Shown: positions 1 to 32,000 of the stretch, one piece after another
How positions within the stretch are numbered: position 1 is the first letter of the stretch
Layout: each line of letters opens with the position of its first letter
Origin: an uncultured archaeon
Lineage (GTDB): Archaea; Asgardarchaeota; Jordiarchaeia; Jordiarchaeales; Jordiarchaeaceae
Length of the DNA stretch: 32,000 nucleotides
Assembly: GCA_964510585.1 (NCBI GenBank)
Contig: CAZECW010000139.1
Span: 1 to 32,000, forward strand
Direction: 5' to 3'
Position numbers and translations under genes: made by a program
Notes under the pieces: generated by a model
What the model saw: the letters and a program-made list of their open reading frames with translations, nothing else
What the model was told of the DNA's origin: nothing
Database searches by the model: none

Positions 1-136
1 CTGCGTCTTGTTTAGCCTCTTAAGCCCAAGCCAAACCCTTCAGCTACCAACAACTATTTATATACCATACTTTCAAATAAACTTTCTGGCGATTCATCCC
101 CACGACTAAAGTCGGGGGCTTTCTCGCCAAGGTTTT
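1..136 (-). mobile_element. Left end of an IS200/IS605-family (IS608-like) element; the body of the element lies left of the window
   Basis: The minus strand reads TTAC|AAAACCTTGGCGAG-AAAG-CCCC-CGACT-TT-AGTCG-T-GGGG-ATGAATCGCCAG. That is a TTAC target (140-137), an AAAG guide tetranucleotide (122-119) and a bulged hairpin (118-98), the same layout as the IS608 left end as I recall it. A TATATAAA box (64-57) points into the element, and the junction falls inside an LplA-family reading frame. Confidence 0.8.
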
Positions 137-864
137 GTAACGTGTGGTATAAACATCCAGGCGATGTAAAAATTGGAGAGAGGAAGCTTTCAGGAACAAC
201 TTGCATTGAATTTGGAAAGGGAATAATCGTAGGCTCCTTTATCAACAGGATAAAACCAGACACCAAGTTCTTCGAAGACTATCTCATATATCCGGAAGAA
301 AAACTTAAAGACAAAATGCTCAAAGATATAACCGAATACGCCGCAAGCATCGAAACCCACGCACCCAAACTAATAAGCGAGGATGAAGTAGCGAAAATTC
401 TCAAAGAAGTTGTTGAGGAGAAGCTAGGTTTAGAGTTCGAACCAGGAACTTGGACACAGGACGAAAAGAACTTCCTACAGTTTGGCATGAGCATGCTAAC
501 CGACGAAAAAATGGTGACGAGCGTTTCGCATAGCAAGTGGTACTCCCAGCTTCAGGACGGCTTGGCCGCAGCAACCTACCGCTACAAGACTATGAAACTT
601 ATAAGCGCCAACGTAGCCGTCGACAAGACCAAAAGGATTAGGGATATCCTGATAACCGGCGACTTCCTTATATCACCAGCTGAAGGCTGGGAAAAAATCA
701 TGGAGGCCCTCAAGGGTCTGAAAGCCGACGATGAAGAAGCCATCAAAAAGGCAATAAGGGAAACGTTTGAGAAGAACAAGATTGACTACTCGGGATTCAC
801 ACTGGACGACATGGCAAAACCAGTCATAGAGGCAGGAAAACTAGCCATACAAAAACTAAAATGA
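137..864 (+). pseudogene. 3' remnant of a lipoate-protein ligase A (BPL/LplA/LipB fold) family gene, interrupted by the IS
   Basis: VWYKHPGDVKIGERKLSG...GSFINR...YPEEKLKDK aligns with the intact paralog at 17224-18357 from about its residue 143 onward. About 140 N-terminal residues are missing. The same frame upstream is non-homologous and hits TAG at 13-15. Confidence 0.8.
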
Positions 865-865
865 G

Positions 866-905
866 AGAGAAAAAGAAAGCTTTTTATTCTTTTCATTTTT
901 TTGTT
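866..905. terminator. Probable bidirectional U-tract terminator between convergent genes
   Basis: An A-run followed by T-runs (aaaaagaaagctttttattctttcattttt) lies between the stops at 864 (+) and 972 (-). Confidence 0.4.
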
Positions 906-971
906 GTCTAGTTTGGGCCGGGGTTCAAATGGTTTTTAAGTTTTCATGGTTTTGCTGATGATGCATTTTTG

Positions 972-1487
972 CTATTTGGTTGTTTCTTTGTTTGTAGCGT
1001 CTGGTGGATCTCTTTTTAGCCATTCTTTGTAGAATGCGTCTATGTCTGGTAGGAAGTCGAATATTGGTGGGTAGAATGGTGGAACTGCTTCGACGTCTAG
1101 TAAGGTTTTGCACTGGGGGCAGAAGTATTCTCTCAGTTCTTGGTAATTGATGTTGGTGGACATATATTTGGGATATATTTCCATTAGTTTTTCTTCGGTG
1201 TCTCTCACGTATATAAGTGCGTTTAGTTTCCAATTTTCTCGGTAGTCGCCGAACTCGTAGCCGCAGTCACACTTGATGATTCTTTTTCCCTCCTTGGCCA
1301 CTATGTAGAGATGCTCTGCGTATGGCAGTATGATTTTTTCGCTCCATGGTACTTTTTCCTGTAGTATTTCAAGGTATTTGTCGAAGCGGTCTGTGTCTTT
1401 GGGTGAGCTCAGCATTTCCTTAATTTCAGGCCAGGAAAGTTTTCCCTCGATGAGTTTTCTAATTCTCTCCTTAGTGTAACGCGTCAT
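972..1487 (-). CDS. acxC: Acetone carboxylase gamma-subunit-like protein
   Basis: 171 aa with CxC (KCDCGYEFG) and CxxC (YFCPQC) zinc motifs, plus HLYIV, ENWK and REYFCP motifs. It is the third gene of the operon. Confidence 0.85.
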   Translation of the reverse strand: MTRYTKERIRKLIEGKLSWPEIKEMLSSPKDTDRFDKYLEILQEKVPWSEKIILPYAEHLYIVAKEGKRIIKCDCGYEFGDYRENWKLNALIYVRDTEEKLMEIYPKYMSTNINYQELREYFCPQCKTLLDVEAVPPFYPPIFDFLPDIDAFYKEWLKRDPPDATNKETTK

Positions 1488-1500
1488 TCAGAACCACCTC

Positions 1501-3750
1501 CTAGAAAAAGAAGTCCTCAGGCAAGCCCCAGAACTCCCTAAACTCTTTACCCCACCTTTCAGAAAGCCTGAGGGAATCATTGTACATTTCTTTTATTTCT
1601 TGGCAGACTTCCCTATTTAGAATCCTTGACCTGGTTTTTTCAATCCATTCTCTAACTGGAATAGCTTTTCTCCCCCTTTCCTCCCTGAGCTCCTTCCTTT
1701 TTTTCTCTGTTTTTTCCTTGTTTACCTTCCACTTTCCGGATACTTCGTCGCGTTCCAAAATCACACCATAAGTGCTCTCTGCGAATCTGAAAAGTATGGA
1801 CTCCTCATTAACATCTTTGGCAACTCTCTCTGGGTCTCTCTCTAAAACATCGCCATACCCGTCTCCACCTCTTACAGAGTTTATGTAGAGGTCTCCCTGA
1901 TTGAAGAGAATTTCTGGTGGAATAATCATCCTCTTCTCGTAGACGTAGTCGCCCTTAACATATTTTCTTATTTCGGAATTCTCTGGGTCAAATTCTCTAT
2001 AGGGATAAGGCTGTTTATTCTTTATGAGCTCCATCATATTGGTATTATGTATTTCGCGTCTGTAGCCACCAGCAGCAGGGTAACCTCCAAATAGTCCCCC
2101 GCTGGTAAATATGCTGACACCCATCCACATTAGTTCATAATCGTTGGTTTTCCAAAGCATACGTACTGATTCAAAGCCGTTGCCACCCCTGAATTTTCCA
2201 GGACCTGCAGAGTTGGGCTGAACTCTCCTACCCAAGTATAGCAGGGGTTCCACTATTTCCCACACCTCTACGTCGCCCATATCGGCTTCGGGGTTAAACA
2301 TGGCAAAGGCGTGGTCTAAACCGTCATCAAAAGCCCTAGCTCCAAGGCCCGAACTAGCAAACTCAAAGTTAAACATTGCAGACTCTCGACCCAAATAGTC
2401 CTTCCCGCCGCCAGACATCAAATTGTGACAAACAGTCATACCCGCCAAAACCTCTTCGATGAATCCTCTAGAAAAATATCCCCTACTATAAGATCTAAAG
2501 AGACCATTAAGACCAGTGATAAAACTTCCCCAACTAAAGACAGTACAGGGAAGCGTTGACTCTGGATTAAGAATCGATCCGTAAGGGAGTTTAAGTTCAA
2601 ACACCAACGATAGACCAGCATTTATCTTGTCACTGGGCCAGATTATTTCTGAGCTGATGGAATAGAGTCCACCATAAACAGCGCTGGGTGAGGCGTTAAA
2701 GGAATGGTATCCCCACTTTGAAGCCCCATCAAAATCTATTACAATGTTACCATCGGGCTTTATGGTCATCTCCATAGGCATGTGCATCACTGTGTCCTTA
2801 GCTGCCCTAGCAGGTACTCTTTTTGAGCCCTTAAATGTTACATCGCCGAAGGAAGCTGCGCGGTAACGCCCAGGAATCATGGTTCTTTTAATAACTTCTA
2901 TTACCGCCAATCTGCCGTCTTCTATGGCTTCACGAATGAAGCGTTTGAAGTTTTCTATTCCAATCTCATTTATAACTTTATGAACCGAGTTTCTAATTAT
3001 GTCGCACCCAGCCAACCTAGCTTTTTCGTCCAGTTTCCAGTAAATGGGATTTCTTATGAGACGTTCACATCTCACTTCCCAATACTTATAAATTGTGTCA
3101 TTCTCGCCAATCTTTTCACAGGGAGCCTTCAATCCTTCCTCATAGCAGGTAGTGGGTCCAACCGGCGCTGTGCCTGGGACAACTGCTCCTATGTCTAGGC
3201 CATGTATGCAGGCTCCAGCCCAAGCCACCATTTCTCCCTTCCAGAAAATGGGCTTTATGGTGTGAACATCCGCAGTGTGACAGTTTCCTATGAAAACATC
3301 GTTATTACAGAAGACATCGCCTGGTGCTATGCCCGGATTATCCTCGTAGTCGTTTCTAATCATCCATTTTATGGCATCACTCATAGTTCTTACGTGGGTA
3401 ATTATGCCTGTAGATATTGCTATGGTGTCACCCTCAGGACTATAAAGGGTAAAGCACAGTTCTCCTAACTCTTGGACAATGGGGGAGGCAGATATATTCA
3501 TAGATGTTTCCCGAGCACTAACTAGGGAGCCTCTAATGAGCGCAAATATCCGCTCGTAAACAAGTGGGTTCTGCTCTTTATATTCTAATTTTTCTAGTCC
3601 ATAGTATCTCCCCGTTTTCCGGAAGAGTTCCTCGGATTCCTTCAACATTTCTTTTAGGGTTTTACCGTTCCATCCAATTTTTCTGGTTCTCGAGCCTTCT
3701 ACTCCCTCAATCTCCACCAATTGTGGTTCTCTAACAAAACTTGGCACCAT
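1501..3750 (-). CDS. acxB: Acetone carboxylase alpha-subunit-like protein (hydantoinase B/oxoprolinase family)
   Basis: 749 aa with GELCFTLY, the metal-ligand motifs GNCHTADVHTI and IHGLDIG, and DSAGPGKFRGG-like and GGDGYGD motifs. Confidence 0.85.
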   Translation of the reverse strand: MVPSFVREPQLVEIEGVEGSRTRKIGWNGKTLKEMLKESEELFRKTGRYYGLEKLEYKEQNPLVYERIFALIRGSLVSARETSMNISASPIVQELGELCFTLYSPEGDTIAISTGIITHVRTMSDAIKWMIRNDYEDNPGIAPGDVFCNNDVFIGNCHTADVHTIKPIFWKGEMVAWAGACIHGLDIGAVVPGTAPVGPTTCYEEGLKAPCEKIGENDTIYKYWEVRCERLIRNPIYWKLDEKARLAGCDIIRNSVHKVINEIGIENFKRFIREAIEDGRLAVIEVIKRTMIPGRYRAASFGDVTFKGSKRVPARAAKDTVMHMPMEMTIKPDGNIVIDFDGASKWGYHSFNASPSAVYGGLYSISSEIIWPSDKINAGLSLVFELKLPYGSILNPESTLPCTVFSWGSFITGLNGLFRSYSRGYFSRGFIEEVLAGMTVCHNLMSGGGKDYLGRESAMFNFEFASSGLGARAFDDGLDHAFAMFNPEADMGDVEVWEIVEPLLYLGRRVQPNSAGPGKFRGGNGFESVRMLWKTNDYELMWMGVSIFTSGGLFGGYPAAGGYRREIHNTNMMELIKNKQPYPYREFDPENSEIRKYVKGDYVYEKRMIIPPEILFNQGDLYINSVRGGDGYGDVLERDPERVAKDVNEESILFRFAESTYGVILERDEVSGKWKVNKEKTEKKRKELREERGRKAIPVREWIEKTRSRILNREVCQEIKEMYNDSLRLSERWGKEFREFWGLPEDFFF

Positions 3751-3753
3751 TCC

Positions 3754-5889
3754 TCACTTCCTCCTTATGTGAAATATTCGATACTCATCTAAGTATGCGT
3801 AACAGTCTCGGGGCAGAAAGAGGGTGGTGTTGGGAGATTCCACAATCGCCGTACCATTTATTACGTTTCCCGCTTTTAGTAGATCCATTTCGTACACTTC
3901 TCCGGGTGACCATTGACCCCTCCAGTAAACGTCTCTCTCACCCTTAAAAGCCTCTTCAGGAGGCTTTGCACCCTTCTTTTTCTCCTTGTACAGTACTGGT
4001 TTTTTTAAGGGATACCTTCCAACCCCTATAGCGTATGTTAGGTAGTAACCTGCTTCTGGAAGTTTTGCGCTTCGGGCGTAAATTTTTTCGTAGTGTTTTT
4101 CAAAGGTTTCAATTACTTTATCCATATCCTTTCCTGAGAGTATCTTTTCCACGGGGGATGGAAATTCCAAGTCGGTTAGTTGACCTGCGTATTGCATTCG
4201 GACATAGGGATGGAAGGTTATTTTTCCCTTCTCACAACCAGCGTCTACTAATTCTTTGAAGCATTCCTCCCTCTGAGAATCCCAGAACCCGGTGACCAGT
4301 GAACCAATAAAACTCTTAAAATCATCATTGGCATTAGGCCAAATTGGTAGATCCGATGAGCGATCTCTTCTAGCCTCCAGATTTCCACAAGCACAGCCAA
4401 AGGCCGAAAAGGCAGCCGCCCAACTGGGAACCAATACATCCAAAAATGGAATTTCCCGAGTATAGTTTGCTGCCAGAACTGGGCCGCCCCCACCATAGGA
4501 AAGCAAAACATAGTCCACAGGTGAATAGCCTCTTCCCAATATAGCTCCGTAAACTATATCCCTCATCTGGGTCTCAAGTAACTCTACGACTCCCGCAGCA
4601 GCATCGTAAGTGTCAAGGCCCAGTTCGGATGCTACTTGTTTTTCTATCTCTCTATACGCTTTTTCCTTGTTTAGCTTTATTTCTCCGCCTAAGAAGTAGT
4701 CTGGATTCAGAACTCCCAGTACAAGCTCACAATCGGTGATGGTAGGATACTCCACCCCGCCTTCCTCAAATGAGACTCCGATGCGATAACCAGCGCTGTC
4801 TGGACCAATCTCTACTCTCTTTGAGATTGGATCCACTCTCACATAGCTTCCCATGCCAGCCCCTCGACTCTCTGTAGCCACCATGGGCAGATTAATCAGA
4901 AACCTGCCTATTTCTGGATTGGCTTCAATAGTGTATTCTCCGTCGGTGATTAGTCCCACATCAAAGCTCGTTCCACCAACATCAGTGCACACAATGTTTC
5001 TTAAGCCTAGGACTTCGCCCAAATATTTTCCTCCAATTATTCCGCCTATGGGACCAGAAGTCATTGAGCGAACCAACTGTTTTGTTTCTATGCTAATTGC
5101 ACCCCCGTGACTTGACATGATCCGAAGTTCGAATCTTGACCCTAGCTTTCTCAACTCCTGATCAATTTTTCTCAGTTGACTTCTTGAGCCTGCAGCTGCG
5201 TAGGCTTCTAGAGTTACCACATTCATTCTTGGAAAATCACCCCTAATAGGATGAAATTCGGAGGCTGTTATGATGGGAATATTCACCTTTCTCTCTGCCA
5301 AAACTTTTTGTGCTATTTCCTTAGCTCTGCTCTCATGAATTCCGTTCCTATAAGAAAAGAGAAAATTAATAACGATAGCCTCAACTCCCAAGTCTAATAG
5401 TTCTTTAACAGCTGATTCCACCTCGTGCTCATAAAGTGGGATTACAATATCACCCATAACATCTATCCTCTCCCTAACTCCTCGAATGAGCTCCTCGGGT
5501 ATAAGCGGCTCATTGTGAATGTGGGTGGCAGCATGAAACCGATCCTGGTAGGAGTATCCCATATAGGTTTGTTTAGCTCTCTCCAAGCGGAAATAATGCT
5601 CCATTCCCTTCGTTACTATGGCTCCCACTTTGCTGCCTTTCCTCTCAAGAACCCTGTTGAGCATAGTGGTTCCGGAGTAGATAGCAGTTTCGAGGTTGGG
5701 AACAGTGTCTTCAGCCTTCATATCCCAGTAACTCAAAGCATTGCTCAGCGAGGCCAAGAAACCTATAGACTCATCATAAGGGGTGCTTCGCGCCTTGCCA
5801 ATGGTAAAGCGGCCTTCCTCATCTATCACTATCGTATCAGTCATCGTGCCGCCAGCATCGATTGCCAGGACATTTGGAACCTTTACCAA
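3754..5889 (-). CDS. acxA: Acetone carboxylase beta-subunit-like protein (hydantoinase A/oxoprolinase family, ATP-binding)
   Basis: 711 aa with IDAGGTMTD, SGTTMLNRVLERKG, SGPIGG and TDVGGTSFD actin-like ATPase motifs. TTG start preceded by GGTGG. Confidence 0.85.
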   Translation of the reverse strand: MVKVPNVLAIDAGGTMTDTIVIDEEGRFTIGKARSTPYDESIGFLASLSNALSYWDMKAEDTVPNLETAIYSGTTMLNRVLERKGSKVGAIVTKGMEHYFRLERAKQTYMGYSYQDRFHAATHIHNEPLIPEELIRGVRERIDVMGDIVIPLYEHEVESAVKELLDLGVEAIVINFLFSYRNGIHESRAKEIAQKVLAERKVNIPIITASEFHPIRGDFPRMNVVTLEAYAAAGSRSQLRKIDQELRKLGSRFELRIMSSHGGAISIETKQLVRSMTSGPIGGIIGGKYLGEVLGLRNIVCTDVGGTSFDVGLITDGEYTIEANPEIGRFLINLPMVATESRGAGMGSYVRVDPISKRVEIGPDSAGYRIGVSFEEGGVEYPTITDCELVLGVLNPDYFLGGEIKLNKEKAYREIEKQVASELGLDTYDAAAGVVELLETQMRDIVYGAILGRGYSPVDYVLLSYGGGGPVLAANYTREIPFLDVLVPSWAAAFSAFGCACGNLEARRDRSSDLPIWPNANDDFKSFIGSLVTGFWDSQREECFKELVDAGCEKGKITFHPYVRMQYAGQLTDLEFPSPVEKILSGKDMDKVIETFEKHYEKIYARSAKLPEAGYYLTYAIGVGRYPLKKPVLYKEKKKGAKPPEEAFKGERDVYWRGQWSPGEVYEMDLLKAGNVINGTAIVESPNTTLFLPRDCYAYLDEYRIFHIRRK

Positions 5890-6275
5890 TTTTTACCACC
5901 AATTATTTCCAATCAAAAACAGTTCATAGCTTATATGACGAAACTGGTGTTATTTTAATTTAAGTTCCTACTTTTTCATTATTCACAGATATAAAATTAT
6001 CTCCTGATTTGTCAAGTGGCAAACTCTATAAATTTTTTAATATATTTTATTTGTAAATTAAAAAATTTTCAAAAAATTAAGAAAAAATTATAAAAACAAA
6101 AATCTAATTCACTTGCATCAATTTAAGGAGTGTGGTGGCAAAAACGTATACTTCCCGTTTACGGTAAAAAATTCAATTTGGCAAATTTGTCGAAGAATAG
6201 AAATCATATCGCAAGACGACTCTAGTGCCCAGTCAGAAGCGGGATGACAGAAATGTTACTCACGATAATAATTTT

Positions 6276-6920
6276 TTAGTAACCATTGGGCAGGGATTCT
6301 ACAAATGAGTAGTCTAATTTTATGTTTTCATTTGCGTTTCCGATGACAGGTACATCGTGGCCTGGTAGGAGTATCTCAACATCCAGCTCTGTTAGTCTTT
6401 TTATTGATTTCTTAAGCTCGAGTATGTCGCCTCCAGGTATGTCTGTGCGCCCCACCCCGTAAGCAAAAATGGTGTCTCCTGAAAAAAGAATCTTTTTATC
6501 CGAATTGTATAGACAGATGCTGCCCGGGGAATGACCTGGGGTATGGATAACTTTGAAATTCATATTCCCAAGCTGTATTATGTCTCCGTCCTTCAGTTTG
6601 ACTTGAACCTCAAATCCCGCCTTTTTCTCAATGTAGGCTGCCTCGATTTCGTGAATCATTACTTCAGCTGCACAGAAATCCACTACTTCAAGCACTCCAC
6701 CAATGTGGTCTGGGTGGAAGTGAGTTATTACCAATTTTTTTATGTTCCGAGGGTCTAGGCCCAGAGATTCAATATCCTTGATGAAGTGGCTCCTGAAATC
6801 CCCGGTTAAGCCGGAATCAATTAGTGCCAGTTCACCCTTGCCAACAACGTAAACGTTTGATCCCCAGGAACGCCCAGGAATCATTGCTATTTGGTCAATT
6901 ATCTCCATTTCAAATTTCAC
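6276..6920 (-). CDS. Metallo-beta-lactamase-fold hydrolase (glyoxalase II-like)
   Basis: Motifs THFHPDHIGG (HxHxDH), HTPGHSPGS, FSGDTIF and LPGH. Confidence 0.85.
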   Translation of the reverse strand: MKFEMEIIDQIAMIPGRSWGSNVYVVGKGELALIDSGLTGDFRSHFIKDIESLGLDPRNIKKLVITHFHPDHIGGVLEVVDFCAAEVMIHEIEAAYIEKKAGFEVQVKLKDGDIIQLGNMNFKVIHTPGHSPGSICLYNSDKKILFSGDTIFAYGVGRTDIPGGDILELKKSIKRLTELDVEILLPGHDVPVIGNANENIKLDYSFVESLPNGY

Positions 6921-7088
6921 CCTTTTCTCGGAAGATTAACTATACAAATACCCAAATACATTTATATTTTCGCCCAGTTTGAGAATCTGGGTTTAGTGGT
7001 TTGATTTTTAAGTGCAGGGGAAATGTTATCTTTAAAGATTTTGATTATCAAATGTTATTCTACCAAAGTGTTGGAGGTTTAGTTAGTT

Positions 7089-7508
7089 ATGCCGAGTGTG
7101 GAAGAGCTTTTGGAGAAGGCTAAGGGTTTCTATCCTAAACACCCAGACCTTATGAGGCACCTTGAGATAGGAGCGCTATGGGAGTATCATATTCGCCCCT
7201 TCACACTGGACAGCAACGATAAACTCATCTTCCACTTAACGAAGCTCTCCGAGGATGAAATCAGATTTGAACAGGGACCTGCACCAGAAAAGCCAGATTT
7301 AATACTTTATTTTACCGAGAACGCCATGGTGAAACTGGTCGATGAATCAAATGATGCTGACACCTATTATGAGAAGTATCGTGAAATACTCAAAAACCCC
7401 GACGTAGGAGTGGAACTAGACTACAAAATAAATAAACCCCGCCTAAAACTCTTCAGAATGGGCTACAAAGAATGGGCTGAAACCTACAAGTTCCAAGCTT
7501 GGACCTAA
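7089..7508 (+). CDS. Hypothetical protein, possibly SCP2 (sterol/lipid-carrier)-like fold
   Basis: 139-aa ORF with a GGAGG upstream. The segment IFHLTKLSEDEIRFEQGPAPEKPDLILYFTENAMVKLV resembles the SCP2 beta-hairpin/PD-strand-helix pattern, judged by eye only. Confidence 0.5.
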   Translation: MPSVEELLEKAKGFYPKHPDLMRHLEIGALWEYHIRPFTLDSNDKLIFHLTKLSEDEIRFEQGPAPEKPDLILYFTENAMVKLVDESNDADTYYEKYREILKNPDVGVELDYKINKPRLKLFRMGYKEWAETYKFQAWT

Positions 7509-7544
7509 ACCAAAAAATTGAGGATTTACCCTGACTTAGAGCAT

Positions 7545-7817
7545 TTAATAAAATATTTTATCAGATCTTTTCATCTTTAGGTATTCTTCTATGTAGGCTC
7601 TTAGCCCTTTTTCTCCAGCGGCTTGGATGGCTAATTCTTTGTCACCGATTATCTTCAATTCTACTTCGTCTAGGGAGTAGTCGGAATCCAAAGAGTCGTC
7701 ATTAGCAATATCTACTCTTAGCGAGTTGCCCACCCTCACTGTGCACTTCCTTTTCCCCTCTTCAATCCTCGTTACGTATTCCCCTGTGAGGTAATCCCAA
7801 CCCTTGGTTACCTTCAT
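7545..7817 (-). CDS. Small hypothetical protein
   Basis: ATG at 7817 follows a GAGGTG RBS. About 90 aa with protein-like composition, convergent with 7089-7508. Confidence 0.55.
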   Translation of the reverse strand: MKVTKGWDYLTGEYVTRIEEGKRKCTVRVGNSLRVDIANDDSLDSDYSLDEVELKIIGDKELAIQAAGEKGLRAYIEEYLKMKRSDKIFY

Positions 7818-8038
7818 ATCAAATAACACCTCTCACAATCTAATCCATTGGGAATAAAAGTATTTTTTCTTTGCCCCTTATCGGATACTGTTTTTGAGAA
7901 TTTTTCAAACAGAAAATATTTACACCAAATTATTTCAACAATTTTACAAATACTTTTTTAAACAAATTTATTAGAACGAAAAATAACAATTTTATATTCT
8001 TAGAATTGTGATGGTTTTGGAATATTAGAGGTGGTTTC

Positions 8039-8685
8039 TTGAGTGAAGTCTTGAATAAAATTGCCAAGTCTATCGAAGAGTTGGATGGAAAAGAAGCCGA
8101 GAAATTGGTGAGGAAGGCTCTGGACGAGGGCGTTGACCCGGTTAAGATTTTGGAGGATGGAATTATAGCCGGAGTCAGAGCCATTGGAGAAAAGTTTGAA
8201 AAAAGGAGTACTTTTTAGCCGAACTTTACGAAGGCGGTGAAATAGCGGAGAAACTGGTGGAAATTGTGGGACCTAGGATACCCAAGGAGGCAGGTGGGGC
8301 ACGCAAGAGAGTGGTTATTGGCACAGTGCACGGAGACCTACATGATATAGGTAAGAATCTTGTAGCTATGCAGCTTACCATGGCGGGCTTTGAAGTTAGA
8401 GATCTAGGCATAGATGTTCCCGCAATGAGATTCATCGAGGAGGCGGAGAACTTCAAAGCAGATATTATAGCTATGTCATCTCTCTTGATGGCCACAATGA
8501 TGAATATGGCAGAAGTTGTGAACCTTCTAAAAGAGCTTGGCTTGAGAGACAAATACAAAGTACTGGTGGGCGGTGGACCCATAAATCCCGCTTTAGCTCA
8601 AATGTTTGGAGCAGACGGATACGCTGAGAACGCTGTGGAAGCGGTAAAGGTCGCCAAAAAGTTGGTGGGCTTAGGAGGTGCTTAA
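8039..8685 (+). pseudogene. Corrinoid (B12-binding) methyl-acceptor protein, MtmC/MtaC-like, split by a one-base frameshift in an A6 run (8199-8204)
   Basis: TTG at 8039 after GAGGTGG gives a B12 cap domain (EGVDPVKILEDGIIAGVRAIGEKFEK), which stops at TAG 8216-8218. The -1 frame continues KEYFLAELYEGG...GDLHDIGKNLV (DxHxxG). Adding one A restores a 215-aa protein. Confidence 0.85.
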
Positions 8686-8688
8686 AAA

Positions 8689-10059
8689 ATGGTTAGAATA
8701 AAAGACATACAGGAAAGAGCTCTAACAGGACCAGTTATGAAGGAGAGAGAATATGATAAAATGCTTTCCAAAAGGGTTCGCGAATTAGTAAAAGACTACG
8801 ACATAAAATTTGACATGAACCAGATTATTCCAGATGACAGTGTGGCTGACGATGTTTTCAAAGCAGGATTCGACCTCCTAATAGACGTAGGCATCTACCA
8901 TCTGGACACTAACAGGAATATAAAATTCACAGAGAACGAAATAAAAGAGATGATTAAAAGCCGTCCCAGTGAGGTAAAATTCGGAACCGGCAAAGACCAA
9001 ATAACAATCAAGAATAGAAAACCCGAGGAAAAGACGAAACCAGTGATAACCACTGGAGGAGGCATTCTCAGCGAAGACATGTTCCTCCCGATAGTAAAAT
9101 CCTGCGCGCAAGAACCTACATGTCAGGGAATTAACGGCTTCAGCTTAATTAGCGCATGGGGCCTAGATAACAAAACGGGAACTCCGGGGGAAATTATGTG
9201 TGCCATAGCTGAGGGATTATGGAACAGGGAAGCTGTAAAAACCGTAGGAAAACCAGGTCTTTATATAGGCTTAGCAGGGGCTAGCGCACTATCACCCGCA
9301 GGAGCCATAGCAGCCTTCCACCCTGACGGGTACACCAAAGAAAACGCGCAGATACCCATACACCTCTTCAACGAACTCAAACTAACTTGGAGCAGATTCA
9401 TACTAGCCACATATGCTCGACTAAACGGTATAGTGCCCTGGACTTCTTACGGTGCGGCCATAGGACTCCTCTTCCGAAATTCTGAGGAGGCATCTGTAGG
9501 AGCCATCGCCGCTCTGCTAGCGGAACTAGCCTATGGGCAGGGGTCCCTCTGTATGGGCGGCGGCATGGGATCAGATGGCATGGTAATGAGAAGAGAGTCC
9601 CTAGCCTCGGGTGCTACTTGCACGTTAGCTTTGACTAATAATCTTCATGTCCCTGTGGGAGGGGTGGGCGGCGGTGGCGGTTACGCAGGACCTTGCACCG
9701 AGATGCGTGTTTACGAAATCGCAATAATAAATCTGATGAGTGTAGCATCAGGAGCCGGCTGGCTCTGGTACAGTGGAACTCTAAGAACATTGATTAACTA
9801 CTGCACTGGTATGGAGGGTAGAATAATGGGTGAAACAGCCCGCGCCATAGCTGGAATGAAAAGAGCCGACGCCAACGAATTAATAAATAAACTCTTACCC
9901 AAAATAGAAGACAAGGAAAACCCGGAAAAAGCACCTATAGGTAAGAGCTTCATGGAATGCTATGATATCAAAACCTTAACTCCATCAAAAGAATACACAG
10001 ACCTCTACGCAAGGGTAAAAAAGGAACTCATAGATTACGGCATAGAGTACGAGTACTAA
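8689..10059 (+). CDS. mtmB: Monomethylamine methyltransferase MtmB homolog without pyrrolysine
   Basis: 456 aa with FKAGFDLLIDVGIYHLDTNR, NELK, AGPCTEM, TGMEGRIMGETARA and KSFMECYDIKTLTPSKEY, all matching MtmB. There is no in-frame TAG. Confidence 0.85.
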   Translation: MVRIKDIQERALTGPVMKEREYDKMLSKRVRELVKDYDIKFDMNQIIPDDSVADDVFKAGFDLLIDVGIYHLDTNRNIKFTENEIKEMIKSRPSEVKFGTGKDQITIKNRKPEEKTKPVITTGGGILSEDMFLPIVKSCAQEPTCQGINGFSLISAWGLDNKTGTPGEIMCAIAEGLWNREAVKTVGKPGLYIGLAGASALSPAGAIAAFHPDGYTKENAQIPIHLFNELKLTWSRFILATYARLNGIVPWTSYGAAIGLLFRNSEEASVGAIAALLAELAYGQGSLCMGGGMGSDGMVMRRESLASGATCTLALTNNLHVPVGGVGGGGGYAGPCTEMRVYEIAIINLMSVASGAGWLWYSGTLRTLINYCTGMEGRIMGETARAIAGMKRADANELINKLLPKIEDKENPEKAPIGKSFMECYDIKTLTPSKEYTDLYARVKKELIDYGIEYEY

Positions 10060-10524
10060 TCGCGCTCCAGCAATCCAAAACTTACACACATCCACCTCTT
10101 TTTTTGCGGTATAATCCCCAAATTAGATTTGTTAGAAAATATAAATCTTTACAAAAATAGGCCTCGCCTGAATCCAAACTATTAATATATGTAAAAGTTT
10201 TTGGTGTAACTCTCTTAATGTTTGAATTTGTGGAGGGTTTTTTACACCTTTTTCTAAAAGTCGTTTTTTCCTCCTTTTTGCTCAAAGAAACCATTTTATG
10301 TCTTCTTTCATAGAGAGACTTTAACTCAAAAAACCCAAACATCCTCCAGTTGAACACATTCCAAAAAAGACTTTTTACACGCCCTCATAAGTTCTAGAAA
10401 TTGATATAAGTTTGGTGCCCTGTCTCTAAACTTAAAGAATTGTTAACCAGGCATCGTCGCAAACCAATTCCCAAAATTTACCTTGAAAATCAAGGAAGGG
10501 TAATATTGTTTGGAGGACTCGAAA

Positions 10525-12507
10525 ATGTTGTTGTTTGACCCCATCAAGATTGGAAGCATGGAGATAAGAAATAGAATATTTTTACCAGCAATGCATTTGG
10601 GCTACTGTGTGAATAACTTTGTGGATGATAGGATTGTTAATTTCTATGAGGCCCGTGCTAAGGGTGGTGCAGGCTTGATTATGGTTGGCGGCTGCGCCAC
10701 TGAGCCTCTGGGAACCGGGTTGCCCAACATGATGAGTTTAAGTGATGACAAATATATTCCGGGTATGAGGAGATTGGCTGAAGCTATAAAGAGGCATGGA
10801 TCTAAAGCTGCTGTTCAACTTTTACATGTGGGTCCACAGACTTGGACTTTTATTCTTGGCACTCAGCCTGTTTCTGCCTCAGCCATAAAGTGTAAGCTGA
10901 CTGGTGAAATGCCCCGGGAGATGACTATTCAGGAAATTGAGCAGAGTGTTGAGAATTTTGCTTTAGCGGCAAAGAGGGCTAAGAGTGCTGGATTTGATGC
11001 TGTTGAAATCATTGGGGGAGTGGGCTATTTGGTGGCTCGCTTCTTATCGCCAAGAACCAATGTGCGAAAGGATCGGTATGGGGGAAGCGTTCAGGGAAGA
11101 GTCAGGTTTGCAGTAGAGATTATTGAACGTATTAAGGAGAAGTTGGGCAGAGACTTTCCCGTGATTTTTAAGCTTTCTGGCGACGAGTTTATGGAGGGTG
11201 GAAACACCATTGAAGAAACTAAGGTTATCGCAAAGGAACTTGAGAAGGCTGGTGCCGACTGTTTTAATGTGGCTGTGGCTTGGCATGAATCCCCTGTCCC
11301 TCAAATCACCATGAATGTTCCAAGGGGCGCCTTTGCCTATCTCGCCGAGAAGGTTCGCGAGGTGGTAAGCGTCCCTGTTATTGCAGGAAACAGGATTAAC
11401 GACCCCCTTGTTGCTGAGAAGATTTTGAGGGAGGGCAAGGCAGACATCATCTCTCTAGGTAGAGCGCTCATCGCGGATCCCGAATTTCCAATAAAGGCTA
11501 AGGAGGGAAGATTTGCGGAGATCAGGAAATGCTTGGCGTGTAACCAGGGATGCTTTGATCATGTATTCTCAGCTCAACCAGTGGAGTGCCTAGTCAACCC
11601 TGATGTTTCAAGGGAAGCGGAGTACCAAATTAAACCTGCAGCAAAAAGAAAGAAAGTTTTGATTGCTGGAGGCGGTCCTGCAGGTATGGAGACTGCAAGA
11701 GTTGCTAAACTTAGGGGACATGATGTAACCCTCTATGAGAAGAGCGACAGGCTTGGAGGACAGCTGAGCTGGGCTGCGGTTCCTAAGGAAAGAAGGGAAT
11801 TGGGAAACCTTGTAGATTACCTAGCGTACCAGATGCAGTTACTAAATGTTAATGTAGTTTTGGGGAAGGAGGTTACCCCAGAAGTTGTTAAACAGTTGAA
11901 CCCGGATGTACTGGTTGTAGCCACGGGAGTAAACTGGATTGTACCGGATATACCGGGCGTTGATAGGCCCAATGTGGTAATGGCTCTAGACGTATTGGCT
12001 GATAGGGTGTCCGTTGGCAAAAAAGTGGTAATTATTGGAGGTGGTGGCGTGGGCTGCGAAACCGGGCTTTACCTTGCGGAGAAGGGTTCCATAGATGCAG
12101 AAACCATGCTCTTCCTTGTTAAATGGGGAGCTATGGATCTTGAGAGCGCCTACAAGCTGACTAAGAGCAATAAGGAAATTGTGATAGTGGAAATGCTGGA
12201 CAAAATGGGACAGGATATTGGGGGTAGTACTCGCTGGACAATACTGAAAAGCCTTTCCCAAAGTGGAGTGAAAATGCTAACAAACTCCAAGGTAAAAGAA
12301 ATAACCGAGAAGGGTGTAAAGCTGGATAATGGGGATGTCTTGGAAGCCGACACCGTTGTTATAGCAGTTGGATCAAAGCAGAACAATGAACTCTTCGAAA
12401 AAATGAGGGGCAAAGTCCCAGAAATCTATGCGGTGGGAGACTGCGTAACTCCCAGAAAAGCCATGGACGCAATGCACGAAGCGGCAGCAGTAGCCAGAAA
12501 AATATAA
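10525..12507 (+). CDS. fadH: NADH:flavin oxidoreductase / 2,4-dienoyl-CoA reductase (FadH-like: OYE barrel, 4Fe-4S, FAD/NAD domain)
   Basis: Motifs GYLVARFLSPRTN (catalytic Tyr position), AWHES (His position), CLACNQGC...C (Fe-S), GGGPAG and GGGGVG. ATG at 10525 follows GGAGG. Confidence 0.75.
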   Translation: MLLFDPIKIGSMEIRNRIFLPAMHLGYCVNNFVDDRIVNFYEARAKGGAGLIMVGGCATEPLGTGLPNMMSLSDDKYIPGMRRLAEAIKRHGSKAAVQLLHVGPQTWTFILGTQPVSASAIKCKLTGEMPREMTIQEIEQSVENFALAAKRAKSAGFDAVEIIGGVGYLVARFLSPRTNVRKDRYGGSVQGRVRFAVEIIERIKEKLGRDFPVIFKLSGDEFMEGGNTIEETKVIAKELEKAGADCFNVAVAWHESPVPQITMNVPRGAFAYLAEKVREVVSVPVIAGNRINDPLVAEKILREGKADIISLGRALIADPEFPIKAKEGRFAEIRKCLACNQGCFDHVFSAQPVECLVNPDVSREAEYQIKPAAKRKKVLIAGGGPAGMETARVAKLRGHDVTLYEKSDRLGGQLSWAAVPKERRELGNLVDYLAYQMQLLNVNVVLGKEVTPEVVKQLNPDVLVVATGVNWIVPDIPGVDRPNVVMALDVLADRVSVGKKVVIIGGGGVGCETGLYLAEKGSIDAETMLFLVKWGAMDLESAYKLTKSNKEIVIVEMLDKMGQDIGGSTRWTILKSLSQSGVKMLTNSKVKEITEKGVKLDNGDVLEADTVVIAVGSKQNNELFEKMRGKVPEIYAVGDCVTPRKAMDAMHEAAAVARKI

Positions 12508-12620
12508 ATTACAGATAGTAGGCAGAACTCTTCCAAAGCCAAAATACCTTTGCAGATATTTTGGGGTTGAAGCTGTAAAGTTACCCAAAGATTAATATCT
12601 ATGAAGGCATTAATAACCCA

Positions 12621-12809
12621 CTTATAACCATATTTCGCAGATTCTGCGAAGCTATTTGGGCGATTGTGATTCTCCCGTGTGGTTTTGGGTGTGTGGCTGC
12701 GCTTTTCACCAACCCCACACCCTCATTTTCTCAAAAACTGGAAGCGTGGTAATAAAAGCTTTGCAACTCCACTAAAGAATTCCCAAATCTGCGAAAAATG
12801 GGTTATAAG
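12621..12809. promoter_or_regulatory. Inverted-repeat pair containing TATA boxes, plus a 17-bp palindrome, upstream of BKACE-1
   Basis: 12621-12643 (cttataaccatatttcgcagatt) matches the reverse complement of 12786-12809 (cttataacccatttttcgcagatt) with 1 gap and 1 mismatch. A perfect TTCGCAGA-T-TCTGCGAA palindrome lies at 12634-12650. TTATAAG (12803-12809) is ~25 nt before the start codon. Confidence 0.6.
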
Positions 12810-12833
12810 AGTTAATTTCGGAGCGTGAAATAT

Positions 12834-13784
12834 GTGTCTGTCTTAACTGCTTGGAGAGAAAAATGTATCATAACCTGTGCCCTTACGGGATCCGCTACTT
12901 TTCCCTCCCAGACACCCTACCTACCCATAACACCGGACCAGATATCTGACGAGGCAAAAAAGGCCTGCGACGCAGGCGCAGCAGTAGTCCACGTCCACGT
13001 GAGAGACCCCAAAACCGGCATGCCCACAGCCGACCTAGGCGTGTGGAGAGAAACCCTAACAAAAATAAAGTCAAAAACAGACGTAATAGTCTGCTGCACA
13101 ACAGGAGGGGGAGCCGGAATGACCCCCGAACAAAGAATAGCGGTGGTTCCAGAATTCAAGCCAGAAATGTGCTCCTTCAACGTGGAATCAATGAACTTCG
13201 CAGTATTCCCCATAGCGGAAAGAATTAAGGAGTGGAAATATCCCTGGGAAAAACCAGTAGTGGAAATGAGTAAGGGACTGATTTTCCAGAACAGCTTCAA
13301 AGACCTCGAAGTATTCTCCAAAACAATGTATGAAAACAACGTTAAACCCGAACTTGAGATTTATAGCACGAGTGGCATCTGGAATGCGGGAGCCATGCTC
13401 CGCTTTGGATGGCTTAAATTCCCCCTGCACATGCAATTCGTCCTAGGGGTGCTCGGGGGCACAGGAAACACACCATGGGAACTAATACACTTCTATGACG
13501 AAGCCGCCCGACTCTTCGGCACGCAAAACTTCACCTGGTCAGTGATCGGAATCGGGTACCCAAGAGAGTTCCACTTGGGAGCCATGGCGGCAATAATGGG
13601 AGGACATATAAGAGTTGGGCTAGAGGACAACATTTACATAGCCCATAGAGAGTTGGCCAAGAGCAATGCAGAACTAGTCGCCAAGATGGTTAGGATAGTC
13701 AATGAACTGGGAAGAGATGTGGCCTCACCTGACGAAGCAAGGAAAATGCTGGGACTAAAAGGACTGGACAAGGTCAACTACTAA
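12834..13784 (+). CDS. Beta-keto acid cleavage enzyme (BKACE / Kce / DUF849 family), copy 1
   Basis: Motifs ITCALTG, PITPDQI, HVHVRD (Zn His pair), TTGG, KPELEIY and GGHIRVGLEDN. The GTG start at 12834 aligns with the paralog start. Confidence 0.9.
   Translation: MSVLTAWREKCIITCALTGSATFPSQTPYLPITPDQISDEAKKACDAGAAVVHVHVRDPKTGMPTADLGVWRETLTKIKSKTDVIVCCTTGGGAGMTPEQRIAVVPEFKPEMCSFNVESMNFAVFPIAERIKEWKYPWEKPVVEMSKGLIFQNSFKDLEVFSKTMYENNVKPELEIYSTSGIWNAGAMLRFGWLKFPLHMQFVLGVLGGTGNTPWELIHFYDEAARLFGTQNFTWSVIGIGYPREFHLGAMAAIMGGHIRVGLEDNIYIAHRELAKSNAELVAKMVRIVNELGRDVASPDEARKMLGLKGLDKVNY
12896..13102 (+). repeat. Near-identical 207-bp tract shared with 14267-14473
   Basis: Direct comparison gives 206/207 identical bases (only gagacccc vs gagaccct differs). 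The rest of the two genes has many synonymous differences. Confidence 0.9.
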
Positions 13785-13820
13785 AAAAACAGCCGCCTTT
13801 CTTCTTTTTTGCTGTTTTTT
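13784..13820 (+). terminator. Hairpin/U-tract terminator after BKACE-1
   Basis: A 10-bp inverted repeat (aaaaaacagc ... gctgtttttt) with T-rich tracts lies immediately after the stop codon. Confidence 0.55.
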
Positions 13821-14204
13821 ATGAAAACTGTCAGTATTTAGAACAACAGTTGAAAGTCTTTTTGGAGGCGGAGGCTCTACAAACATGTCGCAATAAAAGC
13901 AAAACCCATGGTGTTCTTACCAGTTTTCCTATTGAAGGGATTAGTCTGAAGCCCAATTAATTCCTATAAGAGTTCTCTGATGCAACCCCTAATTTTCCAT
14001 ACAAGCGTCTTATGAAACCATCACTCTTGCCCTGTTGATAGATTTTACAATTCGCGTAGAACAAGGGGGAAGAGATTTTCGGGTAATGCGGTGAATGATT
14101 ACTTTGAGGAGCCAGCAAAAGTTCGATGCAAGGTACCAATAAATTAATATTTGTCATATTCTTCTAAAAATATGGGTTGGAAGAATTTTTGGAGGTGTGA
14201 AGAA

Positions 14205-15173
14205 ATGTCATTTTTAACTGCTTGGAGAGAAAAATGTATCATAACCTGTGCCCTAACTGGGTCAGTTACTTTTCCCTCCCAGACACCCTACCTACCCATA
14301 ACACCGGACCAGATATCTGACGAGGCAAAAAAGGCCTGCGACGCAGGCGCAGCAGTAGTCCACGTCCACGTGAGAGACCCTAAAACCGGCATGCCCACAG
14401 CCGACCTAGGCGTGTGGAGAGAAACCCTAACAAAAATAAAGTCAAAAACAGACGTAATAGTCTGCTGCACAACTGGGGGAGGAGCAGGAATGACAGCCCA
14501 GCAGAGAATAGCGGTGGTTCCAGAATTCAAGCCAGAAATGTGCTCCTTCAACGTAGAATCAATGAACTTTTCAGTGTTCCCACTCGCAGAGAGAATAAAG
14601 GAGTGGAAAACTGACTGGGAAAAGCCCCTAGTAGAGTGGAGTAAGGGAATGATCTTCCAGAACTCATTTGCAGACCTTGAAGTGTTTGCCAAAACTATGT
14701 ATGAAAACAATGTTAAACCGGAACTTGAGATTTACAGCAGCAGTGGCGTCTGGAACGCGGGTGCTATGCTCCGCTTTGGATGGCTTAAATTCCCCCTACA
14801 CATACAATTCGTCCTAGGAGTATTGGGAGGAACGGGCAACACACCCTTTGAATTGATGCACCTTTACAACGAGGCTAGCCGACTCTTCGGCACACAAAAC
14901 TTCACTTGGTCAGTAATCGGAATAGGATACCCGCAAGAATTCCACCTAGGAGCGATGGCGGCAATAATGGGAGGCCACATAAGAGTGGGCATGGAAGACA
15001 ACATTTATGTGGGTTACGACCCCGTGAAGAAGGAGCGTATACTTGCAAAGAGCAACGCTGAACTGGTTGCAAAGATGGTTAAGATAGTTAACGAATTGGG
15101 AAGAGATGTAGCTTCACCTGACGAAGCAAGGAAAATGTTGGGACTAAAGGGATTAGACAAGGTCAACTACTAA
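14205..15173 (+). CDS. Beta-keto acid cleavage enzyme (BKACE / Kce / DUF849 family), copy 2
   Basis: Same motifs as copy 1. ATG at 14205 follows GGAGGTGTGA. It carries a short insertion (YVGYDPVKKERILAKSN) relative to copy 1. Confidence 0.9.
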   Translation: MSFLTAWREKCIITCALTGSVTFPSQTPYLPITPDQISDEAKKACDAGAAVVHVHVRDPKTGMPTADLGVWRETLTKIKSKTDVIVCCTTGGGAGMTAQQRIAVVPEFKPEMCSFNVESMNFSVFPLAERIKEWKTDWEKPLVEWSKGMIFQNSFADLEVFAKTMYENNVKPELEIYSSSGVWNAGAMLRFGWLKFPLHIQFVLGVLGGTGNTPFELMHLYNEASRLFGTQNFTWSVIGIGYPQEFHLGAMAAIMGGHIRVGMEDNIYVGYDPVKKERILAKSNAELVAKMVKIVNELGRDVASPDEARKMLGLKGLDKVNY

Positions 15174-15243
15174 AGACAATATACGCTCCCCCTTTTTTAT
15201 TGGTAAAAAAAGAGAGTTTAATTGTTTCGAAGAAAGCCACTGA

Positions 15244-16029
15244 TTATAGTTCCCTTAGGGTTCCTTTTAGGTCTATTCGGGTTCTTATTACTTGGAGTTC
15301 TTCTTTTGTGGGTGGCTCTGTTTCTGGAACGTCATCTGGAATTATGAGTTGGAATCCAGTGTTGTTTTTAACCTCTTCGATCGATACTCCTGGGTGTACT
15401 GATTTTAGGCGCATTCTTTTGGTCTTTTCTTCGAAGTCCATTATACAGAGAGGTGTTAATACATATTTGGGGCCTCCTCCAGGTAGGCCTAGTTTTTTTC
15501 TGGAGTTTCCCCCGTCTCCCCAGCCTACGGCGGTTATGTATTCGCATTTGTCCACGAAAATCATTGGGTGGTGCCTCTCAGAGTAGATATAGTAGCGGCC
15601 CACGTAGGTTGTTATTGTTGATTGTCCAATGGCGCCTGGTCCTCGGAACATCAATTTTGGGTACTGTCCGCCAATGCCGAGCAGGTTTATGTTTCCATAT
15701 TTGTCTATTTGGAGGCCTCCGAAGAAGCTGACATCATACCTTCTTATAGTATCCCAGAGGTGCTCATATTCTGGTACTTCTTCGCAGTATTTGAATCCAG
15801 AGTAGTCTGTGACGAATTCAAAACTTTCTATTTGTTTCACGTCTGAGAAGTTGGCGCGGTAAAACTGTAGCCAGCGCATGTTTGGTGCGTGTGTTAGGTG
15901 TGCGAGGAGTACGCCTGCTCTACACGCGGGTAGGTTGGCTCCTATTAGTACTGTTTCGCCGTCTTTGATTTCTCGGGAGATGAAAGCAGCTAGGAGCTCT
16001 CTTATTGAGTAATCTTTGTTTCTGCTCAA
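15244..16029 (-). CDS. Class I CoA-transferase-fold beta subunit (GctB/IpdB-like) lacking the canonical catalytic Glu
   Basis: Motifs GGLQIDKYGNIN, GPGAIG, RKKLGLPGGGPKYVLT and NTGFQL. THAPNMRWLQF56YR replaces the usual APxxxxxxESG. Confidence 0.8.
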   Translation of the reverse strand: MSRNKDYSIRELLAAFISREIKDGETVLIGANLPACRAGVLLAHLTHAPNMRWLQFYRANFSDVKQIESFEFVTDYSGFKYCEEVPEYEHLWDTIRRYDVSFFGGLQIDKYGNINLLGIGGQYPKLMFRGPGAIGQSTITTYVGRYYIYSERHHPMIFVDKCEYITAVGWGDGGNSRKKLGLPGGGPKYVLTPLCIMDFEEKTKRMRLKSVHPGVSIEEVKNNTGFQLIIPDDVPETEPPTKEELQVIRTRIDLKGTLREL

Positions 16030-16042
16030 TTTTTTTCACCTT

Positions 16043-16933
16043 CTACCATCTGTATAGAGAGAGGAGTTTCTTCATACCGATTACTTCAAGATACTCTTCG
16101 TGTGAATTTGGTTCAAGGATGTATTTTTTGAGGTACTGGTTGAAGGGCTCAGGGTTTCCCTTTGTGTAAGCCTTGGCCGCCTCCACGTACTCTTTGAGGT
16201 GTTCCCTGTCTAAATCGTAGAATCCATCGCTTGAGAAGGGGTGGGAACCATATGGGGTGGGCACCACCGCATCAACCCCGTAAATCTTTGTTAGGTGTGG
16301 GTTTCTCTTTATGTCTTCGTTAGAAACCACTTTTTCTACTTGAAAGACGCATTTTTTGGAGGCTCTCGCCATTAGAATGTCTGCGTAGGTGTTTCCCACG
16401 TACTGTATGTTGCCATATGGGTCGCTCCAGGATGCGTGAAGTATGGCTACGTCGAGTTCCAGTGCGGGGACAGCTAGCAATGTTTGTCCCTTTATGGGGT
16501 CTTGGAAGTATTTTAGATCGGGGTTAATGTCGGGCAGGCAGGTGCCAACGCCGCCTAGCCAGGGTAGGAAAGGTAGCCCCTCGGCCGCGGCTCTTAGTGC
16601 GGTGCATAGGATTGCTTCGTCGCACTCCCACATTTGAATGGTGCCGTCCACTACTGCTTTTCGGAAGAATGGACCTATGGGTGCGAGTGATTCTCCTCCC
16701 ACGTAAGCAGTGGCCACCTTCTTTGCGACACCCGCTCCGATCATCAAGTCAATTTCTAGTCCCGCTGCGGGTGAGCCTACTACTGTCAGGTTTTTTACAC
16801 CGTTCTTAATGATTTGGCGAATTATGGCCATGGGGTGATTTGCAGTTAGAAGGCCCCCGATGCCTACGGTCATACCGTCCTTTATCATTGAGGCTGCCTC
16901 TCTTACACTCATAATGACTTCTTTTCTGGTCAT
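16043..16933 (-). CDS. Class I CoA-transferase-fold alpha subunit (GctA/IpdA-like)
   Basis: Motifs IKDGMTVGIGG, HPMAIIRQ, ECDEAILCTALRAAAEGLPFLP, DVAILHASWSDPYGN and PYGSHP. Confidence 0.85.
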   Translation of the reverse strand: MTRKEVIMSVREAASMIKDGMTVGIGGLLTANHPMAIIRQIIKNGVKNLTVVGSPAAGLEIDLMIGAGVAKKVATAYVGGESLAPIGPFFRKAVVDGTIQMWECDEAILCTALRAAAEGLPFLPWLGGVGTCLPDINPDLKYFQDPIKGQTLLAVPALELDVAILHASWSDPYGNIQYVGNTYADILMARASKKCVFQVEKVVSNEDIKRNPHLTKIYGVDAVVPTPYGSHPFSSDGFYDLDREHLKEYVEAAKAYTKGNPEPFNQYLKKYILEPNSHEEYLEVIGMKKLLSLYRW

Positions 16934-16980
16934 GATAACACCAGCTTCAGATGCTGTTAAAACCCGATATGTGGAATTAG

Positions 16981-16988
16981 CTTATAAA
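16981..16988 (-). promoter_or_regulatory. TATA box of the CoA-transferase-fold operon
   Basis: TTTATAAG on the minus strand, 48 nt upstream of the start at 16933. Confidence 0.5.
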
Positions 16989-17223
16989 TAAAAGCCCAAA
17001 AAATAAAGGATAAAACTAATTTTAGTTAACTCTGATCATTTGGGACGAAATTTACCGACCGACTTCCACAAATGTCCACCGATATGGCGGAAAAGTGAAC
17101 CTGTCTGGGTAGCGACCTGAATTATTTTGGTTAATTGTATGGTGTTCGGCTAATCGCTAGTGCTATTTGTGGAAAGGTTTGCATAGGATTCAGAAGTTAC
17201 TCATATGGTAAAGTTTTGGCGCA

Positions 17224-18357
17224 TTATGTTTTTTGTTGTAGGGCGAGGACCGCCGCTTCTATTATTGTTTTTGTGAATTCTTCAAGTGTGAATCCTGTGT
17301 AGTCTATTTTGTTACTTTTGAAGGCTTCAACTATGGCGTTGCTTATGGCCTTCTCGTTTTCCGCTGATATTCCTTTGAGGGCGTTAACCACTTTTTCCAG
17401 ACCGTCTGCTGGGGAGAGTAGAAAGTCGCCAGTTATGAGAATGTCTCTAATCTTTTTGGTCTTGTCTATGGCTACGCTGGCGTTGATAGTTCTTTCTGAC
17501 TTGTATCTGAAGGTTGCAGCCCTCCAATCGTTGGGCAGTTTACTGTACCATCTACTCTTGGAAACGCTGGTAACTACATCTTCTGCGGTGAGTTTTTTGA
17601 AGCCCTCAGTAATCATTTCTTTTTCTTCCTCGGTGAAGTTTCCGGGTGCAAATTCCATTCCCAGTTTCTGTTTCACAATGGTTAGCAAGAGATTCTTTAC
17701 TTCTTCTTCAGTAGGTGTTCTGGGTGCATCCTTTTCCATGCTACCCGCATACATGGTTACGTCGCGCAACAATTTGTCCTTCAGCTTCTCCTCTGGATAA
17801 ACATAATAATCTGTGAAGAACTTAACGCTGGGGGTAAGCCGGTTGATGAAGGTTCCCACCACAACCCCTTTTCCCCAAATTAGGGAAGTGCTTCCACCCA
17901 ACTTTTTGTCATCTTTTCGAATGTCGCCCGGATGACTATAGTAGGCGTCTAAAACACCCACCCTCATGAAGAGTTCTAGAACCACTTCGCCGGCCCAAAT
18001 CCTCTCAGCCTCCTCCAAATTTGGAAACACGTCCGTGGTTGTCACCAGTACCGCCGCGATTTGGCCCTTTGGGGCATAGTAGGTGCCAGCTCCACTCTCC
18101 CTCCGCCCCACCAGCACACCGTCCCTTTTCACAGCCTTGTACCTAATCTCATCCAAGTCCTCATACTTACCCAGGCTCAGTGATTCTTTACCATGAGAAA
18201 CAAATATAAGCGTGTCTGGAATCTTACCCGCATCACGCATCTTGGACAAAACATCAAAAGCCACAAGCAACTCTACACCAGACATATCAGAAACAATTAG
18301 TCTCCCCTTAGACTGAGTTCTAAACTTCTTCTCCCTTCTTTCCAACTGTTCCAACAC
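17224..18357 (-). CDS. Lipoate-protein ligase A family protein (catalytic plus C-terminal domain), intact paralog
   Basis: Motifs RRESGAGTYY (RRxSGGG-like) and DDKKLGGS (catalytic Lys region), with a C-terminal ILITGDF domain. GTG start at 18357 follows GGAGGTG. Confidence 0.75.
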   Translation of the reverse strand: MLEQLERREKKFRTQSKGRLIVSDMSGVELLVAFDVLSKMRDAGKIPDTLIFVSHGKESLSLGKYEDLDEIRYKAVKRDGVLVGRRESGAGTYYAPKGQIAAVLVTTTDVFPNLEEAERIWAGEVVLELFMRVGVLDAYYSHPGDIRKDDKKLGGSTSLIWGKGVVVGTFINRLTPSVKFFTDYYVYPEEKLKDKLLRDVTMYAGSMEKDAPRTPTEEEVKNLLLTIVKQKLGMEFAPGNFTEEEKEMITEGFKKLTAEDVVTSVSKSRWYSKLPNDWRAATFRYKSERTINASVAIDKTKKIRDILITGDFLLSPADGLEKVVNALKGISAENEKAISNAIVEAFKSNKIDYTGFTLEEFTKTIIEAAVLALQQKT

Positions 18358-18919
18358 AAAAAACACCTCCAACTCAAAGAATAAATCTATGTATTATAAT
18401 CTCCAACCATCTTGGGGCTGTTAATCGTTGAAATTAGAGAAAACCTGTTTTTCTCCACTAAGGAATACATTTTCAGTGATAATCAACATATTTATAATTT
18501 TTGGAGCAAAGAGGGACAAAATGCAGCTTCTCCACATTTGTACCGAGCAAAACTAATCCGTTGCGTATAACCGGCCAAAATGTGGGTAGTAGGAGGAAGC
18601 GAAACTTACTGACAGGCCTCATATAAATAGTTTTTTTGTCGATAGTTTTATAAAGAAAACAAATCCAGAGAAACGAAATCCAGAGCATCGTAAATATGAA
18701 GTGAAGCGTTACCCCTTTAAATGTGAGGCGTTAGTGGCTACAGTGATTCCTCCACCAAAAAATCACACGCGAAAAATGGTGACCAAAATTCGTTAAGACG
18801 CTGCGAACAGTCTTTTGATTAAACCTTAGAGTGGAGGAAAACAAAGGCGGAAGACCCAAATAAGCATTCAAACAAAGAATGGATATTTCGTACTATTCTG
18901 GATTTAAACCAACTTGGGT

Positions 18920-18957
18920 GAAACCCTATTTTGAAAAATCAAAACGGGTAGGGTTTC
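18920..18957. promoter_or_regulatory. Imperfect palindrome upstream of the thiolase-fold operon
   Basis: GAAACCCTA-TTTTGA-AAAA-TCAAAA-CGGG-TAGGGTTTC ends 42 nt before the ATG at 19000. Confidence 0.4.
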
Positions 18958-18999
18958 CAGAGGCTGAATAAATTGAATTCCTTTGTAGAGGTTTAAATT

Positions 19000-20142
19000 A
19001 TGGATAAAGAAGTAGCCATTGTGGGAGTAGCACAAACCAAGTATGAGGAAGAAAAGGCGGATTTACCCTACTCTGAACTAGTTTTCGAAGTCGTCAAAAA
19101 ACTCCACGACGAGCTGGGAATAACTAAAGACGACGTGGGAAGCATAATAACTAGCTCCAACGATTTCAACGACGGAAGAACAATAGCCAGCATGGCCATT
19201 CAGGATGCTTTAGGAGCCGTGGGAAAATCGGAGTCCCGAGTATCGGGAGACGGAGCATTCGCCTATGTCTACGGAGTAATGAGAATACTAGAAGGAACAT
19301 ACGATACAGTGATGGTGGTTTCACACTGCAAGTGTTCCGAGTCAAACATTTACCTTGTAAACAATTCTATTTTTGAGCCCTACTACCAGAGATGGCTGGG
19401 ACTAGACCAGGTCTCTTCGGCGGGATTAATGGCGAACATGTACTCACACAAGTATGGAATCACCCAAGAACAAGCGGCAAAAGTGGCAGTAAAAAACCGC
19501 AAAAACGCTCTAAACAATCCCTACGCACATCTACAAAAAGCAGTTACAGTCGACGAAGTCCTAAATTCCAAAATGATGGCCTACCCCCTCAAAGAACTAG
19601 ATCTACCGCCACTCTCGGACGGAGCTGTAGCAATGCTCCTAACAAACAAAGAGAAAGCCAAAAAATATACAGACACACCAGTGTGGTTTAAGGGCCACGG
19701 CAATTGCACCGACGCCTACTACCTTGGACACCGCAACATGACCGACCTCATAGGACTAGAACTAGCAGCAAGAGAAGCCTACAAAATGGCGGGAATAAAA
19801 AACCCCATGAAGGAAATCGACGTAGCAGAAATCTATGAAGCGTTCACCTACCACGAACTAATGAATTATGAAGCCCTAGGACTATGCAAAAAAGGCGAGG
19901 GAGGAAAACTCATCGACAGCGGACAAACAGAAATGAACGGAACCCTCCCAGTAAACCCCTCAGGAGGCGTACTCTCAAGCAACCCCTCCATGGCCAACGG
20001 ACTAGTTCGTGTAGCAGAAATCGCACTGCAACTAATGGGCAAAGCCGAAAAAAGACAGGTGAAAGACGCCAAAATTGGACTAGCCACAGGAATGAATGGA
20101 ATCTGCTCCCAAGGAAACTGCGTAATCATATTAGAAGCATGA
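19000..20142 (+). CDS. Thiolase-fold protein lacking catalytic Cys/His, Ltp4-like (putative aldolase subunit)
   Basis: LHDELGITKDDVG...NDGR...ESRVSGDGAFA has no Cys where ExACASG is expected. AEIYEAF has Tyr for His, and NPSGGVLSSNP has Asn for His. Confidence 0.75.
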   Translation: MDKEVAIVGVAQTKYEEEKADLPYSELVFEVVKKLHDELGITKDDVGSIITSSNDFNDGRTIASMAIQDALGAVGKSESRVSGDGAFAYVYGVMRILEGTYDTVMVVSHCKCSESNIYLVNNSIFEPYYQRWLGLDQVSSAGLMANMYSHKYGITQEQAAKVAVKNRKNALNNPYAHLQKAVTVDEVLNSKMMAYPLKELDLPPLSDGAVAMLLTNKEKAKKYTDTPVWFKGHGNCTDAYYLGHRNMTDLIGLELAAREAYKMAGIKNPMKEIDVAEIYEAFTYHELMNYEALGLCKKGEGGKLIDSGQTEMNGTLPVNPSGGVLSSNPSMANGLVRVAEIALQLMGKAEKRQVKDAKIGLATGMNGICSQGNCVIILEA

Positions 20143-20161
20143 AAATGAGGAGATGAAAAAT

Positions 20162-21322
20162 ATGGTAAAACAAAAAGTAGCAATTGTGGCAACCGGCCAA
20201 ACAAAACACAGAAGCCGAAGAAGAGACGTCAACATATCCGAAATGATTTATGAAGCAGTAAAAATGGCCCTAGATGAAGCCCAACTCACACCCAAAGACA
20301 TAGACGCCGTCGTTATTGGAAACATGGACCACTTCGAAGGAATAAACTTCTCCGAAATGTGGACCGGAATAGAATCCGCACCTGGATACCTCAAACCCGT
20401 AGTAAAAGTAGCCACAGGGGGAACCACCGGAACCTCCCTAGCAGCATACGGATACTACGCAGTAGCCTCTGGAATGTATGACAAAGTACTAGTAGTGGGA
20501 TGGGAAAAAATAAACGAAGGAGGAGCCACAACCGGAATAGTAACAGCCTTCGACGCCAGATGGGAAAGACCCGCCCTAGCCGGGGCACTAGGCCCCCTCG
20601 CTCTGATGGCTAGTATGTATATGTGGGAATTTGGAGTAACACCAGAACAAGCCGCAAAAGTAACAGTCAAAAACAGAAGAAACGCAGCAAATAATCCCTT
20701 CGCACACCTGCAACAACCCAACATGACAGTAGAAGAAGTGATGAACTCACCAGTAATATCGTGGCCCCTAAGACTCCATGATTGTTGCCCGCAGAGTGAG
20801 GGTGCTTGTGCGATTGTTTATGCGGGTGAGGGTGTGGCTAGGAAGATTAGTGATAATTTGGCGTGGGTTAAGGGTGTGGACACGGGGCACTATTATACTT
20901 ATGGTGGCGATGATGTGATGCATAAGTATCCTGCGGCCAAGATTGCTTCTACCAGGCTTTACAAGAAGGTGGGTATTAGGAATCCGTTGAAGGATTTGGA
21001 TGTGGCTGAGGTTTATGAGCCGAGTAGTTGGGCGGAGCTTATGTGGACTGAGGCTTTGGGTTTCTGTGAGTATGGTCAGGGTGGTAAGTTGTTGGATGAG
21101 GGTGTTACTGAGATGGGTGGTGAGTTGCCAGTGAATCCTTCGGGCGGTGTTATTGCGACGAATCCTATTGGTGCTACGGCGCTTATTCGTGTGGCTGAGG
21201 CTGCGATTCAGGTTAGGGGCCTGGGTGGTAAGCGTCAGGTTCCTGATGTGGAGTTGGCGTTGGCTCATGGTTTCGGTGGTAGTGTTTGGGCGGATCTTAT
21301 GATTTTGGGTAAGGAGCCTTGA
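20162..21322 (+). CDS. Thiolase-fold protein lacking catalytic Cys/His, Ltp3-like (putative aldolase subunit)
   Basis: Motifs GQTKHRSRRRDV, DHFEG, ATGGTTG (no Cys), WEK, NPFAHLQQP, CPQSEGACA, AEVYEPSSWAELMW and NPSGGVIATNPIGA, closely matching actinobacterial Ltp3 as I recall it. Confidence 0.8.
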   Translation: MVKQKVAIVATGQTKHRSRRRDVNISEMIYEAVKMALDEAQLTPKDIDAVVIGNMDHFEGINFSEMWTGIESAPGYLKPVVKVATGGTTGTSLAAYGYYAVASGMYDKVLVVGWEKINEGGATTGIVTAFDARWERPALAGALGPLALMASMYMWEFGVTPEQAAKVTVKNRRNAANNPFAHLQQPNMTVEEVMNSPVISWPLRLHDCCPQSEGACAIVYAGEGVARKISDNLAWVKGVDTGHYYTYGGDDVMHKYPAAKIASTRLYKKVGIRNPLKDLDVAEVYEPSSWAELMWTEALGFCEYGQGGKLLDEGVTEMGGELPVNPSGGVIATNPIGATALIRVAEAAIQVRGLGGKRQVPDVELALAHGFGGSVWADLMILGKEP

Positions 21323-21336
21323 TTTGAGGTGATTTT

Positions 21337-21822
21337 ATGAGTGAGAAGAAGGAAGAGCCTTTTACTATAAATTGGCTTACTGATTTGCCTTATCGTTATG
21401 CTTTGGGACCCGTTGCATCGAAGTTCTTTAGGGTGCTTAAGGAGTCTGGTAAGTTACTGGCGATTAAGTGTAGGAAGTGTGGGAAGGTGTTGTTCCCTCC
21501 GAGGTCTGTGTGTGCGGACTGTTTGGTGGAGATGACTGTGGATGATATGGTTGAATTGAGTGGTGAGGGTTCGCTGGATGGTTTTACTGTGGTTAATTAT
21601 CCTTTTGTGGATCCTAATACTGGTGAGACGAGGCCTTTTCCGTATGGTTATGGTGCGATTAAGTTGAAGGGTACAGATACTTGGATGCTGCATTTTGTCG
21701 ATGAGACGGATCCTGGGAAGATTAAGCCGGGTATGCTGGTGAAGGCGGTGATTAAGCCTAAGAATGAGCGGAAAGGTACTTTAGAGGATATACCCTACTT
21801 TAGAGCGGTTGAGAAGAAGTGA
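21337..21822 (+). CDS. DUF35 zinc-ribbon/OB-fold protein 1
   Basis: KCRKCGKVLFPPRSVCADC followed by an OB-fold segment (GYGAIKLKGTDTWMLH). Confidence 0.9.
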   Translation: MSEKKEEPFTINWLTDLPYRYALGPVASKFFRVLKESGKLLAIKCRKCGKVLFPPRSVCADCLVEMTVDDMVELSGEGSLDGFTVVNYPFVDPNTGETRPFPYGYGAIKLKGTDTWMLHFVDETDPGKIKPGMLVKAVIKPKNERKGTLEDIPYFRAVEKK

Positions 21823-21847
21823 GATTTCAATCTGTGGAGGTTTTGTT

Positions 21848-22288
21848 GTGAGTGAGGATAAGTATTTTCATGGTAGGATTAGGGTGCCTTATAGGCATGT
21901 TGCTGGTGCTTATGCTGGTCGGTTTATTCAGGAGATTGGCAATAATAAGAGGATTATGGGTGTGAAGTGTTCCAGATGTGGTAAAGTGTATGTTCCTCCT
22001 AGGATGGTTTGTTTTGCGTGTTTTGAGAAAATGAAGGAATGGGTCGAAGTTGGCAAGCAAGGTACGGTTAAGGGATTTACGGTGGTTAACTATTCGACGC
22101 CAGTTATGCCGTTGAAGCCCCCCTTTGCTTATGGGATTATTGAGTTAGATGGTTCAAATACTGGTTTTGTGCACATCATTAAGGAGGGTGACCCCAAGAA
22201 GCTGAAGGTTGGCATGCGGGTTGAGGCTGTTTTCAAGAGCAACCCAGAGGGCAACATTTTGGACATTGAATACTTCAAACCAGTATAG
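21848..22288 (+). CDS. DUF35 zinc-ribbon/OB-fold protein 2
   Basis: KCSRCGKVYVPPRMVCFAC, PPFAYGIIELDG and GMRVEAVF. GTG at 21848 follows GGAGG. Confidence 0.9.
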   Translation: MSEDKYFHGRIRVPYRHVAGAYAGRFIQEIGNNKRIMGVKCSRCGKVYVPPRMVCFACFEKMKEWVEVGKQGTVKGFTVVNYSTPVMPLKPPFAYGIIELDGSNTGFVHIIKEGDPKKLKVGMRVEAVFKSNPEGNILDIEYFKPV

Positions 22289-22448
22289 TATGCTTCCCCT
22301 TTTTCATTTTTTATTTAGATTTTTTGTTTTAGGGATTGTTTCCCAATTATGTTTGTTTGACGCTCTCTGCGACCAAAAATAGGGGGATTTTTTCGCCAGC
22401 AATTAGGTGTAATTTGATTCTCTTCTGAGTAGGGTAGTTTTTTCATTT

Positions 22449-23135
22449 TTAGGCGATTGTTTTCCACACGAATCTTTGACTCCCAAGAATTAGCAATAGT
22501 ACTGCTAACAGTATTGGGCTAATTGGGAACAAGGGTGTGATGAATTGTAGAGTTCCTGTTAGCATAAGTAGGAGTATTACTATTACTGCAAGGAGCGAGA
22601 ATTGGGCTGCTGTTAGTGTGTAGACAGCTAGTTTTTCTTTGGGGGTTCCGTTTCTTAATATTTCGCGCATTCTCTTTTTGGCTTCTCCATAGGTTTTGTA
22701 GCGGTTTGAGGACGGTAGTCTCCAAGTTCTGAGCGTGAATAGTAGGTCTCGAAATTCAGCCTCTTTTAAGAGTCTCAAAAGGACCCAGTTGTGTAAATCA
22801 ATTATTATTAAGGAGAGTGCAAGGGTGAAGATTAGAAGTAGTAGCGTCATTTCGGTTATTGTGTTAATTTTGAATAGTGTGATTCGGTTGGAGAGGTACG
22901 CGATTCTCACGGTGAAGGTGGTGGCTTCAAGATCCCATGGTCCGAAGAGGTTCTGGTAGTATGAGGGTGCGCTGGAAAAGAGGAGAAGCAATTCCAGGGG
23001 TATACTAAAAACAGTGGAGAGCGAGAGCCAAGTGTAGGTGAGAAAGAGGATTGCTCAAGGAATCCATGATAGAAATCCTATCATTACCATTCGTTTGAAC
23101 GCATTATTTACCTCTAATTCCTCTTCTAGAAACAT
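22449..23135 (-). pseudogene. Multi-pass membrane protein with an in-frame TGA at codon 27 (23055-23057)
   Basis: ATG at 23135 gives MFLEEELEVNNAFKRMVMIGFLSWIP*AILFLTYTWLSLSTVFSIPLELLLLFSSAPSY..., continuous in frame with the tracked 180-aa hydrophobic ORF. Confidence 0.55.
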
Positions 23136-23302
23136 TTGATTAGCTCTCCTAGACGCACGCTATTTTTATTCTTCTTTGAGTATAAAAAGTTATTTTGGGT
23201 TTGAATGAGACTGGTTTTAGAAAATTTTATAACAATGTTTTAACCTAGATTTAGGTTAATGTGTTTCCATAAGACTACTAAAAAGGGTAGGAGTAGAGTG
23301 TT

Positions 23303-24316
23303 TTGGTTTCTAAAGGAGAAGAGATGCTAAGAGAAGATATTGAGAGGGTTCAGGAGCAGAGACTGCAGAGAGAAGTGAAGTACGCTTATAATTATTCTGA
23401 GTTTTACAGGAAAAAATTCGCTGATGCTGGGTTGAAACCTGATGACGTAAAGAGTTTGGATGATTTGTCGAGGATTCCTGTTACCTCCAAGGAGGAGGTT
23501 CTATCCAAGTTTAGTGACAGTGATCCTTTTAGTGGTCGGCTTTGTGTTCCCGTAGATAAGTTGTGGTATATAATTTTACCTCATGAAGCCACGTTGTCTG
23601 GCAGACCACTCTACACTGCATATACTTATAATGATCGCCGGGTTCTTCTGGAACAGTTGACGCGGTTCTTCCGAATGCTTGGTGTTGGAGCTAAGGATTT
23701 AGTTATGACTTCTGGTCAATCTTGGGAGCTTACCCCAAGAGTTCTGGAGAGCGCATTCACTATTCAAGAAACGGTTCAGGATAGGTTAGGGTTCATCAAC
23801 ATGCCTTTGGAGGCTTCCCTAGTTTTTATTGATATGCCTAGAGCCATTTATCTCGGGGAGCAACTTAAACCGAGAATTTTTTTCACCCTAGTATCATACT
23901 TTGATCAGGTCACTCAGGGGATAAAGAGTCAAAAAAAGGTGCCTAAGGATGTTTTTCAGCCGGAAATAATTGTTCTAAGAGAGTTGATGGATGATATGCG
24001 GCTTACAGATGAAAAGCAAAAGGAGTACAAAAGTGAGTGGGGTAGTGAGTTTTATAGAATGTTGGACGTACAGGATACTGCTTTTCTTGCCATGGAGTGC
24101 CCTGAGCACAATGGACTACACGCATGGGAGGACATGTTCATCATAGAGGCATTGAGTAATGGAGAACCAGTGGCTGAGGGTAAGAGAGGAAAGTTGACAA
24201 TAACTAATCTCTGGTCAGAGGCTACACCAGCGATAAGGTGGCAAACAGATTACGAAGTGACTTTGGACAAAAAGCGCTGCAAGTGTGGAGGAAACCATCT
24301 GAGAATTAAGCTATGA
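23303..24316 (+). CDS. Degenerate PaaK-like (phenylacetate-CoA ligase/F390 synthetase family) protein: N-domain only, P-loop eroded
   Basis: Motifs YSEFYRKKF, DLSRIPVTSK, ECPEHNGLHAWED and GKLTITNL...PAIRW. ILPHEATLSGRP stands where STTGTTG is expected, and the protein ends at RCKCGGNHLRIKL before the C-domain. An alternative ATG lies at 23324. Confidence 0.75.
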   Translation: MVSKGEEMLREDIERVQEQRLQREVKYAYNYSEFYRKKFADAGLKPDDVKSLDDLSRIPVTSKEEVLSKFSDSDPFSGRLCVPVDKLWYIILPHEATLSGRPLYTAYTYNDRRVLLEQLTRFFRMLGVGAKDLVMTSGQSWELTPRVLESAFTIQETVQDRLGFINMPLEASLVFIDMPRAIYLGEQLKPRIFFTLVSYFDQVTQGIKSQKKVPKDVFQPEIIVLRELMDDMRLTDEKQKEYKSEWGSEFYRMLDVQDTAFLAMECPEHNGLHAWEDMFIIEALSNGEPVAEGKRGKLTITNLWSEATPAIRWQTDYEVTLDKKRCKCGGNHLRIKL

Positions 24317-24334
24317 AAAAAGGGTTTAGAGTGG

Positions 24335-25684
24335 ATGTTTATGGTAGATTGGAGAAAATACTGGAACGAGCCAATTGAGACTATATCCAGAAAGGATCTA
24401 ATGGAACTGCAATTTAAAAGGTTAAAGAAGCAGTTAAACAACATTTATCATAACTCCTCATATTATAGGGGAGTGATGAGAGAAAGTGGGATTTCGCCAG
24501 ATGATATAAAGTCATTAGGAGATTTTACTAAATTTCCAGTTACCTACAAGGATTCAGTGAGAGAATTGATAAATGCGGGTGACCCCTTCGGCGGCCTATT
24601 ATGCGTTCCATTTGAAGACATAAAATCTATTTATTCCACAACGGGCACTACAGGAATACCTTCAATACATGCTCAGACCAAAGAGGATCAAGAGTACAGC
24701 GCAGAGCAAACTGCTAGGCTAACTTGGATGCAGGGATTTAGGCCAGGAGATGTCCTTTTTTGGCCCCCCGTGAGATGGAACGGGTTCATCTTCGGCGTCA
24801 CCCCGGGACTAGAAAGAATAGGGGTAGTATCAATCACAAATATTTTGTATCCTTTACCCAACTATGCAGACAAAATGGTCTACGCTCTTAAACACCTTCG
24901 CCCTGACGTAATGGCAGTACCAATAGTGATATTTGACGGGTTTCTAGAATCCTGCAAAAGACTTGGGGAAAAACCCGCTGAAATATGTGAAAGCTTGAGA
25001 GCAATTTCAATTGGTTATGGAGATGTTTTAACAAATAGCTATCGGCAAAAGTTAATAAAGGAGGCGAGGCTAGAGCCGGAGAAGATTTTTAGTGGCGGTG
25101 GGGCAGCGGATACCATGATTCATTTGGCGGAGTGTGAAGTACGTGAGGGCACTCATATTTGCGAGGATCTTTATTTGGCTGAGATTCTAGATCTGGATAC
25201 CAAGGAGCCTGTGGGGGAAAATGAAAGGGGCGAATTGATTCTATCGAATCTTTATATGAGAGGCACCCCACTTATAAGGTGGGGTAGTGAGGATATTTCC
25301 ACCTTCAGTAGGGAAACTTGTAAGTGTGGTAGGACTCATGGTAGAGCAACTTGGATTGGTCGAACAGGTTTCCAGCTTAATGTTATGGGTAAATGGATTC
25401 TTCCTTTGGATGTTGATGATCTGTTTATAGATGTGCCGGAGGCTGCGGGTACTCCCTTTACACTTTTCAAGTATAAGAAGGGCGTGATGGAGAAGCTGAA
25501 GATGAAGATGGTTTACGATGGAAGCAAAGGTTTAACCAAAGAGGAGTTCAGAGCGAAGGTTTCTGGAATTATTAAGGAGAAACTGGGTGTTGAAACCGAT
25601 ATTGAAATAGTGGATTCCATAGACGATTTGCCCAAAATTGCCCACAAATATAAAAGAGTTGAAGATCTCACCAAAGAAAGTTAA
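24335..25684 (+). CDS. PaaK-like acyl/aryl-CoA ligase (phenylacetate-CoA ligase family)
   Basis: Intact YSTTGTTGIP P-loop, GELILSNL...TPLIRW, CKCGRTHGR, the hinge IGR and a terminal catalytic-Lys region (KYKRVED). Confidence 0.85.
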   Translation: MFMVDWRKYWNEPIETISRKDLMELQFKRLKKQLNNIYHNSSYYRGVMRESGISPDDIKSLGDFTKFPVTYKDSVRELINAGDPFGGLLCVPFEDIKSIYSTTGTTGIPSIHAQTKEDQEYSAEQTARLTWMQGFRPGDVLFWPPVRWNGFIFGVTPGLERIGVVSITNILYPLPNYADKMVYALKHLRPDVMAVPIVIFDGFLESCKRLGEKPAEICESLRAISIGYGDVLTNSYRQKLIKEARLEPEKIFSGGGAADTMIHLAECEVREGTHICEDLYLAEILDLDTKEPVGENERGELILSNLYMRGTPLIRWGSEDISTFSRETCKCGRTHGRATWIGRTGFQLNVMGKWILPLDVDDLFIDVPEAAGTPFTLFKYKKGVMEKLKMKMVYDGSKGLTKEEFRAKVSGIIKEKLGVETDIEIVDSIDDLPKIAHKYKRVEDLTKES

Positions 25685-25883
25685 AATGAAGGCTTAACCC
25701 CTATTTTTTTAACTTATTTTTGCCACAGTTGAGGCCCACTAGAATATGTGTGTGTTTGAATGGTTCAATGCGGTTTTTCCAGGGTGTTTGGGGCGGGGAG
25801 CATATTGTTCAAAATGAAATCTTTTTAAATGTGCTATGGGTAAATTATACTTAGACAACAACGCTGATGGGGTTGTTTAGATA

Positions 25884-26450
25884 ATGTTTGGCAAAAAGGA
25901 TAAAGAGAAGACGACCGCTGAGAAGATTCGAGGAGAAGTGAAGAAGCAGTCTACCAGAAATCTTTCAGAGAAAGTTGCCTATCTGGTTCCCGGTTATCAT
26001 GGATACAAGGCGAAGGAAATACGTAGAGAAGCGGATAAGGCTCTACGCACCTACATTTACAAGCAGCTTAAGGACTGTAAGAAGGACCTGAATCTTGTGC
26101 AGGAGATGCTTGTGGACTACAATGTTGAGAATACTTGGGAGCAGATGGATCGGCTTATGGCTTTGGTGGACAGGGTAGCTGAGAGAATAAATCATGCGGA
26201 TTATGGTTATAGCGGCTTTTTTGATTCAACAAAAATTAGGGAGCCGGAACTTGACAGAATGTATGAATTTGACGCAATGATACTGGATGATATTGATGCT
26301 TTTCGGGGAGAAATAAAATCCCTTAAAGAGGAGCTGGAATCAGGCAATTTCGATAATTCTTTTCAGCGTGTCTTTTCACTTAGAAGAACGCTTGACGATA
26401 TTGACAAAAAATTTGGAGATAGAAGAAGCTATATGCTAGAATTCGTATAG
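25884..26450 (+). CDS. Conserved alpha-helical hypothetical protein
   Basis: 188 aa with VPGYHGYKAKEIRREADKALR and GYSGFFD motifs. It is co-oriented with, and 21 nt upstream of, the SPFH gene. Confidence 0.7.
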   Translation: MFGKKDKEKTTAEKIRGEVKKQSTRNLSEKVAYLVPGYHGYKAKEIRREADKALRTYIYKQLKDCKKDLNLVQEMLVDYNVENTWEQMDRLMALVDRVAERINHADYGYSGFFDSTKIREPELDRMYEFDAMILDDIDAFRGEIKSLKEELESGNFDNSFQRVFSLRRTLDDIDKKFGDRRSYMLEFV

Positions 26451-26471
26451 AAGAATTAGAGGTGAATATTT

Positions 26472-27419
26472 GTGCCAGACTTAATTGAATGGACTGGAGC
26501 AGGACCAAAAGACATTGTTTGGAAATATCCAAATAACAGACTTTCTTGGGGTTCCACGCTTATTGTACACGAACACCAGGTTGCTGTGTTTTATAGAGAC
26601 GGAAAGGCCTATGATGTTTTTGGTCCGGGGAGACATGTCTTGAGCACCCAAAATCTTCCTGGTCTCTCAAAACTATACAGTACTATGAGAGGATTTAAGA
26701 AATCAGAGTTTACTTCAGATATTGTTTTTGTTTCCACTTCGCAGTTCCAAGGAAAATTTGGCGGAAGAGGCCAAACCCAAGAACTTGCGCCACTAATGTT
26801 TCATGGCGCATACTGGTTCAAGGTTGAGGATCCCAAGCTATTCGTGGTAGAAGTTGTAGGGAACTCAAAGGCATTTACAACCGACGCGGTTAACGAGTTT
26901 ATTCGAGGTTTTATAGTAGAAAAACTCATTGACACATTGGCGGGCTTCACGCTTCGGGATGTTTTCACCCAACTCGATGAGAGTAGCATGAAGGTAAAGA
27001 CCAAAATCAAAGAACAGTTCGATAGAATCGGAATAGACCTAATTGACCTCAAATTTGAGGGAATGGATACTTCACCCGAATATAGGGAGAGGCTATTCTG
27101 GCTTCAAACAGGACAGGTACACGCTGACCGCATAGCCACCCTAGAAACAACCAAGAGCGCCGCGGAATCGCTAGGAAAAGGAGGCGGAGCCGCAGCAGCA
27201 GGGACAGGAATGGTAATAATACCCCAACTTCTTCAGCAACCCACTGGACCTCAGGTTGCAGTGACAACTTGTCCAAAGTGTGGTGCACAAATTCCTGCCA
27301 ATGCGCGTTTCTGTAATAACTGTGGAGTTCAGCTGGGACGCGGGAAAACATGCCCCAAATGTAATGCTCAAGTACCAGCGGGAAGCCGCTTCTGTCCAGA
27401 ATGCGGAACCAAGATTTAA
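26472..27419 (+). CDS. SPFH (YdjI-like) domain protein with a C-terminal double zinc ribbon
   Basis: IVWKYP...LIVHEHQVAVFYRDGKAYDVFGPGRHVLSTQNLP, followed by four CxxC pairs (CPKC, CNNC, CPKC, CPEC). Confidence 0.85.
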   Translation: MPDLIEWTGAGPKDIVWKYPNNRLSWGSTLIVHEHQVAVFYRDGKAYDVFGPGRHVLSTQNLPGLSKLYSTMRGFKKSEFTSDIVFVSTSQFQGKFGGRGQTQELAPLMFHGAYWFKVEDPKLFVVEVVGNSKAFTTDAVNEFIRGFIVEKLIDTLAGFTLRDVFTQLDESSMKVKTKIKEQFDRIGIDLIDLKFEGMDTSPEYRERLFWLQTGQVHADRIATLETTKSAAESLGKGGGAAAAGTGMVIIPQLLQQPTGPQVAVTTCPKCGAQIPANARFCNNCGVQLGRGKTCPKCNAQVPAGSRFCPECGTKI

Positions 27420-27656
27420 AAAGTCAGTCTTCCCCTTTTTTGGTATCCTAAACTATTTTTATTTTTGAAAACCTGAATAAGCTTGAATCTATTCTGGGAA
27501 ACCACATAATTAGAATTGTTGGGTTTCAATGTTTATATGATTTTTCCGAAATAACTTGAATCGTGAGAATTAGGTGAATCTTTGTAGAGTTGGCTACTTT
27601 TGGTGAGTAGTATAGAAAAAGGGGAGATGAGGATTGAGAATGTGTCTTTTTTAACC

Positions 27657-28463
27657 TTAGATTAGTAGTAGTATTAGGTATTGTTGTACCATTGTGGTTG
27701 CCTGTATTAGGAAATATTGGAGAAACAGTAGTCCGGCGATTAGGAGTAGTATGACTCCGTTTATTAGGTAGTAGGCCTGTGACTGTTTCGAGTCGAGTGT
27801 TTTTCTTAATGCGTATTTTTCTTGTTTTGTCTTCTTTTTCTTTTCTCCTTTTGGCAGGGATACTGTCCACCAGAAATGAACAAGCGCCGTTCCCTGCAGT
27901 CTTCTGAATAGCTCCTGACCAGTCATTCCCGAGACGTAGAAGTCGGCAAGCTCATGTCCAGCCGTTAGGGAACCCCTTTTACTGTGGAGCTCTGCTTCTT
28001 TGATTGGGGGGAAGTAATCTAAAAATAGGTGTGAAGCAGCGCCCAGTGCGAACACGGACATTCCGAGTAGAAGAACGGTGTTAACCGCAGGATTAAATAG
28101 CAGCGTTTGAATGGGGTTGCCCACGTTAATTACGGTGAACACCATTACAATTGCGGAAAAAATTGCGGGTATTATGCAGGAATGGGTTAGCCAGTCCCTG
28201 TGTTGCATCCACATTACGGCTTTATCATAGTCTGCAATTTCAGAACCAACCAGCACCAGTAATAAGGCCACAACCAGATATATGGGGTCTGCAGAGGATA
28301 GTGTACGGGGAAAAGGAATGGGGAACCATGTAGGAAGGCCTGTTACTCCAAATAGGCTTGCCGGAAGGTAAATAGGTATGCTTAGAAGCCAGTAGTAGTA
28401 TGCTATTGAGAATGCGATGTAAACTATAATTCCCGCCGTCAAGTGGTATTTTCTTGCCGCCAT
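27657..28463 (-). CDS. Membrane-bound metal-dependent hydrolase, YdjM-like
   Basis: Several hydrophobic helices plus GSEIADYD...HRDWLTHS and SHLFLD motifs. ATG at 28463. Confidence 0.65.
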   Translation of the reverse strand: MAARKYHLTAGIIVYIAFSIAYYYWLLSIPIYLPASLFGVTGLPTWFPIPFPRTLSSADPIYLVVALLLVLVGSEIADYDKAVMWMQHRDWLTHSCIIPAIFSAIVMVFTVINVGNPIQTLLFNPAVNTVLLLGMSVFALGAASHLFLDYFPPIKEAELHSKRGSLTAGHELADFYVSGMTGQELFRRLQGTALVHFWWTVSLPKGEKKKKTKQEKYALRKTLDSKQSQAYYLINGVILLLIAGLLFLQYFLIQATTMVQQYLILLLI

Positions 28464-28726
28464 TTTTTGTTTCCTTCCCAACTATTTTTTTAAAACAATA
28501 TTTGAATAATAGTTTTATGTGCCAGTTGATATATAAGAATTTCTAAATCAGATTTATTTGAATAAAAATTGTGGGCGGGAGACACAATTTAATTTTGATG
28601 AATGGAAATTTGGACGCGCATAATTTTTTAGTAAGTAATTTAACTTATTTAGAGTGAAGCAGAGGTAAGCTGTGAAATTTGCATAAAATGGGACGTGTGT
28701 TAGTGAGCGTTAATGGAGGATTCGAA

Positions 28727-29458
28727 ATGCATTTTTTAACTAAAGTTGTTACTCAAAAAATTGATGATGCGGTTCATAGAAGGTTTATAAAGTTCTCTGT
28801 AGGGGAATTTGAAGGACCAGCAATTAGTGTAAGCGTTAAAAAGGACAGCATCAGATTTAGGGCTGCTTTCGACTACCAAGACTTTGTTTTAGAATTCATC
28901 ATAAATAGGGTTCCCAATGTAGAGTGTAGCGTGAGGGGTAATATTTTTTCAAACCAAGACTTTTCAAGTGAGCTGGAAAAACTCGGAGTAAAGATGAAGA
29001 AATCAGGAGCCAACTATAAAGCGAAGATAAATACTAGTGTTCCTTCCGAAAAATTAAGAGAGGTATATAAAAGTATTGGTGATAAATCCACATTTCTCAT
29101 AAGTATAAAACCCAATTCTGGTTCTTGGAATTTGGTTATGGGCACAAACTTTCCCAAGCCTTTGGCAGAGGTTAAGGATCCCACCAGTTTCTGTAAGGGA
29201 AGGATCGAAGCCAACGCGGAGGTTTTACAATCTCTTGTGGATGAGCTTGCCCCCGATTTTAGGGACGTGATTCCTTTGCCCTTTAAATCTTTAAACCTGT
29301 TTAATACTTATCGCATTAGTGAAATCATGTTTCCAGAGAATAAGGAAAAGCTGACACCTGCAGAAATAAGGGTGCAATCAAAGAGAAAAGGCGTGCTTTC
29401 CAGAACCTTAGAGGTAGACGAGCAAAAGTTTAAGAGAGAAATTGAATTTTTGGCCTAG
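28727..29458 (+). CDS. Hypothetical archaeal protein
   Basis: ATG at 28727 follows GGAGGA. Long ORF with a VHRRFIKFSVGEF motif and no function I can assign. Confidence 0.7.
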   Translation: MHFLTKVVTQKIDDAVHRRFIKFSVGEFEGPAISVSVKKDSIRFRAAFDYQDFVLEFIINRVPNVECSVRGNIFSNQDFSSELEKLGVKMKKSGANYKAKINTSVPSEKLREVYKSIGDKSTFLISIKPNSGSWNLVMGTNFPKPLAEVKDPTSFCKGRIEANAEVLQSLVDELAPDFRDVIPLPFKSLNLFNTYRISEIMFPENKEKLTPAEIRVQSKRKGVLSRTLEVDEQKFKREIEFLA

Positions 29459-29467
29459 TAATCTCAT

Positions 29468-29869
29468 TTATTTCAGTGAGAACTGTTTTTTGTATATTGA
29501 TTCCAAGTTTTTAATGCCAGAACCTATATTTGATTTTATTTCTTTTGTTATTTCTATCAGTTTTTCCTCCATATCCTGGAAGGATTCATACTTGCTTATA
29601 ATCAGCACTACACTTCTTTTCATATCTCCGAAGTTCAAAAGTTGGCTTAGCACCTTTTTGTCTGATACCTGTAAACTTACTAATTCGTTTGAACTGCTGA
29701 GATCGCCCACAAAGTGCATACTAAAAATTTGGTTAGCGAAGTTGGGCGTTAATGACATATTTTTCGGAAACAAGGCTTCAACCGTTGCTCCGAGCTCACG
29801 ATCCCATTTTAAAACAGCCAGTCCGAGAGGAATACGGTCCACCCCACTTGCCAAAATCACTAATAGCAT
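29468..29869 (-). CDS. Longin/uDENN-like small protein (putative eukaryotic signature protein)
   Basis: LAVLKWDRELGATVEALFP resembles the N-terminal beta-hairpin pattern (hhhhFDxxxGPxhxxxaP) of uDENN/longin modules. Confidence 0.5.
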   Translation of the reverse strand: MLLVILASGVDRIPLGLAVLKWDRELGATVEALFPKNMSLTPNFANQIFSMHFVGDLSSSNELVSLQVSDKKVLSQLLNFGDMKRSVVLIISKYESFQDMEEKLIEITKEIKSNIGSGIKNLESIYKKQFSLK

Positions 29870-30270
29870 TTAATTTCTGATTTTTTTTCTCTCTAAAAGT
29901 TTGTTTTCTGTAAAGTTTTTTTCAACCAACTACTTTATTGAGCGGGTTCAATCATATATACATAAATAAAATATTTTTTGGTAAAAATAACTCTTTTGGA
30001 ACCTTTTTCAAAGCGTTGTAGATTTATCGGGCTACGTTTCCCTCATAAAGCTCTAAATCGCGAAAGAAGCTTTATAAACGCCCCTTTTTTGATACATACC
30101 GATCGATTCCACGTTACCTACATTTTGCTAGAATAAATTAATAAATCTATTATTTTATTTAGTAACTTATACAAGTGTCTATACCTTCTAGGACTTAAGG
30201 GAAAGCTGCAAGCTCGGAAAAAAGAAGCAGAGTCTATAAGAGGTTATATAAGTGATGGAGGCCTTTTCTA

Positions 30271-30903
30271 TTGGTTGTTTACAGTATCTATATTAAGGAC
30301 CGCACGGGAAAGACCCTATTTTCCAAAAGTTTCTCTAACCCATCTATTCCGGGAAGCGTATTTCCGAGCCTTATGACCGCAGCTTTGACCCTATTCACTA
30401 AAAACCGTGAAAAGTCTTTCCAGATAGTTCTCTCCAACATCAAGTTTACAATAGAGGAGTTTAATAGAATTATTTTTATTGCGGCTACCGACACCAAGAC
30501 GGAGTTTAGAAAAGAACTGTTAAACATTGGAACCGCCTTCATCAAGACCTTTGAGGGCAAATTTTTTCTCCTAGGAGATTTACTGAGTGGAATTAGCACG
30601 CCGGAGATAGAAGAGTTCGGGTACGTCATCGATGAAGAAATTGCAAAAAGTGAGAGGGAGGAAAAACTTAGGAGGAAACCTAAAAGAATTTTGGAAATCT
30701 CCAGATTATTAGCTCCAAGAGCCTACGAGAGGAATGAGATACTAAAAAAATTCGGCAAAGAGGGAATTGACGTACTACTAATTTCCGAAGGAAACTATAG
30801 AATAAAACAGATCGCAAAAATTCTAGAAGTAGACCAAAGCCTCGTAGAAAAAATAATTAACTTTGCACATTCCCATAACTGGTTAACATTCGTGCCTGAA
30901 TAG
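30271..30903 (+). CDS. Longin-like domain fused to a C-terminal winged-HTH-like region
   Basis: The N-terminus VYSIYIKDRTGKTLFSKSF has a longin/AP-sigma-type beta-hairpin pattern. The C-terminus YRIKQIAKILEVDQSLVEKIINFAHSHNWL has an HTH-like pattern. Confidence 0.6.
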   Translation: MVVYSIYIKDRTGKTLFSKSFSNPSIPGSVFPSLMTAALTLFTKNREKSFQIVLSNIKFTIEEFNRIIFIAATDTKTEFRKELLNIGTAFIKTFEGKFFLLGDLLSGISTPEIEEFGYVIDEEIAKSEREEKLRRKPKRILEISRLLAPRAYERNEILKKFGKEGIDVLLISEGNYRIKQIAKILEVDQSLVEKIINFAHSHNWLTFVPE

Positions 30904-31039
30904 AAATCCTAAATTTTTAACACACCACACTTTGCGGTGATTAAGTTAGGAATTCCTTCAACAGGTTCAATGCATTTAGGGGAAAAGTTTTATATCTGAC
31001 TCGTATAATTGTTCTTCCGCAATTGTTTTTTGAGGTGGA

Positions 31040-32000
31040 TTGAGACTTGGAAACATAGTCGTAATGAAATTCGGTGGGAGTTGTTTAAAAGACTCTGCGT
31101 CATTCCATCGAATTTCGCAAATTTTGAAAGATTATTCCAAAAACGAGTTAGTGCTGGTTTCTTCTGCCCTCTATGGAGTCACCAATAGCCTCATAGATTT
31201 ATCCAAAAAGGCAGAAAGCCACAGCCCAAATGTAGAGAATGAATTCAAGTTGTTAAGTGATAAGCATACATCACTAATTGATAATATTCTTAAGGGCGAA
31301 GCTAGGGAGAAGGCTTCTTTGGAAGTTCAGAGAGAACTGGTTGAACTGAAAACTGTTCTGAAGGACATTTGGGATTTTGGTTTAAAACCTCAAAAGCTGG
31401 ATTTGGTTTCCAGTTTCGGTGAAAGACTTTCCACAATTATTCTCCACAGATACTTGGAGGCAAAGGGTTTCAGGTCGGTTTACGTAAGCTCCTATGACTT
31501 GATTTATACCACAAGCGAAGCTCAAAACGCACTCCCCATCCTTGAGAAAACTGAACAAAAGGTGAAGGAGATTATACTCCCACTCTTGTCTGAGGGAAAA
31601 ATACCTGTGGTAACCGGATTCTTTGGCAGAGACAAACAGGGTAACGTGACCCTTCTGGGTAGGGGTGGAAGCGACTTCACCGCAACTATACTAGCATACA
31701 GCCTTAAGAATGAGAACAACGATGTGAAGGTTGTACTCTGGAAGGATGTAGATGGTTTACTCACGGCTAATCCCAAATTAGAACCCAGGGCGCATATCAT
31801 AAGAGATATATCATATGCTGAGGCGAAAGAACTGGCTTTCTTTGGAGCCAAGCTGCTTCACCCCCTATGTGTGTTTCCCGTTGAGAAAAAGGGTATCGCA
31901 ATAGAAATTCGAAACTTTGACAATCCAAATCCAGACAGATACACCAGAATATCTAAGGGCATAAAAACAAAGGAGAGCGTGGTCAAGGCAATAGCGGAAA
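31040..32000 (+). CDS. lysC: Aspartate kinase (5' part; runs off the window, absent from the ORF track)
   Basis: My own translation of this frame is open to the window end and gives IVVMKFGGSCL, SFGERLS, TLLGRGGSDFTA, WKDVDGLLTANP and ISYAEAKELAFFGAKLLHP. The start is TTG 31040 or ATG 31064. Confidence 0.92.
   Translation, partial: MRLGNIVVMKFGGSCLKDSASFHRISQILKDYSKNELVLVSSALYGVTNSLIDLSKKAESHSPNVENEFKLLSDKHTSLIDNILKGEAREKASLEVQRELVELKTVLKDIWDFGLKPQKLDLVSSFGERLSTIILHRYLEAKGFRSVYVSSYDLIYTTSEAQNALPILEKTEQKVKEIILPLLSEGKIPVVTGFFGRDKQGNVTLLGRGGSDFTATILAYSLKNENNDVKVVLWKDVDGLLTANPKLEPRAHIIRDISYAEAKELAFFGAKLLHPLCVFPVEKKGIAIEIRNFDNPNPDRYTRISKGIKTKESVVKAIAE

Follow-up and report, generated by a model that had tools for sequence, protein, structure and literature searches.

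Conserved pairing of BKACE with a Cys-less thiolase-fold cassette, and an acetone carboxylase beside it in a Jordarchaeia gene island

Do a predicted retro-aldol lyase, a ketone carboxylase and BKACE enzymes, all encoded inside 21 kb of one archaeal genome, act as successive steps of a single catabolic route? The DNA concerned (the window, a stretch of 32,000 nucleotides) is Jordarchaeia DNA from hot springs, its closest public contigs being titled Candidatus Jordarchaeia, in agreement with the Asgard origin first surmised. The original prediction chained the three activities: the lyase would split a 3-hydroxy-3-methylacyl-CoA to a methyl ketone plus acetyl-CoA, acetone carboxylase (Acx) would carboxylate the ketone at the expense of ATP, and BKACE would turn the resulting beta-keto acid into a shortened acyl-CoA plus acetoacetate. 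Were this to operate, it would amount to a biotin-independent bypass of beta-methyl branches, as in isoprenoid acids or isovalerate. No published description of the combination was found.

Genes of the island

Pfam and NCBIfam profile searches of the window located every gene family that had been named for the island (Table 1), a possible SCP2-like protein excepted: no open reading frame of the window matches SCP2 even at E<=1, and tblastn with the SCP2 proteins that adjoin related BKACE and thiolase-fold genes in other genomes found no match there. The profile searches also found no ACAD or hydratase gene in the window. Both strands carry genes, which orientation and gaps of >290 nt divide into at least 10 transcription units; the cluster is an island and not an operon. 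Five unrelated genes separate acx, on the opposite strand, from BKACE1, and three opposite-strand genes part the BKACE genes from the Thl operon.

Table 1. Features of the window, with the profile or structural matches on which their naming is based
Feature	Position	Strand	Basis
AcxC, gamma subunit	972-1487	-	PF08882, 147 bits
AcxB-type, Hydantoinase_B-like Mn subunit	1501-3750	-	Pfam
AcxA-type, Hydantoinase_A-like ATPase subunit	3754-5889	-	Pfam
Metallo-beta-lactamase-fold protein	6276-6920	-	Pfam Lactamase_B, 131 bits
B12-binding corrinoid protein	8257-8685	+	PF02310, 94 bits; module of its own with MtmB-like gene
MtmB-like methyltransferase	8689-10059	+	PF05369, 280 bits, full-length profile; no in-frame amber codon
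OYE/FMN + FAD/NAD(P) two-domain enoate or dienoyl-CoA reductase, FadH/BaiCD-like	10510-12507	+	Pfam Oxidored_FMN and Pyr_redox_2; NCBIfam FadH/OYE and BaiCD below cut-off
BKACE1	12825-13784	+	PF05853, 335 bits; best NCBIfam match 3,5-dioxohexanoate enzyme, 367 bits, below cut-off of 430
BKACE2	14151-15173	+	PF05853, 328 bits; best NCBIfam match 3,5-dioxohexanoate enzyme, 361 bits, below cut-off of 430
GctB-like (beta), CoA_trans, Glu-less	15244-16029	-	PDB matches GctB 1POI, IpdB 6CON/6CO6, AibB 5MZW
GctA-like (alpha), CoA_trans	16043-16933	-	Matches GctA, IpdA, AibA
LplA-like protein	17224-18372	-	PF21948; NCBIfam far below cut-off
Thl1, thiolase fold	19000-20142	+	Pfam/NCBIfam
Thl2, thiolase fold	20153-21322	+	Pfam/NCBIfam
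DUF35a	21337-21822	+	zf-ChsH2 and OB_ChsH2_C
DUF35b	21809-22288	+	zf-ChsH2 and OB_ChsH2_C
PaaK-like short form, 337 aa, without C-domain	23303-24316	+	NCBIfam PaaK and F390-synthetase below cut-off
PaaK-like full-length aryl/acyl-CoA ligase, 449 aa	24335-25684	+	NCBIfam PaaK and F390-synthetase below cut-off

Judged by its sequence, AcxABC is a bona fide acetone/small-ketone carboxylase, as had been proposed. The alpha subunit, full length, scores 690 bits against acetone carboxylase alpha (5M45/5SVB), 134 against acetophenone carboxylase and 57 against hydantoinase, its His158, Asp161 and His183 aligning with the Mn ligands, and the gamma subunit scores 185 bits against AcxC. The enzyme is thus neither a hydantoinase nor an oxoprolinase.

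The tandem BKACEs, with 87-89% mutual identity, score 343 bits against PDB 3LOT, keep the HVHVRD and RVGLED motifs, and are predicted to convert a beta-keto acid plus acetyl-CoA to an acyl-CoA plus acetoacetate. In the adjoining GctAB-like pair the position of GctB Glu54 is occupied by Arg in the beta subunit, and the aligned flanking segment has no Glu, so the description as a Glu-less CoA-transferase-fold pair holds; the pair is probably a lyase, hydrolase or decarboxylase of a CoA ester, like IpdAB or AibAB, and not a transferase. The order BKACE-BKACE-GctB-GctA recurs in another genus (L138), and in Chloroflexi a GctAB-like pair is also found near BKACE and the cassette.

Acyl-CoA gene families are heavily expanded in the host genome (96% complete), which has three Acx sets, five BKACEs and six Thl cassettes, and lacks both a carboxyltransferase and a biotinyl/lipoyl domain, i.e. 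any biotin-dependent carboxylase. The reductase has four paralogs elsewhere in it, the LplA-like gene, divergent from the Thl operon, is one of ~10, and the PaaK-like pair is one of several (paralog pairs on C196, C82, C195, C67, C150 and C70).

Linkages kept and not kept across taxa

BKACE and the Thl1-Thl2-DUF35-DUF35 cassette are genuinely linked, being adjacent in three or four phyla. Among 14 BKACE loci that share at least 66% identity with BKACE1, 12 have Thl/DUF35 genes within ~3 kb (the 12 belonging to Jordarchaeia, other Asgard archaea and Dehalococcoidia/Chloroflexia), as do two Thermodesulfobacteriota BKACE loci (48% identity), with further cases at L139, L141, L144 and L146 and, in the host itself, a paralogous locus on C60 that reads ECH-Thl1-Thl2-DUF35-DUF35-ECH-BKACE. 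Gene order differs between groups. This one linkage is kept across phyla; of its recurrent neighbours ACAD and ECH usually, and GctAB-like genes often, stand alongside, the others being Fe-ADH, SCP2 and AMP-ligase.

AcxABC, by contrast, is a neighbour of this unit and not a conserved part of it. Its synteny with BKACE and Thl is confined to same-genus genomes at ~90% nucleotide identity, and a complete genome of that genus (G015) has neither Acx nor the island. At 80 other Acx loci Thl or DUF35 genes were never found and a distant BKACE only three times; none of the BKACE matches listed for other Acx-bearing Asgard genomes is near Acx, and the contigs with the host's two other Acx sets carry no genes of the unit. 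Hence, where co-location in related genomes had been anticipated for acx, BKACE and Thl together, it is the BKACE-cassette pair that recurs and not the trio. Moreover, five Asgard genomes with the BKACE-lyase operon (G150, G213, G165, G071 and G231, respectively 100, 98, 92, 91 and 89% complete) have no Acx gamma subunit, hydantoinase-B homolog or biotin carboxyltransferase (PF08882, PF02538, PF01039), so that no ketone carboxylase is needed for the conserved unit to work.

These distributions, together with the strand and spacing of acx in the window, go against the carboxylase as connecting middle step, and characterised Acx enzymes are not known to accept substrates other than acetone and butanone. 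Were the three Acx sets placed uniformly, one or more would fall <=7 kb from a BKACE locus with P=0.06, and <=15 kb from any BKACE or Thl cassette with P=0.15. There are considerations on the other side. The three enzyme types, with a genuine Acx among them, are close together in a genome that has several sets of each and no biotin-dependent carboxylase. On a metagenomic contig (L118) AcxB, AcxC, BKACE and a thioesterase (4HBT) stand in one row, so that in at least one lineage an Acx-BKACE link is real. BKACE is present in 29 of 30 Acx-bearing Asgard genomes, a co-occurrence confounded by lineage. Contigs of an RNA-Seq library from a ~90% identical relative map to acxC, acxB, acxA, both BKACEs and the GctB-like, LplA-like and Thl2 genes, weak evidence given possible DNA carry-over. 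The chain stays chemically possible in the host, but that it runs there we consider unlikely, and a functional tie of Acx to the other steps in this biotin-enzyme-free genome is similarly doubtful. Its lyase and BKACE steps do stay together in distant microbes; as Acx is a genus-specific neighbour only, the three-step pathway as a whole is unproven.

A proposed BKACE-lyase core

The explanation to which we incline, at little better than even confidence, is a conserved core in which lyase and BKACE are directly coupled, with Acx outside it and the island made up of catabolic modules that were inherited separately and lie side by side only in this genus; for the core we infer the aldolase activity, the coupling and the substrates. 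A beta-branched acyl-CoA would first be dehydrogenated, and hydration would then give a tertiary 3-hydroxyacyl-CoA, which is not oxidisable. A heteromeric Ltp3/Ltp4-type complex would next release a carbonyl compound and acetyl-CoA by retro-aldol cleavage, with Thl2 Tyr288 as base, Thl1 as a partner not equivalent to Thl2, and both DUF35 zinc-ribbon proteins as clamps. Lastly, BKACE would combine acetyl-CoA with a beta-keto acid to give the shortened acyl-CoA and acetoacetate without ATP. If the carbonyl product were already a beta-keto acid, as from 3-substituted glutaryl/glutaconyl-CoA-type substrates, both lyase products would be both BKACE substrates. Since the operon is found in near-complete genomes that lack ketone carboxylase and biotin carboxyltransferase, direct coupling is the simplest general reading. 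AcxABC would yield acetoacetate, a product in common with BKACE, but the passage from lyase to BKACE would not require it. Against direct coupling, 3-substituted glutaryl-CoA has no evident natural source in these organisms, and in the host the core reading has to contend with a window where BKACE and Thl operon are not contiguous and ACAD and hydratase are missing.

It is improbable, slightly more so than the carboxylase chain, that there is no hand-over at all, BKACE being instead an ATP-free entry by which a free beta-keto acid becomes an acyl-CoA for ACAD, hydratase and lyase, with the lyase restoring acetyl-CoA, and Acx, MtmB-like, OYE and PaaK-like proteins serving unrelated accessory catabolism. 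AMP-ligases in the same clusters suggest alternative activation routes, the recurrent Fe-ADH could make keto acids, and some BKACEs of the clade lack a Thl cassette (L011, L137, L138). However, such a keto acid has no identified source, and the BKACE-Thl1 spacing of only ~170-210 nt in one Asgard family (f9), with adjacency in several orders, favours consecutive steps.

The thiolase-fold cassette and characterised aldolases

HMMER alignments with solved thiolases uphold the claim of a Cys-less pair: Thl1 has Val and Thl2 has Thr in place of the nucleophile Cys, the His of GHP is Asn in both, and HDCF is YEAF in Thl1 and YEPS in Thl2, so that all thiolase catalytic residues are lost. Across 14 Thl2 orthologs neither Tyr288 (AE[IV]Y-x-P) nor Asn337-Pro varies; the corresponding Tyr of Thl1 is not conserved among its orthologs, the two proteins keeping different, complementary motifs. 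The dimer predicted for Thl1:Thl2 has an ipSAE of 0.96 (best of three controls 0.00), with runs agreeing in at least 95% of contacts and a partner pLDDT of 90. Of 78 solved complexes 51 attain this mark, as do 2 of 108 mismatched pairs, though the score may mirror only likeness to solved thiolase dimers. The four proteins probably form a heteromeric Cys-less thiolase-fold complex with predicted retro-aldol (aldol-lyase) activity, of the Ltp3/Ltp4 look originally discerned and not that of a thiolase, with Thl2 its likely catalytic subunit via Tyr288.

Quite unlikely, in our estimation, is some other function: a decarboxylase (cf. a trypanosomal SCP2-thiolase-like protein, weakly reported), a PhlABC-like CoA-independent acyl-transferase, or a non-catalytic scaffold. 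PDB matches do include PhlC and SLP, and the motif complementarity would suit it, as would the absence of the acid/oxyanion residues that Ltp2 and Sal have; yet the PhlC Cys is missing from Thl1 and Thl2, and conserved ECH and ACAD neighbours would provide a 3-hydroxyacyl-CoA.

The base Tyr of two characterised aldolases lies in YDHF of Ltp2 and YDCY of Sal (PMC12329534), and it is at this position that Thl2 has its invariant Tyr. Counting against the aldolase reading, the second catalytic residue of both, His in Ltp2 and Cys in Sal, is Pro in Thl2, and at the place of Ltp2 Tyr344 Thl2 has Asn. Among annotated relatives, Ltp3/Ltp4-type cassettes come closest, ltp3/ltp4 being cited as aldol-lyases for C24-branched sterol side chains (PMC6593523). 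In actinobacteria, cassettes of tandem DUF35, Ltp4-like and Ltp3-like genes adjoin AMP-ligase, crotonase, P450 and steroid thiolase genes, and their Ltp3-like proteins (41-42% identity), also without the Cys, share AEIY-x-PF and SNP with Thl2.

Gene content of the island

The window comes from an Asgard genome of 3.78 Mb (96% complete), and hot-spring metagenomes of several studies contain DNA nearly identical to it. Pfam and NCBIfam bear out all the gene families that the original prediction had named, and where it had placed them, with the exception of a possible SCP2-like protein, for which the window has no Pfam match even at E<=1 and a tblastn search with SCP2 proteins of related loci was also negative. 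From the strands of its genes and the gaps between them, the island can be divided into at least 10 transcription units.

Features of the island, with the models that identify them
Feature	Positions	Strand	Basis
acxC/B/A-type genes	972-5889	-	Pfam, NCBIfam
Gene for 142-aa B12-binding-domain protein	8257-8685	+	PF02310, 94 bits
Tandem BKACE genes (BKACE1, BKACE2)	12825-15173	+	PF05853 (DUF849)
CoA-transferase-fold (GctAB-like) pair	15244-16933	-	Pfam, NCBIfam
LplA-like gene	17224-18372		Pfam, NCBIfam
Four-gene run Thl1-Thl2-DUF35a-DUF35b	19000-22288	+	Pfam, NCBIfam
PaaK-like genes, short and full-length	23303-25684		Pfam, NCBIfam
Metallo-beta-lactamase-fold gene	within window		Pfam, NCBIfam
OYE/FadH-type reductase gene	within window		Pfam, NCBIfam

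The gene for the B12-binding protein lies directly upstream of an MtmB-like gene that lacks an amber codon, and the two (8257-10059, plus strand) form a corrinoid protein/methyltransferase pair; an antisense ORF at 8226-8582 is probably spurious. Paralogs abound in the genome (3 Acx sets, 5 BKACEs, 6 Thl-Thl-DUF35-DUF35 cassettes, about 8 GctAB-like pairs, about 10 LplA-like genes and several PaaK pairs), so that some co-location by chance is to be expected. An assembly chimera joining acx to the remaining island is ruled out by contigs from three genomes of the same genus, which tile window positions 140-10367, about 8460-23000 and 13002-32000 with overlaps. Two libraries labeled metatranscriptomic (X9 and X14) cover the stretch evenly and are flagged as probably DNA; an RNA-Seq run (X23) yields no more than short contigs, which come from a relative with about 90% identity, and its uncovered stretches at about 9.6-13 kb and 18.3-19.6 kb are uninformative.

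LplA-like genes are present at 142-864 and 17224-18372 of the window and on other contigs of the genome (C134, C193, C189, C24, C96, C158, C15 and C105), several of them adjoining Thl, GctAB or BKACE genes, and one of the genome's five GcvH-like genes is directly upstream of the copy on C193. The genome has neither a PF00364 biotinyl/lipoyl domain nor a PF01039 carboxyltransferase, and the LplA-like proteins may differ from ordinary lipoate ligases. A short PaaK-like protein, devoid of the C-domain, is paired with a full-length PaaK-like ligase in at least six further places of the genome (contigs C196, C82, C195, C67, C150 and C70).

BKACE genes paired with a candidate aldol-lyase

BKACE1 and BKACE2 are 87-89% identical to each other and match PF05853 with 335 and 328 bits over profile positions 1-274. 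Their HxH and E-D metal/catalytic motifs, which we take to map to the corresponding residues of Kce, read HVHVRD and RVGLED (alignment to 3LOT). The best NCBIfam model, NF053538 for the 3,5-dioxohexanoate:acetyl-CoA enzyme, gives 367 and 361 bits, below its equivalog cut-off of 430. Characterized activities in the family are those of Kce in lysine fermentation and of the triacetate/3,5-dioxohexanoate enzyme in anaerobic phloroglucinol degradation (PMC10470551). Runs X9 and X14 contain contigs from a relative (about 90% identity) in which position 13787 is joined to 15190 and BKACE2 is skipped, so the tandem duplication varies among close strains; related assemblies are interrupted there, too.

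With BKACE as anchor, 37 loci were compared. Thl/DUF35 genes lie within about 3 kb in 12 of the 14 loci whose BKACE is at least 66% identical to BKACE1, and the adjacency extends over three Asgard families (f1, f9 and f13), Chloroflexi and Thermodesulfobacteriota, so that it holds in independent lineages and with differing gene arrangements. Family f9 has BKACE-Thl1-Thl2-DUF35a-DUF35b-ECH, and Dehalococcoidia/Chloroflexia have Thl1-Thl2-DUF35-DUF35-BKACE; the pairing is present in two Thermodesulfobacteriota loci as well. A second locus of the source genome (on contig C60) reads ECH-Thl1-Thl2-DUF35-DUF35-ECH-BKACE, and in the complete genome of a member of yet another Asgard family (locus L139) BKACE-ACAD diverges from Thl1-Thl2-DUF35-ACAD. 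Recurrent neighbors of this module are ACAD, enoyl-CoA hydratase, Fe-ADH, SCP2, AMP-ligase and the GctAB-like pair, and locus L138, from a different genus within the order, repeats the arrangement BKACE-BKACE-GctB-GctA of the window. In f9, BKACE is closely preceded by genes for a 473-aa thiolase-like protein, a weakly DUF35-like 200-aa protein and a luciferase-like (F420-type) oxidoreductase, and in Chloroflexi a similar long Thl with DUF35 adjoins GctAB-like genes (loci L003 6582-9831, L005 and L007). No paper was found that joins BKACE/DUF849 with DUF35 or thiolase-like lyases, and the NetSyn paper on BKACE context mentions neither thiolase nor DUF35. A conserved BKACE partner for a predicted Ltp3/Ltp4-type lyase appears to be new.

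The description of the thiolase-fold pair as Cys-less holds: alignment to solved thiolases puts Val (Thl1) and Thr (Thl2) at the nucleophilic Cys, Asn in both at the His of GHP, and YEAF (Thl1) and YEPS (Thl2) in place of HDCF, and the two fall outside true SCP2-type thiolases. Both DUF35a and DUF35b consist of zf-ChsH2 plus OB_ChsH2_C (a Cys4 zinc ribbon and an OB fold). Tyr288 of Thl2, within AE[IV]Y-x-P, is invariant together with Asn-Pro in 14 Thl2 orthologs from all the lineages, and the Thl1 position is variable (Y, F, S, D or T). Beyond this, Thl1 orthologs keep a KN..NA..NP loop, Y148 and R245 (alignments for 19000-21322), and Thl2 orthologs keep K81, E118, Y270, D283, Y288, P290 and N337. 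Such complementary conservation suggests a division of labor within a putative heterodimer. The catalytic base of two characterized thiolase-fold retro-aldolases is the Tyr that opens the YDHF motif of Ltp2 and the YDCY motif of Sal (PMC12329534), and Tyr288 occupies this position. Their second catalytic residue (Tyr344 of Ltp2, with His296 as oxyanion hole; Cys304 of Sal) is not kept in Thl2, whose Pro290 aligns with the His/Cys and whose Asn337 aligns with the GHP/Tyr344 equivalent.

Structure prediction gives an ipSAE of 0.96 for Thl1:Thl2, the best of three controls being 0.00, with at least 95% of contacts common to the runs and a partner pLDDT of 90. Of 78 solved complexes 51 attain this mark, and of 108 mismatched pairs 2 do; since thiolase dimers are among solved structures, the result may show no more than a likeness to them. 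Among annotated relatives the best are two actinobacterial cassettes (L135 and L136) with a tandem-DUF35 protein and thiolase-like proteins of about 355 and 390 aa, adjoining genes for an AMP-ligase, a crotonase, a P450 and a steroid thiolase. Thl1 is 36% identical to the Ltp3-like and 28-30% to the Ltp4-like proteins, these comparators being picked by context and not by gene name. Ltp3 and Ltp4 themselves are not known to have been characterized biochemically. Wilbrink 2012, as cited in PMC6593523, refers to ltp3/ltp4 as 'aldol-lyases' for C24-branched sterol side chains. From the conserved Tyr of Thl2, the Ltp3/Ltp4 relatives and the predicted heterodimer, the cassette is probably a heteromeric aldol-lyase with a single catalytic subunit type, Thl2.

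The neighboring CoA-transferase-fold pair is Glu-less, as had been proposed: its GctB-like subunit has Arg at the catalytic Glu54 of GctB and no Glu in the segment. Its PDB matches include the non-transferases IpdAB and AibAB.

Acetone carboxylase and its distribution

The three Acx subunit genes are contiguous on the minus strand (HydA-type, 3754-5889; HydB-type, 1501-3750; PF08882 gamma, 972-1487). Over its full length the alpha subunit scores 690 bits against acetone carboxylase alpha, compared with 134 for acetophenone carboxylase and 57 for hydantoinase, and the gamma subunit scores 185 bits against AcxC. The Mn ligands of the X. autotrophicus enzyme are His150, Asp153 and His175. In an ungapped HMMER alignment to 5M45_A, His158, Asp161 and His183 of the alpha subunit stand at the ligand positions. 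These scores, ligands and the gamma subunit close off the hydantoinase/oxoprolinase identity that the original prediction had entertained as fatal to it; the window encodes an Acx-type enzyme, predicted to carboxylate acetone to acetoacetate with ATP. The genes beside it include no evident acetoacetate-activating partner enzyme. Acx in Jordarchaeia was not found described in the literature ('acetone carboxylase' with 'Asgard' gave unrelated papers only), and the paper describing the Jordarchaeia mentions neither acetone, thiolase nor hydantoinase.

The distribution of Acx is another matter. A metagenome scan with a 5-sequence alignment gave 80 Acx loci totaling 949 kb (AcxB alone as query gave no relatives); Thl or DUF35 genes are in none of the 80, and a distant BKACE is in 3. 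One of these three, on a high-GC contig (L118, 9965-14170), has AcxB-AcxC-BKACE-4HBT thioesterase in one direction and is a rare operon-like link of a ketone carboxylase with BKACE. Synteny of Acx with the remaining island is limited to three genomes of the same genus, at about 90% nucleotide identity, and the genome's two other Acx sets are on contigs without module genes. Of 251 Asgard genomes sampled, 87 have BKACE and 30 have the Acx gamma subunit, and outside the genus no BKACE among the matches listed lies within 100 kb of Acx. By placement simulation the chance of an Acx set falling within 7 kb of a BKACE locus is 0.06; if the distance is widened to 15 kb and any BKACE or Thl cassette counts, it is 0.15. 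A complete genome of the same genus (G015) lacks Acx and the island; it has a single BKACE (66% identical, with no Thl neighbor, e.g. L137) and one weak Thl2 match. The island, like much of the paralog expansion, is accessory in this genus.

Five module-bearing Asgard genomes (89-100% complete) have no homolog of PF08882, Hydantoinase_B or carboxyltransferase, and so the conserved unit works without a carboxylation step. Action of a biotin carboxylase before hydration, by the logic of Atu and sitosterol degradation, is ruled out for these five and the source genome by the absence of PF01039; Chloroflexi have 4-5 PF01039 copies, and it could thus operate there. Of the three-module pathway first envisaged, the pairing of lyase with BKACE stands, being adjacent across independent lineages, but the trio with acx was not found beyond close relatives, and co-location with acetone carboxylase in one genus is not to be annotated as a pathway. 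The chain of that proposal, in which the lyase yields a methyl ketone that Acx converts to the beta-keto acid, is chemically sound and somewhat favored in the source organism by a genome without biotin carboxyltransferase or biotinyl/lipoyl domain; with comparative support confined to the one genus, we consider it unlikely.

Proposed chemistry and known counterparts

ACAD and hydratase would convert a beta-branched acyl-CoA to a tertiary 3-hydroxyacyl-CoA, which the lyase would cleave to a carbonyl compound and acetyl-CoA; BKACE would then turn a beta-keto acid and acetyl-CoA into an acyl-CoA and acetoacetate. The two could be coupled directly, the carbonyl product of the lyase being itself a beta-keto acid, e.g. 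from substrates of the 3-substituted glutaryl/glutaconyl-CoA type. We infer that direct coupling would be the most economical, because the BKACE-lyase pair persists without any carboxylase, and it also fits the recurrent glutaconate-CoA-transferase-fold partner. The reading that we tentatively put forward as a possibility is that BKACE and an Ltp3/Ltp4-type lyase constitute an undescribed two-enzyme device of Asgard archaea, Chloroflexi and Thermodesulfobacteriota, which would cleave beta-branched tertiary 3-hydroxyacyl-CoAs without ATP or a carboxylase and pass the beta-keto acid to acyl-CoA and acetoacetate; in the biotin-enzyme-free Jordarchaeia an acetone-type carboxylase would extend it, admitting methyl ketones from 3-methyl-branched (isoprenoid, isovalerate) chains.

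Little is understood of how strict anaerobes, which work without oxygen and in many cases have no biotin carboxylase, pass the beta-alkyl branches of isoprenoid, alicyclic and alkyl-aromatic acids. If true, the pairing of aldol-lyase and BKACE would provide a biochemical context for Ltp3/Ltp4-type proteins beyond sterol degraders, a role for a large uncharacterized BKACE clade and a testable ATP-sparing route yielding acetoacetate. For Asgard archaea the module adds to the broad acyl-CoA catabolic repertoire of hot-spring lineages.

The Atu/Liu 'beta-decarboxymethylation' of 3-methyl-branched acyl-CoAs proceeds via geranyl-CoA carboxylase, a hydratase and HIHG-CoA lyase. It deals likewise with a beta-alkyl branch that blocks beta-oxidation, by hydration and then a C-C lyase acting on a tertiary alcohol. 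However, it requires a biotin carboxylase and a TIM-barrel lyase of the HMG-CoA-lyase type and releases acetate, whereas the source genome is without biotin carboxyltransferase and would use a thiolase-fold lyase plus BKACE, with release of acetoacetate. The BKACEs resemble known ones in being full-length PF05853 proteins with HxH and E-D motifs (PMC10470551), and differ from that of phloroglucinol degradation in the sub-cut-off score, the absence of phloroglucinol-pathway genes nearby and the thiolase-like lyase as conserved partner. Acx has the three subunits, full-length similarity and Mn-ligand positions of AcxABC from Xanthobacter autotrophicus and Aromatoleum aromaticum (PDB 5M45, 5SVB), but is archaeal, thermophilic and one of three paralogous sets. 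The GctAB-like pair shares with IpdAB (a cholesterol ring-cleaving hydrolase) and AibAB (3-methylglutaconyl-CoA decarboxylase) an alpha/beta organization without the catalytic beta-Glu, though by score it is nearer GctAB (120 and 143 bits) than IpdAB (47 and 124) or AibAB (41 and 85).

For the lyase two comparisons are pertinent. With Ltp2-ChsH2 and Sal-Shy (PDB 6OK1; PMC12329534) it has in common an SCP2-thiolase fold without Cys, the motif Tyr, a DUF35 zinc-ribbon/OB partner and a substrate supplied by a hydratase. Similarity to 6OK1 is low (89-97 bits), and here there is a two-paralog heteromer in place of a homodimer, His and Cys are missing from the motif, which reads Y-[EQDN]-P, Tyr344 of Ltp2 has Asn as its counterpart, and DUF35 is free-standing, without fusion to a MaoC hydratase. 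The Rv3521-Ltp4-Ltp3-type cassette of sterol-degrading Actinobacteria likewise has two distinct thiolase-fold subunits and two DUF35 domains in one operon, with acyl-CoA ligase and crotonase nearby, and its Ltp3-like subunit is 41-42% identical to Thl2, both having AEIY-x-PF and SNP and neither the nucleophilic Cys. The DUF35 domains are in two genes here and in one tandem protein there; the host is an anaerobic archaeon, the surroundings have no sterol context (P450, Mce or Kst genes), and the BKACE partner is absent from both actinobacterial loci examined.

Follow-up and report, generated by a model that had tools for sequence, protein, structure and literature searches.

A widespread subfamily of CoA-transferase-fold gene pairs without the catalytic beta-glutamate, encoded by an Asgard archaeon and by several bacterial phyla

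INTRODUCTION

Glutaconate CoA-transferase of Acidaminococcus fermentans (GctAB; PDB 1poi) and the CatIJ-type 3-oxoadipate CoA-transferases are encoded by adjacent alpha and beta genes, and carry a catalytic glutamate in the beta subunit, Glu54 in GctB. In the related CtfAB this residue is Glu46 of CtfB, which is hydrogen-bonded to Gln98 and whose replacement in the E46A and E46S variants abolishes activity (PMC12400318). It is already known that the fold has been repurposed through loss of this glutamate, as exemplified by IpdAB and AibAB. IpdAB, also termed ScdL1L2 (PDB 6co6, 6co9, 6coj, 6con), is the COCHEA-CoA ring-cleaving hydrolase of steroid catabolism; IpdB has Gly57 at the catalytic-glutamate position, and CoA transfer by IpdAB was not detected (PMC5380842). 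The reaction itself is disputed, with hydration plus cleavage set against isomerisation (bioRxiv 10.1101/2021.06.08.447645). AibAB of Myxococcus xanthus (PDB 5mzw) is a 3-methylglutaconyl-CoA decarboxylase in which the catalytic glutamate is replaced by Cys56 of AibB, a position that tolerates Ala, Ser, Asn or Val (PMC7756340). Because of this tolerance, the identity of the residue replacing the beta-glutamate is not diagnostic of an AibAB-type enzyme.

The pair described here is encoded by an Asgard archaeon of the Jordarchaeia, within a 32-kb window (the whole stretch of DNA that was analysed). It belongs to a distinct and widespread subfamily with operons of its own and a marker residue, beta-Glu83; in the tree, IpdAB falls inside a larger radiation of pairs carrying an alpha-subunit glutamate. 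Judged from its sequence, the pair probably adds water to, or splits, a CoA-bound acid in a widespread breakdown pathway. The literature covered, mostly outside subscription journals, contained no characterised member of the subfamily or of its operons.

THE GENE PAIR AND ITS FOLD

Both genes lie on the minus strand, with the start of beta 13 nt past the stop of alpha. The genes and their key residues are:

16043..16933 (minus strand): alpha subunit gene, 296 aa, ATG start, CoA_trans (PF01144), Gct/IpdA-type fold
15244..16029 (minus strand): beta subunit gene, 261 aa, TTG start, CoA_trans (PF01144)
16616..16618 (minus strand): codon GAA, alpha Glu106, counterpart of IpdA Glu105 and proposed catalytic base
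15862..15864 (minus strand): codon TTT, beta Phe56, in place of the transferase catalytic Glu54
15781..15783 (minus strand): beta Glu83, common to the subfamily and IpdB (E-G-W motif; from conservation and hhalign)

The CoA_trans domain is matched with Pfam E-values of 4.5e-31 in alpha and 9.5e-15 in beta; no NCBIfam model passes its cut-off for either subunit, and Rfam gives zero matches across the window. GctAB, IpdAB and AibAB are the solved structures closest to the pair by sequence and by fold, and GctAB ranks first for both subunits. The AF2 model of alpha (pLDDT 96.5) aligns with GctA (1poi_A) at a VIA Z of 37.9 (rmsd 1.5, 286 residues), with IpdA (6co6_A) at 37.4 (rmsd 1.6, 280 residues) and with AibA (5mzw_C) at 32.2 (rmsd 2.0, 259 residues). 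That of beta (pLDDT 91.5) aligns with GctB (1poi_B) at 29.1 (rmsd 2.2, 247 residues), with AibB (5n03_B) at 27.1 (rmsd 2.0, 234 residues) and with IpdB (6co6_B) at 26.8 (rmsd 2.2, 238 residues). Sequence scores are 143 bits for GctA, 124 for IpdA and 84 for AibA, the lowest of the three solved alpha relatives, and 120, 47 and 42 bits for GctB, IpdB and AibB. A Gct/CatIJ-type fold with adjacent alpha and beta genes is thus present, as seen in PF01144 on both subunits and the Z-scores to 1poi; together with Phe56 this confirms the first-pass annotation, which had described a CoA-transferase-fold pair without the catalytic glutamate. By analogy with the solved relatives, the two subunits would be expected to form a heteromeric complex.

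Copies that are 95–97% identical occur in three Jordarchaeia/Freyarchaeota genomes, and comparison with four Jordarchaeia-like copies gives a dN/dS of 0.05–0.08, indicative of purifying selection. Decay to a pseudogene is excluded by these values and by the intact reading frames.

LOSS OF THE BETA-SUBUNIT GLUTAMATE

That beta Phe56 stands in place of GctB Glu54, as had been proposed, is borne out by three concordant observations: the codon is TTT, Phe56 pairs with residue 56 of AibB (5n03, a C56V variant) in a gapless HMMER alignment, and the residue falls in the 'AP+8' register, that is, eight residues past a conserved A-P. This register holds Glu in 16/16 canonical pairs and, in IpdB, Gly (6/7) or Ser (1/7). 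A HMMER alignment to GctB introduces a two-residue gap and pairs Glu54 with Arg58 instead of Phe56; beta residues 51–62 are devoid of Glu and Asp, so the acid is missing in either register. Across the subfamily, a beta-glutamate at the catalytic position is found in none of 34 pairs.

Glu83 has the opposite distribution: all 34 subfamily pairs and 6/7 IpdB proteins have it, as against 0/16 canonical beta subunits, and in the hhalign alignment it stands opposite the IpdB glutamate. Its invariance across the subfamily would speak for a canonical transferase that uses another beta-glutamate (Glu68, Glu71 or Glu83). However, Glu83 lies opposite Gly79 of GctB, 25 residues away from the catalytic loop; it is also shared with IpdB, a non-transferring enzyme. 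Glu68 and Glu71, which the first-pass annotation had raised as possible stand-ins for the catalytic residue, fail at the level of sequence, being kept in only 89/121 and 75/121 homologues, respectively, and both missing from one whole subclade. A canonical transferase of this kind, or else a decayed and non-catalytic protein, is accordingly very improbable.

The segment around Glu83 differs between archaea and bacteria. Beta residues 76–90 (window 15760-15802) read S-G-F-K-Y-C-E-E-V in all Jordarchaeia copies and R-x-x-x-W-A-E-x-Y in bacteria, with R77 changed to S, W81 changed to Y and Glu83 kept. A shifted substrate specificity is possible, and as the window protein departs from the bacterial consensus here, the bacterial contexts described below may not transfer to it directly. 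In the Binatia-type subclade, beta position 37 is Glu rather than Arg.

GAIN OF AN ALPHA-SUBUNIT GLUTAMATE

Glu106 ends a W-E-C-D-E motif, followed by the stretch ALRAAAEGLPFLP. It aligns with the position mutated to Ala in PDB 6COJ, the E105A variant of IpdAB, which upholds the equivalence of the D-E106 motif with IpdA Glu105 that had been put forward from the sequence. Its presence in 118/121 close homologues means that Glu106 is not there by chance. In the 2018 work of Crowe, Glu105 of IpdA is reportedly the base, and the PDB title of 6COJ names the E105A variant.

The same column holds Gln in GctA, Gly in AibA, Asn or His in canonical pairs, and the Gln of the P-Q-G motif in OXCT-type transferases. 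Gln98 of CtfAB, the hydrogen-bonding partner of the catalytic glutamate (PMC12400318), would probably occupy this column too, which would put Glu106 inside the active site. The alpha-glutamate is found in 34/34 subfamily pairs and 7/7 IpdA proteins and in 0/16 canonical pairs. A census of 78 dereplicated pairs of archaeal, bacterial and plasmid origin counts 52 with the alpha-glutamate alone, 18 with the beta-glutamate alone, eight with neither and none with both. On the tree, this mutual exclusion comes down to roughly a single gain and perhaps one reversal; it rests on few events rather than 78 independent ones, and is therefore no statistical proof.

In sum of residues, the window pair differs from GctAB and the CatIJ-type enzymes, with which it shares fold and gene order, by the change of beta-Glu54 to Phe and of alpha Gln/Asn/His to Glu. 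With AibAB it shares the fold and a replaced beta-glutamate (Cys56 corresponding to Phe56), whereas AibA is shorter and has Gly (H-D-G) where the window alpha subunit has Glu106 (C-D-E).

RELATIONSHIP TO IpdAB

The pair resembles IpdAB in its Gct-type fold, the missing beta-glutamate, the alpha-glutamate, a counterpart of beta-Glu83 and membership of the same alpha-glutamate clade. In contrast, it is only 29–35% (alpha) and 23–27% (beta) identical to IpdAB, compared with 40–55% within its subfamily, its beta subunit has a GctB-like R-G-P-G, D75 and R177, it falls outside the IpdAB clade, and its surroundings lack the echA20/ipdC/fadA6 steroid context, in which the reference IpdAB loci do have a crotonase. 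Arg126 of IpdB reportedly anchors the substrate in Crowe's 2018 study, with a role also given to Arg92. Arg126 has no counterpart in the window beta subunit, the F-G-[VL]-R-G of IpdB aligning with R-G-P-G-A-I; beta Arg129 was considered and rejected, as it is the family-wide Arg of the canonical R-L-P-G. Position 96, which may lie opposite IpdB Arg92, is Lys or Arg in 110/121 homologues, the register of this loop being uncertain.

Three actinobacterial genomes encode a subfamily pair together with a true IpdAB. Given this co-occurrence, the separate clade, the lack of Arg126 and the lack of an echA20/ipdC context, the window pair is not an IpdAB orthologue; we infer instead that it works like IpdAB without being IpdAB. 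Cleavage of steroid ring C was rejected as its function on account of the missing steroid operon genes, the separate clade and the co-occurrence with IpdAB.

PHYLOGENY AND DISTRIBUTION

Trees were built with FastTree for the 78 pairs and, from concatenated subunits, by maximum likelihood (ML) for 43 taxa, support in the latter being read by bipartition; GctAB and AibAB themselves were left out and represented by a CatIJ-type pair beside pcaF (L149) and by AibAB-like pairs. In the 43-taxon ML tree, canonical pairs and beta-glutamate-less lineages are split at UFBoot 100, and an alpha-glutamate clade holding IpdAB, several archaeal groups and the window subfamily is recovered at UFBoot 97. Within it, IpdAB and the RGPG clade group at UFBoot 92, seven IpdAB references from steroid operons form a clade (UFBoot 100) with the window pair outside, and the window subfamily is a clade of its own (UFBoot 100), in which the window pair has a near-basal but weakly supported position.

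Members of the subfamily, at 40–59% identity to the window pair, occur in Betaproteobacteria, Acidobacteria, Binatia, Rokubacteria, Deltaproteobacteria, Chloroflexota and Actinobacteria. Holders of the pair include the cultured Nocardioides halotolerans DSM 19273 (L033) and Actinomadura sp. KC345. Among Asgard archaea they are present in 4/6 genomes of the host genus, and a search of 25 other Asgard genomes found no subfamily pair. This distribution fits transfer between bacteria and the host genus, in either direction.

The phylogeny also bears on whether the pair could be an AibAB-type decarboxylase acting on a glutaconyl-CoA-like substrate. AibAB likewise lacks the beta-glutamate (PMC7756340), the beta model fits the folds of AibB and IpdB equally well (Z 27.1 and 26.8), and the TctC-type transporters and TcuA-like genes of betaproteobacterial loci hint at di- or tricarboxylate substrates. 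However, Glu106 is replaced by Gly in AibA, which also gives the lowest alpha score (84 bits; Z of 32 as against 37); the clade of pairs with the AibAB-like pattern (alpha-Gly, beta x-G-x-x-D-P) is a separate one, and decarboxylation would leave the invariant Glu106 unexplained. The first-pass annotation had offered a C–C hydrolase or a decarboxylase; the IpdA-like alpha-Glu106 is in line with the former, while the latter is weakened because of the AibA glycine and the separate clade of AibAB-like pairs, and is improbable. Nor does any subfamily context resemble the known aib operon.

Canonical and non-canonical pairs can be told apart at two positions, beta 54 and alpha 105; the latter pairs radiate broadly, and among them assays exist only for IpdAB and AibAB. 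The AibAB-like clade is made up of three pairs from Asgard archaea (L110, L113, L123), in which alpha has Gly and beta reads I-x-G-x-x-D-P; by this sequence pattern they are candidate decarboxylases. Two further pairs of the family (L132 and L145, the Marinovum plasmid CP010856 182030-182968) are nested in the alpha-glutamate clade, have alpha Ala/Val and a beta Glu, and represent a possible reversal to transferase chemistry.

GENOMIC CONTEXT

Four recurrent operon types surround the bacterial pairs, and the loci are to be read as a few related operon types rather than as independent samples. In Betaproteobacteria (type 1) the order is TctC, acyl-CoA ligase, SDR, alpha, beta, citryl-CoA-lyase-like, BKACE, SDR and a TcuA-like flavoprotein. 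In Acidobacteria (type 2) a crotonase, two thiolase-like and two DUF35 proteins, an acyl-CoA dehydrogenase and a FAD enzyme precede alpha and beta, which are followed by an OYE, a dehydrogenase, an SDR, a VOC protein, PaaK or a canonical OXCT pair in the slot for CoA activation, and a second Glu-less pair. Binatia (type 3) have a membrane protein gene between alpha and beta; its product is a hydrophobic protein of about 200 aa without a Pfam match (L011:7371-7976, L012:7321-7944 and seven more Binatia-type loci). Actinobacteria (type 4) combine two subfamily pairs with ligases, dehydrogenases and CaiB. In Acidobacteria and Actinobacteria the cluster also holds a second Glu-less pair, fused in some cases (L025:15535-16774, L038:15310-16780, L033:12732-14428, L160:18546-20279), which suggests two such steps within one pathway. 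Types 1 and 2 are merged in one locus, which also has a B12 mutase; B12-dependent acyl-CoA mutases near the pair (L161:3091-4715, the P0004 locus, L045:8798-10897) hint at branched substrates.

These clusters are beta-oxidation-like, often with other means of CoA activation. In 35/56 long bacterial loci a separate CoA-activating enzyme is encoded within 8 kb; a citryl-CoA-lyase-like or thiolase-like gene is found in 40/56, a dehydrogenase or reductase in 33/56 and a crotonase in 21/56. A citryl-CoA-lyase-like gene (NF004869) lies immediately 3' of beta in 26/77 bacterial loci. Crotonases occur in none of the 25 lyase-containing loci, and MaoC-type hydratases are absent from the recurrent neighbour clusters and from the Pfam annotations of those loci for which such lists were made.

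The neighbours of the pair in the window are:

10510..12507 (plus strand): OYE/BaiCD-like flavoenzyme, with a homologue directly 3' of the pair in Acidobacteria
12825..15173 (plus strand): two BKACE beta-keto acid cleavage genes (PF05853), convergent on the beta gene
17224..18372 (minus strand): lipoate-ligase-like gene upstream of the pair, on the same strand
19000..22288 (plus strand): two thiolase-like and two DUF35 (ChsH2 Zn-ribbon/OB) genes, divergent from the pair (Pfam, NCBIfam)
23303..25684 (plus strand): two PaaK-like acyl-CoA ligase genes, the first without its C-terminal part (NCBIfam)

The window thus combines the acidobacterial-type set (thiolase-like, DUF35 and PaaK-like pairs, OYE) with two BKACE genes, an arrangement conserved in related Jordarchaeia. 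BKACE also adjoins the pair in loci L002, L003 and L163, and PaaK-like genes are found in L155 and L162. The same thiolase-like/DUF35 four-gene set sits 5' of the pair in Acidobacteria, the thiolase-like proteins of the two groups being 41–57% identical. No crotonase is encoded in the 32-kb window.

PROPOSED CHEMISTRY

It is very probable that the pair is not a canonical class I CoA-transferase, as had been suggested from the sequence, since the beta-glutamate is lost and IpdAB shows no transfer. We lean, by a modest preponderance of the sequence evidence, towards a non-transferase in which alpha-Glu106 serves as the base for IpdAB-like hydration and/or C–C cleavage of an acyl-CoA. What we infer for the pair comprises complex formation, catalytic role, reaction and substrate class. 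The enzyme would no longer make a beta-glutamyl-CoA intermediate, and its acyl-CoA substrate, a branched or cyclic carboxylic acid rather than the steroid COCHEA-CoA, would come from a separate ligase or transferase and be desaturated or oxidised by the neighbouring dehydrogenases. Glu106, on the alpha-side wall of the pocket, would be the general base, as Glu105 is in IpdAB, activating water that would add to an enoyl- or oxo-acyl-CoA, triggering retro-Claisen or retro-aldol C–C cleavage, or both. The thioester would be kept, and the product passed to the thiolase-like/DUF35, citryl-CoA-lyase-like and BKACE enzymes.

Whether C–C cleavage forms part of the reaction is a tentative matter, and we hold it to be possible; hydration alone, a more doubtful proposition, stays viable because crotonases are missing where a lyase follows. 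To our knowledge, no enoyl-CoA hydratase built on the CoA-transferase fold is known beside the crotonases and the MaoC/hot-dog hydratases. It is with some scepticism that we entertain a stand-alone hydratase of this fold making tertiary 3-hydroxyacyl-CoAs for neighbouring lyases. The receiving lyases, just as speculatively, would be the citryl-CoA-lyase-like or thiolase-like/DUF35 enzymes, and the whole, with equal reserve, a branched-acid pathway common to Betaproteobacteria, Acidobacteria, Actinobacteria and Jordarchaeia.

The observation that the whole sequence scores higher against GctAB (143/120 bits) than against IpdAB (124/47) counts against an IpdAB-like enzyme and favours a CoA-transferase that operates without the beta-glutamate, using Glu106 as nucleophile or a ternary complex in the manner of CitF or MdcA. 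CitF (citrate lyase) and MdcA (malonate decarboxylase), which transfer CoA without a glutamyl-CoA, share the fold with the pair (Z 10–17), and the citryl-CoA-lyase-like gene 3' of beta recalls the transferase-plus-lyase layout of citrate lyase. However, both proteins are far more distant than IpdAB, an acyl-CoA ligase is already present in 17/17 long lyase loci, and the sole tested enzyme with the alpha-glutamate and no beta-glutamate showed no CoA transfer (PMC5380842). Such a transferase is unlikely.

An acyl-CoA thioester hydrolase, in which Glu106-activated water would release free beta-keto acids for BKACE, is quite unlikely. BKACE requires free beta-keto acids, and it lies beside the pair in the window and in 23/77 bacterial loci; moreover, the E46D variant of CtfB demonstrates that a carboxylate falling short of the thioester turns the fold into a hydrolase (PMC12400318). 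Against this, the majority of loci have no BKACE, the citryl-CoA-lyase-like enzyme could provide the free keto acid in those bacterial loci that do, and the reported IpdAB reaction differs from thioester hydrolysis.

If the proposed non-transferase chemistry is true, hundreds of genes labelled 'glutaconate CoA-transferase' encode a different enzyme; that automatic annotation mislabels them had been anticipated, and JGI indeed gives this name to homologues. The subfamily would bear on the path of the fold from CoA transfer to C–C chemistry, and would imply a catabolic route in uncultured microbes of soil, fresh water and hot springs, an Asgard archaeon among them.

OTHER FEATURES OF THE WINDOW AND HOST GENOME

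The BKACE genes (12825-15173) are tandem paralogues, about 88–90% identical, whose nearest model is 3,5-dioxohexanoate:acetyl-CoA acetone transferase (NF053538), below its cut-off. Positions 972-5889 hold a complete acetone-carboxylase-like set (gamma PF08882, Hydantoinase_B, Hydantoinase_A), which could in principle supply the BKACE pair with beta-keto acids, and positions 8257-10059 encode a corrinoid protein and an MtmB-family methyltransferase with no in-frame amber codon. In every Jordarchaeia copy read, the gene next upstream of the pair is lipoate-ligase-like; the window has a second one at 142-864, 52–54% identical to that at 17224-18372, and L162:7492-9919 contains an apparent second copy in tandem.

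The host genome carries about nine Gct-type pairs (contigs C101, C211, C118, C60, C193, C10, C129, C29 and C40), at least four of them without the beta-glutamate. The alpha-glutamate is present in those at C101:20576-21418 (beta His) and C211:5212-6051 (beta Gly), neither glutamate is found at C118:11841-12686 (beta Phe, alpha Val) or on C60, and the pairs on C193, C10 and C129 are canonical.

Follow-up and report, generated by a model that had tools for sequence, protein, structure and literature searches.

Strand-asymmetric base composition has been described in several settings. Replication-associated asymmetry is seen as the GC and keto skews of bacteria and as the skew N-domains at mammalian origins. 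In vertebrate mitochondrial DNA, deamination of single strands produces gradients that affect one strand genome-wide and run from one origin. Transcription-associated mutational asymmetry affects the non-template strand and peaks downstream of promoters, and C>T combined with A>G on one strand is the signature of damage to the non-transcribed strand. Kataegis-type clusters, known from yeast and cancers, consist of strand-coordinated mutations that switch strand at a double-strand break. They are single events, involve cytosine deaminases or damage, and carry the polarity of resection.

A further system is found in bacteria. GRINS are repeats (>80% identity, >500 bp) of bacterial, mainly Streptomyces, PKS genes and have been tied to gene conversion between copies (Nivina et al. 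2021, PNAS, PMC8256042). Their skew is defined as extending over >500 bp with mean absolute GC and TA skews both >0.15, the encoded proteins are enriched in Gly, Val, Trp and Cys and depleted in Pro, Thr, His and Gln, and GRINS are the only intense, correlated GC and TA skews to have been described (PMC8256042).

The locus considered here is archaeal. The window, by which we mean the whole stretch of 32,000 nucleotides that was analysed, lies on contig C139, one of 217 contigs of a 3.78-Mb MAG. The nearest public relatives are MAGs labelled Candidatus Jordarchaeia or Freyarchaeota (Asgard archaea), mainly from hot springs. The window gave no match in Rfam. It carries a co-directional cluster of two thiolase-like genes followed by two DUF35/ChsH2-type zinc-ribbon/OB-fold genes, and within the second of the thiolase-like genes the third codon positions flip from A/C to G/T. 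The features are listed below in order of their first position; base compositions of the arms refer to the + strand, and K3 is the fraction of G/T at third codon positions.

19000..20142, + strand: thiolase-like gene 1, with Pfam domains Thiolase_N and Thiolase_C_1; the 3' two-thirds lie inside the A/C-rich arm, as read from the third-position string.
19458..20776, no strand assigned: A/C-rich (amino, 'M') arm; third positions about 82% A/C, TA skew -0.41, GC skew -0.06 (HMM segments, skews).
20153..21322, + strand: thiolase-like gene 2, SCP-x/Ltp3-type, with the flip at codon 208 (Pfam, change point, orthologues).
20762..20791, no strand assigned: dipole centre; maximum likelihood step at 20777, marked by the slash in codons ...WPLRL/HDCCPQSEGA..., and resolved to about 16 codons or fewer.
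20777..22231, no strand assigned: G/T-rich (keto, 'K') arm (HMM segment 20779-22231); third positions 88-93% G/T, GC skew +0.45, TA skew +0.21.
21337..21822, + strand: DUF35/ChsH2-type zinc-ribbon and OB-fold gene, wholly in the K arm, K3 0.88 (Pfam).
21809..22288, + strand: DUF35/ChsH2-type gene, the second of the two, also in the K arm; the bias wanes over the last 30 or so codons (Pfam).
22497..23569, no strand assigned: weaker tail of the K arm; third positions 0.76 G/T (HMM segment, raw skew).

In a change-point test on the ORF at 20153-21322, K3 rises from 0.20 upstream of codon 208 (nt 20777) to 0.93 from there on. The likelihood ratio of this step is 119.4, compared with a maximum of 10.0 reached in 2000 permutations. 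Ramps of up to about 16 codons fit equally well, those of 32-64 codons less so. The flip was first noticed in a preliminary description made by inspection of the letters, and the codon counts given there are exact, with 33 of 40 codons ending in A or C at 20642-20761 and 33 of 35 ending in G or T at 20777-20881. The limits it assigned to the two regimes, near 19500 and 22200, agree with the HMM segments 19458-20776 and 20779-22231. That the regimes cross gene boundaries is also borne out. Both arms extend beyond gene 2 in the co-directional cluster, the K arm (20777..22231) spanning three gene boundaries, and the weaker tail passes an opposite-strand ORF (22449-22991) into the next gene on the + strand. 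The protein remains a coherent homologue throughout; Pfam places Thiolase_N at residues 9-185 and Thiolase_C_1 at residues 259-381, on either side of the flip, and identity with orthologues from other Asgard lineages is 72-75% across residues 1-389. Those orthologues display neither an A/C nor a G/T regime.

Is the flip a property of the organism or of the assembly? A chimeric assembly, or two horizontally acquired segments of different composition joined at this point, would explain the abruptness of the switch and only that. Contigs from four independent runs bridge position 20776 (X3, 1077 nt and identical; X4, 11 kb; X5, 17.8 kb; X9, 2.4 kb). The thiolase gene flips at the identical codon in four other Jordarchaeia/Freyarchaeia MAGs (L001-L004) from different studies and sites, with protein identities of 98-88%, so that five MAGs in all share the position. 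As regards a mobile intervening sequence (homing endonuclease, intron or intein), the flip site in L001-L004 carries no insert at present. The preliminary description had allowed for a recombination junction as well as an assembly junction; pairwise identity from strain to strain has no step at 20776, which speaks against the former. In addition, random junctions could not produce the strict, genome-wide single polarity described below. The chimera or mosaic explanation is refuted, its probability being negligible, and the flip within the thiolase gene is confirmed as real.

A comparable flip in uvrA occupies the same codon in G003, in G002 and in G005, a complete congeneric genome of 3,576,204 bp with 77% DNA identity. 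The uvrA arms differ between genomes in purity and reach, and are narrower in G005, which derives from wetland soil. Within the genus the centre keeps its codon, and the strength of the bias depends on the lineage.

The thiolase flip is the centre of a DNA-level 'skew dipole', one among dozens in this genome that share one polarity. Whichever strand is read, A/C is in excess 5' of the centre and G/T in excess 3' of it; reverse complementation leaves the pattern unchanged. In raw windows of 400 nt, jumps in keto skew greater than 0.6 number 17 upwards (A/C to G/T) against one downwards. A codon model, consisting of an HMM applied to composition-robust gene calls and counting direct junctions with both arms of at least 40 codons, finds 57 A/C-to-G/T junctions and none in reverse, compared with 13 and 1 when third positions are shuffled within genes. 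Looser raw-skew criteria give 83 up and 17 down, and another such criterion 55 up and 10 down, as opposed to 34 and 36 following a block shuffle. Genome-wide there are 55-119 upward jumps in 3.78 Mb. The upward jumps are abrupt and the returns gradual. Averaging 28 junctions yields an antisymmetric step from which the arms fade over about 2-3 kb, and the same shape is evident in individual maps for each arrangement of flanking genes (>>/>>, <</<<, >>/<< and <</>>). About 14% of codons fall within the regimes and 86% are unskewed.

The pressure acts on DNA and does not follow codon choice. Within the arms 83% of third positions are A/C or 83% are G/T, compared with 48% G/T elsewhere. The intergenic keto fraction is 0.40 in A/C arms and 0.57 in G/T arms against 0.50, and the skew of first and second codon positions has the direction seen at the third. 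All 21 codon families shift to an equal degree, which implies that no sequence context is involved. The GC content is unaltered across the arms, from which it follows that both types of transition contribute about equally. The bias amounts to an even surplus of transitions, which are A>G and C>T when one strand is read and G>A and T>C when the other is. Its strength suffices to alter amino-acid usage. G/T arms have more V, R, M, W, F and G, and A/C arms more Q, T, K, I, N and P; the ratios of usage in K arms to that in M arms are 1.71 for V, 1.48 for W, 1.25 for G, 1.18 for C, 0.85 for H, 0.81 for P, 0.61 for T and 0.57 for Q. The genes found in extreme arms are ordinary housekeeping genes with no relation to one another, for example those for an FGGY kinase, PurF, NuoD, NuoH and MTHFR in A/C arms, and for class-I tRNA synthetases, UvrC, a radical-SAM enzyme and a nucleoside hydrolase in G/T arms. 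The dipoles are independent of gene orientation and function. As a separate observation, long antisense ORFs, which are spurious, are present on the T-poor strand in every arm.

The preliminary description had argued that neither gene orientation nor amino-acid content could explain the flip, and that it implies a fixed point with a strand-asymmetric pressure heading in opposite directions on its two sides. Both statements hold up. The arms run through genes of either orientation with all codon families shifted; they are symmetric and decay with distance, the polarity is single, and members of the genus share the position.

Selection acting on RNA or translation might be considered. A/C-ending codons, decoded by Watson-Crick pairing, would be placed 5' and G/U-ending codons, decoded by wobble, 3', to tune speed, co-translational folding or mRNA structure. 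The effect is indeed greatest at third positions, and several centres coincide with domain or motif boundaries that recur in paralogues (Walker B in 6 of 12 cases; the D2 pair of CDC48). Such selection would not be expected to extend into opposite-strand genes and intergenic DNA, or to shift first and second positions and amino-acid usage, all of which are affected. Convergent gene pairs are A/C-ending at the 3' ends of both genes, and no relation to gene function is apparent. We consider this reading strongly disfavoured and highly improbable.

GRINS and dipoles have in common intense, coupled excesses of G over C and T over A with an abrupt change of sign inside a gene. In both, third positions are the most skewed, the same amino-acid shifts are seen, and the encoded proteins stay functional; the third-position and amino-acid traits described for GRINS are present in the dipole arms (83% of third positions; V 1.71 to Q 0.57). 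With respect to the GRINS threshold of 0.15, the G/T arm at this locus exceeds it on both counts (GC +0.45, TA +0.21) and the A/C arm does so for TA (-0.41) and not for GC, which is only -0.06 because a purine excess of the coding strand offsets it. There are also differences. GRINS are duplicated, whereas the thiolase locus is archaeal and single-copy (best other match 66-70%). The dipoles occur throughout the genome with a single fixed polarity, have points as centres and have arms that decay, traits absent from the sections of the GRINS report considered here. In the literature on keto skew in archaea and on Jordarchaeia we found no account of such a pattern, nor did we find a paper on point-centred, single-polarity skew dipoles in archaea. 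The dipoles represent a non-repeat, dipolar variant of 'intense nucleotide skew'.

The mitochondrial gradients resemble the dipoles in amplitude, in the combination of C>T and A>G on one strand, and in the use of A/C- or G/T-ending codons in all families. The dipoles differ in that the affected strand switches at many fixed points.

What might define these points? The centres are unevenly distributed with respect to genes. Forty-three of the 57 sharp centres are inside called ORFs, and for 21 of these 43 the position is within the gene's final fifth (KS p = 8e-6). Where a raw-skew dipole has genes on both sides (50 cases), 32 pairs are co-directional, 17 convergent and one divergent, against expectations of 64%, 19% and 17%. 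A/C arms in the coding sense are 2.35 times commoner than G/T arms in the coding sense, and the A/C bias grows toward the 3' ends of genes, the G/T bias toward the 5' ends.

The preliminary description had proposed a search for motifs at the flip points. None is common to the 43 sharp centres, the enrichment of 4- to 6-mers within 20 nt on either side being multiple-testing noise only, and GGCC is neither enriched nor rare there. A palindrome or hairpin at the centres was rejected as too weak, with a mean z of -0.35 relative to arm-preserving shuffles. The segment 20700-20850 contains no repeats or inverted repeats, and none is present at 20777. The sharp centres have no dip in GC. Ectopic homology or paralogue repeats were likewise discarded as a general anchor since most centres, including the strongest, are single-copy. 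When 18900-22400 was compared with the whole genome by blastn, the best match elsewhere was 65.6% over 1075 nt, and no second copy was found for most of the other 83 dipole centres. Introns of tRNA type in protein genes were also considered as an anchor; those of ppsA (C56, about 9220) and hypD (C97, about 2600) are located away from dipole centres.

Certain centres do recur in paralogues. Steps of at least 0.45 are present at 6 of 12 ABC-type Walker-B sites, the background for steps above 0.5 being 0.0006; the six belong to five transporters of one subfamily and to the second ABC domain of UvrA. Both members of the CDC48 pair share a centre site, as do both members of an IDTGYG paralogue pair. 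The simplest reading is that flips have been inherited through gene duplication, in which case the determinant of the centre travels with the gene segment.

The symmetric, coupled arms, single polarity and decay over kilobases together call for a two-sided process anchored at a point, with the two sides differing in the strand affected. Three processes would have such geometry: a two-ended break, a bubble, and divergent transcription.

With regard to transcription, the substitution classes are those of transcription-associated asymmetry. The sign of the dipoles, however, ignores which strand is transcribed; it flips within a co-directional operon, the arms cross genes of both orientations, and divergent pairs account for 1 of 50 dipoles where about 17% are expected. 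The near absence of dipoles at divergent promoters means that ordinary sense transcription is clearly not the cause. A modified proposal involves antisense or read-through RNAs that go untranslated. They would begin at the centre, or lose their translation there, and extend away from it in both directions, forming R-loops. The non-template strand, held single-stranded, would have its C and A deaminated and so become G/T-rich, possibly with self-reinforcement as G-rich RNA makes stabler hybrids. The combination of C>T and A>G fits damage of the non-transcribed strand, and arms of 1-3 kb resemble transcripts in length. The preference of centres for gene 3' ends and convergent pairs, the 2.35-fold predominance of coding-sense A/C arms, which would imply antisense RNA, and the trends of A/C bias toward 3' ends and G/T bias toward 5' ends all agree with this idea. 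It is more difficult to reconcile with the location of about half of the sharp centres well within genes, often at conserved motifs, and with the frequency of TATA-like A/T-rich words, which shows no excess at the centres (6.7 against 5.9 per 90 nt). True divergent promoters are nearly free of dipoles, with 1 of the 50 dipoles, and the arms traverse genes regardless of orientation. Outward untranslated transcription is possible, and we view it with some doubt.

The dipoles share with replication-associated asymmetry a G/T excess on the strand running 3' from a point, and a sharp rise followed by gradual return. They differ in extent, 2-3 kb and not a replichore or megabase, and in an amplitude that is far larger, involving about 90% of silent sites. 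They also number from dozens to more than 100 per 3.8 Mb, with intragenic centres that lack origin features. The preliminary description had named a replication start or stop as an example of the fixed point. A classical origin or terminus does not fit 55-119 jumps in 3.8 Mb with arms gone by 2-3 kb and, at this locus, a centre inside a coding sequence without AT-rich or repeat element; an archaeal oriC occurs one to a few times per chromosome and has an AT-rich unwinding element between genes, with repeated origin-recognition boxes at its flanks, and of its attributes we observe no replichore-long skew, no intergenic AT-rich element, and no repeats or shared k-mer. Local initiation of a replication type might still be invoked. 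The helicase would be loaded at the centres, with bidirectional unwinding and synthesis making the leading strand G/T-rich only near the start, whether at many weak origins, by abortive initiations or by recombination-dependent starts. The polarity, with each strand G/T-rich 3' of the point as at bacterial origins, the symmetry of the arms and the sharp jumps with gradual returns reminiscent of mammalian N-domains are consistent with this. The number of jumps, the loss of skew by 2-3 kb that leaves 86% of codons unskewed, and the position of the centres within coding sequences with neither an AT-rich dip nor repeats are not. Moreover, the complete congeneric genome's cumulative GC skew has been reported as consistent with ordinary bidirectional replication (10.1101/2023.11.21.568159). 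We judge local initiation to be unlikely.

A recurrent process centred on breakage or repair, with a strand-asymmetric transition bias, is the explanation we rank first, if only tentatively. The centres would be sites of recurrent DNA breakage or nicking, and may be where the DNA is under topological stress, at the 3' ends of genes and in the space between convergent ones. Repair would proceed outward on both sides over 1-3 kb by resection, strand invasion and resynthesis. The bias might then arise if the strand that is single-stranded for a time, or has just been synthesised, suffers damage or misincorporation. Alternatively, the processing of mismatches in heteroduplex might treat keto-keto (G/T) and amino-amino (A/C) mismatches differently, amounting to a strand-asymmetric form of biased gene conversion. 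In either variant the sign would flip exactly at the break point because the two DNA ends have opposite strand polarity.

Four considerations place break and repair first. No promoter is needed inside genes. Tracts of resection and of conversion have lengths that match the arms. The placement of the centres, towards gene ends and convergent pairs and away from divergent promoters, resembles the distribution of positively supercoiled sites. Finally GRINS, the sole described counterpart, have been linked to gene conversion (PMC8256042). Kataegis-type clusters resemble the dipoles in the flip of sign at a point and in the extent of a few kb on each side. The dipoles differ in being evolutionary and saturating, in the inclusion of A>G, and in a polarity opposite to that of simple 3'-tail deamination.

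EndoMS/NucS could supply the mismatch specificity. This enzyme cuts G/T, G/G and T/T mismatches specifically and does not cut A/C (PMC6159521). It is encoded in 6 of 6 genomes of the genus. Acting as a mismatch filter on heteroduplex formed from two 3' tails, it may favour opposite alleles on each side of the break. Extending this, the centres might be heritable, sequence-independent hot spots of programmed or topology-driven breakage and recombination (Topo VI/Spo11-type, at gene ends and in convergent zones), comparable to the recombination hot spots of eukaryotes, each converted by NucS into a footprint of asymmetric biased gene conversion. We offer this extension as a speculative and improbable one.

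Some observations count against a break. We found no sequence determinant able to fix the site to about 16 codons across approximately 23% DNA divergence, recent changes at the thiolase locus are little biased, and strain identity has no step at 20776. The polarity to be expected depends on the model, deamination of 3' tails after 5'-3' resection giving the opposite sign and NucS-dependent conversion either sign according to the assumptions made. A weak hint in favour of break and repair is that the strain represented by X4 and X5 differs from the window at about 27 positions in 19365-20761 and at about four in 20777-21975.

Differences between genomes were compared as patchiness, the s.d. of the 400-nt skew in 100-kb samples per genome. 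The wetland congener G005 has a value of 0.129 and the hot-spring genome 0.134. Order-level and other Asgard genomes are calmer (0.058-0.105), with occasional clear dipoles such as L112 in G021 and L122 in G016. Temperature was rejected as a cause, the genome from wetland soil being as patchy as that from the hot spring. The presence of NucS did not clearly predict patchiness among the sampled Asgard genomes; the s.d. is 0.059-0.129 in NucS-positive genomes and 0.058-0.083 in those where none was found. The NucS-positive genomes G013, G020 and G029 have almost no patches, and G016, in which no NucS was found, is a counter-example with two moderate dipoles. A missing pathway for repair of deamination was also dismissed, since the genus encodes both endonuclease V and UDG, just as other Asgard genomes do.

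Are the dipoles maintained, or are they relics? At four-fold sites in the arms, identity between the window and L004, the most distant congener, is 0.56-0.59 compared with 0.44-0.45 at saturation, and these same sites are still about 90% A/C or G/T in both genomes. Sites that have turned over yet keep their class indicate that the regimes are maintained in both lineages; a passive relic would have been randomised. For third positions of uvrA, the branch leading to this genome has G/T>A/C changes at 0.40 per site and the reverse at 0.05, a ratio of about 8:1. The 33 uvrA changes are dispersed over 2.6 kb without tract structure (runs z = +1.5), and in sister lineages the bias is weaker or absent. 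At the thiolase locus, comparison of four close genomes gives singletons that show no bias in the A/C arm (0.16 versus 0.17 per site) and a bias of 1.7:1 in the G/T arm, so the process there seems to be inactive at present. The pressure is ongoing but differs by locus and lineage, and the centre stays in place. A reading of polarised substitutions as 'decay' was set aside; it may reflect ascertainment bias and is superseded by the analyses of singletons and of longer branches.

The dipole is a real, strong and conserved feature whose mechanism can be addressed by experiment. The process responsible changes as many as about 90% of silent sites across kilobases, with a measurable effect on protein composition. 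It has affected about 14% of the codons of an Asgard genome, including those of CDC48, V-ATPase B and UvrA, genes used in phylogenies of eukaryogenesis, and the heterogeneity of the arms breaks the assumption of stationarity made in phylogenetic and codon-usage analyses. The strict polarity and point centres make the phenomenon tractable, since they predict the positions at which breaks, R-loops or initiation should be sought. If the process is linked to repair or recombination, it would provide the first mechanistic handle on GRINS. Should the hot-spot and NucS reading be true, the same mechanism would explain GRINS in actinobacteria that carry NucS, and sequence alone would map the initiation of recombination in the closest prokaryotic relatives of eukaryotes.

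The adjacent thiolase-like paralogues have in common an 85-nt segment, 78% identical between positions 19455-19539 and 20632-20716 of the window. Both copies encode a product of the form ...EQAAKV.VKNR.NA.NNP.AHLQ... and use A/C-ending codons to do so, and the A/C regime of the first paralogue starts exactly at the segment. Judged from contigs only, a co-occurring strain represented in the independent sequencing runs X4 and X5 is approximately 1.2% divergent from the window over 18900-22400. In the single contig-based comparison made, about 27 differences fall in 19365-20761 and about 4 in 20777-21975, which suggests that divergence is unequal on the two sides of the thiolase centre. Downstream, if the second of the DUF35/ChsH2-type genes begins at a putative TTG start at 21809, it shares 14 nt (21809-21822) with the first.

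The window carries further skew features.

816-1407, a second sharp A/C-to-G/T switch near 877-975, at a convergent gene pair
15244-17515, a long G/T-rich stretch over minus-strand genes
18094-18370, an A/C-rich stretch

The second passes gradually into the third, a transition of the gradual 'return' type.

Elsewhere in the genome, six of the 12 ABC-type Walker-B sites (...LDEPT.GLD...) show a switch from A/C to G/T with a step of 0.45 or more; the genome background frequency of steps above 0.5 is 0.06%. Five of the stepped sites belong to transporters from a single subfamily; the remaining one is in the second ABC domain of UvrA.

Loci of ABC-type genes with a Walker-B step (contig:positions)
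C196:41125-42129
C173:24009-25001
C196:43353-44969
C214:120-860
C212:33412-34419
C38:25313-28153

The same genome holds a repeat of approximately 140 bp in more than 60 copies (for example C214:1-140), 94-100% identical to one another and placed at many contig ends as well as inside contigs. It is probably a miniature transposable element that fragments the assembly, and in this genome it shows no general association with the centres of dipoles, where an A/C-rich arm meets a G/T-rich arm. Clear dipoles of this kind are not confined to the genus: Asgard genomes outside it have them too, more sparsely.

Genome G021, C1:100001-120000, dipole in sampled stretch L112
Genome G016, C61:20001-40000, dipole in sampled stretch L122

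No match to NucS, the mismatch-cutting nuclease considered in the mechanism, was found in G016.

The thiolase gene has an antisense reading frame opposite its G/T arm.

20768-21268, minus strand, ORF of 166 amino acids with an ATG start

The strand complementary to a G/T arm is T-poor and hence almost without stop codons, and dipole arms therefore give long spurious antisense ORFs. Such ORFs can mislead gene callers, and initial length-based calls showed this effect.
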